Source: Eledone cirrhosa (Eukaryota). Taken from it: DNA of 64,000 nucleotides. A program made the position numbers and the translations under genes. Below, piece after piece: positions 1 through 64,000 of the stretch; positions within the stretch are counted from its first letter, which is position 1; every line of letters starts with the position of its first letter. The stretch lies in assembly GCA_964016885.1 (NCBI GenBank), contig OZ024753.1, positions 39,866,001-39,930,000 of the forward strand, in the 5' to 3' direction. The notes beneath the pieces were generated by a model. The model did not search any database. It saw only the letters and a program-made list of their open reading frames with translations, and was not told where the DNA came from.

Positions 1-372
1 GCTGCTGTAGTATAGTGTGGTTGTTCTATATATTACTGCTGCATCTGCTGCTGTAGTATAGTGCGGTTGTTCTATATATTACTGCTGCATCTGCTGCTGT
101 AGTATAGTGCGGTTGTTCTATATATTACTGCTGCATCTGCTGCTGTAGTATAGTGCGGTTGTTCTATATATTACTGCTGCATCTGCTGCTGTAGTATAGT
201 GCGGTTGTTCTATATATTACTGCTGCATCTGCTGTTGTAGTATAGTGCGGTTGTTCTATATATTACTGCTGCATCTGCTGCTGTAGTATAGTGCGGTTGT
301 TCTATATATTACTGCTGCATCTGCTTCTGTAGTATGCTGCGGTTGTTCTATATATTACTGCTGCATCTGCTG
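1..372. repeat. 46-bp minisatellite, about 8 copies
   Basis: Unit GCTGCTGTAGTATAGTGCGGTTGTTCTATATATTACTGCTGCATCT recurs every 46 bp from position 1. Confidence 0.95.
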
Positions 373-3300
373 CTGCTGTCGTGACTGCAAATGTTGTTGC
401 AGCAGCTACTGCTGCTACTACTTTGGCTGCTGCAGCTGCTGCTGCTACTACTATGGCTGCTGCTGCTATTGCTGTTACTATTGCTGCTGTTGTTACTGTT
501 GTTGTGTTGTTGCTGCTTTTAGTGCTGTTACTATTGCTGCTGTTGTTACTGTTGTTGTGTTGTTGCTGCTGTTGCTGCTGCTGCATTTATGTTCTAGTTG
601 TGGATATTGTTTGTCCCGTAGGTTTCCAACCGTGACTCTTCCACCGAGTTAAACACAAAATAAAGTTATCCAATACAACCTTACACCTATAAGGCAGTAT
701 ACTGTGATTTGAGGGATATTTAGTTGCTATTTCTAGCAAGTTGAGTCACTTTATTCAGGCTCCTTCGTTGCTTTATTGTATGTAATTGTGGATCTATATT
801 ATTGGCTGCTGTTACTGCTGCTGCTGTATCTGCTGCTGCTGTTGCTGCTCTTGTTGTTGCTGCTGTTGTTGCTGTTGTTGTAACTGCTGCTGCTGTTGTT
901 GCTGTTGATGCTGCTGTTGTTGTTGCTGTTGCTGCTGTTTTGTTGTTGTTGTTACTGAAGATTCCTTGTTGTTGCTGCTGTTGTTGTTGTTACTGCTGCT
1001 GTTGTTACTGCTGTTGTTATTGATGCTGTTGTTGCTGCTATTGTTGCTACTGGTGTTGACGCTACTACTGCTGGTTTTGTTGCAGTTATTGTTGCTGCTG
1101 TTGCAGTTATTGTTGCTGCTGTTGTCGCTACTGTTGTTGCTTTTGTTGCAGTTATTGTTGCTGCTGTTGTCGCTACTGTTGTTGCTTTTGTTGCAGTTAT
1201 TGTTGCTGCTGTTGTCGCTACTGCTGCTGCTTTTGTTGCAGTTATTGTTGCTGCTGTTGTCGCTACTGCTGCTGCTTTTGTTGCAGTTATTGTTGCTGCT
1301 GTTTTCGCTACTGCGGTTGCTTTTGTTGCAGTTATTGTTTCTGCTGTTGTCGCTACTTTTGTTGCAGTTATTGCTGCTGCTTTTGATGCAGTTATTGTTG
1401 CTGCTGTTGTCGCTACTGTTGTTGCTGCTGTTGCAGTTATTGTTGCTGCTGTTGTCGTTACTGTTGTTGCTTTTGTTGCAGTTATTGTTGCTGCTGTTGT
1501 CGCTACTGCTGCTGCTTTTGTTGCCGTTATTGTTGCTGCTGTTGTCGCTACTGTTGTTGCTTTTGTTGCAGTTATTGCTGCTGCTTTTGATGCAGTTATT
1601 GTTGCTGCTGTTGTCGCTACTGTTGTTGCTTTTGTTGCAGTTATTGCTGCTGCTTTTGTTTCAGTTGTTGTTGCTGCTTTTGTTGCAGTTGTTGTTGCTG
1701 CTGTTGTTGCTTTTGTTGCAGTTATTGTTGCTGCTGTTGTCGCTAATTTTGTTGCAGTTATTGTTGCTGCTTTTGTTGCAGTTATTGCTGCTGCTGCTAG
1801 ACCTATTCTGCTTGTGCTGCTGTCACTATTGTTATTGTTGCTGTTGGTGCTGTTGTTTGATGTTTTGATGTTGACGTTCGTATTGCTGTTGTTGTTGTTG
1901 TTATGGTTGTTAATTGTTCATGGTTGCTGAGTGTGTAAAGTTATTGCTGCTGCTGCAACAGTTGGTGTAATATTTCAAGCTGCTATAACTGCTGCTGCCA
2001 CTGCGGCGGGTGCTGTGAATGTAATTTTGGCAAAAAAGCGCTGATATTGTTACTGCTGCTGCTGCTGTTGTTGTCACTGATTTTATTGTTGTCACTGTTG
2101 TTGTTGTCACTGTTGTTGTTGTTACTGCTTCTGTTGTTGTTACTATTGTTGTTGTTGTTGTTACTGCTGCTGTTGTTGTTGTTACTGCTGCTGTTGTTGT
2201 CACTGCTGCTGTTGTTGTGGTTGTCAGTGCTGTTGTTGTTGTCACTGCTGCTGTTGTTGTCACTGCTGCTGTGGTTGTCACTGTTGTTGTGGTTGTCAGT
2301 GCTGTTGTTGTTGTCACTGCTGTTGTTGTTGTCACTGTTGTTGTGGTTGTCACTGCTGCTGTTGTTGTTGTTACTGCTGCTGTTGTGGTTGTCACTGCTG
2401 CTCTTGTTGTCACTGTTGTTGTTACTGCTGCTGTTGTTGTTACTGCTGCTGTGGTTGTCACTGCTGTTGTTGTTGTTACTGCTGCTGTGGTTGTCACTGT
2501 TGTTGTGGTTGTCACTGCTGCTGTTGTTGTCACTGCTGCTGTTGTTGTCACTGCTGTTGTTGTTGTCACTGCTGCTGTTGTTGTTACTGCTGCTGTTGTC
2601 ACTGCTGCTGTTGTTGTCACTGCTGCTGTTGTTGTCACTGCTGCTGTTGTTGTCACTGCTGTTGTTGTCACTGCTGTGGTTGTCACTGCTGCTGTTGTCA
2701 CTGCTGTTGTTGTCACTGCTGTTGTTGTTGTCACTGCTGTTGTTGTTGTCACTGCTGTTGTTGTTGTCACTGCTGTTGTTGTTGTCACTGCTGTTGTTGT
2801 TGTCACTGCTGTTGTTGTTGTCACTGCTGTTCTTGTAACTATTGTTGCTGTATTTGTTGCATCCGTTGTTAATATTTAATAACTACCATTCCCAGTACTG
2901 CTGGTGCTATTGTAGTTGTCACTGTTGTTGTTGTCAATGCATGCTGTTGTCACTGCTGTTGTTGTCACTGTTGTTGTTGTCACTGTTGTTGTTGTCACTG
3001 TTGTTGTTGTCACTGCTGTTGTTGTCACTGTTGTTGTTGTCACTGTTGTTGTCACGGTTGTTGTCACAGTTGTTGTTGTTACTGTTCTATTTGTTGAATC
3101 CGTTAATGTTTAACAACTACCATCCCCCTGTTACTGCTGGAACACTACTGCAGCTGCAGTACCTACTATGTTGCTGCAGTATCTATCTTGCTGCAGTACC
3201 TTCCATGTGACATTATTTTTGCCGCCTCTTTTCCCGGTCCTTCGTATTCCTACAGTTGATGCTACTTCTACAGATGTGCTACAACTATTTTCTTTTTGAT

Positions 3301-4630
3301 GTTGTTGTTGTTGCCTGCCTTTGTTGTTGCTGTTGTCATTGTTGTTGAAGCTGTTGTTGTTGTTGTTGTTGTTGCAATCACCGTTCCTGTTGCGATTGTT
3401 GTTGTTGTCGCAATTGCCGTTAGTGCTGCATGTATTGTTGTGATTGTTATTGTTCTGTTGTCGCAATTGCTGTTAGTGCTGCATGTATTGTTGCGATTGT
3501 TATTGTTCTGTTGTTGCACTTTTTGTTGTTGTTGCAATCACCGTTGCTGTTGTGTGTTGTTGTTGTTGCTGTTATTGCTGTTGCTATTGTCGTTGCTGTT
3601 GTCGCAATTGCCGTTAGTGCTGCGTGTGTTTTTGTTGTGATTGTCGTTGTTGTTGCACTTTTTTTGCCGTTGCTGTTGTTGCAATTTTTTGCTGTTGTAT
3701 GTGTTGTTGTCGTGTTGCTGCAATTTTTGCCGTTGCTGTTGTTGCAATTGCCGTTAGTGCTCCGTTTGTTGTTGTTGTTGTTGTTGCGATTGTCGTTGTT
3801 GTTGTTGCGATTGTCGTTGTTGTTGCAATTTTCGTGGTCCTTGCTGGAAATATCGTTGTTTTTGTAGTTTTGTTGTTGTAGTTGTTGCTATCGCTATTGC
3901 ATTACAGTTGCTTTATTGCAACTGCTGTTGTTACAAATGCATTGCAATGTTGTTGTTGTTGTTGTTGCAAATTACTCATTAATGTTGTTGTTGTTTGTGT
4001 TGTTGTTGTTGCTAGCTTTATTGCAACTGCTGTTGCTACAAATGCATTGCAATGTTGTTGTTGCAAAGCATTTATTAATATTGTTGTTGTTTGTGTTGTT
4101 ATTGTTGCTAGCTTTATTGCAACTGCTGTTGCTACAAATGCATTGCAATGTTGTTGTTGCAAAGCATTTATTAATATTGTTGTTTGTGTTGTTGTTGTTG
4201 TTGCTAATGTTGTGTTACAACTGTTGTTGTGTTCACCTCTTTTTATCGATGTGTTGCTTAATATTCGGTTGCAACAGTTGTTATCGTTGTAGTATAGCGG
4301 TTGTTACTTCATTGATTGTTGTTGTTGTTGTTGTTGTTGTCTTGCAACTTCAGCTACTACTACTGCTGCTGCTTCTACTACTACTACTGCTTCTATTATT
4401 ACTACTACATCATTATCATCAACATCACCAACAACACCAACATCAAAATCATTATTACAACTACCACGTGTTGACACTGTTGCTTTTACAACTGCTCTTG
4501 TATGATGGTTGCTGTTGTTGTTGTTGCTGCTGCAGTTGATGGTGTTGTTGCTGCTGCAGTTGGTGGTGCTGTTGCTGCTGCAGTTGCTGCTAATTTTCTT
4601 GTTATTGTTGTTGTATTGCAACTTTTGATG
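373..4630. repeat. Compound (GTT/GCT)n trinucleotide low-complexity region with higher-order units
   Basis: GTT/GCT/GTCACT runs; explains the poly-L/V/T/A ORFs in the track. Confidence 0.9.
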
Positions 4631-4699
4631 ATGTTATTCACTCTGATTCAGTTGAAGCGATAACTACACGAATTTATGCATTTAAATATATCTATCTAT

Positions 4700-5190
4700 C
4701 TAGGGCGGGTAAAATTCCCGAGATCCATGGACGAGTTCTCTCCAGAGGTCTCTGTCCCTCATTATCGCTGCCATGTCCTGCGTCTCCAACAGACCAGTGT
4801 CTGTCCTTAGGGCATCAACATACGTTAACCTTGGTCTTCCTCTTCCAGTGTGTCCATGTAGGGGCTCCCACGGGAGCACTTAGTGCAGTGTCAACTCTGG
4901 ATGTCTGTCCTTAGGGCATCAACATACGTTAATTTGGTCTTCCTCTTCTAGTGTGTCCATGTAGGGGCTCCCACGGGAGCACTGAGTGCAGTGTCAACTC
5001 TGGATGTCTGTCCTTAGGGCATCAACATACGTTAACCTTGGTCTTCCTCTTCTAGTGTGTCCATGTAGGGGCTCCCACAGGAGCACTGAGTGCAATGTCA
5101 ACTCTGGATGTCGGTGAGCATGTCCAGCTAACCTCAGTCTCCTCTGTGTCACTTTTGAGAGGCTCCCATACAGCTCTGAGTATACACTGA
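4700..5190 (-). mobile_element. RTE-like LINE 3' fragment (RT C-terminus) with an internal ~104-bp triplication
   Basis: Minus-strand translation [56 protein letters not shown] matches the RRLRxAGH..LLW.P.G.R.RGRP motif of RTE-type ORF ends; segment repeated at ~4798, ~4902, ~5005. Confidence 0.8.
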
Positions 5191-5192
5191 GG

Positions 5193-5291
5193 ATATATAT
5201 ATATCTATATATATATCTATATATATATCTATATATATATCTATATATATATATATATATATATACGCTTGCAAATATATACTTAGAAATA

Positions 5292-5325
<34 letters not shown>

Positions 5326-5482
5326 CGTACATACATATATACGTACATTCATACAAACATACATATATATATACATACAGACACAAACACTGACATACAA
5401 ATATTATTCATATATACGCATATACATATATACATATACGCATACATACAAATGTAAATGCACATATGCATGTAAACAAACA

Positions 5483-5522
<40 letters not shown>

Positions 5523-6720
5523 ACAGACCCACACACATACACACACACATCCTTCCATCCATCTATACATACATACTTACATACAAAGATACATACACAA
5601 ATACATACATGCATATATACACACATACATGTATACTTATTTTCAAACACACACACATACATATATAAATACATACATTTATATATGCATATATACACAC
5701 ATGCGTGTTTACTTATTTTCAAACACACACACATACATATACAAATACATACATGCATATATATACACATACATGCATATATATACACATACATGTATAC
5801 TTATTTTCAAACATACACATATACATATACAAATACATACATGCATATATATACACATACATGTATACTTATTTTCAAACATACACACATACATATATAA
5901 ATACATACATTTATATATGCATATATACACATGCGTGTATACTTATTTTCAAATATACACACATACACACATACATATACAAATGCATACATGCATATAT
6001 ATACACATACATGCATATATACACACATGCGTGTATACTTATTTTCAAACATACACACATACATATACAAATACATACATGCATATATATACACATACAT
6101 GTATACTTATTTTCAAACATACACACATACATATATAAATACATACATTTATATATGCATATATACACATGCGTGTATACTTATTTTCAAATATACACAC
6201 ATACACACATACATATACAAATGCATACATGCATATATATACACATACATGCATATATACACACATGCGTGTATACTTATTTTCAAACATACACACATAC
6301 ATATACAAATACATACATGCATATATATACATACATGTATACTTATTTTCAAACATACATATACAAATACATACATGCATATATATACACATACATGTAT
6401 ACTTATTTTCAAACATACACATATACATATACAAATACATACATGCATATATATACACATACATGTATACTTATTTTCAAACATACACATATACATATAC
6501 AAATACATACATGCATATATATACACATACATGCATATATATACACATACATGTATACTTATTTTCAAACATATACACATATACATATACAAATACATAC
6601 ATGCATATATATACACATACATGCATATATATACACATACATGCATATATATACACATACATGTATACTTATTTTCAAACACACACATACATATACAAAT
6701 ACATACATTCATACACACAC
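5193..6720. repeat. (TA)/(CA)/(TACA) microsatellites and a minisatellite with ATGTATACTTATTTTCAAAC core
   Basis: Core recurs about every 50-70 bp from ~5630 to ~6680. Confidence 0.9.
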
Positions 6721-7010
6721 AGGCGTGTCAATAAAGATAAATGCACTAATGCATGCGTGCATGCATTCATGCATTCATGCACGTACTTGTAAACATATAC
6801 AGATGGCGCTGCAGCATCTGCTGACGGTTTTCATTTGATGGCTGGCATTGTTAACACCTACGCCCACACACAACTGTATTTGCCCCCCCCCCCCCCCCCA
6901 CCTCACTCTCTGTTTCTCTTTTTCTATAAATATATTATAAATACACCCCCACATGCAGAAACATACACACATATATATACATATACATACACACAGAAAC
7001 ACGCAAGCAG

Positions 7011-7077
<67 letters not shown>

Positions 7078-7089
7078 TTCTTGCGTGTT

Positions 7090-7130
<41 letters not shown>

Positions 7131-7272
7131 TAAAATAACAGATTGAAGTTTAAGCAAAGAATCGCTGCTTTCACCCTTAACGGGATCTTCTGAAACCCAA
7201 TTTGCTCTACGGTTCTTTTATATAGTTATCCTTATCGAGCCCTCTTTGGATTTTAGTCTTCAAATTTATTAT

Positions 7273-7276
<4 letters not shown>
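7131..7276 (+). mobile_element. Short (TA)n-embedded element family B (other copies ~34273-34378, 56291-56702, 61995-62104 minus)
   Basis: AAAATAACAGATT.AAGTTTAAGCAAAGAATCG...TTAGTCTTCAAATT shared among 4 copies, all flanked by (TA)n; the 56291 copy has an inverted 5' arm matching 56580-56612. Confidence 0.75.
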
Positions 7277-7309
<33 letters not shown>

Positions 7310-7312
<3 letters not shown>

Positions 7313-7446
7313 CGAAGGAAATGTGGTAAGGAACCAGGTGGACCATAACGCACCAAAGTACTCAATACTTAGGGTAGTAGAGTGGGTAATAGGAACCAGT
7401 AAGACCCCGACTGCTGAGCTCAAGCCGTCGGGGTCTTACTGGTTCC
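7310..7446 (-). mobile_element. PLE-like fold-back element family A
   Basis: (TA)n-AACGAAGGAAATGTGGTAAGGAACC...GGAACCAGTAAGACCCCGAC / GTCGGGGTCTTACTGGTTCC-(TA)n terminal hairpin. Confidence 0.8.
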
Positions 7447-7471
7447 TATATATATATATATATATATATAT

Positions 7472-7680
7472 AACGAAGGAAATGTCGTAAGGAACCAGGT
7501 GGACCATAACGCACCAAAGTACTCAATACTTGAGGTAGTAGAGTGGGTAATAGGAACCAGTAAGACCCCGACAGCTGAGCTCAAGCCGTTTCGACGGCTA
7601 ATTCTGGAATTAGCCGTCGAAACGTCCAGAATTTGCCGTCGAAACGGCTTGAGCTCAGCTGTCGGGGTCTTACTGGTTCC
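7472..7680 (-). mobile_element. PLE-like fold-back element family A
   Basis: Same body as the 7310 copy with a longer inverted arm containing GAAACGGCTTGAGCTCAGCTGTC (hammerhead 3' half). Confidence 0.8.
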
Positions 7681-8306
7681 TATATATATATATATAATAT
7701 ATATATATTTATATATATATATTACACGCACGCACGCACGCGCGCAAGCAAGCAGACATATATATATGCCCGCATATAGATGTGCAAACAAACGATAGCA
7801 TGTGTAAGTGCATGCGTGTGTAAATTTGTTTGCTTTAACATATTCACACATATGCATACACTCTTTCGTTCAGAAACGTGCATATACAGACACAAACACA
7901 CACACTCATACACACATGAACCACTCATGTATATACGATGGAATATTCATAGTAGAAAAATCTAATATTCATTTTCTAGTGCGTGTATTGGACCTCCGTC
8001 GGTTCTGGTGACGAGTGCTTCAGTTGATTAGACTGAGATGCCACACAATTTCCAAGGCCTCAATTATCATGACAAGGTTTTGGTAAATGCTGAGGCTTAG
8101 CTCGATCCGAGTGCATGGTAAAAATCTACATCTCTACTTTGACCTGCAGTGGGATCGAACTGTGGACCTCATAATTACAACAATTTTAATCTGAACCAAC
8201 GACAGATTCTCCACGTTAGTTGTTTCGAAACGGTACCCCCTGGGACACCGGTGTGTCATGAGATTTAGCGAATAAAATACGCCCAGTGATGATTATTTTC
8301 GAGCAT

Positions 8307-9626
8307 AGTTACGACTCTTTACGATCTGAGTTCAAATCCCGCCGAGGTTGACTTTGCCTTTCATCCGTACGGGGTCGATAAAATAAAGTACCAGTAATGC
8401 ACTGGTGTATTGCTGGCCTTGTGCCTAAAGTAGAAACAATTATATAGTTAAGAGGGTGTTGGATTGGCAGTATCAGTAGAGGGTCAGACGCCATGCTTTG
8501 TAGCAAAGAGTTACGGCCTTTTATGGTCTGAGTTGAAATCCCGCTGAGGTTAACTTCACCTTTCATCCTTACGGGGGTCGATAAAATAAAGTACCAGTAA
8601 TACACAGGGAGAATTGCTGGCCTTGTGCCAAATGTAAAAACAATTATAAAGTTAAGAACTACGTTAGAAAGGAAGGTGGTAAAAATCCCTTGTTGACAAC
8701 GTCAGAAAGATTATGCTTCTTGTTTATAAAGCGGATTGGAGTAGATCCTTCACAGGGAGAGTAATTGTTTCTACTTTTGGCACAAGGCCAGCAATTACCC
8801 AGTGTATTACTGGTACTTTATTTTATCGGCCCTGTAAGGATGAAAGGCAAAGTTAACCTCGGCGGGATTTGAACTCAGAATGGAAAGGGCCGTAACTCTT
8901 TGCGTCAAAGCATGGCGTCCGACCCTCTACCAATACTGCCAATCCACCGCCTTCACAGGGAGAGTAATATTGACGAGTTTGATGAGGATAGGAGCTTGGT
9001 CGGTAGTGCATATCAAGGACTAAGTTATTCAATGTGTTCTTCTTTTAACATAGTGAAAGATTTAGAAATATCGTAAGACAGAGACTTTGCTGCTGCTGCC
9101 CAAGTGATGTAGCTGGTTTATAAAATGTAGCATGGAGAGAAGAAATTGCTTAAAGCTAAGTATGGACTCATAACTCCTACTGGAGAGGTAGGGATGGCTT
9201 GGTGACATATGACATGTCTTGAGCATTTTAGACCTAGCGGAGCCGATCCACTCATCTGGTCTGAACATAATCGATTTTTGTTCAAATCTCGCCGAGGTTA
9301 GCTTTGCCTTTCATCCTTACGGAGTCGATAAAATAAAGTACCAGTAATAAACTGAGGTTGATTTAAACGACTTTTCCCCTACTCCACCCAAAAAATTATT
9401 GGCCTTGTGCCTAATGTAGAAACAATTAAGTTTAGGGCGGTGGATTGGCAGTATCGGTAGAGGGTCAAACGCCATGATTTGCAGCATACAGTTACGGCCC
9501 TTTACAGTCTGAGTTCCAATCCCGCTGATGTTAGCTTTGCCTTTCATCCTTACGGGATCGATAAAATAAAGTACCAGTAATGCACTGGGATATTGCTGGC
9601 CTTGTGCCAAAAGAAGAAACAATTAT
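8307..9626. mobile_element. Cluster of 5 tRNA-derived SINE copies (8307-8442+, 8452-8648+, 8762-8953-, 9280-9428+, 9434-9626+)
   Basis: Head GGGCGGTGGATTGGCAGTATCGG (A-box-like), GAGTTCAAATCCC (B-box), body TTGACTTTGCCTTTCATCCTTACGGGGTCGATAAAATAAAGTACCAG (resembles the Meta-SINE domain, from recall), tail GGCCTTGTGCC.AAAGTAGAAACAATTAT. Confidence 0.9.
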
Positions 9627-9683
9627 TAAGTTTAGGAAACGCTTTACATTTATCTTTGGAACACTAAAACCATTTAGGGAGGG

Positions 9684-9768
9684 TTACCCAGCCATGTAGG
9701 GTTACCCACCCATGCAGGGTTAGTCACCCATGTAGGGTTAGCCACCCATTTAGGGTTACCCACACATG
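9684..9768 (+). repeat. ~19-bp tandem repeat containing TAGGGTTA
   Basis: (CCCATGTAGGGTTAC/GC..) about 4-5 copies. Confidence 0.8.
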
Positions 9769-10389
9769 TTCCACAAATTATGCCGCGCTGATACGATGCT
9801 GCGTTTAATCTGTCTAGACTGGAAGAATTGGAAAGACAAAAAAAAAAAAGAAAAAGCTATAATTCAATAAATAGGTGGGTGCTAAATAGATTTACAGTAA
9901 AAAAAAAACCACTTAGTTTTTTTAAACAGATGCGAGATCAAACGTCAAAAGTTTGTCTACTTTTTGTGTTGTGTATTTGTTGAAGGTGATTAGAACGAAA
10001 TACATTTCCATTGTAACTCATTAAGTGTAACTTTTACAACATTTTTTTTTTTTACCTTTCGTCAACTTGATGTTTTAAAAATAGGTCTATATGTTAATTT
10101 ACTCTCTAATTAAAGATTATAATATATGGTGGTTTGACACGTAATTGTCATTTTGTATTTTAAATATTTAATTGTTTTTGCATAAATTAGTCTGGCTTAT
10201 CATGTTCACACACACACACATAGACAGACATCTATATGAAGGAATGTATACATGTATATAATATATGTACACATACATACATTATGTGTGTATGTATATG
10301 TATGTGTATGTATATATATAAATTTCTCCAAGCCGAAATCTCAATTTTAATCAAAAAATTGGGTGAAAAAGGTTCGGTACTAAAAAATG

Positions 10390-10466
<77 letters not shown>

Positions 10467-11174
10467 TCAATGAGAGAGAGAGAGAGATGAACACACAAAC
10501 TTATATTTGTGTTTATCTCTCTCAGACAGACACATATATAAAATATATGTTCATACATACAATCATAATAAAAAAATTTCCTAACTGAAACTTTTTTCAC
10601 CCATTTTTGCGATTAAGTAAAAACGGAGTTATCGTTCTTGAGATTTCGGCGTGGAGAAATTTGAGGAACTGATGTCGCTACAACGTCAAAGTATTTACCT
10701 CCACTGTTGCATCATGGGAGGGGTAATGGCTGAATTTTATTTTTTTAACGACGTCAAATTTTTAAATTTCTTTCCCGGCAACTTGTTCCTTGTTTGGTAT
10801 AAGTAAATAAATAAAACAATTAATTTACTCCCCTCCTCTCTTTAATCTAAACATCAAATTACCGTCTGGTCGAAAGCAAGAGTAACATATAATCCCTAAA
10901 CCGGTGTCATGATTAATTTTACACTATTATTCTCAAAACAATGTCGAGTATTATGATTATTTTGAAGTTTTATTTATCTTTTATCGCTACACTTTCTGTA
11001 TTTATAATTAAGTAAATTAATTTAAGGTTTTAATACTTTAAATCAGCAAGTTCTCTGGTAGCTTCGTTGGTAGGAATAAGGGGTATTCATTCTTTCGTAA
11101 TGGGGTGAGAGGTTCAATTTCGAGCTGGCGCTGCAGAAGTAATTTTATTTTATTATTTTAACATACAAATTGAA

Positions 11175-11302
11175 CTTTACGATCTGAGTTCAATTCCCGC
11201 CGAGGTTAACTTTGCCTTTCATCCTTACGGGGTCGATAAAATAAAGTACCAGTAATGTACTGGGATAATTGCTGGCCTTGTGCCAAAAAGTAGAAACAAT
11301 TA
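11175..11302 (+). mobile_element. 5'-truncated SINE copy with long target-site duplication
   Basis: ATTATTTTAACATACAAAT occurs on both sides (~11152 and ~11299). Confidence 0.9.
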
Positions 11303-11334
11303 TTTTAACATACAAATATGTATTTTTTTGATCA

Positions 11335-11545
11335 CCATCCTCCTTGCTACCATAGTCGAACATTCCTGACGAAGCCTCTCTACAATTTATGATTTTCCAT
11401 TGATCCTGGCAACAGCTCTTAACTTAGTTTGTATCATCTGAGAGTTTTTAGATGACAGTTTGAGGTAGGTCTTCTTACTCTTGTATCTCCTGTGAGCTGG
11501 TTTCCACAATAGTAGCTTGTGTCTAACTTCCTGCAATGTCCTGAA
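11335..11545 (-). mobile_element. Degenerate RTE-like LINE 3' remnant
   Basis: Minus-strand translation contains QEVRHKLLLWKPAH, interrupted by stops downstream. Confidence 0.4.
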
Positions 11546-12007
11546 AATCGTCAATATTTAGAATCATTGTATTTGTTATCTTGGGCAAGTTTCCGTATAA
11601 ACGTTCGTTTTCATTGAAGTTGCATCAAAGTTATATTCTTTAAAAGCAATGAAATATAAACATTTGAGGTTATTCTTAGAAGCTAAGGTTGAAATTTGTT
11701 TATCCCGAGTCAAATTATTAGAAAGATAAACGAAAGCTTGTTTGATGGACCAATAAAAACGAGTCGAACCTAACACGGATAAGATTGTTTCTAACAGGAA
11801 AATTTATTGAAGTTAGGTTTTTTAATTTTTATAACTAAAAAAACTAATGTTCTTTGAAGACTGAAAACTACTCTATTATAATAATTCCGGATTCTTTATT
11901 GTTCAGGCGGAGATTTGTCAGCCCGAGTTAAACTATTGTGTCCGAGCAGGTATTACACACACAGACACATGCACTCACATACATTAACACATGTGCACAC
12001 ACTTACA

Positions 12008-12049
<42 letters not shown>

Positions 12050-12050
12050 G

Positions 12051-12364
12051 ATAATAATAAGGGCGCTGCGGAGTTGCAAATGGGTTACATATGAAAAAAG
12101 TTTGTCCTTCATCAGTGGTCTTCCAACCATCATAGGCATTTCATCGCTTTAAAGACCATATACCTCCGGTTGGTGCGAGCAACGGCTAAAAAAAGTCGTT
12201 GGGACACGTAAATAAAGGGGACGCTTGTTTACCCTCGCGTCCCCTTTATTTACGTGCCCCAGCGACTTTTTTTAGCCGTTGCTCGCACCAACCGGAGGTA
12301 TATGGTCTTTAAAGCGATGAAATGCCTATGATGGTTGGAAGACCACCTATGAAGGACAAACTTT

Positions 12365-12372
<8 letters not shown>
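12051..12372 (-). mobile_element. (TA)n-embedded fold-back element family E with ~135-bp near-perfect inverted repeat
   Basis: ~12088-12224 is the reverse complement of ~12237-12372 around a 12-nt loop; a unique tail extends on the left. Confidence 0.85.
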
Positions 12373-12399
<27 letters not shown>

Positions 12400-12567
12400 A
12401 AACTGGAACGGGAACAAAATCAGAGGCAGCACAAAAAAGTATATATATATATATAATCAAAAGTTTAGCAAGGTTCATATATATAATCAAAGGTTTACCA
12501 AGGTTCATACTGCTGCCAAAACTGGAATTGAACCATCAGCACAGTTGAGGTACGTCGGACATCAATT

Positions 12568-12633
12568 TATTTTATCTGATGAGGACGTACTGAGGAAACA
12601 GCTCAGTACCTCTGAAATATATATAATAAAATA
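12568..12633 (+). ncRNA. Type I minimal hammerhead ribozyme motif
   Basis: TATTTTAT-CTGATGA-GGAC GTACTGAG gaaacag CTCAGTAC CTCT-GAAA-TATATA-TA-ATAAAATA; perfect 8-bp helix I and palindromic helix III. Confidence 0.85.
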
Positions 12634-12796
12634 TATTTGATCACATGAATGCCTATATTTATTAATATTTTGAAGTAATATATATATTTATATATATGTG
12701 TGTGTTTAAAATACCTTACTATTTAAAAGATTCAAACGATAATTGATTGAGGACTCAATACTGGTGTGTAAAGTGTAAATATTACTTTCTTAGAAA

Positions 12797-12988
12797 AGGG
12801 CGGTGGATTGGCAGTATCGGTAGAGGGTCGGACGCCATGCTTTCCAGCATAGTTACGTCCCTTTACGATCTGAGTTCAAATCCCGCCGAGGTTGACTTTG
12901 CCTTTCATCCTTTACGGGGGTCGATAAAATAAAGTACCAGTAATACACTGGGGTAATTGCTGGCCTTGTGCCTAAAGAAGAGACAATT
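12797..12988 (+). mobile_element. Full-length SINE copy with TSD
   Basis: Same family as the 8307 cluster; TTTCTTAGAAAAG flanks both ends. Confidence 0.92.
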
Positions 12989-13619
12989 ATTTTCTTAGAA
13001 AAGAGGTAGTGGGTTTGAAATTTCAGCTTTGTTCGCCTCACCTTAGCTATATGTCTGGTGTGTTATGGATGAATTTACGTTCAGGTTTAAGACAATTGGT
13101 CTGAGTTACACACACAGATTTACACTGAGGCAGGCACGCACGCACGCCAAGATACAAAGACACACACACAGAAACGCAGGCAGACACACACCGAGACGGG
13201 CATACACACAGAGAAACAGGTGCAGTCAAACACACATACATACATACATACATACATGTATATATATAGAGAGAGGGGGGGGGTGTATATATAGATAGAG
13301 AACGAGGGATGGGGAGAGAGAGAGGAAAAGAGACAGGTTGTGAGAGAGAGTGTGCTTAGCAGTGTGAAAGAGTGATGTTATATTATGTCATACTGGTACA
13401 GTGTCAACTGAGACGTGTTGACACATACTGCTGCTACTGCTGCTACTACTACTATTGCTACTGCTGCTACTATTACTGCGGTTGCTAGTATTGCTACTGC
13501 TGCTACTACTATTACTACTACCACTGCAGCAGCAGCAATAGCAGCAGCAGCCCCAGGTGTCGGGTGACTAATGATTAAAATGTCAGGCATGTATTAACGT
13601 TTGACATTGAAGGTGTGTG

Positions 13620-14320
13620 TTGGGGGGAGAGAGATGATGTGTGTGTGTGTGTGTGTGTGAGAGAGGGTGAGAGAGAGTTGTGTATGAGAGAGGGAGTTGA
13701 GAGAAGGTGTGAGAGAGATGTCTGTGGGAGAGAGAGGTGAGAAAGAGATCTGAGAGGGAGAGATGAGAGAGAGACGTGTGTGTGTGAGAGAGAGAGATGT
13801 GTGTGTGTGTGAGAAAGATCTAAGAGAGAGAGATGTGTGTATGAGAGAAAGAGATCTGAGAGCGGGAGAGATGAGAGAGAGACGTGTGTGTGTGAGAGAG
13901 AGAGATGTGTGTGTGTGTGAGAAAGATCTAAGAGAGAGAGAGAGAGGTGTGTATGAGAGAGATCTGAGAGAGGGAGAGAGAGACGTGTGTGTGTGAGAGA
14001 GAAAGATCTGGGAGAGAGAGAGAGAGATGTGTGTGTGTGAGAGAAAGATCTAAGAGAGAGAGAGAGGTGTGTGTGAGAGAAAGAGATCTGAGAGAGGGAG
14101 AGATGAGAGAGAGACGTGTGTGTGTGAGAGAGAGAGATGTGTGTGTGTGTGTGAGAAAGATCTAAGAGAGAGAGAGAGAGGTGTGTATGAGAGAGATCTG
14201 AGAGAGGGAGAGAGAGACGTGTGTGTGTGAGAGAGAAAGATCTGGGAGAGAAAGATCTAAGAGAGAGAGAGAGGTGTGTGTGAGAGAAAGAGATCTGAGA
14301 GAGGGTGAGAGATAAGAGGG
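13620..14320. repeat. (GA)/(GT) compound minisatellite
   Basis: Recurrent GAGAAAGATCT, GAGACGTGTGT units. Confidence 0.9.
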
Positions 14321-14454
14321 TGATGGCTGTAACGATAGACGGGGGGGGGGACGGTACATACATTTTCTTTTAATTAATTATTAATTATTTAACCCGCCAG
14401 ATAAACTCCTCATTCTACAGATCTATTATCAAGTACATTCCATCCAAGACCACC

Positions 14455-14658
14455 TCCATCGGTAGATCATCAGACACCATGCTTTACAGCGTAGAGTTAA
14501 GGCCTTTTACGTTCTGAGTTAAAATCCCGCCGAGGTTAACTTTGCCTTTCATCCTTACGGGATCGATAAAATAAAGTACCAGTAATACACTGCGGTTAAT
14601 TTACTCGACTTTCCCCCTCACCCACGATTGTTGGCCTTGTGCCTATAGTAGAAATTAT
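14455..14658 (+). mobile_element. SINE copy (longer-body variant, like 9280-9428)
   Basis: Family core plus TTTA..CGACTTT.CCCC insert. Confidence 0.85.
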
Positions 14659-15920
14659 TGTCAAGGTGGTTTGGTGGTGACAAGCTAGATGAGTGATTAA
14701 ATGTCTAACAGTATTAATGTACATCTTTAGTTACTTTACATACTTTAGAAACTTTACTAGCAGGTGGTTTCAAATTTGGACGTGGATGGAATTTCTAGAA
14801 GGTCGAACGAGCGACCAAGTGAAAGACCTTCACATGGGCTAGTCGAGAAGTTTGTCCTTCCAACTGGCACATTGGTTTGGAAGGAGAAACATTGTCAAAC
14901 TTCTGCTGCTGTTGTTGCTGCTGTTCCCGCCTGCTGCTGCTGCTGTTGTTATTGCACTGAATATTGTAAATGAGTTTCATATTCATAGTTACCTTAAAAC
15001 CTCTTTCTCTCTCCCACGCACAACACTCTCCCCCTCTCTCCCCCTCACACACTCTCACTCTATCTCTCTCTCCCTCCCTAACACACTCTCTCTATCTCAC
15101 ACTATCTCTCTATCTGTCTCTTTCTCTCTCACTCTTTCTCTCTCTCTCTCTCTCTCACTCTTTTTCTCCCCATTTCTCTATCCCTCACTCGGTTTGTTTC
15201 TCTCACTCTTTCTCTCACACACACACACACACACACACACAAACCTCTCTATCTATCTATCTCTCTCTCACCCCTCACACACACTCTCTCTCTCTCTCTC
15301 TCTCTCTCGCTCCCTCCGACTGACTCCTTCTTTCTTTCTTTCCATTAATGTACCGCATTTCACGTTTAATAGCGTTCCGCCTACTTCCCGGCCAAGCAGC
15401 CTACTGCAGTAGGGGTGGTTCGTTTGCGTGATAAGGGCCCATCATCATGGAAGGGGAAAGAAAGTGGGAAGGAAAGAAGCAAGGAAGGCAGGATGTAACG
15501 AGGAGCAGGTCACCTAATAAGAGTCAACTGTACTATTCGATTTCAGGTCAGCGGTCATACAAAATGACGCAATTACCGAAACAAGTAGCTGAGAGATTGG
15601 GAGTTGTTGGGGGCAAAAGGTAATCAAGCAGACCTATGACCAAAGACCTTCCAGTTGTGACAATAAATTATTTTAATACTAAACAGGGTTAACTCTACAG
15701 GTTCATATATGGTGGGGCAGCAATCTATTCTATCGGGGTTGATGTTCTTGATAACTAAATTGCCCCCTTCAGAAGTCTAATTTATGAAAAAAAACCCCCA
15801 CAAAATTAAATAAATGTTAGATAACGATTATATATATATATATATAGCTGTCGAAACGGCCGGAGCTCAGCTGTCGGGGACTTGACTCTTTTCCTATATA
15901 TATATATATATATATATATA

Positions 15921-16080
15921 CGACGGGCTTTCTCAGAGCGTCCGTGTACCAAGTATCACCCACATGGAATTGGTTAATTCAAGGCTATGGTAGAAGATAC
16001 TTGCTCTATGCGGACTCTCAATAGGATTGACCCCAAAGACAAGTTACTGCGGAGCGAATATCTTAATCAGAGAGCCATAC
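15921..16080 (-). mobile_element. Degenerate second SINE family (CORE-SINE-like)
   Basis: CGACGGGCTTTCTCAG..CCGT.TACCAA....GGCTATGGTAGAAGATACTTGC pattern with a decayed tRNA-like head. Confidence 0.55.
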
Positions 16081-16109
16081 TTGAGCTTATGTTGTTGTTG
16101 TTCTTCTTC

Positions 16110-16367
16110 TTCGCCCAATTACTCCTGGGAAGGTTGTTGGGGGTAGAACAGAGTCCTCAAACACTCCTTCCATCGGGCCCTGTCAGAAGCAACTGTCTCC
16201 AACCGATCCGGTTGGGTCCCCAAGCGAGACCACCCAAGTTCATTTATGTTTTCCAGCCCTCTTACTCGGTGCCTATCCCTGGGTGTCCAGCTGGTTGGTT
16301 ATGCCCGTAAAATCTGTCCAACGATTCTTTCCTGAGACATTCTAAGCACATAAACACATGCCCATAG
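16110..16367 (-). mobile_element. RTE-like LINE 3' end (second copy 56790-56985, plus)
   Basis: The two copies align in opposite orientation; translation YGHVVRMSQERIAGQI...TATSDRSRWKVCLRTLPP. Confidence 0.7.
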
Positions 16368-16912
16368 AAAACTGAGATGCTTATGTTATGTAAGTAATTC
16401 TAATTTCTAATACAATGGAATTACGCAATTCGCGTTTAAATGTACTTATAACCTCTGTGTATATTATATATTTTATGTAAAAATAACTGTTGAGTGGTGA
16501 AAAGGTAATAGATTAATCAATTACAAATATACACAGAGTAATACAATTATATATGTCGATAATGTTTTCCTGTAGTGCTATTTTTATAATATTTGTGTAT
16601 ATGGGTTCGTTCATGAATTCGTTCAAAAGTTAATGAAGTATTTCAACACAACAGAATAATATAGGCAAATATTCTATAGTTATATTCTATATAAGTGATT
16701 TAATATATACGTATATCTTTTATGCAGTTAGTATATCTGACTTCATTCGTATGTCTGTGACGCTTAAGTTGTGTCTGTGTGTCCGTAACAGGCTATTGAG
16801 AGTAGCAGTCTACGAATATACAAGGGTCGGCTGAAAACTTCATAAGTTGACCAACAAACCAATATAAATAAATAAATACATTATCGGAGAAAGATTTTAG
16901 CGATACTCCGGC

Positions 16913-16951
<39 letters not shown>

Positions 16952-16954
<3 letters not shown>

Positions 16955-17098
16955 AAAGTGTGGTAAGGAACCAGGTGGACCATAACGTACCAGAGTACTC
17001 GATACATGGGGTGGGTAGTAGAGTGGGTAATAGGAAAAGAGTCAGGATCTAGTGTCAAAACGACCGGAGCTCAGCCGTCGGGGTCCTGACTTTTTTCC
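16952..17098 (-). mobile_element. Family A subfamily 2 fold-back copy (also 15847-15893, 19049-19243, 47602-47731)
   Basis: GGAAAAGAGTCAGG / CCTGACT(C)TTTTCC inverted arms, body homologous to family A, (TA)n flanks. Confidence 0.78.
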
Positions 17099-17398
17099 TA
17101 TATATATATATAATTCCAATAATTGCAAGTTTGAATCTGACATGCAAAAACATATATATATGAATAAGGTATCATGGTAGATTCAAATATCTCAGAGAGA
17201 AAGAGTGAGGGGAGTAGGGAGAAATGAGGTGCGACAGAAATGAAACATGGATTACAGGTTAAAATATAGTCTAGATAGATGTGAAAGAAAACGATGATGT
17301 AGTTTATGGAACACCCAAATGATTTAGAAGTCGACCTTAAGTAGGAGCAATAACATTAAGAAAGACATGAACGACACCACATTATTTTCTATTAACAA

Positions 17399-17691
17399 TT
17401 TTGAAAGTAGGTTTTCTAAGTATGAATTTTCATAAGATTTTCGTAGCATTCTCAGTGGCCTAGTGGTAGGAGCTAGACGGTGGAGATATTGGTCTTGGTT
17501 TCAATCCTGCTCAAAGGTACATGTAACTTTTTTTCAGTTTTTATTTTGCAACCAATAGACAAAAACTGAAAAATTTTACCGGGATCGAACTTCAGACCAG
17601 GATCACCACCGGATATGATTCTTCCAACTTGGCCGCCGAGAGAGCTACAAAAGTATAATGAAAATTAATAATTATAAACCTACTTTCAAAA
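17399..17691. mobile_element. Degenerate ~290-bp palindrome with a tRNA-like segment in each arm
   Basis: TTTTGAAAGTAGGTTT ... AAACCTACTTTCAAAA termini; TGGCCTAGTGG..GGTTTCAATCC in the left arm mirrored by GGATCGAAC..CCAACTTGGCC; TTTTTCAGTTTTT/AAAAACTGAAAAA near the centre. Confidence 0.65.
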
Positions 17692-17989
17692 TCAAAATTA
17701 AAAAGATATATATAACTATATATTGGTAAACCGGATAAGATCTGAATTAAGAATGATTAATTAATGTTGACTTCGGTTAACCTCTCTGAGTATCAGCATT
17801 TTAAGGGTGTTTATATATTCTGGATGCGGCTGGTGAGTAAGCAGCACTCACCATATTGATAAATTGATCTGTAAATATTTAGCTCAATCGATATTATAAT
17901 CACGTTTTAACTCTACAAAATTCTTCAGCAATGTTGGTATTGTCACTGCTTCCGTTTCTCGTTCTCCCCCATTTCTCACTGTTATAAGC

Positions 17990-18272
17990 AAATGGGGAAT
18001 CACGCGCTGGCCGCCCATAGGTCGCAGCGGATAGAACAGAGAAGGCGTTTGCCCGGAGAATGGCGAGGGAGACGCGCTGGAAGACCCTTTCCATCTCGCG
18101 AGGCTCACATCTGTGAGTAGCCAGCTCTATGCCGATGATAGTGAGTATTGACGCGGTTCTAGGTCCATGAACCCCAGAAGACTCCACTGTTACGTACTCG
18201 ACCGCAAACCTGCCAGAGAGGGATCTATATTTGGAGAGTTTACTCTCCTCGGCCCTAGGTGCTGCTGCCCTG
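17990..18272 (-). mobile_element. CRE-like non-LTR retrotransposon C-terminal restriction-like endonuclease fragment
   Basis: AAPRAEESKLSKYRSL...VTVESSGVHGP...EPREMERVFQRVSLAILRANAFSVL fits the E..K..KY / VET.G..G / FQRLS.A.QRGNA pattern. Confidence 0.75.
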
Positions 18273-19004
18273 AACATAAAACAGCAAGTTTTATGTATCA
18301 TGGCGGAATGGCGGAATAACAGGGGAATGATAAAAATATTGACCGAAATTGTCTCACAATTCTCTATTACATTCTTTCTTCGTTATTCGCTCTTACGTTG
18401 TTCTATGAGGAATATAAACTTTCTTTTTAGTACACTGCACTCCCTGTTAGCTAAATGACCTCTTAATTTGTCTACTACTAATTGATTTCCCCTCCTTTTC
18501 CTGTTTCTTTAATCCAATTCAATCTGTTATCTATATAAGACTTATTATTTTCTTATTCGCTTTCACACTCCACTGAATTTTTGTGGTAAGTATTTACAGC
18601 ATAAATTCGTTGGAATCATATTAACTAAAATATATTTTCTTTATAATAATTCTGTTTTTGCAGTTCATAATACAATCTTGCCATAATTTGCTTCCAAATC
18701 CAATAATATGTACTCAGAAACGGTATGACAGTGTTCACATTGAAAATAACTACGCTATACAACACGTCGTAATTTGTGTCTTCCCTGCAAGTCTTGTTGG
18801 AATTGCTGTGATTACGTAGCTCTCAACCTTATATTGTACACCAGGGCTGATATAGATAGATAGATAGAGAGAGAACTTATATTGTAGATGAGGGCTGAGA
18901 GAGTAGGAGAGAGAGCGAGAGAGGGGGGTGGGGGGTAGAGAGAGAGACAGCTTATATTTTACATCACGGCTTCAAGAGAGAAAGGGAGGGGAAGAAGTGA
19001 GTGA

Positions 19005-19050
<46 letters not shown>

Positions 19051-19628
19051 AAAAGAGTCAGGACCCCCCCCCCGACCCGTTCCGACAGCTAGATCCGAAC
19101 ACTGAGTTCGGATCTAGCTGTCGAAACAGCCGGAACTCGGCCGTCGGGGTCTTGATTCTTTTCCTATTACTCATTCTACTACCCTAAGTATCGAAAACTG
19201 GTGCGTTATGGTGCAGCTGGTTCCTTACCACACTTTATTTGTTATATATATATAATAGAGAGAGATAGTAATAATCTAAAGAAGAAGCATATGAACCTAT
19301 CTATGAACTAGAAACTGATATTTATAAAGACGGTAGACAAGTACCTCGTGATTGAGAAGATTACTATGTTGAAAACAAATACACTACATTTGGTTTCAAA
19401 TATATTAAGAAAACGAACATAGATGACAACGAAAACAAAGTAATATAAAACAGACAACTCTATAAAGATCCCTACTTCAGATAGGGCCTAGAGTTTGATA
19501 AAATTTAGGCAGCTGAACGTCAGTGGTGCCAATAGCTGTAAATAAAGAGCTACTGGTGAACGATGTCGTTAAAAAAAAACGAACAGCGTGTATACACCAT
19601 CAACTGTGACAAACTAGACGAGATATAT

Positions 19629-20069
19629 CAGAGGTTCTGAGAGTAGGCGCTACCGCCTCCTGGGTGGTGGTGGGGGCTGGAGCCTAAGGGGTGGTGGGGG
19701 TTTGACAGTAGAGATGATATAATAGTATCTTCTCTCTGACGCTAAATTCCGCCAGTTGCAGACTGCGCATTAACATTTGTTATCTCTCTCGACAAAGTTC
19801 GATCACCAGCAGCAGAGTTCAAAGCGCAAAGATCAACTCCAGTCCATATAATAGTTTATTAAATATCAAATGATACAAAATAGAGAAAAAAAATAAATAT
19901 ATGATATTTATTTATATATATTATATTATTTATTATATATAAATTAACGATTTTATTTATTATATATTATTTACAATTTACGTGTAGATTCGTCTCTCTA
20001 GAAATAGGGGTGGGGTCGCTGAGGATATTACCTGGCCGTAAGGTGGCCCCAAAAGTTTCAGAACCTCTG
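19629..20069. mobile_element. hAT-type non-autonomous DNA transposon
   Basis: TIRs CAGAGGTTCTGA / TCAGAACCTCTG; 8-bp flanks AGATATAT and AGATAGAT (7/8 identical). Confidence 0.75.
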
Positions 20070-20254
20070 AGATAGATGAAGGCGATATCAAAGAGATAGA
20101 AGATGTATCAGAAAACTAAGTAGAGCTTAATAAAACGTGAAGGAAAACGAAACCGTGTTGCGACCAGCAATAGAAAGACCAATGGACACATTGTTTCCTT
20201 ATTTCGATTTGACGAGGTCCACTCGGCAAGCGAATGAGGCTTGGAATCTTGTCG

Positions 20255-20285
<31 letters not shown>

Positions 20286-20287
<2 letters not shown>

Positions 20288-20493
20288 CGAAGGAAATGTG
20301 GTAAGGAACCAGATGGACCATAATGCACCAAAGTACTCAATACTTAGGGTAGTAGAGTGGGTAATAGGAACGAGTAGGACCCCGACAGCAGAGCTGAAGC
20401 CGTTTCGACGGCTAATTCTGGACTAAAATCATTTTAGTCCAGAATTAGCCGTCGAAACGGCTTGAGCTCAGCCGTCGGGGTCCTACTCGTTCC
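20286..20493 (-). mobile_element. Family A fold-back copy (also 47998-48169, 55543-55729 plus, 58022-58154)
   Basis: ~60-bp inverted arms centred on GGACTAAAATCATTTTAGTCC; (TA)n flanks. Confidence 0.82.
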
Positions 20494-20975
20494 TATATAT
20501 ATATATATATATGTATGTAAACTCCCCATTTGTATTTGTCCCCTTTTTTTGTGCCCTTGTGGCTAATAAAGAAATTTATATATGTATATATATATGTGTG
20601 TGTGTGTGTGTGACTACGTGGTGTGTATGTATGAGTATTACGGACAAATAAAGGAAGACTTTGCGGTCTCTACTTCAATTTATCATTAAAAGTACGTCTG
20701 TTTGTATGTATTTGTATATAATTGAGTGTTAGTGAGGGTTTGTGGACATATCTGTGAGTATGTTTGTGTATGCACGTATCTATATGAGCGTGTGTGTGTG
20801 TGTGTGTGTAATTCTCTTTCTCTCGCTCATTTTCTCTCTATTTATCTAACTCTAGCTTTCTCTGTATATCTCTTTCTCTCTCTCTAGTCCTGTAGAAGCC
20901 TTTCTATATCGAATATTTAAACTCTGCTATGTACCTTACCCCAGATTGAACCCGGGATAAACATATATATATATA

Positions 20976-21273
20976 AGGAAAAAAGATGAAAACGAAAATG
21001 CAACAGGAGTCTTTTAAAAAAAAATTATTTGGTTCCTTTACCGGTTTCGGAGTTGTGCTTTTCAAAAGTAATTGAGATGGAGGGTTTGTGGTTCCATCTC
21101 AATTCTACTTTTGAAAAGCACAAGAACTGCGAAACCGGTAAAGGAACGAAATAAATATATTTAAAAAAAGACTCCAGTTGCATTTTCGATTTCATCTTTT
21201 TTCCTTACACTTTCACTCGTGTAGGACACCGTTTTTTTTTTTTTTCATTTTGTAAAAAAAAACCTCACTTTCT
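20976..21273 (+). mobile_element. (TA)n-embedded fold-back element family F
   Basis: 20976-21081 is an inverted copy of ~21093-21207; a unique tail follows. Confidence 0.8.
21103..21146 (+). ncRNA. Hammerhead motif, U3-A8 core variant
   Basis: TTC(TA)CTT-TTGAAAA-GCA caagaac TGC-GAAA-CCGG-TA-AAGGAA. Confidence 0.6.
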
Positions 21274-21287
21274 AATATATATATATA

Positions 21288-21544
21288 TAAGCTATCGCCG
21301 TATTTTGACTAAAGATTAAAGAGATTATTTAGCCTGATAGTGGGGTTAAGAACCCTCGGAGAAATGGAAAAAGATGAGTATTGAAATACATTTTCGTCAA
21401 TAATCATCTTTTTCCATTTCTCCGAGGGTTCTTAACCCCACTATCAGGCTAAATAATCTCTTTAATTTCTTTAGTCAAAATACGGCGATAGCTTACATTT
21501 ATAATAATTTCAAACCCGCTCGCTGTTTCGAAAATATTCTTACT

Positions 21545-21548
<4 letters not shown>
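21288..21548 (+). mobile_element. (TA)n-embedded fold-back element family G
   Basis: ~90-bp arms 21288-21377 and 21404-21495, followed by a ~50-bp unique tail. Confidence 0.82.
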
Positions 21549-21588
<40 letters not shown>

Positions 21589-21589
<1 letters not shown>

Positions 21590-21778
21590 GTTTAATATAG
21601 AAATGACTTTTACAGGACATGAAATGTTTCATTCAAAATAAATCATAAAGCCTTTTTTCTTTTGAATGAAACAGTTCTAGTCCTGTAGAAGCCATTTCTA
21701 TATTACACAGGATATTTACACTCTATTAATGTATTGAGTGCCTTCCTTAGTATGGTTACCCTGATTGAACCCGGGATT
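21589..21778 (+). mobile_element. Family C fold-back copy (also 20883-20962, 27964-28100)
   Basis: GAAACAGTTCTAGTCCTGTAGAAGCC...GATTGAACCCGGGATA shared 3' end. Confidence 0.8.
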
Positions 21779-22879
21779 CACACACACTCATATATATATA
21801 TATATACACACATACAATATAACAATCTATTATATATACAGCCGACAAGCTGCGTGCGTGCGTGTATACAGACGCACACATACATACATACATGCACATA
21901 GAAGCACACATACATGCACATAGAAGCACACATACATTCTTACATATATACACACATACATTCATACACACATACTTACACATACATATACACATACACA
22001 CATGCACACATATAGATACATACAAACATACGCCACCTACGTACAATGAAGAGGAAGTGATATATTAAAACACTGTCAATTATATAGAGTAATAAAATGT
22101 AACAAATAATTTAGACACTTACACCTGTTAGTCTACCATTTCACCTCTGTCTCTTCCTCCTCTCTCTCTCACCCTCTCTCTCCCTCTCTATCTCTCTCTC
22201 TATCTCCCTCCTCTCCCTCTCTATCTCTCTATCTCACTTCGCTTCTCTTTCCATCCTCTCTCCCTCTCTATTTCACTCTCACTTCCCTTCTCTCTCCATC
22301 CTCTCTCTCTCTCTCTCTCCCACTATCCCCCCTACATCTCTCCCGCTATCACCCTCTCCACCTCTCTCTCTCCCCTCTCTTCCTCCTCTCTCTCGCCACC
22401 CCTAAATCTCTCCTTCTCTCTCCCTTCTCTTCCCCCTCCCCCTCTCTCTCTCCACCCCTAAATCTCTCCTTCTCTCTCCCCCTATCTCCCTCTCCACCTC
22501 TCTATCAGCCCCCTCTCTCTCAACCTCTAAATCTCTCCTTTTCTCTCCCCTCTCTCCTCCCCCCCACCTCCTCATTTCTCTCTTCCTCTTCACCCCCCCC
22601 CCTCTCTAATTTTTAACATACTCTCATACAGAATGCAATCTATATTAAAAAAACAACAACAAAAACAAACTTAAAAAGAAACCCCCATAAATAAACAAAT
22701 CTCTTCTATCGACATATCAATTGGGTGCAGCCATGGAAACTGATATCAAAACACTGATTAAATAGATACCGCACAGAGACCAGACAAATTAATAATTGGA
22801 GACAACGGCACATATCTTTATATATATATATATATATATATATATTCACTCACAAAACTCCGTAGAGTAGATGGACCAG

Positions 22880-22923
<44 letters not shown>

Positions 22924-23076
22924 TTAGATAGATATGTATATATATATGTATATATATATTTATTTATTTATATATATTTATTTATATATATATATTTATT
23001 TATTTATATATATATATTTATTTATATTTATATACATATTTATTTATATATATATTTATTTATATTTATATATATA

Positions 23077-23107
<31 letters not shown>

Positions 23108-24674
23108 TTATTTATATATATTTATTTATTTATATATATTTATTTATATATATATATATTTATTTATATATATATATTTATTTATATATATATTTTTTTA
23201 TATATATATATATTTATTTATATATATATATATATCTATTTATTTATATATATATATATTTATTTATTTATATATATATATATTTATTTATTTATATATA
23301 TATATATTTATTTATATATATATATATATATTTATTTATATATATATATATTTATTTATTTATATATATATATTTATTTATATATATTTATTTATTTATA
23401 TATATATATATATTTATATATATATTTATTTATATATATATATATATTTATTTATATATATATATATATATTTATTTATTTATATATATTTATTTATTTA
23501 TATATATATATTTATTTATATATATATATTTATTTATTTATATATATATATATTTATTTATATATATATATTTATTTATATATATATATTTATTTATTTA
23601 TATATATATATTTATTTATTTATATATATATATTTATTTATTTATATATATATATTTATTTATATATATATTTATTTATTTATATATATATATATTTATT
23701 TATATATATATATTTATTTATTTATATATATATATTTATTTATATATATATATTTATTTATATATATATATTTATTTATATATATATATATTTATTTATA
23801 TATATATATATTTATTTATATATATATTTATTTATATATATATTTATTTATTTATATATATATTTATTTATTTATATATATATTTATTTATTTATATATA
23901 TATATTTATTTATTTATATATATATATTTATTTATTTATATATATATATATATTTATTTATATATATATATATATTTATTTATTTATATATATATATATA
24001 TATTTATTTATTTATATATATATATATATATTTATTTATTTATATATATATATATTTATTTATTTATATATATATTTATTTATTTATTTATATATATATA
24101 TATTTATTTATTTATATATATATATTTATTTATTTATATATATATATTATTTATTTATTTATATATATATATATATTTATTTATTTATATATATATATAT
24201 ATTTATTTATTTATATATATATTTATTTATTTATTTATATATATATTTATTTATTTATTTATATATTTATTTATTTATATATATATTTATTTATTTATAT
24301 ATATATATATATTTATTTATTTATTTATATATATATTTATTTATTTATATATATATTTATTTATTTATATATATATATATTTATTTATTTATATATATAT
24401 ATATTTATTTATTTATATATATATATTTATTTATATATATATATTTATTTATATATATATATATTTATTTATTTATATATATATATATTTATTTATTTAT
24501 ATATATATATATTTATTTATTTATATATATATATATTTATTTATTTATATATATATATATTTATTTATTTATATATATATATATTTATTTATTTATATAT
24601 ATATATATTTATTTATTTATATATATATATATATTTATTTTTATTTATTTATTTATATATTTATATATATATAT
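22880..24674. repeat. 1.8-kb (TA)n/(TTTA)n compound microsatellite
   Basis: Almost purely A/T; source of the 601-aa and 580-aa artefact ORFs. Confidence 0.97.
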
Positions 24675-25261
24675 GAAAACGAATATCGATGAACTTTCTG
24701 TTACATGTTTATGTTTTTATTGAGTATCGACCTGTTACGCGCGTTTCGCAGATGATAGGTTCAAGTTCACGTTGGGCACCTATTGACCCGATTCCAGCAT
24801 CGATCTGCTCGTCAGGTTGATGATTCAACAACAAAAAAACAATCTCATCCACTAAATCACCTATTATATATATATAAAAATAAAACTACTGTGTTATTTT
24901 TTCTAGACAGTAATCTTGCGAACAAATATCTTCCGCACCCTGTATATGTTTTTGTATATACATATGTATATATAAGTGTGTGTGTATATATATATATATT
25001 AATTCATATTATTAATTACTAACTTCAGTTATCTTTACTCTGGGGGGGTATGATGAAACCCCTTATCGAATAACTTGCTATACCAGTGTTCTTCGCAGAT
25101 ACTGGTTCAAAGGTATAAACTATTTTTAGAAATGTCTTTGAAGAACTCGTCTTCATATCGTTATCGTAGTTTAGCCTTAGGTATTTTCTGATTAATTAGA
25201 CGTAAAATGAAAATACTGAAGCCATTATTATTCAGTACTATTTTTTAAGGTTTATTATATA

Positions 25262-25443
25262 TAGGTAGTATCGGTAGAGGGTCGGACGCCATGCTTTGGA
25301 GCATAGAGTTACGGCCCTTTATGATCTGAGTTCAAATCCCACGGAGGTTAACTTTGCCTTTCATCCTTACTGGGTCGAGAAAATAAAGTACCAGTAATGT
25401 ACTGGAATAATTGCTAGCCTTGTGCCAAAAGTAGAAACAATTA
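25262..25443 (+). mobile_element. SINE copy (further partial copies 27089-27200-, 27517-27596-, 29627-29750+)
   Basis: Family consensus match. Confidence 0.9.
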
Positions 25444-27797
25444 TATGTATCTGATCTATTTCTAAACCATTGAGATTTACAAATTTATTATGAAATATAT
25501 GAGACCCCCTTAAAATATTAACATATAGATAAAGGCTTGGAAATACTAGAAATGGCAAAAGTAAATTATATTAGCTACCATCAGAAAATATATTGGATAT
25601 TTAATTAGAGGATGTATAACAGATTACTGAGATTAATTGAAATTGAAGAATATGTATGGATAACTTTAAGAATTGGACCACCTTAATATTCAGTGATTGT
25701 ATAAAGACAAAACATATTGGGCAAGTAAGTGCCTTCTATCATAGTTTCGGTTCGATCTAAGATTTGTGAGTGTGCAAACAAAGGCGTTCCATCCGTAGCT
25801 GTCCCGTCTATTTTTGAGATAGTAGCTGCAAAACTACATTATAGAACGTGTTTTTCTTCATTTTTTGAATGCATTAGTGTGTGATCTGAGTGAGATTTGA
25901 CTGCTATTTATTGCTGGTTATACAATAACGAAGACGTTAGCTCGGCGCCATTAAAGCCCGGGTTAGCTTCCATTGTGAACACCTTTGATCAAAGACACAC
26001 CATCCGTGACAAACACGTCTTCTATTCGTGTTTTATTCAGACATGTATTAAACAAATACATTATTTAGTATGTTATTAGTTGTTTTTTTTAGCTAAGTTG
26101 CATGACTTTAATGAAATTTGACTGCTATACCTAGCAGTTTGAGAGTCTTTATATGCTCCCATTCTTTCTGTATCTACCTATTTGCAAGCGCTGTCATTTA
26201 CAGAGATGTTACAGAAATGTAATAAGCTTCAAGTGAAGTTAGTTGCACTGCATACTAAAATTACTTGCAGAAATGAAACAAGAAACATTATTCTCCTACA
26301 CCCAAATATGTTGAACTCTCTCTTAGTGTAATCTAGGCCTTGCCGCTATTGTGGGTTACATTGAAGTAAGGGTTAGGGCTAGAGGTGATTTAAAACGGGG
26401 TAAGGGAGGAGAAAATGATGATAATAATAAGAAATGATAGTAATAAAATATCAATAAAAAGAAGCAAAACAACAACAACAACAGCAGCAGCAATAGCACT
26501 AAAAAACTGGTGATATTACCATGGAAATCTGATATGTTAGAAAGAAAAGGTGGGTGATACGATCGGCTTAGTTATCAGTTTGGGCAGGTTTGCTGAAAGG
26601 AATGCATCACCCTGAGAGTATATGTCACTGCTGTCGTCATCAACGATGTTTAACGTCATCAAAGTAAATCACATCATCATCATCACCATCGCCATCACCA
26701 CGATCACTTCCTCCACCAGCGCCATCACCAACACCATCACCACCACCACCGCTATCATCAGCACGATCACTACCACCAGCACCGCCATCACCAACAACAC
26801 CACCAACAACACCACCACCATCACCATCGCCACCATCATCATCACCACGATCCTCACCATCGCCATCACCACGATCCTCACCATCGCCATCGCCATCACC
26901 ACCACCACCACCACCACCACATATATGTAAACATTACGCTATCCAGGGACTATTCTTTTATATCTTTCTAACACGCAAAATAATATCAATGTTTGAGTCA
27001 CTTCGGTATAAGTTAAAATTAATGAAGCTTGGGGGTTATTAAAAGGAGTGGTTTGCTAATAGCTGCATAGAAATCCAAAATTATGAAACAATTGTTTCTA
27101 CTTTAGGCACAAGGCCAGCAAATACCCAGTACATTACTGGTACTTTATTTTATCGACCCCGTAAGGATGAAAGGCAAAGTCAACCTCGGCGGGATATGAA
27201 ATAATGGTAATTGCACTGACAAACTATTATTCCATATGGGAGTTATGGGAGTGTGTACTACGGTTTTAGTTCTAAGAGTAATTAGAATTAAGAAATTCCC
27301 TACTACCTATCCCCAAATCTGTTTTCATAGGGTTGATTAGTCTACATTTAAAATGATTAGAAGAATTATATTTACTAGCTGGACCTGTGACAAAATTCAC
27401 GGATAATTTTTAAAATTTAAATATTGTCCAATGAATATTTATCAGTTAATCAAAGTTGTTTGATTTGCAGTATTTTGATGAATAAACAATTATATTTTCC
27501 TTTATTTTATGTATAATAATTGTTTCTACTTTTGGCACAAGGCCAGCAATTACCCAGTACATTACTGGTACTTTATTTTATCGACCCCATAAGGATTAGA
27601 ATAGTTTTGATGTGAAAATCTAATGAATATTTTCCCATATTCGTCTGTTTACATCAACCTTGATTCAGTTTTCCGTTTTATGAAGTGGAGCGATGGTATC
27701 TATGATAGTACTTAAGTATAAAGGAGAGAGAGAGACCAGACAGCAATACTGGAAGTGAAGTATCAAATTGTATTTATTAAAGCTGAAAGTTCAAATT

Positions 27798-27836
<39 letters not shown>

Positions 27837-27842
27837 CGATTA

Positions 27843-27945
27843 TACAGGGTCTCCCTAAAAAGTGTATACACACTTTGATTACCTGTACATGCAAATATTT
27901 ATTAGAATGCTATTGCAGTCTGGTATACATTTTTGGGACACACAA
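27843..27945. mobile_element. Tc1/mariner-type MITE (also ~31871-31974 and ~50747-50908)
   Basis: TACAGGGT.TCCC.AAAA ... TTTTTGGGACAC.C..TA inverted termini in TA context; shared GTATAC subterminal motif. Confidence 0.7.
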
Positions 27946-28099
27946 TATATATATATATATATATGGCTTCTACAGGACTAGAACTGTTTCATTCGGGAGA
28001 ATGAAACACTTCTAGTCCTGTAGAAGCAATTTCTATATTAAATATTCATACTCTGCTATGTACCTTACTGTAGTTAACCCCGATTGAACCCGGGATAAA

Positions 28100-28142
<43 letters not shown>

Positions 28143-28714
28143 ATATATATGTGTGTTAATAGAAAACGAACAATGAAAGCGGACTGGGGAGATGGAAGTT
28201 CTGAAGAAATACGAAGAAAATATTGCAGCCATTTTTCTCAGTGGAGTATCGAAATCATAGTTTGGTGTAAATATCTTTCGGTAGAAGAGTATTGTACACG
28301 GAAAACTTTCAAATGTCTCCTTGAATAAATGGAACCTCGTGTAATTTGTAGACACGAGGAAATACATATAGAGATTAATTGTTCTGCCCTCCTACCAACC
28401 AACCAACCAGTCCCAAATATACACGATTTGAAATGTCAAATAAAGATGCTATTGTGTTTATCCTCTTCATAGATGTATTTGCTTGTATAGTTTGTTTGCT
28501 TGATTGAAGGCAGCTAACTTAGAATGTCAGTGTCGATATTCTTTTATTAAATTATGAAGAAAAAAATATAGTGGTTATATTAAACTTTAGAATCGTTCAC
28601 ATCGAAGTAAAAACTGTGTTTATATAGGGCCATCTTTATACGGTTTCAGTAGTGTTTGAGGTTTTCTAAGAGTGGTTGCTAGCTCCTAGACTGGCCCTAC
28701 TCTCTCTCTCTCTC

Positions 28715-28907
28715 TAAGTGGTTACACAACAGTTAATTCTCCATACCGAGAACTATTGTTTCACCTTAGCGCATCCTCAGCTCGTAATGGACATGTGAAA
28801 CAATTGTTTTCGGTATGGTGAACTAACTGTTGTGTAACCACTTCTACCTAACTCGTCCCATGGACTGAGTGCTCTACCACTACGGATATTACCTTCCAGT
28901 GTTCTAC

Positions 28908-28910
<3 letters not shown>
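28715..28910 (+). mobile_element. Fold-back element family H (second copy 47768-47930); inverted arm holds a hammerhead motif at 28746-28784 (minus)
   Basis: AAGTGGTTACACAACAGTTA / TAACTGTTGTGTAACCACTT arms; tail CATGGACTGAGTGCTCTACCACTACGGATATTACCTTCCAG shared. Confidence 0.8.
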
Positions 28911-28961
<51 letters not shown>

Positions 28962-28964
<3 letters not shown>

Positions 28965-29160
28965 TTACTGTAGGTTCACGTCAGTATGGAGGTGTAGAGC
29001 TAGACAGTGTAATATAATTCTGTCATCACTACCACAGAGATCCCGCGAGCTTTTGATTCTAGATTCGGGCTAGATCGAGACAGTCGAACCTTGAGCTGAT
29101 CTGTAGCGAAACGCGTGTCACCAACCAATCAACTTAACGAAGGAGTAGCCATTCGTCCTT
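28962..29160 (+). mobile_element. Family J, hammerhead 3' half GAAACGCG(C/T)GTC (second copy ~37345-37530)
   Basis: CCTTGAGCTGATC..TAGCGAAACGCG.GTCACCAACCAAT shared; 28962-29017 is an inverted copy of the downstream part seen at ~37445-37526. Confidence 0.65.
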
Positions 29161-29180
29161 ATATTATTATTTTAGCATTA

Positions 29181-29372
29181 GGGCGGTGGATTGGCAGTAT
29201 CGGTAGAGAGTCGGACACCATGCTTTGAAGCATAGAGTTACGTCCCTTTATGATTTGAGTTCAAACCCCGCCGAGGTTAACTTTGCCTTTCATCCTTACG
29301 GGGTCGATAAAATAAAGTACCAGTAATGCACTGGGTAATTGCTGTCCTTGTGCCAAAAGTAGAAGCAATTAT
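29181..29372 (+). mobile_element. Full-length SINE with TSD
   Basis: ATTATTTTAGCATTA flanks both ends. Confidence 0.92.
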
Positions 29373-29441
29373 TATTTTAGCATTATATATATATATATAT
29401 ATATACACATACATACATACATACGTGTGTGTACTATGGTT

Positions 29442-29488
<47 letters not shown>

Positions 29489-30039
29489 ACACACCATACA
29501 CACATACTTACCACACATTTACCACCCACTTACCACATACTTACCAAACATACACAGAAATATCATGGGTTTAAACATGGTTTAACTCTACTAATTTACA
29601 AAACTTCATGATGCTGCTCAACATGAACGATCTGAGTTCAAATCTCACCAAGGTTAACTTTGCCTTTCATCCTTACGGGGTCGATAGAATAAAGTACCAG
29701 TAATACACTGGGATAATTGCTGGCCTTGTGCCAAAAGTAGAAACCATTATAATATATAATTGCTCAATGTACCGTGCAGTAAAATTGAATCCACTACGAT
29801 GTATATATATGAAGTACATTTTCTAAACACGGCCATTACTAAGTTGAAACATCCACTTGGCATCGGCACTCTTACTCTAATCGGCCTTCTGACGTCAATT
29901 GTTATCCATCATACGTCATAAAGTCCTGCATATATATATATATATATATATATATGCATTATTGATTTTCAACTTTTCCACACACACACACATACATACA
30001 TAAATACATATGTATATATACACATAAATTATGTAGGTA

Positions 30040-30872
30040 TATATATTTATATGTATATATATATACATACATTATATATATATATATATATACATTATGT
30101 ATATATATATACATTATATATACATTATATATATATATGTATATATATATACATTATATATATATATGTATATATATATACATTATATATATATATGTAT
30201 ATATATATACATTATATATATATATGTATATATATATACATTATATATATATGTATATATATATACATTATATATATATGTATATATATATACATTATAT
30301 ATATATATGTATATATATATATACATTATATATATACATTATATATATATATATACATTATATATATACATTATATATATGTATATATATATATATATAT
30401 ACATTATATATATACATTATATATATGTATATATATATATATATATATACATTATATATATACATTATATATATGTATATATATATATATATATACATTA
30501 TATATATGTATATATATATATATATATACATTATATATATGTATATATATATATATATATACATTATATATATGTATATATATATATATATATATACATT
30601 ATATATATGTATATATATATATATATATATACATTATATATATGTATATATATATATATATATATACATTATATATATGTATATATATATACATTATATA
30701 TATGTATATATATACATTATATATATGTATATATATATACATTATATATATGTATATATATATACATTATATATATGTATATATATATACATTATATATA
30801 TGTATATATATATACATTATATATATGTATATATATATATGTATATATATACATACATTATATATCTATATA
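30040..30872. repeat. (TA)n minisatellite with CAT/GT interruptions
   Basis: Unit approximately TACATTATATATATG(TA)n. Confidence 0.95.
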
Positions 30873-30876
30873 TAAT

Positions 30877-31064
30877 GGCGGTGGATTGGCAGTATCGGTG
30901 GAGGGTCGGACGCCATGCTTTCCAGCATAGTTACGTCCCTTTACGATCTGAGTTCAAATCCCGCCGAGGTTGACTTTGCCTTTCATCCTTACGGGGGTCG
31001 ATAAAATAAAGTACCAGTAATGCACTGGGTAATTGCTGGCCTTGTGCCTAAAGTAGAAACAATT
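30877..31064 (+). mobile_element. Full-length SINE copy
   Basis: Family consensus match. Confidence 0.92.
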
Positions 31065-31493
31065 ATATATCTATATATACATACATTATATATCTATATA
31101 CACATACATTATATATATATACACATACATTATATATATATATATATATACATATATATATGGAAAAGACCAAAATCAATAATATCAGCCCTCCCAATAT
31201 GAAGGGTTGTGTAAATCTATGATATCATTGTTATTTAAATACATTATTGCCGAAGCAGATTTCAGATTTCAGGACTTTTAACTAAGACAAAGCTTTGAAT
31301 GTTCTATTTAAGATACATTTCGATCGATATATACATTCTCCAACTTTCATTTGCTGCCCTATTTTAAAAATATTTCTGAACTAAATAAGCCCATTACTCC
31401 ATTCGCCCCCCCCTCTCTCTCTCTCTCTCTCTCACATATATACGCACACCACTACACGCTTAAACACACACATACTCCACACAACCACAGGTT

Positions 31494-31581
31494 ACATACA
31501 TACATACATACATACATATATGGCGGTTTCCCAGCATGGCCTCAACCTGTCGGCTGGAAGACGTAATAGAGTAAGACAGTA

Positions 31582-31666
<85 letters not shown>

Positions 31667-31668
31667 CA

Positions 31669-31701
<33 letters not shown>

Positions 31702-31761
31702 GGCGGTTTCCCAGCATGGCCTCAACCTGTCGGCTGGAAGACGTAATAGAGTAAGACAGTA

Positions 31762-31792
<31 letters not shown>

Positions 31793-31800
31793 TACACACA
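31494..31800 (+). repeat. 180-bp tandem duplication of a ~70-bp unique segment between microsatellites
   Basis: TGGCGGTTTCCCAGCATGGCC...CAGTAACGCGCG identical at ~31521 and ~31701. Confidence 0.9.
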
Positions 31801-31968
31801 TACACACATACATACATACATACATACATACATATGCAGAATTTGCTTCAATCATTCCCGGTGGGAGCTATATGCATGGTGTCCCAAAAAATGTATACGC
31901 ACTTTGATTACTTGTACAGGTAATATTTATTAGAGTGCTGTTGAAATGTGTATACAATTTTGGCGGAC

Positions 31969-32009
<41 letters not shown>

Positions 32010-32555
32010 GTATACACGTTAATTTAAGTGAGATAAGTATGGATTGTCTGACCCTGGTAACGTTACTTTATGCGACCCAAACAATTTCCTAAGATTTCCA
32101 TATCAAAGACGCCTTTGATTCCCCTTAAATAAGCTATGGCTTAAATTTAATATCTCCAGGGTCAGTTGCTTTTACCAACAACAATGTGAAACGATTAGTG
32201 GATATTTACGTATTTACCCTTCACTCTGTCTGGAGATTCCGATGCAGCTTGGATGTCAGAAGTTGCTGGTTACCATGTTATCTGAATGCTATAGGGATTA
32301 GAACATGTCTTGAACTTTTAAAATCATCCACAAGAAGCATCAATTATTAGAGCGACTTCTTGATCTTTTTGTTTCAACTGTATAAATATGTAAAGCCTTT
32401 TTCTGGATAATAACTTAAGAGAGAAGCGAGGGATTCTGTGATAAATCATTCACTCAAATCCATAACATTTGTACCCTATTTTCCACGACCTTAGTGCATG
32501 TCTGTTATTTTAGCATCGTTATGCTTACTTGAACTTTGCATATCTTATAGCTTGT

Positions 32556-32783
32556 GTGGGGCGTGTGGCCTAGTGGTAAGGGTGTTGGACTTGGGATTAC
32601 AATGTCGAAAGTTTGATTTCTGGACTGGGTTCTTCCACAAAAAACTTCATTTCATGTTGCTCCAGTATACTCACCTGAAAATGAGTATCACTAATAACTG
32701 GGGATTTAATCCTGCGATGGATTAACGTCGTTTCATGAGATTAGGAAGTCTTCTACTCTCATTCGCTTCACGCCACAGAAACC
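32556..32783 (+). mobile_element. Third tRNA-derived SINE family, degenerate
   Basis: A-box TGGCCTAGTGG; 3' part CCTGCGATGGA...CGCTTCACGCCACAGAAACC. Confidence 0.6.
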
Positions 32784-33850
32784 AGAAGGAAATAAAGAAA
32801 GCGATGTACAAGATAATTTCACAAACACACATCTTCATCCTCATCAGCTGTGAAACCAGGAAAAGGGTTTCGCACGATTTAATTTGGAGAACGATTTTAA
32901 AAATCCTGGATCATGCAGCAGAAAAATAAAACTTTCTGTTGGTTACTTCTATGAGCCAATACACTTTACTTTGTCCTCCTCAATCAATCATTTCTATATT
33001 TCATTTGCCTGTTATGTATGTTACATCGTCTTTGTTTTAAAAAATCCTCTAGCTGATCTAATTAGATTTGCCACACTCGTTTGTTTCTAGATTATTAAAC
33101 ACCTCTAGAGAAAGCTTTTAGTATTTAGTTGCATGAATAGCCACAGTAATGGAAGCTTTTCAGTCTCAGATATGGCATGTATATAAAACTACATCGTATT
33201 TATATTTGATATACAGAACGTTTTCCCTAGAGGTAATTTTCCACAAGCCATAATCATGAAATTCGTCATTAATCTAACGTCCACAACAGCGAAAAACACA
33301 TATATCTTTAGCGCTTCTTACAGCTACAACAAAAGCCATCGAATTGGCAGAAACGTTAGAATGTCGAATAGAAGGCTTTGTCGTATTCGGTCCAGCTCTC
33401 TGCTTTTGGAGTTCAAATCCCACCGGGGTCAACTTGGCCTTTCATCCTTTCGAGATTGATAAAAAAACGTAACTTTCGCTCACTTACTATCTTTCTATGG
33501 AGGAAAATCTTCTGTACTCAGACGTGGAGAGGAATGGGCTCCACCAGGAGTTGTAGGACCATACCATAGCATACCACCAAAGATACAACCGGGACTTAGT
33601 AATAGATTTATACATTTCTGAAACGTGTAGTATCACACATTGACGTACACACATACACACACACATACATACAAATAAGTAAACATATACACACAAACAC
33701 ATAAATACGAGATACACGTATATAATATGTTGTATGAAAACCTAATAAACCAAAACAACAACGACAACAACAACAACAACAACAACAAAACAACGTATGC
33801 CTGTATATATGCATACACGGCAAGAGCTTAACCGTCGGGTGCCGACTCTT

Positions 33851-33884
<34 letters not shown>

Positions 33885-33926
33885 AAGAGTCGGCAAATCT
33901 ATTTATTTATAAGACTGTCTATATTG

Positions 33927-33992
33927 TATTTTGTCTGAAGAAGGCATAACATATTGTTAATATGATATCCCTGAAATATATATAATGAAATA
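33927..33992 (+). ncRNA. Type I minimal hammerhead motif in family D element (33905-34034)
   Basis: TATTTTGT-CTGAAGA-AGGC ATAACATATT gtt AATATGATAT CCCT-GAAA-TATATA-TA-ATGAAATA. Confidence 0.8.
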
Positions 33993-34056
33993 AATATGGT
34001 TTTATAAATATAATTTCCATTTATTTAATATCGTATATATATATATATATATATAT

Positions 34057-34249
34057 ATTTAATATAGAAAGGCTTCTACAGGACCAGAACTGTTTTATTC
34101 GGGAGAAATCATCAGGCTTCCTGATGATTTTTCCCGAATGAAACAGTTCTAGCCCTGTAGAAGCCTTTCTATATTAAATATTTATATTCTGCTTTGTATT
34201 GAGTACCTCTTACTTAATGTCGTTAGCCCCGATTGAACCCGGGATAAAA
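34057..34249 (+). mobile_element. Family C fold-back element with a complete hammerhead
   Basis: 34057-34115 is inverted relative to 34120-34179; (TA)n flanks. Confidence 0.85.
34114..34166 (+). ncRNA. Type I hammerhead ribozyme motif (GUA site)
   Basis: AGGCTTC-CTGATGA-T TTT TCCC GAA T-GAAA-CAG ttctagcc CTG-TA-GAAGCCT. Confidence 0.82.
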
Positions 34250-34377
34250 TTATCTTATATATATATACATATTAAAAATAACAGATTAAAGTTTAAGCAA
34301 AGAATCGCTGCTTTTACCCTTAATTTATATATTTATCCTTATCTTTGGATTTTAGTCTTCAAATTAATTATTATTAC

Positions 34378-34425
<48 letters not shown>

Positions 34426-34899
34426 GATTCTGCGATTTACTGGTGGTGATGCTAATATAAGCACTCGATGTATATCCAGACTGTATATATTAGGGACTCT
34501 GAGCCAATAACCTGTGAAACGTATTACCAGTTCGATACCCCATAAAAACACTGTCTGCCTGTATATATGCATACATGTAAGTGGAAGGAAACTGTACAAG
34601 AGTAAATATATGTATTTCCTCATTGTGGTATACCAGAGATTCATTCTTACCATGTTATTTATTCACATTAATCTTATGTCGTAGCCAAAAGTGGTTTACA
34701 ATTATTTATAATTATGCGTAGAACACTTTCTGTGAATAGAACTTTGTTTGGTTGAGTTGTACTCTGTTGATGTTCATGTTGGTCTTATTGTCACAGAGAG
34801 TGAGTGAGAGAGGCTGTGAAAGAGTGAGGGGTAGAGAGAGGAAGAGAGAGACACGTGTATATATAACAATTATACTAGTAGCAGTGAAATGATCTCTCT

Positions 34900-35255
34900 C
34901 TCTGTATATATATATGTATATATATATATGTATATATAATGTGTGTGTGTGTGTTCATGTGTATATATATATATATTCATTTGTATATATATATGTGTGT
35001 TCATGTGTGTATATATATGTGTGTTCATGTGATTATATATATGTGTTCATGTGTGTATATATATATATATATGTTCATGTGTGTGTATATATATATATGT
35101 TCATGTGTATGTATATATATATATATATATATGTTCATGCGTATATATATATATATATGTTCATGCGTATGTATATATATATATGTTCATGTGTATGTAT
35201 ATATATATATATATATGTTCATGTGTATGTATATATATATATATATGTTCATGTG

Positions 35256-35293
<38 letters not shown>

Positions 35294-35673
35294 CATGTGT
35301 ATGTATATATATATATATATATATGTTCATGTGTATGTATATATATATATATATGTTCATGTGTATATATATATATGTTCATGTGTATATACATATATAT
35401 ATATGTGTGTGTGTGTGTGTATTTATTCATGTATATATGCATAATGTACATGCACACTATAACACACACACACTGACATATACAATCACACACTCACACA
35501 TACATACACACATGCATATATACATAATCATCTCACTTGTCACCGCGTAAATTGTTTTGCTAAGTACAATGATTAGGTTTCTTTCTCAACAAATAATACT
35601 AGTATTGGAAGAGGGAAAACAATATTGAAAAATATATATTATATATAAAATATTGTAAAATACAAAAGATGTC

Positions 35674-35732
<59 letters not shown>

Positions 35733-36565
35733 GTGTGGACTAATAAATATATAAGCAATTATATATATATTTATTTATATATTTCTTTGTTTATATATAT
35801 ATTTAGATATAAATGTATAAATAAATAAATATACATATATAAGTATATAAATATATATTTATATATATATACTTATATAAGTATATATATATATATAAAT
35901 AAATATATATAAATAAATATATATAAATAAATATATATATATTAATAAATATATATATATATAAATGTATCAATAAATAAATATATATAAATGTATAAAC
36001 AAATATAAATAAATATATATATATATATATATAAATGTATAAATAAATAAATATGTATAAATAAACAAATATAAATAAATATATATATATATATATAAAT
36101 GTATAAATAAATAAATATGTATAAATAAATAAATATATATAAATATATATAAATAAATATATAAATATATATATATAATATATATATAAATAAATATATA
36201 AATAAATATATAAATATATATATAAATATATAAAAGATGAAACCAACAATATCAGGAAGACTGTTTCTTCCAAGTAAATCAATTATATTGTCTTCTATTT
36301 TGGAGGGAATGTTTTGTAGTATATGTTAGTGCTTTCACTGTGGGTGTGTACATACACATTTGTCTGTGGTGGTGTATATATTCTTATATGTGTATGTGTG
36401 TGCACGTGTATGTTTTTGTCTACGTATGTGTGTGCCTGTGTGTGTGTGTATGTGTGCAGAAGCTTGTATACAAACTTAGGCATCTATATGTTTGTATACG
36501 AGTACACTCATACACATAAGTGAATAGTTGGGTGTATGTAGACACACCACACATACACCACACAT

Positions 36566-36601
<36 letters not shown>

Positions 36602-36947
36602 CGTATATATACTTTCATACGTTTATATATATATATTTGTTTATATATATATATTTATGTATATATATATATACGTTTATATATATATATATATACTTAC
36701 TATCATACGTTTATATATATACATATGTATATATATATATATATATATATAATTAATATCATACGTTTATATATATATGTATGTATATATATATATATGT
36801 ATATATACTTAATATCATACGTTTATATATATATGTATGTATATATATATATGTATATATACTTAATATCATACGTTTATATATATATGTATATATACTT
36901 ACTATCATACGTTTATATATACTTGTGTATATGTATTGATATCTATA

Positions 36948-36990
<43 letters not shown>
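34900..36990. repeat. Successive (TA)n-based minisatellites (GTTCATGT, TAAA, TCATACGTT cores)
   Basis: Visible periodic cores within TA tracts. Confidence 0.9.
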
Positions 36991-37682
36991 TGTTTCTATA
37001 TTGAATATATAGACAAAGGAGAGAGACCGTAGTTCATATATATATATATACACATATACATATATCAGGATGGATTCAGTTTGAAACTGGTTAGACCATT
37101 ACTGAACAGAGTACTCAATACGTAGAGAAGTAGAGTATGGAACTAGTTGTTGAAACGGCAAAAGCTCAGCCGTCTTGTCACATATACTATATATATTTAG
37201 TATATATGATTCAGCGATTTACTGGTGGTGGTGCCAATATGAGCACTTAAAGTACTGCCAGTAGGTATATTTTATGGGCCCCGGGCCAGTCATGTCTGAA
37301 ACGTGCGTACATGTCGATAATCAATACATACAAGTAAAGGGAACTTCAGGCTAGATCGATACAGATTAAACCTTGAGCTGATCAATAGCGAAACGCGCGT
37401 CACCAACCAATAAACGTAATGAAGGAGTAACTATTCGTCCGTGTTTTATTACACTACACTCTGTCTAGCTCTACACCTCGATACTGAAGTGAACCTGAAC
37501 ATCGAGTGCTCAACCTACAATAACTCCACGTTACACTCCCTGTATATATATATATAAATATGTATATATTGTTATATTTGGGGAGGGTCATATTGTTATA
37601 ATATTTCCAGAAGTAATAATAGAACACCATCATTGTTTGGTTTGGATTGGTTTTCGCTTCTGTATCTTTTATATCTCCATAG

Positions 37683-37762
<80 letters not shown>

Positions 37763-38156
37763 ATCACTTGCTCAAGAATATGTTCTCTCACAACAAACAC
37801 ATCACAAATACATTTATATTCATTGTCGTCACTCTCGTTTACTTTCGTTCTGAGACAGAAAATGCCCCAAAAGAAATATACCAAAAATAAAAAATATATA
37901 ACCGGCTCTTTTCAAATCTAATTTCATAAAAGCTTCGCATGGCACTGCAGCCCATCCTATGATTATTCTTCTTGGAGATTCTCACAACGCAAGAATCTTT
38001 GTACATTCAACTGCCTTACCCCACCTCTCTCTCTCCCATCCTATATTTCTCCATCATATATTTTACGTATTCTTTCTTTACTATCGTTATTTTATATTCT
38101 CTGTAATGTTATTTCTTATAACTCCATAATCTTTTTCACTCGTTTTCTCATTCGTC

Positions 38157-38201
<45 letters not shown>

Positions 38202-38386
38202 ATATATATATATATACATATATGTGCGTGCATATATACATATGTATATACGTATATATATGTGTATATTAATAAGAGGAATTCCAACTTTGTCTGATTT
38301 ACTCGTTTTATTTACAATCCTTTAAAATATATATAATGGTATTATAATGAAATAGTATGATAGAATATTAAATTCTAAGTGTTAAT

Positions 38387-38424
38387 TGAACAAGTACTTT
38401 CATGCTTCGCAATCTTCAGGTTCA
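38387..38424 (-). ncRNA. Type I minimal hammerhead ribozyme motif in the PLE 3' region
   Basis: Minus strand: TGAAC-CTGAAGA-T TGC GAA GCA T-GAAA-GTAC-TT-GTTCA. Confidence 0.85.
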
Positions 38425-38799
38425 TGATATGTGGTGACAGTCGAGTTTGCAATTTTCAACTGTAATGAGATGGGTAAATTTCCTACCTCTTATACATTTT
38501 ATACAGAGAAAAGTGGCTCCAGAATGCAAAGCCCTGTAAACTGTATTTCGACCAATCAGTGTGTAGTTTCACTGAATTACTACAGCTGATTGGTTTAAGC
38601 GTCACGGCTGGTTGAGCATGCTAACGACCAATAGTCATATCCAACGTATCAATTGTTTTGCTTTTTTGAAATGATGAAAATAGCATTTTCTATTAATCAT
38701 CACCATCAACATCACTTTTATTATTATTATTATTGTTGTTGTTGTTGTTGTTAGTGGTCGTGGTCATAGTGGTAGTAGAAGTAATACCCCTAGGCGTTA

Positions 38800-39357
38800 T
38801 TATTGTTCATTTAGCTTGGGTTTGAATTTATCAATAAAATTCTTTTCTTTGATTTTTCTCTTGATTTCACTTGGGCTGTGTAATTTGTAGAATGGGAATA
38901 TTATAAATATTCCCTGACCACATGTTGCCAGGTGGCCGCTTAGGGGTATCTGACGGACATTTGGGTCTCTGATTTGTTGACGGTGTACCCGTGCACGTTC
39001 CGATAGTGCATTTCCAGTTTGACCGACATATAGTTCTTCACAATTCGGGCATTTAATGCAGTAAATTAGATTTCTGCTTTTGCAGTTCATATTTGCATTT
39101 GTGAATATTTTTCCAGTTTTTGTTTTCATATATTGACCGGCGTGTATGGATTGACATGTGCCGCATCGATTATCATTGCATTTAGATACAGTGAATGATT
39201 GGTCTTTGTTGTTAAGGTCAAACTTTGCTTTTGTTAGCAATTGCTTCAAATTTTTTGGCTGTCTTTTACTAAGAGTCAAAGATCGATCTGTGATTAAGCC
39301 TTTTAATTCATTACTTTGAGCAATGATCGGTAGGTTTGCTTTGGCAGTGTTGAAGAT
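38800..39357 (-). CDS. PLE C-terminal linker, Cys-rich motif and GIY-YIG endonuclease (5'-truncated; Neptune/Naiad-like)
   Basis: SKRQPKNLKQLL, CNDNRCGTC, NCKSRNLIYCIKCPNCEELYVGQT..LSERARVH, H..C, E..FI.KFKPKLN; frame stays open upstream of 39279 (IFNTAKANLPIIAQSNELKGLITDRSL) to the TA tract. Confidence 0.88.
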   Translation of the reverse strand: MFNTAKANLPIIAQSNELKGLITDRSLTLSKRQPKNLKQLLTKAKFDLNNKDQSFTVSKCNDNRCGTCQSIHAGQYMKTKTGKIFTNANMNCKSRNLIYCIKCPNCEELYVGQTGNALSERARVHRQQIRDPNVRQIPLSGHLATCGQGIFIIFPFYKLHSPSEIKRKIKEKNFIDKFKPKLNEQ

Positions 39358-39931
39358 ATATGTGTATATATATATATATATTTATAGCTTCCTTTTACAC
39401 AAGACACAAGTACTTATACACGCTCTCATAAACAGTCACACAAACTGAAAAAAAAACTCAGCAAAAAAAAATATCTCATTTTATCTTTTTCTTCTCCAAT
39501 CTCTCTCCCCCTCTCTCTGTCTCTTTCTCTCTCTCTCCCCCCCCTCTCTCTCTCTCTCTCTTTACTTCTCCACTCCATTTCTCTTGAAGATTTCTCTTGA
39601 AGGATAAAAAGAAAATTGTAATTTATTAATCATATTGAGATTTAAAAAAAACTTTTTCCCCTCAGTTGTATGTTTGTGTTTGTTCAGTATAGGGAACTTT
39701 GAAGAGTTGTAATGGTGAGGAATGATTATCTAATCAGTTTGGCTGATGAAAAACGGAAGTGTGAATCGTGTCATTAATTCTATTTCATCTCCTTCCGCCA
39801 GTCACATCGGTCATATGAGTTTTATCATTTTACCAAAACATCATCTCACTATTTTGAAGAACTCACACAAAAGTCTCTTACATACATGCATACCTCAACA
39901 TACATATAGTGTGATAAGGCAACCTTTTATA

Positions 39932-40265
39932 ATAATTGTTTCTACTATTGGCATAAGGCCAGCAATTACCGCAATGCATTACTGGTACTTTATTTTATCG
40001 AACCAGTAAGGATGAAAGGCGAGAATAATAATAAAAATGGCAAATACAATTTTATGTGATCCAAGATACACTGTATTTGGAGGGGGGGGGGAAAAGCAGA
40101 TGAGATGGTCAGAGTTGGGATACATTTTTTTATCATAGATTTAATTGATCGGAACTAAACGTAAGGATGAAAGGAAAAGTTAACCTCGGTGGGATTTGAA
40201 CTCAGAACGTAAAGCATAACTCTATGCTACAAGGCATGGTGTCTGACGCTCTACCGATTCTGTCA
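39932..40265 (-). mobile_element. SINE copy split in two (39932-40020 and ~40160-40265)
   Basis: 3' half and 5' half separated by ~140 bp; GTAAGGATGAAAGG present in both. Confidence 0.75.
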
Positions 40266-41212
40266 AATGAAGCACTAAAGTCGTGTGGATTTAAAGATAA
40301 AATAGAATTTGCCTTATTAAGACCATATGCTCAATCCCACGCTTCTCGTTAATGTAAAACGCAATAAATATAAAATGTTCCAAAGCTCAGTAGACATTCC
40401 CCTTGCCTAACAACAAATATAGGAAATTATTTAACAGGCAAATCATTAAATTAAGTTACAGTTGTACTACAAACGTGAGAAACATACAGCCCAAACCCAC
40501 AACTGCATCCAAGAAAACTCTCTTTCTTTGAACTGACTCTGCTATGCTAAAACAATTAAGTACCCAGCTGAATTTCAGCATTTAGCCCTAAACAAGTCAA
40601 TATTACTTAAAGCTGAATGAAAATTTAAGACACGGTAACTTAGGTGATAACAATGAAAGAAAACGCCTTCAAACACAGTATTATATGGTTTCTTTCTTTC
40701 TTTCACTCTTTCTTTCTTTCTTCCTTTCCTTCTGTCTATTTTCTTACCTAGTCAGAATTCTTAAGTTGAAAATCTAGTTTATCTCCCTTTCTTCATTTCT
40801 CTGACACATCCTGAACGCATCAAACGTTTTAATAATAATACTCGCTTTCATCTGTGATGAGATTCAGTATTGCCTGAAGAACCTTTTAAGAAACTATGAA
40901 ATAACACAAAACAATTTGTAGCCAATTATATCCTGACGTCACCGTTCTCCATTTTCTCTTCCTAAAAAGGATTTAACCCCTAAATATTGAAATACTAAGT
41001 AAATTTGCAAATAACATTTTTGTTCTATCTTGCTTCTCTCTCTGTTTTAATTCCTGCATTTCCAGATTATATTGTAATTATGCACTGCTTCACTTAAACC
41101 ACACACGCACACATATACTCAGACACACACATACATACACGCAGACACACACAGACAGACAGACAATCAGACACACATATATATATGAAATAACGCAACA
41201 CACATACACATG

Positions 41213-41258
<46 letters not shown>

Positions 41259-41485
41259 AATTATGTATGTCCTATACATAATTACAATAGTTATATGCTT
41301 TTGGAACTCAACCAATGCCAAAAATTGATTATAATATCCGGTAAAAATTAAAAAGTACTCACAAACCCAAAAGGCAAGAAACAACGAGGATGATTTTAAT
41401 AATAATAACAACAACAATAATAATAATAATAACAACAGTAATAACAATGATAATAATAAGAATAATAGTAGTGATAATAATAATT

Positions 41486-41905
41486 ATTTCATTTATTAGC
41501 CACAAGGGCCGACATATAGGGGACAATACAAAGACAGGGACAGTGGGGGTTTACAATAAGGTCGAGTAAAAGTGCACAATGGCAAGACTAATTTAACAAT
41601 GAAGATATAAAAATATAAAATAAACTATGCATAAATATAACAAAATAAATTCCCCGATAGGGGGTGGACGACCCTGGGGTGATTCGGGTACCCCACCAAT
41701 CCTGAACCACCCTGCGCTTCTAGGGCACCCAGGAGAGCACCCCTCTCCTCAAGTTAGCCAGCCTATAGGCGCATGGTCAGAGTAGGCCCATTCACACGAG
41801 CCATTCTCGCCACATTCACCCACCTTTTAGCAAATGTACTGGGGGGGGGGGGGGGGGGGGCAGCACTTCTCTCTCTACCCTCACCCTCCTTTCCAGGTGA
41901 AACTT
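41486..41905 (-). mobile_element. L1/Tx1-like LINE 3' end (tail also at ~20521-20575, plus)
   Basis: ORF end STFAKRWVNVARMARVNGPTLTMRL*, then a 3' UTR ending CCCTTGTGGCTAATAAA and a (TTA)n-type tail. Confidence 0.55.
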
Positions 41906-42106
41906 GAAGTAATAATAATAATAGTAATAATAATGATAACAACAACAAAGATTTTCTTTATTATTGGATGGATATAAATCATATTAAATGTTTGGGTAAT
42001 TTATCATATTGCTATTTTTGTTGTTTATCACAAGATCTGTGCTGATCGAACATATCTATGATCAAAGATATACCAGATATGATTGTACGTTTATTTTTGT
42101 TTTCAG

Positions 42107-42190
42107 GTACATTAAGTCCCCCACCTTACGAACATCCTACTTACGATGTTCCGCAGATACGAACAGTCTCACGAAGAAAAAGAAAATTAT
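42107..42190 (+). CDS. Candidate internal coding exon (84 bp, phase 1-1)
   Basis: Acceptor TTATTTTTGTTTTCAG|, donor |GTAAGT; open frame TLSPPPYEHPTYDVPQIRTVSRRKRKL. Confidence 0.55.
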
Positions 42191-42412
42191 GTAAGTTTGA
42201 AATTCACGTTTTTTGGGGGGGCTCTTTCAGATCCTGGGTTTCTTCTTTTGCAGCCCCAAAACAATCCGAAATCATACCTACGTTACGGGTTACCATTCTG
42301 CTTTCACAGAGTTAAAAAAGCACTTTTTTTCTTTAACAATTTATTGTTATTAGCTTTGCAGTATTTAAATTCATTATTACATGTTATATATAACTCTACA
42401 TACTGTTATATA

Positions 42413-42609
42413 TGGTGGTGGATTGGCAGTATCGGTAGAGGGTCGGACGCCATGCTTTGACGCATAGAGTTACTACGGCCCTTGCCATTCTGAGTTCAAA
42501 ATCCCGCCGAGGTTAACTTTGCTTTTCATCCTTACGGGGTCGATAAAATAAAGTACCAGTAACGCACTGGGTAATTGCTGGCCTTGTGCCAAAAAGTATA
42601 AACAATTAT
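42413..42609 (+). mobile_element. Full-length SINE copy
   Basis: Family consensus match. Confidence 0.9.
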
Positions 42610-44540
42610 TACATGTTATATATACCTCTACATACTGTTATATATACCTCTATATCACATGTTATATACACCTCTATATACTGTATGTATATTTATATAT
42701 ATATATATATACATATCATTTATATGGAAACTTGCAGTATCAATGTAGCATATATGGGCTTACTGGTACGTATTGTGTTAGACGATCAACTTACGAACCC
42801 ATGGCTATTTTCTAATCTATAACCAAAGAATGGAATGCGACGTGGCAGAATCGAAAGAGTGTAGGATAGAATACCTTGTGGTGTTTATTCCAACTTGTTG
42901 CGTTCTGAGTTAGAATTATGCCGAGGTTACATATTCACCCTATAGCAAACCTTCAGTCTAGGTTTCTAGTTTAATGACTCTTTTATTCGTATCTTCCATC
43001 TGCCTCAGAGATCCTGAAGGGGATTATAAGCTCTACTCTTCAAACTGAGCGATAGAAAATTGAAAAATATTTTACGGATGAAAGACAACACATTCATTCC
43101 ACTAAAGTGACCACCATTTTCAGTGGGTTATTAAAAAATGTGGTGAATCGATAGAATGGTTCGAAGGTCGGATATAATACCGCTGTGATGATTGGTCTCA
43201 TGCTTCTATCTTCACTTTATTAGGACCCCCATTTGCTCACTATACAGAGAGATGGGGAGGGCGATGGCGGTGGAAGTTCGGCTCTTCCCTGTCCGGAAGC
43301 ATTGCACCAGTGAAGAGTATATTTTCATACTTGTGACAATCAAGCCCCTTTCCTCCCGAAATCCCTACCTACCTTGTACCTTCACTGCACACTTTATTCA
43401 AATTCTGTATTGATTGAGCGCGAGGATTTAAGAAACCATTGAGAAATTACCAACAATAAGAAAACACCACAATCGGAAATGTTAAAAAAAAACAACATCT
43501 ATTGTTAAAATCTTATTGGCATGGATCATATGATATATTATAATGAAATCTCAGAAATAGGAACGGGTTGAAAAAACACAATAAAACATTAACAATCTTC
43601 CTACCATATTATAAGTGAAAACCAAAATCAATACAGCCATACGGCTTGATTTATATTATACACAAATAATAGTTTACCAATAGTAATCTTACTCAATTTA
43701 ACAAAAATCTTACGTTAAGACGAAACGACGCCGTCCAAATATCTTGATAAGTATTCAGTTATTTTCAAAGTTTTCTCCTTTTTCTTCAACTATATTAGAA
43801 ACGAATGTTTTGTCAGATTTTTTCTTTTAACGTTTGTTTCTTTTTTTTCTCCGTATGCTTTTTTTTTTTTTTTTTTTTTTTTTTTGTATATATTTGATTT
43901 CTTCTTCATCTTTAGATATTTTTTTTCACTGTGTCTTCTTAGCTTTCGTTTAACTGATGACAAGAACTCACTAAGCTCATTAATCTTTTTCTGGCAGAGT
44001 GTCTGAGTAGCTGCAGAGAAAATAACTTACGTTTGAGAGAATACTATACTAAATGATTGTTACATCTAGGAAGGTGGAAACAGAAAAGGGAGGCAAAGGG
44101 TTATTGAATGGATATGAGTAAAGCAACAATGACTGATTATGTATGATAAAAACGGATAAAACTGGATTCTTCGGAATTAATTTTTGCTTTTGGTCATAGT
44201 GTCTGATTTAATACATAGCGGGACAATAATATATTGCAATAGCGACGTTAAAATCACTGTGGCTGGTTATAAACGGTAAAAGGTTTAGTTCATTAAGAAA
44301 CTAGATAAAAGTTTATGTAGTTGTATAGCTACTGATAGCGAATTCGCTGCGTGCATACGAAATGAACGTCCCTTCCTGTTGGAGCTAATCAATGAATGCT
44401 TATTTGGACTTTTGGGGGGAAATAGACAGGACAGAGAAAGACCGAGAAAGCAAACAACAAATAAAGCTTAATAATTCGCTACAATAATTGAAATCAATCG
44501 TATTTCTAAGGAGTAATGAGAGTATTATAAATTTTGAATA

Positions 44541-44716
44541 TAGCGTATTTTCCGGCGTCGAAGACGCTATTTTTTCCATGAAATAAGTCTAAAAAATCTA
44601 CCATACGTCCTGGAGGCCTATGTTTGTTTCTTCTTTTTTTTTTTTTTAATTTTTGTTGTCAAAAATTAGGGTGCGTCTTCGAGGACGAAGCGTCATCGGC
44701 ACCGGGAAATACGATA
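44541..44716. mobile_element. Tc1/mariner-superfamily MITE, degenerate
   Basis: TA-GCGTATTTTCCGGCGTCGAAGACGC ... GCGTCATCGGCACCGGGAAATACGA-TA inverted termini. Confidence 0.6.
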
Positions 44717-44805
44717 TGTTATCTTCAACTCAGATTTTTTTTATCACGAGAAGAAATAGTCGAATAGCCTTTAGAGATGAGAAAATATGGACAGCGCCAT
44801 GACAC

Positions 44806-44842
<37 letters not shown>

Positions 44843-45061
44843 GACCAATACGAACTAACATATTTTTGTGACATATGATTTTGAGGACATATACCTCACT
44901 AATATTGATTTATTTAGCAGTCAGAAAAGTATGTGTACATTCCTAGATAATCTCACGACTACGTTGCAACAACACTTGTTCACACAGGCCACGTCCCTAT
45001 TATATTCTCTCTCTCTCTCTCACCTTATAAATATTTCTCTCTCCCTGTATCTATCTTCTAC

Positions 45062-45096
<35 letters not shown>

Positions 45097-45119
45097 CACA
45101 CGCTCTATCTTTATGCCTA

Positions 45120-45582
45120 CATATATATATATATATATAGATATATATATATAAACGTGTACATATATGTAAACGTATATATATATAAACGTGTATGTAT
45201 ATATATATAAACGTGTATGTATATATCTATATAAACGTGTATATATATAAACGTGTGTATATATATATATATATATAAACGTATATATATAAATATATAT
45301 ATATAAACGTGTATATATATATATATAAACGTGTATATATATATATATATAAACGTGTATATATATATATATATAAACGTGTATATATATATATATATAA
45401 ACGTGTATATATATATATAAACGTGTATATATATATATAAACGTGTATATATATATATAAACGTGTATATATATATATATAAACGTGTATATATATATAT
45501 ATATATAAACGTGTATATATATATATATATAAACGTGTATATATATATATATATAAACGTGTATATATATATATATATAAAC

Positions 45583-45625
<43 letters not shown>

Positions 45626-45656
45626 CGTGTATATATATATATATATATACATAAAC

Positions 45657-45720
<64 letters not shown>

Positions 45721-45776
45721 GTGTATATATATATATATATATATATACACATAAACGTGTATATATATATATAAAC

Positions 45777-45854
<78 letters not shown>

Positions 45855-45855
45855 G
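45120..45855. repeat. (TA)n-AAACGTG minisatellite
   Basis: AAACGTG core recurs between variable TA runs. Confidence 0.95.
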
Positions 45856-46217
45856 TGTATATATGTATATATATGTATGTGTGTGTGTGTGTGGTACAAG
45901 TCAACACGTGACCGCGTAGGACAGCTTCAAAGACTCAATTCTTGATGTTGATATGTTTAATTATTTCATCTGTCGTTGATAATGTCTTATGCGGCTCATT
46001 AGAGCTGAAAAAGAAAAAAAAAAAAGACTCGCATGTCATACCATAATGTCCGCTGTCAGTTCTTATGCTAGAGCCAATCTATCGGGATGCTGAGATTTGT
46101 AATGGCGAGTCCAATGGCTGGCCTATATACTTTGTTATACACGCTGTTAGCGAAATCGAGCTGAATATCTTATTGGTAGACGGTGGTATTTCTATGATGT
46201 CGTTATTGGTCAATTAG

Positions 46218-46292
46218 GATTGTTTTGGAAAAGCAAACTCGGCCACATTCGTCGCACGAAAGGGATTCTTTCCACCCTTTCTCAGGAAGTAG
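46218..46292 (+). CDS. Weak candidate exon (75 bp, phase 2-2)
   Basis: TTAG| ... AG|GTAAAA; frame IVLEKQTRPHSSHERDSFHPFSGS; poor pyrimidine tract. Confidence 0.3.
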   Translation, partial: DCFGKANSATFVARKGFFPPFLRK

Positions 46293-46597
46293 GTAAAATC
46301 TTCTTATGTTTACATATATTTACAGTTTACAGTGGTATTGGGTCACCAGAAGGGTTTCTTTCGAGCCTTTCTCGGGAAGTAGGTAACATCTTCATATATT
46401 TACATATATTTACAGATATTTAACATTTACAGTGGTATAACGGTCACCAGAAGGGTTTCTTTCGAGCCTTTCTCGGGAAGAAGGTAACTCCTTAATATAT
46501 TTACAGTTTAAGGGGTATAGGGTCCCCAGAAGGGATTCTTTCGAGCCTTTCTCGGGAAATAGGTAACAGCTTCATATATTTACATATATATACAGTC
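46255..46597 (+). repeat. 4-copy ~80-100-bp tandem repeat
   Basis: AAGGG(A/T)TTCTTTC...CCTTTCTC.GGAA..AGGTAA....TTTACAG repeated. Confidence 0.9.
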
Positions 46598-46694
46598 TAC
46601 TAGTATCGAGTACATTGTTGAATAATAGTTTGACTTGTTTAATATTGGTATAATCCTAATCTCTTTCTCTCTCTCTCACTCTCCCCCCCCCCCC

Positions 46695-46752
<58 letters not shown>

Positions 46753-46788
46753 AAGGTTAAATAGTCTTTTCTGTAAGCCGTCAACAAC

Positions 46789-46850
<62 letters not shown>

Positions 46851-47511
46851 TCACACAGGTGTATATATGTATATACGAAGCAATGATCCCCATCTGTTTG
46901 AAACATACTAAACTAAACTAAGTATTTCAGTCAGTTTCCAAGCTCTGGCAATGGACGACGATTTAGAAGAAAATAGAATTTAAATACACAACGCTGGAAA
47001 GATGTATGAGAAATGTTTGTTCTGGTAATAGACATTTGGTAGTACAACGTCGTTATTTTAAAGAATTATTAAATTTAGCTATTGATAGTCAAATTTAGAT
47101 TTAATATTAGCGTTTATTATTCATACTACGCAATGATCACTAAAGACAAAAACTATAATCTATTTTATTCTCAGTGTATTCATATATATACATTAGATGG
47201 TTACTTCCTCCATTGATTATTATCACATTTACTTCTTGCCTCCATAAATCAGCAACCACGACTAGCTTTAGTTTCCATTGCTATTTTGCTATTTTCATAT
47301 ACATATATGATATATGGATATAAGGATATGCGAATATATACATGCTACAACACTATCGATGCTAATGTGAAATAGTGCGTTCGCATCAGTATATGATGAC
47401 AGACTACTGTCCGAAACCTTAAAAACTTTTCCTACTATATCAAGCGTTAAACTAATATTTAATCATTGTAGCGTGTCGTTTGCTTTGTTGTTTCTGTTTA
47501 CCTTTTGCATA

Positions 47512-47596
<85 letters not shown>

Positions 47597-47726
47597 TATA
47601 TCTAGCTGTAACGGCTGGAGCTCAGCCGTCGGTGTCCTGACTCTTTTCTTATTAACCACTCTACTACCCTAAGTATCATGTACTCTGGTGCGTTATGGTA
47701 CACCTGGTTTCTTACCACACTTACTT

Positions 47727-47771
<45 letters not shown>

Positions 47772-47797
47772 AGTAACACAACAGTTAGTTCACCATA

Positions 47798-47838
47798 CTG
47801 AGAACAATTGTTTCACCTTATGCGGATCTTCAGCTCGG
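47798..47838 (-). ncRNA. Type I minimal hammerhead motif (family H)
   Basis: Minus strand: CCGAG-CTGAAGA-T CC GCATAA GG T-GAAA-CAATTG-TT-CTCAG. Confidence 0.75.
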
Positions 47839-47936
47839 ACTGGTACTAACTGTTGTGTTACTATTTCTACCAAACTCGTCCATGGACTGAGTGCTCTACC
47901 ACTACGGATATTACCTTCCAGTATTCTCCCCCACCC

Positions 47937-47989
<53 letters not shown>

Positions 47990-48249
47990 CTATATATAAC
48001 GAAGGAGTTGTGGTAATGAAACAGATGAACCACCAGGGTACTCAATACTTACGGTAGTAGAGTGGGTAATAGGAAAATGTATGACCCCGACACAGAGCTC
48101 AAGCCGTTTCGACGGCTATTTCTGGACAGAAATAGCCGTCGAAACTGCTTGAGCTCTGCCGTCGGGGTCATATATATATATTTATTTATACGTATGTATA
48201 TGCTGCATGGTGTGTGGTGTGTCTGTGCGCATGTGCATGCATGTGTCTG

Positions 48250-48287
<38 letters not shown>

Positions 48288-48806
48288 ATAAATGACTTCT
48301 AAAAACCTGTTAGTCGTGGTGTTCAGTACGATACTTTAATATATAATAAAACCTATAATGTTTCTCTCTATTTTCACAGTAAAGACATTAGTAGACTAAG
48401 TCTATGAGTCATCGATTGATTGTATTGATATTATCGGTATCGTTACAACACCCCCTACCTTAACACACAACCTCCTTATTGTATTGATATCCTTAATATC
48501 ACTACACCCCCCCCCCCCTACCTCAACATAAGCATATTACCTCCTTTTATATCTCTCTATATATTCAACTTTCTCTCTTTAATCCTTTTCTTGCTTAATA
48601 TTATAATCCCCCCACGTTCGCTATTCCTTTGTTCTTTTTTTCTTTCTTTCGTTCTTTTGTTCTTTCTTTCTCTCTTTCCCTTTTTTTCTTTCTTTCTCTC
48701 TTTCCTTTTTTTTTTCCTTCTTTCTCACCTTTTTATTTATTTATTTATTTCTCCTTTTTTTCTTTCTTTTTTCTCTGCGTTTCCTTTCTTTTATCTACGG
48801 TGGCCT

Positions 48807-48888
<82 letters not shown>

Positions 48889-48949
48889 CCCAAGGTTCTG
48901 ATACCATCAACACTATACACACAGAGCTGGCATATCTAAGAACTGACTA

Positions 48950-49005
48950 ACTGCCTGATGAGGTCATAGCCATTCAATGGCTATCATCGAAATATATATA
49001 GCAGT
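48950..49005 (+). ncRNA. Type I minimal hammerhead motif in a (TA)n-flanked ~165-bp insert (48887-49050)
   Basis: ACTGC-CTGATGA-GGTC ATAGCCATT c AATGGCTAT CATC-GAAA-TATATA-TA-GCAGT. Confidence 0.87.
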
Positions 49006-49329
49006 AAATAAAGGATTATGAGTTCATACAATTGACTTATGTTTCGTCACTATATATATATATTTCCATCTATCTATCTATCTTTTCATCTATCTGTCTA
49101 TCTTTTCATCTATCTATCTATCTATTTATCTCTCTATCTATATATTTTTTTCTATCTATCTTTCTATCTATCTAAACAAACTCTTACAATCCACCATCTA
49201 TTTTAATATACACACAAGGTCAACTTATGTTCATATGTCCGACTAAAACTTGACAATTGCATCTTAACAAATCCGAATTCCAACATTGACAATTCTAGCT
49301 GAAAACACACCATTATAATAATTACCTTA

Positions 49330-49514
49330 GGGCGGTGGATTGGCAGTATCGGTAGAGAGTCGGCCATGCTTTCCAGCATAGTTACGTCCCTTTACGATCT
49401 GAGTTCAAATCCCGCCGAGGTTGACTTTGCCTTTCATCTTTACGGGGTCGATAAAATAAAGTACCAGTAATGCACTGGGTAATTGCTGGCCTTGTGCCTA
49501 AAGTAGAAACAATT
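49330..49514 (+). mobile_element. Full-length SINE with TSD (more copies 51397-51513-, 52915-53052+, 53053-53235+, partial 56990-57080 and 59740-59788)
   Basis: ATTATAATAATTACCT flanks both ends. Confidence 0.92.
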
Positions 49515-49764
49515 ATAATAATTACCTGTTGATGTGCAATGTTGATGGCAAAATAGATAAAGAGCAAATGCTGTGGGAGAAAAAGGTATATGGATGAGTT
49601 GTTAGCTAAATAACTAGTAACACCATTACATAAAGTAGTGTGTAGTTGTTAGTATTTATATGTAAATGAATGCAATAAGTTATGGTATAGACTGACACAT
49701 AAACACAGAATGATAGACACATACACTCGCATACACAGACAAACACACACACACAGACACACAC

Positions 49765-49823
<59 letters not shown>

Positions 49824-49878
49824 AGCTGTTTGGGAGTACACTCAGACACAACACATATAGGGAGCAAGCTATATATAA

Positions 49879-50209
49879 GTTTATCCCGGGTTCAATCGGG
49901 GTTTACCACAGTAAGTAAGGTACTCAATACATAGCAGAGTATAAATATTTAATATAGAAATGGCTTCAAAAGACTAGAACTGTTTCATTTCTGGAGAAAT
50001 CATCAGAAAATCATCAGGGCTTCCTGGTGATTTCTCCCGAATGAAACAGTTCTACTCCTGTAGAAGCCATTTCTGTATTAAATATAAATAAATAAATATA
50101 TATATATATATATAGTTTTAAATATATATAGTTTTAAACTTTTATACTCTGCTATGTATTGTACCTTACTTACTGTGGTTACCTCCGACTCAACCCGGAA
50201 TAACTTACC
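49879..50209. mobile_element. Family C head-to-head inverted dimer
   Basis: Minus copy 49879-50015 and plus copy 50016-50209 (interrupted by TA); the plus hammerhead has a CTGGTGA core mutation. Confidence 0.8.
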
Positions 50210-50583
50210 TTATATATATATATATATATATAGGAGAGCGAGAGAAAGAGAGAGAGAGAGAATTAAATAATTAGATAAAATACGGCCACCCTCCGGATAA
50301 ACCAGAATGAATTGCCAAATTTGTCGTCTCCAATTCAATCTTGTAATATAATAAAGTAATAACAACAAGATAAATACATCTAGATCCATTTTAGAAACAT
50401 CTACTGTTTTTAAGCCCTGTAAACTCATAGCGTCAAAATTTCATTTTCGTTTTCCGCCTGCAGGCCAGCACAACATGGCGTATTTCTATAGTAATATCCA
50501 ATTTAACAAGCATCAGTACATTAATGTTTGATGAGAACTGAAAGTAGGATATATATATATATGTGTGTTTGTTTGTGTGTGTA

Positions 50584-50614
<31 letters not shown>

Positions 50615-50997
50615 CTAGAGAGAGAGAGAGAGAGAGAGACAGATATATATGTATGTATGTATGTAGCTATGGATGTATGTATGTAGCTATGTATGTATGT
50701 ATGTATGTATGTATGTATGTATGTGTGTGTGTATATATATATAAATCTTTGGGGGACACCCTGTATATTTGTGTGTTTGTGTGTGTATTCATATTCATAT
50801 ATATATATATGTGTGTATATATATATATAAGATGTCCCCCCCAAAAATGTATACACACTTCGACTGCATTCTAATAGATATGTATATAAATCTTTGAGAC
50901 ACCCTGTATATGTGTGTGTATGTATGTACAAATATATATGTACATACACATGTATATGTGTGTGTGTATTTGTATATGTATATATATGTGGGTGTAT

Positions 50998-51033
<36 letters not shown>

Positions 51034-51354
51034 CAGTGATAAATGCGAATATAATGAGTAACGAACATATGAAGTTAATTTGCAGAATTCTCTTTCTTTC
51101 GTTCTTTCCTTCATTATACACACGTGCACAGTTTCTGATATACACAAACACCTGCACATATACAGACAAAGGCACGAACACACCGGATAAGCAAATAGAT
51201 ACGAAATATCAACATTTAATAAATATCATATTTCCGTTGATACATCGGAATGCACATGTGATAATTGAGGAGTTAAATTTCGTTAGGCAGAAATTAGAAA
51301 TGTGTTAAAATCACTGAGACATTCATACATATGGTCACACGCATATATATAAAC

Positions 51355-51400
<46 letters not shown>

Positions 51401-51577
51401 GTTTCTACTTTTGGCACAAGGCCAGCAATTATCCCAGTGCATTACTGGTACTTTATTTTATCGACCCCGTAAGGATGAAAGGCAAAGTTAACCTCGGCGG
51501 GATTTGAACTCAGATTGTAATATAATAAACCTTTGTTTGTACTGCCTCTCTGTTTTTGTTCCCGTTCCAGTTTTCAC

Positions 51578-51638
<61 letters not shown>

Positions 51639-51685
51639 ACATATATATATAAACACATATATATATAAACACATATATATAAACC

Positions 51686-51717
<32 letters not shown>

Positions 51718-52339
51718 AACACACATATATATAAACACATATATATAAACCTATATATAAATATATATATATATATATATAAACACACATATATATAAAC
51801 ACATATATATAAACCTATATATAAATATATATTTACACAAACATGCACATACACCCCCACATATATATATATATATACATATTCATTTATATTAAGGTTA
51901 AAATGTGTGTCTTTTTACTCTGCAGTTTCGCTTGTTTATCACAGGATGGTTATATATATATATAAGAGAGTATTGAAGTTTGCTTGAAGCATTGTGGAAC
52001 AATAAGTAAACATATATAAGTCGTTTGGAAGCCTCGACAATGCAAATCGGTAAATCTCCGGGTAACAAGGTCCGGTGGTGGAGAGAGAGATGTAAGTGGG
52101 TGTACGTTGAGATGCGTGGTGTGTATAAGATGTGTGAGATGTGTAGAATGGAGGGAAGAGTAAAAGGATAAAAATAAAAATAACAACACAAGAGAGAGTT
52201 ACCTTGGGAGAGATTTAATAGTCCCTATATATTTCGGATTCACATCCATCAACTGGGTTTTTTTTCCGGGGTGGGGGAAAAGGTTGTCTGTCGGACAAGT
52301 CCGGAAGGCGTCTTTCGCTGTTTGCTGATTTGAATATCT

Positions 52340-52383
<44 letters not shown>

Positions 52384-52475
52384 TAGAAGGGATATTTAAT
52401 TTGTTGGAAATCCAACAAATATAAATGTTTATAACTGATTCAGAGCACTCGACAAGTTTCTGGAGTAAATATTCA

Positions 52476-52646
52476 ATGATATTAAATAAATGGAAACTAT
52501 ATTTATAAAACCATATTTATTCTATTATATATATTTCAAGGCTACCAAAAAACTTTGGTACGCTTTTTTTTTGGTAGCCTTGAAATATATATAATAGAAT
52601 AAATATGGTTTTATAAATATAGTTTCCATTTATTTAATATCATTGT
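52476..52646. mobile_element. Family D perfect fold-back (~75-bp arms)
   Basis: CAATGATATTAAATAAATGG...GGCTACCAAAAA / TTTTTGGTAGCC...CCATTTATTTAATATCATTG; the turn lies inside hammerhead helix II. Confidence 0.85.
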
Positions 52647-53519
52647 GTATATATATATATATATATATATAAAATCACCTCTACCCCATCACTCCTCTCA
52701 CAACCATCAGAAACGCTAATGAGCTACCATAAGTCTCTATCATCATCATCATCATCCTCATCTTATCATTATTTTCTTCATTAATATTGTTGCTGTTATT
52801 AACGTTATCGCTGTAATGTTTCACAATATTGAGCCTCATGACAACACTCTTTGAGTAAACCCATTATCAAAGCGTTCCATCCATGACAATCCTATCTTAT
52901 TTACTGACAATATATCCAGCATAGAGTTATGGCCCTTTATGTTCTGAGTTCAAATCCGGTAGAGGTTAACTTTGCCTATCATCCTTACAAGGTCGATAAA
53001 ATGAAGCACCAGTAATTCACTGGGGTAATTGCTGGCCTTGTGCCAAAAGTAGGATTGACAGTATCAGTAGAGTCGGATACCATGCTTTCCAGCATAGAGT
53101 TATGTCCCTTTATAGTCTGAGTTCAAATCCTGCTGAGGTTGACTTTGCCTTTCATCCTTACAGGGTCGATAAAATAAAGTACCAGTAATACACTCGAGTA
53201 ATTGCTGGCCTTGTGCCAAAAGTAGAAATACTTATTATCTATATTACGTTTTATTTTTCACAAGATTGAAAGATGTGGTAGTTTGAGGGAAGTTTGGCTG
53301 CTTTTTCTAGTCATTTTAAGCATCCAATGTAAAGTCTCGTTCGTTAAATCCACGTTGTTGATATCGTTGTCTGCAATTATTCTTGTTGTTATTGTTGTTC
53401 TTGTTGTTGTTGCTGTGTCTTCTTTCTTTTTAGTCAGGTCAATGTCTCAAATAGTTTGATCCATAATTAGATGCGTCAAAAACCTTTTGGCAGAATTATT
53501 GTAAAGAGTTATATAAAGA

Positions 53520-54130
53520 AAAAGAAAGAATGGAGAGAGAGAGAGTGAGAGAGAACAATTAAGAGAGTGAGAAAACAATTGAGAGAGTGAGAGAGGCGAG
53601 TATGTGTGATAGATAGAGAGGGGGGGGGGGTAGAGAGATAGATAGAGTGAGAGAACAATTAAGAGAGTGCGAAAGGCGATGGATGCTGTGTATGATAGAG
53701 TGGGAGAGAGGGGAGGGGATAGAGAGTGAAAGAGAGATGCTGTGTATGATAGAGTGAGGTGAGAGAGAATGTGTGTGATGGAGCGAGAGAGGGGGGAGGG
53801 GAGATAGAGAGTGAAAGAGAGAACATGTAATACAGTGAGAGGTGAGAGAGAATGTGTGTGATGGAGAGAGGGGGGGGGGGATAGAGAGTGAAAGGGAGAA
53901 CAAGTGGTAGTGAGAGAGAATGAGTGTGATGGAGAGAGAGAACGAGAGATGGAAAGAGAAAGAGAATGTTTGAAAGGGTGAGAGAACAAGAGAGAGAGAG
54001 AGATAGACAGAGATAATGCAAGAAAATGAGAGACAGTGATGGAAAGAGAGACATAGAGCGAGAGAGATGAAGAAAGAGAGAAAGAACAAGGAAGAGAGAG
54101 AAAGAGAGGTGTAAAGAGAAGAAAGAGCGA
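53520..54130. repeat. GA-rich low-complexity tract with local duplications
   Basis: Purine-only runs. Confidence 0.85.
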
Positions 54131-55000
54131 AATATAATATAACCACTCTGCTCTATTGGAGAGGATAATTGTTGAAGTATTCAACAATATTCTGGACATT
54201 CAATTATAACAAACGGGTAAATAAAAGCTAAACGATACTATAAACATTTAAGAGTTAGTACTCCTCATATTCCCAGCTGACAGACGGAAGACATTGGAGC
54301 ATGATGAGGGATACACGCTAGAACAGCTATTCTAATTCACAGGGCTAGCTTGTGCGGGTAGCCATCTCCACCCCGATACTAATAAGTAGGGTTGTGATCA
54401 GAGACCAAGAACTTCCCGAAATTTCCATTGTTAAAACATTCCAGACTGTGCTGGTCAAGCCGAGGAACCAACCCGATGCGAGGTCATATTATATTAGATG
54501 TCACCCCATTTATTTTGAGGAAACTTGGACGTCTACGAAAGGGGAGAAAGGGATGGAGATCCGCTGGGTGGAGGTCGAGTTGGTCCCATGACATTTATGC
54601 TGTTTCGCATTTTGCGCTCACGCTATGTTGCGTGCTGTTGTAGAAATCTCTGCTGGTGATGACACGGTAGGAGGTTACTGACGGAAGTAATGCCAGCGTA
54701 GCCAATGAGACTAGAAACTGGAGACAGAGGCCACCTTATCTGACGGCTGAGCTGGCTTGTTGCTATCCGAGAAAGAAAGCAAGGCTGAACTAACGAAATG
54801 TAACTGAATGTTTATTTTATATAGAATTTATAAAATAGAATTAAATGTGTCTATTATCATAAGTTTGATTGGGTGGAAATACTTAGGAACGCTTGCTGCA
54901 TAAATATGGAATAGTTATGTGGGCGCTAGCATACTTGAAATAGACATAATCTCAGTTTAAAGCAGCGTCACCATATATATATATGTATATATATATATAA

Positions 55001-55088
<88 letters not shown>

Positions 55089-55124
55089 ATTAATAAATGG
55101 AAACTATATTTATAAAACCATATT

Positions 55125-55191
55125 TATTTCATTATATATATATTTCAAGGATACCAAGTTAAATCATGGTATGCCTTCATCAGACAAAATA
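55125..55191 (-). ncRNA. Type I minimal hammerhead motif in family D element (55085-55220)
   Basis: Minus strand: TATTTTGT-CTGATGA-AGGC ATACCA tgatttaact TGGTAT CCTT-GAAA-(TA)5-ATGAAATA. Confidence 0.8.
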
Positions 55192-55259
55192 CAATATATA
55201 ACAGTTTTACAAATAGATATTGACGTACCCTTTCAAAAAGGTGACCGTTGTTTATGGAG

Positions 55260-55299
<40 letters not shown>

Positions 55300-55404
55300 T
55301 AAAAGGAAAAGAAAATGCTGACAAATTGTTCCCAGTGAAAAATAGTTTAATTAGGAATAAGTAAAAATTAGTAATAGTATTGGTTAGTATTCAGTTTTGG
55401 TTTT

Positions 55405-55446
55405 AAGTTTTACCGGTTGCGCATTTCTAATGCTTTTCAAAAATAA
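55405..55446 (-). ncRNA. Degenerate U3-A8 hammerhead variant in a (TA)n-flanked insert (55297-55478)
   Basis: Minus strand: TTT-TTGAAAA-GCAT tagaa ATGC-GCAA-CCGG-TA-AAA (GAAA mutated to GCAA). Confidence 0.45.
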
Positions 55447-55726
55447 TTTTGAGATAGAGCGCCCGTGATGTTTGCTCTAATATATATATATATATATACA
55501 CATGCACGCACACACACATGTATGTATATGTATATATATATAGGAACCAGTAAGACCCCGACGGCTGAGCTCAGGCCGTTTCGACGGCTAATCCAGAATT
55601 AGCCGTGGAAACGGCTTGAGCTCAGCCGTCGGGGTCTTACTGGTTCCTATTACCCACTCTACTACCCTAAGTATTGAGTACTTTGGTGCGTTATGGTCCA
55701 CCTGGTTCCTTACCACATTTCCTTCG

Positions 55727-55774
<48 letters not shown>

Positions 55775-55823
55775 ATATATACATATACACATGCACGCAC
55801 ACACACAAACATATGTATGTATA

Positions 55824-55885
<62 letters not shown>

Positions 55886-55887
55886 CA

Positions 55888-56235
55888 TTAAACATACGGT
55901 ATGCCAAATATACTATATATACATTCATGTATACATCGCTATTTCAGAGCACCAATCCTACTACTTAATTTTTGCTGGACCGGCAATCGCTCTGTATAAT
56001 CAGCTCCTGATTATTACTGGAATTCTATAAGAATCCAGCTTCTATAATTTTCGGCGGAAGCAGGGTAGTGCGTGGCTCTGATGAACGCCAACCAGCGTGA
56101 AACAGTCTGTCAGCTTCTCTCCCTTCTTTCGTCGAAAAGAAGTGTCATAGTCACTAATTTAAAACTGATAGCGTATGGTCTTCTAAATGTTTTTAATTAA
56201 ACATACGGTATATTGCCAAATATACTATACACACA

Positions 56236-56240
<5 letters not shown>
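55888..56240 (+). mobile_element. Retrozyme-like or pLTR-like unit with ~43-bp terminal direct repeats (family L)
   Basis: TTAAACATACGGTAT(AT)TGCCAAATATACTATA.ACATTCAT-like repeat at ~55888 and ~56197; hammerhead inside; (TA)n flanks. Confidence 0.7.
56074..56115 (+). ncRNA. Type I hammerhead ribozyme motif (GUC site)
   Basis: GGCT-CTGATGA-ACGC caacca GCGT-GAAA-CAG t CTG-TC-AGCT. Confidence 0.85.
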
Positions 56241-56298
<58 letters not shown>

Positions 56299-56734
56299 CA
56301 GATGAAAGTTTAAGCAAAGAATCGCTGCTTTCACCCTTAACGGGATCTTCTGAAACTAACAAAGTCAATCTGTAAACGCAGAAGTGGATATTTCAAAAAA
56401 CGTTGCAACTGGAGGAAGACAGGAAGACGATACTTTGGTTCGTGGAAACGTTCGCTATGCAAATAAGTAATGGTATAAACAAAACATATACTTAGCTCCC
56501 ACATCAAGACGTAAAATATCCACGTATAGATCGTACTATCCGTTAGGGTATAACGTGGGGCTGTAATACAGGAAAGAGGCGATTCTTTGCTTAAACTTTA
56601 ATCTGTTATTTTAATAAATATTTGCTCTACGGTTCTTATTTATTTGATATATATTTATCCTTATCGAGCCCTCTTTCGATTTTAGTCTTCAAATTTACTA
56701 TTATATATATATATATATGTTTGTATGTGCGTGC

Positions 56735-56788
<54 letters not shown>

Positions 56789-57287
56789 CAGCTCCGAAAC
56801 TATGGGCATGTGGTTAGAATGTCTCAGGAAAGAATCGCTGGACAGATTTTATGAGCATAGCCAACCGGCAGGAGACCCATAAGCTTTGCTGGTCTCACTT
56901 GGAGATCCAACCGGATAAGTTGGAGACGGCTACTTCTGACAGGAGCCGCTGGAAGGTGTGTTTGCGGACACTGCCCCCTCTGCACGACCCTGTCGATAAA
57001 ATCAAGTACCAGTAAGCACTGGGGTCAATTTTATCGCCTTCCCCTTACAAATTGCTGGCCTTGTGGTAGAAACATTTATTAGGTGGTTTCTAACAAGCAT
57101 TGTGATAAAACATGAAATCATTTCTGTTTCGTGTAATGGAGCCATTTTTAATAATCTAATTTTAACGAATTATTCCTGTCGTTTAGATCACACAGACACA
57201 CACACACGCACAGACATACACATTCACAGACACATACACACACACATTCACAAACATATTCACATCCACACCAACACAAACACACAC

Positions 57288-57346
<59 letters not shown>

Positions 57347-57579
57347 CATACGCGTGTACACATATATATATATACTTTGTAAGATATATATATATATATA
57401 CATACACATACAATCCCACCCCACACACACACTCACACACACACACACACATACATATATACATATATGTGTAAATATATATTTATATGTATATATATAT
57501 GTGTGTAAATATATATTTATATGTATATATGTATGTGTGTAAATATATATTTATATATATATATGTGTAAATATATATT

Positions 57580-57638
<59 letters not shown>

Positions 57639-57692
57639 AAATATATATTTACATATATATATATATATGTGTGTGTAAATATATATTTTCAC

Positions 57693-57770
<78 letters not shown>

Positions 57771-58425
57771 AAATTTCCATATATATATATATATATTTTG
57801 TATACAGATGTTGTACACAAAAGGTCTGTGCAGTTCAAACAATGTTTTCTACGCCCACTCATAAAACAAAAATAAATAAGGAGACTAAAGGTATATTCCT
57901 AGAATTATAGCTGGAAATAGTTCAGTCATTTACTTTTTCTGTAAACACAATCACAAAATATTTCTTAGAGCCACAAAATTAATTAATCCCAACATATTTT
58001 TGCAGTTCATATATATATATAGGAACATGTATGATCCCAACGGCAGAGCTCAAGCCGTTTCGACGGGTAATTTTTTTTTTTTTTTTTTTTTTTTTTAGTC
58101 CAGAATTAGCCGTCGAAACGGCTTGAGCTCAGCCGTCGGGGTCCTAGTCGTTCCTATATATATATATATATATAGGGATGGTTTATTGTTTGAAAACTCG
58201 TTTGTTTTTAATAGCTCTATATTCTTAACTTATTCTGATTATCATTTCTTTCAGTTAAATGATGATAGACAGCAAGGTAACCCAGCGTATGAAAGGGCAT
58301 GCTTTAATATTTGCCTTAAAGGCAAAGCATAGCGATGTAGATATTGTTTGGATTGCTGGCAGTTGCACTGGCTACTGAGATAGTTATGACATGATTACAT
58401 TCATAGCAAGACTCTTGTGTATTTA

Positions 58426-58590
58426 TCTATATACTACTAAAACTATGTAATTGCTTGCTTGCTTGCTTGCTTTTCTATAATGTAATACAGCCAAAAGGTT
58501 ACATAATGGGAAAATACTTTGAAAGGAAGTTGACCCTCAAATGGGAATACAAATGGAATAAAACAAGTTTCACGTAAAACATATATATAT

Positions 58591-58623
<33 letters not shown>

Positions 58624-58799
58624 CACACACACATTTATATATAACCATACACACACATATATATGGGCCTTCCTGTTTCATTTCACATTAAATACATGTC
58701 TGTGTATATTTTAATTATTTAAAAATTATTTTTAAGTGAACATGATTTTAAAAAAATATTTTGAAGTGAACGTGACCGAACGGGTCACGCGTGGTCTAG
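58426..58799 (+). mobile_element. Candidate non-autonomous Helitron
   Basis: A|TC start; subterminal hairpin CGTGACC-gaacg-GGTCACG followed by CTAG|T; the 5' boundary is less certain. A similar 3' end lies on the minus strand at ~27374-27402. Confidence 0.5.
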
Positions 58800-59039
58800 T
58801 TGTATATAAATACATCATATATGCTATCATATTATATACATCCCTATTACATGACGGTTTATCATTTTCTATATTCTTAGTATCTCTGGAACTATATATG
58901 TAACTGCGTTTCTTCTATCATCTCACCTCTTTCACTGGTTATTTTATTTTGGTACACATCTTTAAAATTAAGCGTCAGAAAGTCCTATTTCTGTCCCAGT
59001 AGTTTTACACTTTTTGCAAAGTAATAGTTTACTGACCTT

Positions 59040-59400
59040 TGCTCGTCTTCATTTAAAGTCAAGGATAATAATATATCTTCTTTCCTTTGCATGTATAGAC
59101 AACTGACTTTTGCCTTCGGATGTAGAACGCCATAGATATCTTCTGCTTTCCCGCCTAATACATCTGTTTCGTCTTTCGTCCAATTCGCTAATCCAGTATT
59201 CTAAAGAATAACAGCAAACTTCCATGTGTTGATGGCATTTATAGAAATCCTTGAATATCTTCGACTTCAAAATCAGCTTTAATCTTTTCAACCATCTTAT
59301 TTCCGTGTATTTCATCATTTCCCTATTCATGATCTTTTCTGGTTTCAGTACGCCAAGATACTAGTTCCCATTATTCTCAAATTTTGATATTTGTTCTTTC
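59040..59400 (-). mobile_element. R4/Dong-like LINE RT remnant, frameshifted
   Basis: Across frames: YLGVLKPEKIMNRE..KRLKLILKSK / NAINTW / NWTKDE / YGVLHPKAKVSCLYMQRKE. Confidence 0.65.
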
Positions 59401-59564
59401 AAGAAAGCCATTCCATTAAAATAGGTTCTCTTCCCTCTCTTCATATTTAAAGACGCAAAGTTTGATAGAAAACATTTCCTGTTAATAACACTACAACATA
59501 TCTTTACTGTGTTTACCGTTGAATCAAGCTTTTTTCTCAGCCATTGCTTTTATATATGGACTAA

Positions 59565-59657
<93 letters not shown>

Positions 59658-59787
59658 TGTCTCTCTCTCTCTCTTTCTCTCTCTCTCTAACAATTGTTCT
59701 CGATGTGTTGAATTAACCGTTGTGTTAACTGTTGTACCAATAATACACTGATAATTGCTGGCCTTGTGCCAAAAGTAGAAACAATTA

Positions 59788-60035
59788 TTGTTGTTGATGT
59801 TGTTGTTGTTAGCATTATCATCATCGCCATCATCCTATCATCATGATCATCATCTTCATCATTCTTGTCCTCATCCTATCATCATCATCATCATCACCGT
59901 CATTCTCATCATCATCTTCATCATCTTCATCATCATCTTCATCACCATCATTATCATCCTATCATCATCATCTTCATCATTCTCTTCATCTTCATCATCA
60001 TCATCCTATCCAACTTCATCATCATCCTATCCAAC

Positions 60036-60070
<35 letters not shown>

Positions 60071-61075
60071 ATCTCTCATCATCATCGTCGTCGTCACTAG
60101 AAACACAAAAAAAAGAACACAATTCGGGTCATCTTTACTTTTTCTCTTCTCTAAAAAATATTTGTTCTTCTTTTCCTTGTTTTTTCTTCCTTTCTTGTTT
60201 GTCTCCCTTTAATGTCTGATTAAATTTCCCTTCCTTCTGTTTTAGCTTTGATGCTTAATGAAAGTTCAAGCATTTTCGTTTTCTGTTTGTTTTTTTATAA
60301 GCAATAATATGAATAACAACAACAACAACCAAAACAACAACGAACATAACAAAAATTAAAAAAATAACAACTACAATTCCAACAACACCAACAACATCAC
60401 CAACCACATCACCATCAACAAAAAACACCAAGACCAACACCACAACCACCACCACCACTACCACCAACAGCAACAACAACTTAAACAACAACGAACATAA
60501 CAAAAATTAAAAAAATAACAACTACAATTCCAACAACACCAACAACATCACCAACCACATCACCATCAACAAAAAACACCAAGACCAACACCACAACCAC
60601 CACCACCACCACCAACAGCAACAACAACTTAAACAACAACGAACATAACACAAATAACAATAACAACTACAATTCCAACAACACCACCAACAACAACAAT
60701 AACAAATGATATAACAGAAACACTGCCAAAACCAACAATAATAATAACAACGGCAACAACAACAAATACACCACCACCAACAACAGCGGCAACGACAGCA
60801 CTACACCACCACCAACAGCAACGACAAATACACCAACAACAACATCAGCAACGACAAATACAACAACAACTGCAACAACTACAATACCACAACCACCAAT
60901 AACACTAACAACAGTAACGAAACAACAACGACAACAACAATAACAATAACAGCAACAATAACGACAGCACTACACCACCACCACCACCACCAACAATAGC
61001 AACAACTACAATACCACCACCATCATGACCAACAACAACAATAACAATAACAACAACAATAACAGCAACAATAAC
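59788..61075. repeat. (CAT)n and (CAA/CAC)n tracts with a ~150-bp tandem duplication (~60332-60650)
   Basis: AACAACAACGAACATAACAAAAATT... repeated. Confidence 0.9.
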
Positions 61076-61959
61076 AAGTCTGTCAGCATCAACAGTTTAA
61101 AATTCAACACCAAAAAACAAAACAAAAACAACCCCATTAAATACGCCACTCTTTGTCACGTGGACAATTTCAGAGGCGCGGGATTGATCGATAAAGATCA
61201 TTGTTTTATTTGGTGCCTATTTCATCGATCTCATGAATGGTAATGGTTCTGGTGATGGTGGTGGTGGTGCGGATGGTGTGGTGGAAATGGTGTTAATGGT
61301 AGTGGTAGTGATGAAAGTGGTGTCATGATGTTTGTTGTAGTGGTGGTGGTTGGTGATGATGATGATGATGATGATGATGGTGGTGGTTGGTGTTGGTGGT
61401 GGTAGTGGTGGAAGATCAAAGTAAATGGTGACCTCGATGGTGGGAAAAGTAACATCAAGATTAAAAAGTAATGCCATAAATATCAACAGACATTATACAA
61501 GGAGAAGAGAAACGACATCAAAAATAACAGCAACAAAATAGAAAATAACAGCAATACTAACGACAACAACAACAACAACAGCAACAAGAACTTTAAACAT
61601 TAAAGATTTTATAAAGATATAATTTGAAAAATACCTAAGAAAAATACCTGAAGAAACACAATCTTCACTCCAAATTTTAATACAGATTGCTTTTTTTGTC
61701 AATATTCTCTTTAGCGAGATAAAATAAAGCACACACACACGTACACGCACAGCCACATACACGCACACACACACACAAACAGACACACACTCACAAAAAA
61801 GACGTACTTTCTCTATCTCTTTCTTTCTCTCCCCCTCCCCACACGCTCACACATATTTGTATAACATCATTTGAATAAATAGTCATTCACTTCTACCTAA
61901 CAGTATAGAATGCTTTTTTTTTACTTAATTGCAATTTAGGTCAGTCTAGAACTACAAGC

Positions 61960-61998
<39 letters not shown>

Positions 61999-62096
61999 AT
62001 AATAATACATGCGAAGACTAAAATCGAAAGAGGGCTCGATAAGGGATTTCAGAAGATCCCGTTATTTCTGCGATTCTTTGCTTAAACTTTAATCTG

Positions 62097-62128
<32 letters not shown>

Positions 62129-62204
62129 TTCGTTTCTGAATTTGTTTAGCAAGATTCTTTATCTGAAATCGTGTGTTGAAACCGATATTGTTATATTATA
62201 TTAT

Positions 62205-62372
62205 ATTACATTACATTACATTACATTACATTACATTACATTACATTACATTACATTACATTACATTACATTACATTACATTACATTACATTACATTACA
62301 TTACATTACATTACATTACATTACATTACATTACATTACATTACATTACATTACATTACATTACATTACATT
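62205..62372. repeat. (ATTAC)n pentanucleotide microsatellite, about 33 units
   Basis: Perfect repeat. Confidence 0.97.
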
Positions 62373-62394
62373 TATATTATATTTATATTATATA

Positions 62395-62583
62395 GGGCGG
62401 TGGATTGGCAGTATCAGTAGAGGGTCGGACGCCATGCTTTCCAGCATAGTTACGTCCCTTTACGATCTGAGTTCAAATCCCGCCAAGGTTGACTTTGCCT
62501 TTCATCCTTACGGGGTCGATAAAATAAAGTACCAGTAATGCACTGGGTAATTGCTGGCCTTGTGCCAAAAGTAAAAACAATTA
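62395..62583 (+). mobile_element. Full-length SINE copy
   Basis: Family consensus match. Confidence 0.92.
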
Positions 62584-62622
62584 TATTATATATATATATA
62601 TTTATAAAACTGCTCTATATTA

Positions 62623-62687
62623 TATTTTATCTGATGAAAGCACACCATAATTTGACTTGGTGTCCTTGAAATATGTATAATGAAATA
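62623..62687 (+). ncRNA. Type I minimal hammerhead motif
   Basis: TATTTTAT-CTGATGA-AAGC ACACCA taatttgact TGGTGT CCTT-GAAA-TATGTA-TA-ATGAAATA. Confidence 0.8.
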
Positions 62688-62860
62688 AATATGGTTTTAT
62701 AAATATAGTTTCCATTTGTTAATATCGTATTTTTGCTCCAAATATTTATTGAGTGCTTTATATCAGTTATAAAAATATTTGCTTGTTGTATCCCAACAAT
62801 TTAAATAGAACTTTTACATATATATATATATATATATATTTATAAAACTGCTCTATATTA

Positions 62861-62925
62861 TATTTTATCTGATGAAAGCACACCATAATTTGACTTGGTG
62901 TCCTTGAAATATGTATAATGAAATA
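62861..62925 (+). ncRNA. Type I minimal hammerhead motif (second monomer)
   Basis: Identical to 62623-62687. Confidence 0.8.
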
Positions 62926-63052
62926 AATATGGTTTTATAAATATAGTTTCCATTTGTTAATATCGTATTTTTGCTCCAAATATTTATTGAGTGCTTTATA
63001 TCAGTTATAAAAATATTTGCTTGTTGTATCCCAACAATTTAAATAGAACTTT

Positions 63053-63097
<45 letters not shown>

Positions 63098-63336
63098 TAT
63101 GATAATAATAAACAAATAAGACAGATGCGTTAGTCTATCCCTATTTATTTTATTATACGTATTTCGAAGATGTATGGCTTTTGTATAACATCAGTCAAAC
63201 ATGTTCTCTTCAGATAAAATCCACAGGAGATGAAAACATCAGTTGATATGCAAGCGGTCACACGAATTATTTACTTTGGCGACAGCCAAGCATATGTCTG
63301 GAAAGACTTCACATGGTATATGTTGTATGTATGAGT

Positions 63337-63374
<38 letters not shown>

Positions 63375-63597
63375 GATAAATCTACCAAGAGTTTACGGTA
63401 GTGTCCAATCCGTATGAAGAACTCAATGTAATCCGGATATCATGGAAAGAAGAGATGCATTCAAAAATCACTTTCGGTGAAAGATAAATGCATACCAATT
63501 CTAACACACATATGTCCTTGAAACGATCGTTAAATAATGAACTTTTTTTGTTTAATATAAGGAACTATTTCATTGTTTTATTCATTATCTTGTTAAT

Positions 63598-63628
<31 letters not shown>

Positions 63629-64000
63629 GATATAAACGTAGATAAGTGTAAACACACCGCTACACAACCCTATACATACATATACCTTATACATAAGTTA
63701 AGCGCACATAACAATATAGCAAGGCACACTTACAGACACAACTCGTACAGCTCTCCACATAAACAACACATACTCAAAACATTTAAACACATCAGGCAAA
63801 AAAAACAAAACATCTCACCCTTCCGATCTCTTGCACAAGAGGGCGCTTTCTTCTCTATTCTTACTTTAGGGCAAATTCAGCATGACACTCTTTAAAAAAA
63901 AAACTATCTTTACTAACACAGATATTTTCATTTTGACGCTTCTATCGCTCGCTTTATCGCCACCTAATTTTCCGATAAAGGACCTACGAATATTGATAAA

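What the first reader, a model, noticed from the sequence alone, without database searches (positions are those of the whole stretch)
12568..62925. Hammerhead subclass with TATATA helix III and an invariant C-C mismatch at pair 4 of a long helix II
Five different sequences share the same helix II architecture: three pairs, then a C opposite C, then a 6-10-bp stem. They are GGA-C/C-TCT (12583), AGG-C/C-CCT (33942), GGT-C/C-ATC (48962), AGG-C/C-CTT (55176, minus) and AAG-C/C-CTT (62638). Flanking pairs covary (for example ATACCA/TGGTAT vs ACACCA/TGGTGT vs GTACTGAG/CTCAGTAC), and helix I also differs (ACTGC/GCAGT vs TATTTTAT/ATAAAATA). This indicates selection on RNA structure, with the C-C possibly a tertiary-contact or protein-binding site (inference). 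I do not recall this being described. Helix III being a short (TA)n, like the genomic target, is also notable.
Basis: partly seen in the sequence, partly recalled or inferred. Interest (0 to 1): 0.75.

Follow-up and report, generated by a model that had tools for sequence, protein, structure and literature searches.

The report
Open cytosine in Penelope hammerhead ribozymes
These are hammerhead-type RNA motifs, predicted to self-cut, at the ends of one lineage of Penelope-like jumping genes with over 100,000 copies in this animal genome, and across deeply diverged families one cytosine in the second stem stays unpaired while the pairs around it swap, which likely marks a docking site for the element's own protein.

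Summary
All named window copies are type I hammerheads with three pairs, C opposite C, then a long stem. They are the terminal-repeat ribozymes of Hydra-clade Penelope-like retrotransposons (RT plus C-terminal GIY-YIG, inserted in (TA)n). Genome-wide there are about 88,500 C·C, 30,200 C·U, 2,300 C·purine and only 529 C-G pattern matches. In 36 sequence clusters pair 4 never pairs and the 5' C is kept in 35, while neighbouring pairs covary. Silent sites between the families are at chance identity, so this points to selection rather than descent. Two corrections: the invariant feature is the 5' C kept unpaired, not C·C; and helix III is a palindrome (TATATA, TACGTA, TGATCA, TGCGCA), the known dimer-forming stem of such ribozymes, not a mimic of the TA target. 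None of 25 published Hydra-clade ribozymes has the mismatch, and I found no description in six literature searches. Function is untested; a site for the element's protein is my best guess (about 45%). This scan noted the same feature earlier elsewhere in this genome (e1-8671138). New variant of a known kind.

The parts
12568..12633 (+). Type I hammerhead, helix II GGA-C/C-TCT, helix III TATATA, predicted cut after 12625; within a short terminal-repeat fragment (about 12560-12697)
33927..33992 (+). Type I hammerhead, AGG-C/C-CCT, predicted cut after 33984; 5'-truncated copy (33896-34041) 92.5% identical to the terminal repeat of an element with an open ORF, flanked by (TA)n
48950..49005 (+). 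Type I hammerhead of a second deep family, helix I ACTGC/GCAGT, GGT-C/C-ATC, predicted cut after 49000
55125..55191 (-). Type I hammerhead, AGG-C/C-CTT, helix III with one extra TA; fragment 55220-55077 ends in (TA)n
62623..62687 (+). Type I hammerhead, AAG-C/C-CTT, helix III TATGTA, predicted cut after 62679; fragment 62592-62826
62861..62925 (+). Exact tandem duplicate (238-bp period) of the 62623 hammerhead; not independent evidence
63147..63220 (-).
52374..52566 (-). 5'-truncated terminal-repeat copy that begins inside helix II (no CUGANGA box), joined head-to-head to an inverted fragment; C·C still present

Best explanation
The motifs are type I hammerheads in the terminal repeats of a subclade of Hydra-clade Penelope-like retrotransposons; they are predicted to cut only as dimers through a palindromic helix III, and the unpaired C after three pairs of helix II likely serves as a recognition site for the element's own RT-endonuclease protein. 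Shown here: the element's identity and layout (repeat-ORF-repeat, about 3.7-4.0 kb, tandem and inverted copies, (TA)n flanks), the covarying helices, the conserved open C, and that genomic copies carry the whole ribozyme plus 40-150 nt beyond the predicted cut. Inferred: the RNA that was copied was uncut (or re-ligated) at the 3' ribozyme; the weak helix III keeps a lone ribozyme off; two copies pair through an 8-bp intermolecular helix III to process tandem transcripts; and the protein, which must start reverse transcription just 3' of the ribozyme, docks on the C·Y loop and helps or gates folding. Odds: identity about 95%, selection on the open C about 90%, dimer cleavage about 75%, protein site rather than another role about 45%.
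For: Identity: motifs flank ORFs with YRDD RT, RW(K/R/T), DKT, CxCx5C linker, GIY-YIG, CxxC and CxH, which are the Hydra-clade features and match its alignment by eye. Selection: pair 4 paired in 0 of 36 clusters, 5' C in 35 of 36; other pairs 1-9 paired in 30-35 of 36 with several pair types; 13 of 16 pairs change on both sides, 0 of 500 shuffles reach the covariation score. Four-fold silent sites between families are 0.11-0.40 identical against 0.23-0.29 expected at saturation. C-G at pair 4: 529 matches, scattered over many backgrounds, against 88,540 C·C and 30,235 C·U. C is kept although 12 of 36 representatives have it in CpG. No change at the mismatch in contigs of other coded organisms while neighbours vary. 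Dimer: monomer helix III +4.7 kcal/mol, dimer duplex -2.2 to -10.5 for the common words; PMC4209133. Uncut template: 3' ends cluster 40-59 nt (57 of 132) and 130-149 nt (37 of 132) past the cut; 0 of 31 5' ends at the cut. Protein assistance of a Penelope-type hammerhead is published (PMC11167929). No conserved partner base in helix I.
Against: No cleavage, binding or expression data for these RNAs. The protein-site step rests on exclusion and on analogy to a different clade (Poseidon). The partner base tolerates C, U and, in two small families, A, so only one base is fixed. The 36 clusters descend from perhaps 5-8 lineages, only five of which I tied to an RT, and part of the sample came from searches that required or excluded the C. 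Pair 4 decays in individual copies like its neighbours (7 and 4 of 145), as expected after insertion but giving no copy-level signal. Pfam does not recognise the RT. The RT tree is the quick version without bootstrap. TATATA and TATGTA dimers are weak (-3.2 and -2.2 kcal/mol), and two ribozymes of one element lie about 4 kb apart.
Confidence: 0.55

Rival explanations
1. The C·Y is a minimal internal 'loop 2': the open C takes a tertiary RNA contact from helix I, or from the partner ribozyme in the dimer, and stabilises the active fold without protein.
For: It lies where helix I passes helix II. In the Schistosoma hammerhead a C from the helix I loop stacks on stem II in front of the first C of loop 2, and CChMVd(-) uses an internal loop 2 (PMC2632901 passages). 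U at 1.7 occurs in 27 of 36 clusters.
Against: The canonical site follows 4 bp and this one follows 3. The 3' base is C/U rather than the conserved A. Helix I has no conserved loop or partner: position 2.7 is A 22, U 8, G 5, C 1, and 1.7 is usually paired.
Confidence: 0.3
2. The mismatch only weakens the base of a long helix II to tune folding and keep the ribozyme slow until dimerisation; base identity is secondary.
For: Pyrimidine mismatches add little stability (established knowledge). The partner varies among C, U and A. The basal three pairs are often A-U, G-U or U·U.
Against: The position is fixed and the 5' base is C in 35 of 36 clusters. U·C and U·U would weaken the stem as well and arise often by mutation, yet no amplified family uses them among the rows seen.
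Confidence: 0.1
3. No function: the mismatch is inherited from one ancestor, or the C is held by an overlapping DNA, splice or coding signal.
For: All families with a linked RT fall in one clade. 15 of 25 published Hydra-clade families also have a C at this place, paired to G (my count), so the C itself may be ancestral.
Against: Silent sites are saturated between families, and the adjacent pairs have all turned over. The ORF starts about 190 nt past the cut, and no conserved AG or other motif surrounds the C.
Confidence: 0.05

Closest known systems
Hydra-clade Penelope-like elements and their hammerheads (Craig et al. 2021, PMC8557442; seen: abstract, passages, section 11, supplement parts 2-3 and passages)
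   Same: Single ORF with RT and C-terminal GIY-YIG, RWK/DKT/CxCx5C/CxxC/CxH motifs, (TA)n insertions, type I hammerhead near the 3' end, short helix III; an octopus family (Hydra-1_Obim) is listed.
   Different: Elements here are 3.7-4.0 kb rather than under 3 kb. None of the 25 tabulated families has a C·C or C·U at pair 4 (15 have C-G, my count). Helix II here is longer, and copy number exceeds 100,000 ribozymes.
Penelope-associated minimal and small-palindrome type I hammerheads (Cervera and de la Pena 2014, PMC4209133; seen: text parts 1-2 of 4, supplement parts 1-2 of 3)
   Same: Terminal-repeat location, long helix II, palindromic helix III, dimer cleavage with low activity, mostly solo truncated copies and inverted pairs.
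   Different: Their hallmark is a bulged base between 9 and 10.1 and G10.1-C11.1. Here pair 1 is A-U, G-U, G-C or U·U with no bulge, and there is a fixed 1x1 loop at pair 4. None of the 56 aligned examples shows C·C there by eye; one sea-urchin row has C·A.
Poseidon PAc hammerhead of Anolis (Frangieh et al. 2024, PMC11167929; passages seen)
   Same: Reverse transcription starts at two sites; uncut RNA is the template. This matches the two clusters of 3' ends here.
   Different: A different clade, whose ORF starts inside the ribozyme; protein dependence was measured there and is only inferred here.
Canonical type I hammerheads with loop 1-loop 2 contact (Schistosoma, CChMVd; Dufour et al. 2008, PMC2632901, passages seen) and non-LTR retrozymes (PMC7229834, passages; bioRxiv 10.64898/2026.07.22.740005, part 1 of 5)
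   Same: Same core; a C at the top of the basal stem II takes part in a tertiary stack.
   Different: They have 6-bp helix I, 4-bp helix II and conserved loops, in short tandem non-coding repeats. Here there is a 3-bp basal stem, a continuing helix, no conserved loop 1, and an autonomous coding element.

Membership tests
Type I hammerhead ribozyme | CUGANGA and GAAA boxes, A15.1-U16.1, NUH triplet, helix I open-ended | tested here: met
   All seven complete window copies; boxes invariant in alignment A1.
Type I hammerhead ribozyme | Helices I-III supported by covariation | tested here: met
   13 of 16 pairs with changes on both sides; slid controls score 0.08-0.16 against 0.665.
Type I hammerhead ribozyme | Match to an Rfam hammerhead model at gathering score | tested here: not met
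   0 matches in the window; the E-value scan's 150 listed rows (of 453) held no hammerhead family.
Type I hammerhead ribozyme | Self-cleavage at the NUH site | not testable with these tools
   Needs an in vitro assay or raw RNA reads.
PLE-associated dimeric hammerheads | Short palindromic helix III | tested here: met
   TATATA, TATGTA, TACGTA, TGATCA, TGCGCA, TGTGCA; monomer unstable, dimer stable.
PLE-associated dimeric hammerheads | Located in the terminal repeats of a PLE | tested here: met
   Direct and inverted repeats around ORFs; 4,011-bp tandem array.
Cervera minimal hammerhead consensus | Bulged base between 9 and 10.1 and G10.1-C11.1 | tested here: not met
   Pair 1 is A-U 10, G-U 10, G-C 10, U·U 5, A·A 1 of 36; symmetric register favoured.
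Canonical type I hammerhead with loop-loop contact | 4-bp helix II with apical loop ending in A, and a conserved helix I internal loop | tested here: not met
   3 bp, C·Y, then stem continues; no conserved helix I loop.
Hydra-clade PLE | RT followed by C-terminal GIY-YIG in one ORF | tested here: met
   Open frames of 737-821 aa with YRDD and a C-terminal endonuclease region; Pfam GIY-YIG only weakly (E 1.5e-4), RT not recognised by Pfam.
Hydra-clade PLE | RWK motif, DKG changed to DKT, CxCx5C linker, CxxC and CxH, no CCHH | tested here: met
   RWK in L139, RWR/RWT in others; DKT in all read; CNCx5C; CxxC...CxH; no CxxC inside the GIY-YIG (read by eye).
Hydra-clade PLE | Insertion into (TA)n | tested here: met
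   112 of 132 group-1 copies have a (TA)n run within 400 nt downstream, in two clusters.
Hydra-clade PLE | Length generally under 3 kb | tested here: not met
   Repeat-to-repeat distance 3.7-4.0 kb; a descriptive trait, not a diagnostic one.
Hydra-clade PLE | Groups with published Hydra RTs in a tree | not tested
Non-LTR retrozyme | Non-coding short tandem repeats with one hammerhead per unit | tested here: not met
   Copies are truncated ends of coding elements; one 238-bp duplication in the window only.

The most novel reading that the evidence does not exclude
A cephalopod-associated lineage of Penelope-like elements evolved a protein-gated hammerhead: the open C in helix II is the specific handle by which the element's RT-endonuclease recognises its own RNA and decides between cutting it and copying it. 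This would give the first sequence-level handle on what Penelope hammerheads are for.
Probability: 0.25. Interest if true: 0.72.

Novelty: new variant of a known kind. Interest (0 to 1): 0.42.

Why it matters
The role of hammerheads in Penelope-like elements is stated as unclear in PMC8557442, and the one reconstituted example needs the element's protein to cut (PMC11167929). A single base kept open across families whose silent sites are saturated is a precise, cheap target for testing that link, in an element with many open-ORF copies. It also adds a natural helix II variant that Rfam's gathering thresholds miss although it occurs over 100,000 times in one genome. If the mutant has no effect, the finding drops to a family marker.

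Tried and rejected
Rfam: no hammerhead at gathering score; the listed weak hits were repeat-driven miRNA matches. Helix III as TA-target mimic: rejected. Slipped helix II register with a bulged C: favoured by folding in one copy but not by covariation. Coding or splice constraint on the C: no overlap with the ORF and no conserved flanking signal. 5' ends at the cut site as a trace of cleavage: 0 of 31. Sequencing runs: no RNA holder listed. Runs X9 and X11 gave only 4 and 2 contigs; X11 is uninformative. A 481-codon frame beside one copy is simple repeat. The careful RT tree did not finish. Helix II rows for 48955 and 63213 were cut one base short and were redone. Lunse et al. (PMC5785218) is not held; I saw it only as cited in a review, and its alignments could hold this variant. 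Supplement file 1 of PMC4209133 was not searchable, and bioRxiv supplements are closed.
Full report
Observation. A descriptor that does not constrain pair 4 finds seven long-helix-II type I hammerheads in the window, all with three pairs, C·C, then a stem: 12576, 33935, 48955, 55183 (minus), 62631, its exact duplicate 62869, and a new one at 63213 (minus) with helix III TACGTA. Rfam finds none at gathering score. Three of the named copies are 83-93% identical to one family's terminal repeat, so the window alone holds fewer independent lineages than five.

Scale. With helix II left free, the main group has 44,801 genome matches and the reversed control has 0. Requiring C·C, with one letter dropped from the pattern, gives 42,750; 95 of the 100 rows are C·C. 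A second group with a C-G based helix I has 12,404 matches (control 2), 96 of 100 listed rows C·C by my reading. A third free search (helix III TGNNCA) gave 31,256 matches (control 73): all 100 listed rows have the 5' C, about 38 opposite C and 62 opposite U. Totals by partner: C·C 88,540 (control 2,005), C·U 30,235 (control 760), C·purine 2,256 (control 99), C-G 529 (control 27), non-C 9,740 (control 418). The helix III part of these patterns differs between and 57/58/82, so ratios are approximate, and each count holds some decayed or unrelated matches. The C-G rows are scattered over many family backgrounds plus an unrelated satellite. The C·purine rows include two small C·A families. The non-C rows mix another hammerhead family, chance matches and single mutants.

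Host element. Pairs of ribozymes 3.3-4.4 kb apart, direct or inverted, flank an ORF. Many copies have open frames of 737-750 aa, including a 4,011-bp tandem array. The protein has RW(K/R/T), DKT, YRDD, a CxCx5C linker, a C-terminal GIY-YIG without internal CxxC, then CxxC and CxH. These are the features that define the Hydra clade (PMC8557442 section 11), and the sequence follows that paper's alignment by eye. Pfam sees only a weak GIY-YIG. The nearest named homologue is from Argonauta hians at 43%; most others are unnamed at 33-47%, so the host is probably a cephalopod (inference). No Hydra-type ORF lies in the window: its copies are truncated 3' ends beside (TA)n.

Is pair 4 special? All loci gave 337 hits, 193 distinct sequences and 36 clusters with T-starting helix III. 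The sample includes loci from searches that required the C (picks) or excluded it. Pair 4 is paired in 0 of 36: C·C 30, C·U 4, U·C 1, C·A 1. Other pairs 1-9 are paired in 30-35 of 36, and their commonest 5' base reaches only 16-23 of 36. In the 17 clusters with two or more sequences the 5' C is 17 of 17. For the alignment I gave 32 of the 36 representatives (left out: L142, two of L045, and L217, the one U·C cluster) plus five window copies: 13 of 16 pairs change on both sides, pair 4 is unpaired in 36 of 36 distinct rows, and slid controls collapse. Five families could be tied to an RT; they are 43-75% identical in protein, and their four-fold silent sites are at about chance identity (13 comparisons, 0.11-0.40 against 0.23-0.29). 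They fall in one clade with four database proteins, the C·U family nested inside (quick tree, SH-aLRT 95, 79 rows: 17 own and 62 of 119 homologues). Within clusters, individual copies decay at pair 4 like neighbours, so the signal is between master lineages. In contigs of other coded organisms the C·C (runs X5, X7, X9) and the C·U (X5-X8) show no change while neighbours vary, including compensating changes; few contigs span the motif in X7-X9.

Outgroups. Other long-helix-II hammerheads in this genome, with different helix III, have A-U or U-A at pair 4 (four clusters). None of 25 published Hydra-clade families has the mismatch, and 15 have C-G there (my count), so an ancestral C-G pair may have opened in this lineage (inference). 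None of the 56 examples in PMC4209133 Fig. S3 shows C·C by eye.

Helix III. It is TATATA in 18 of 36 clusters, otherwise TATGTA, TACGTA, TGCGCA, TGATCA, TGTGCA and a few single mutants. As a hairpin it costs +4.7 kcal/mol; as a dimer duplex it gains 2.2-10.5 for the common words. This is the published palindromic, dimer-forming helix III (PMC4209133; review PMC6765202). The likeness to the TA target is incidental.

Mechanism. Among 132 group-1 copies, the nearest downstream (TA)n starts 40-59 nt (57) or 130-149 nt (37) past the predicted cut; 20 have none within 400 nt. Of 31 5' boundaries of long-ORF copies, 23 read through the upstream cut site and none lies at it. So the copied RNA held an intact 3' ribozyme, and reverse transcription likely begins at two sites just beyond it, as shown for PAc, where uncut RNA is the template and the ribozyme cuts only with the element's protein (PMC11167929). 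The C needs to stay free of G, has no conserved RNA partner in helix I, and lies near these start sites, so I rank a protein site first (about 45%). An RNA tertiary contact comes second (30%): in the Schistosoma structure a helix I C stacks in front of the first C of loop 2 (PMC2632901), but after four pairs and with loop motifs absent here. Stability tuning (10%) and no function (5%) follow. None of this is tested.

Novelty. The ribozyme class, its element, the palindrome and the TA targeting are known. Six searches and passages of the O. vulgaris repeat paper (PMC13282606, no mention of hammerheads) gave no description of the mismatch, but Lunse et al. could not be read. Verdict: real, a new variant of a known kind, interest 0.42.

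Noticed in passing
window 38803-39381 (-) and 38419 (-): GIY-YIG frame (Pfam E 4.6e-7) with a Cx4CxxC linker and internal CxxC, Neptune-like by recalled motifs, followed about 380 nt downstream by a short-helix-II hammerhead with GTAC palindrome and no C·C: an in-window outgroup.
   Followed up: partly
window 34060-34200, 50017-49950 (-): Another hammerhead family with a long helix III (loop TTCTAGCC type); at 34115/34121 two copies overlap head-to-head on opposite strands.
   Followed up: no
window 7192 (-), 56352 (-), 56078 (+), 47833 (-), 28780 (-): Further hammerhead-like motifs of at least three other families with short helix II.
   Followed up: no
window 52360-52660; L163, L172, L156: Truncation or inversion junctions fall inside the ribozyme, mostly in helix II, in several copies, as if reverse transcription stalls or switches template there. 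Not counted against a background.
   Followed up: partly
window 12135-12325: Near-perfect 190-bp inverted repeat, MITE-like.
   Followed up: no
window, about 25 places (e.g. 8345-8445, 29274-29372, 62405-62589): A very frequent short interspersed repeat, 85-98% identical between copies, also nested in L139; SINE-like, unidentified.
   Followed up: no
L200:6279-7501 and similar loci: Small hammerheads with CTAG palindrome recur at about 467-bp spacing, retrozyme-like.
   Followed up: no
G000:C2:36.05-36.22 Mb: A satellite cluster built of short units holding CTGAAGA and GAAA words that matches hammerhead patterns without forming the helices.
   Followed up: no
L043, L045: Non-LTR-type RT followed by a PHD finger (Pfam), unrelated to the Hydra elements.
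   Followed up: no
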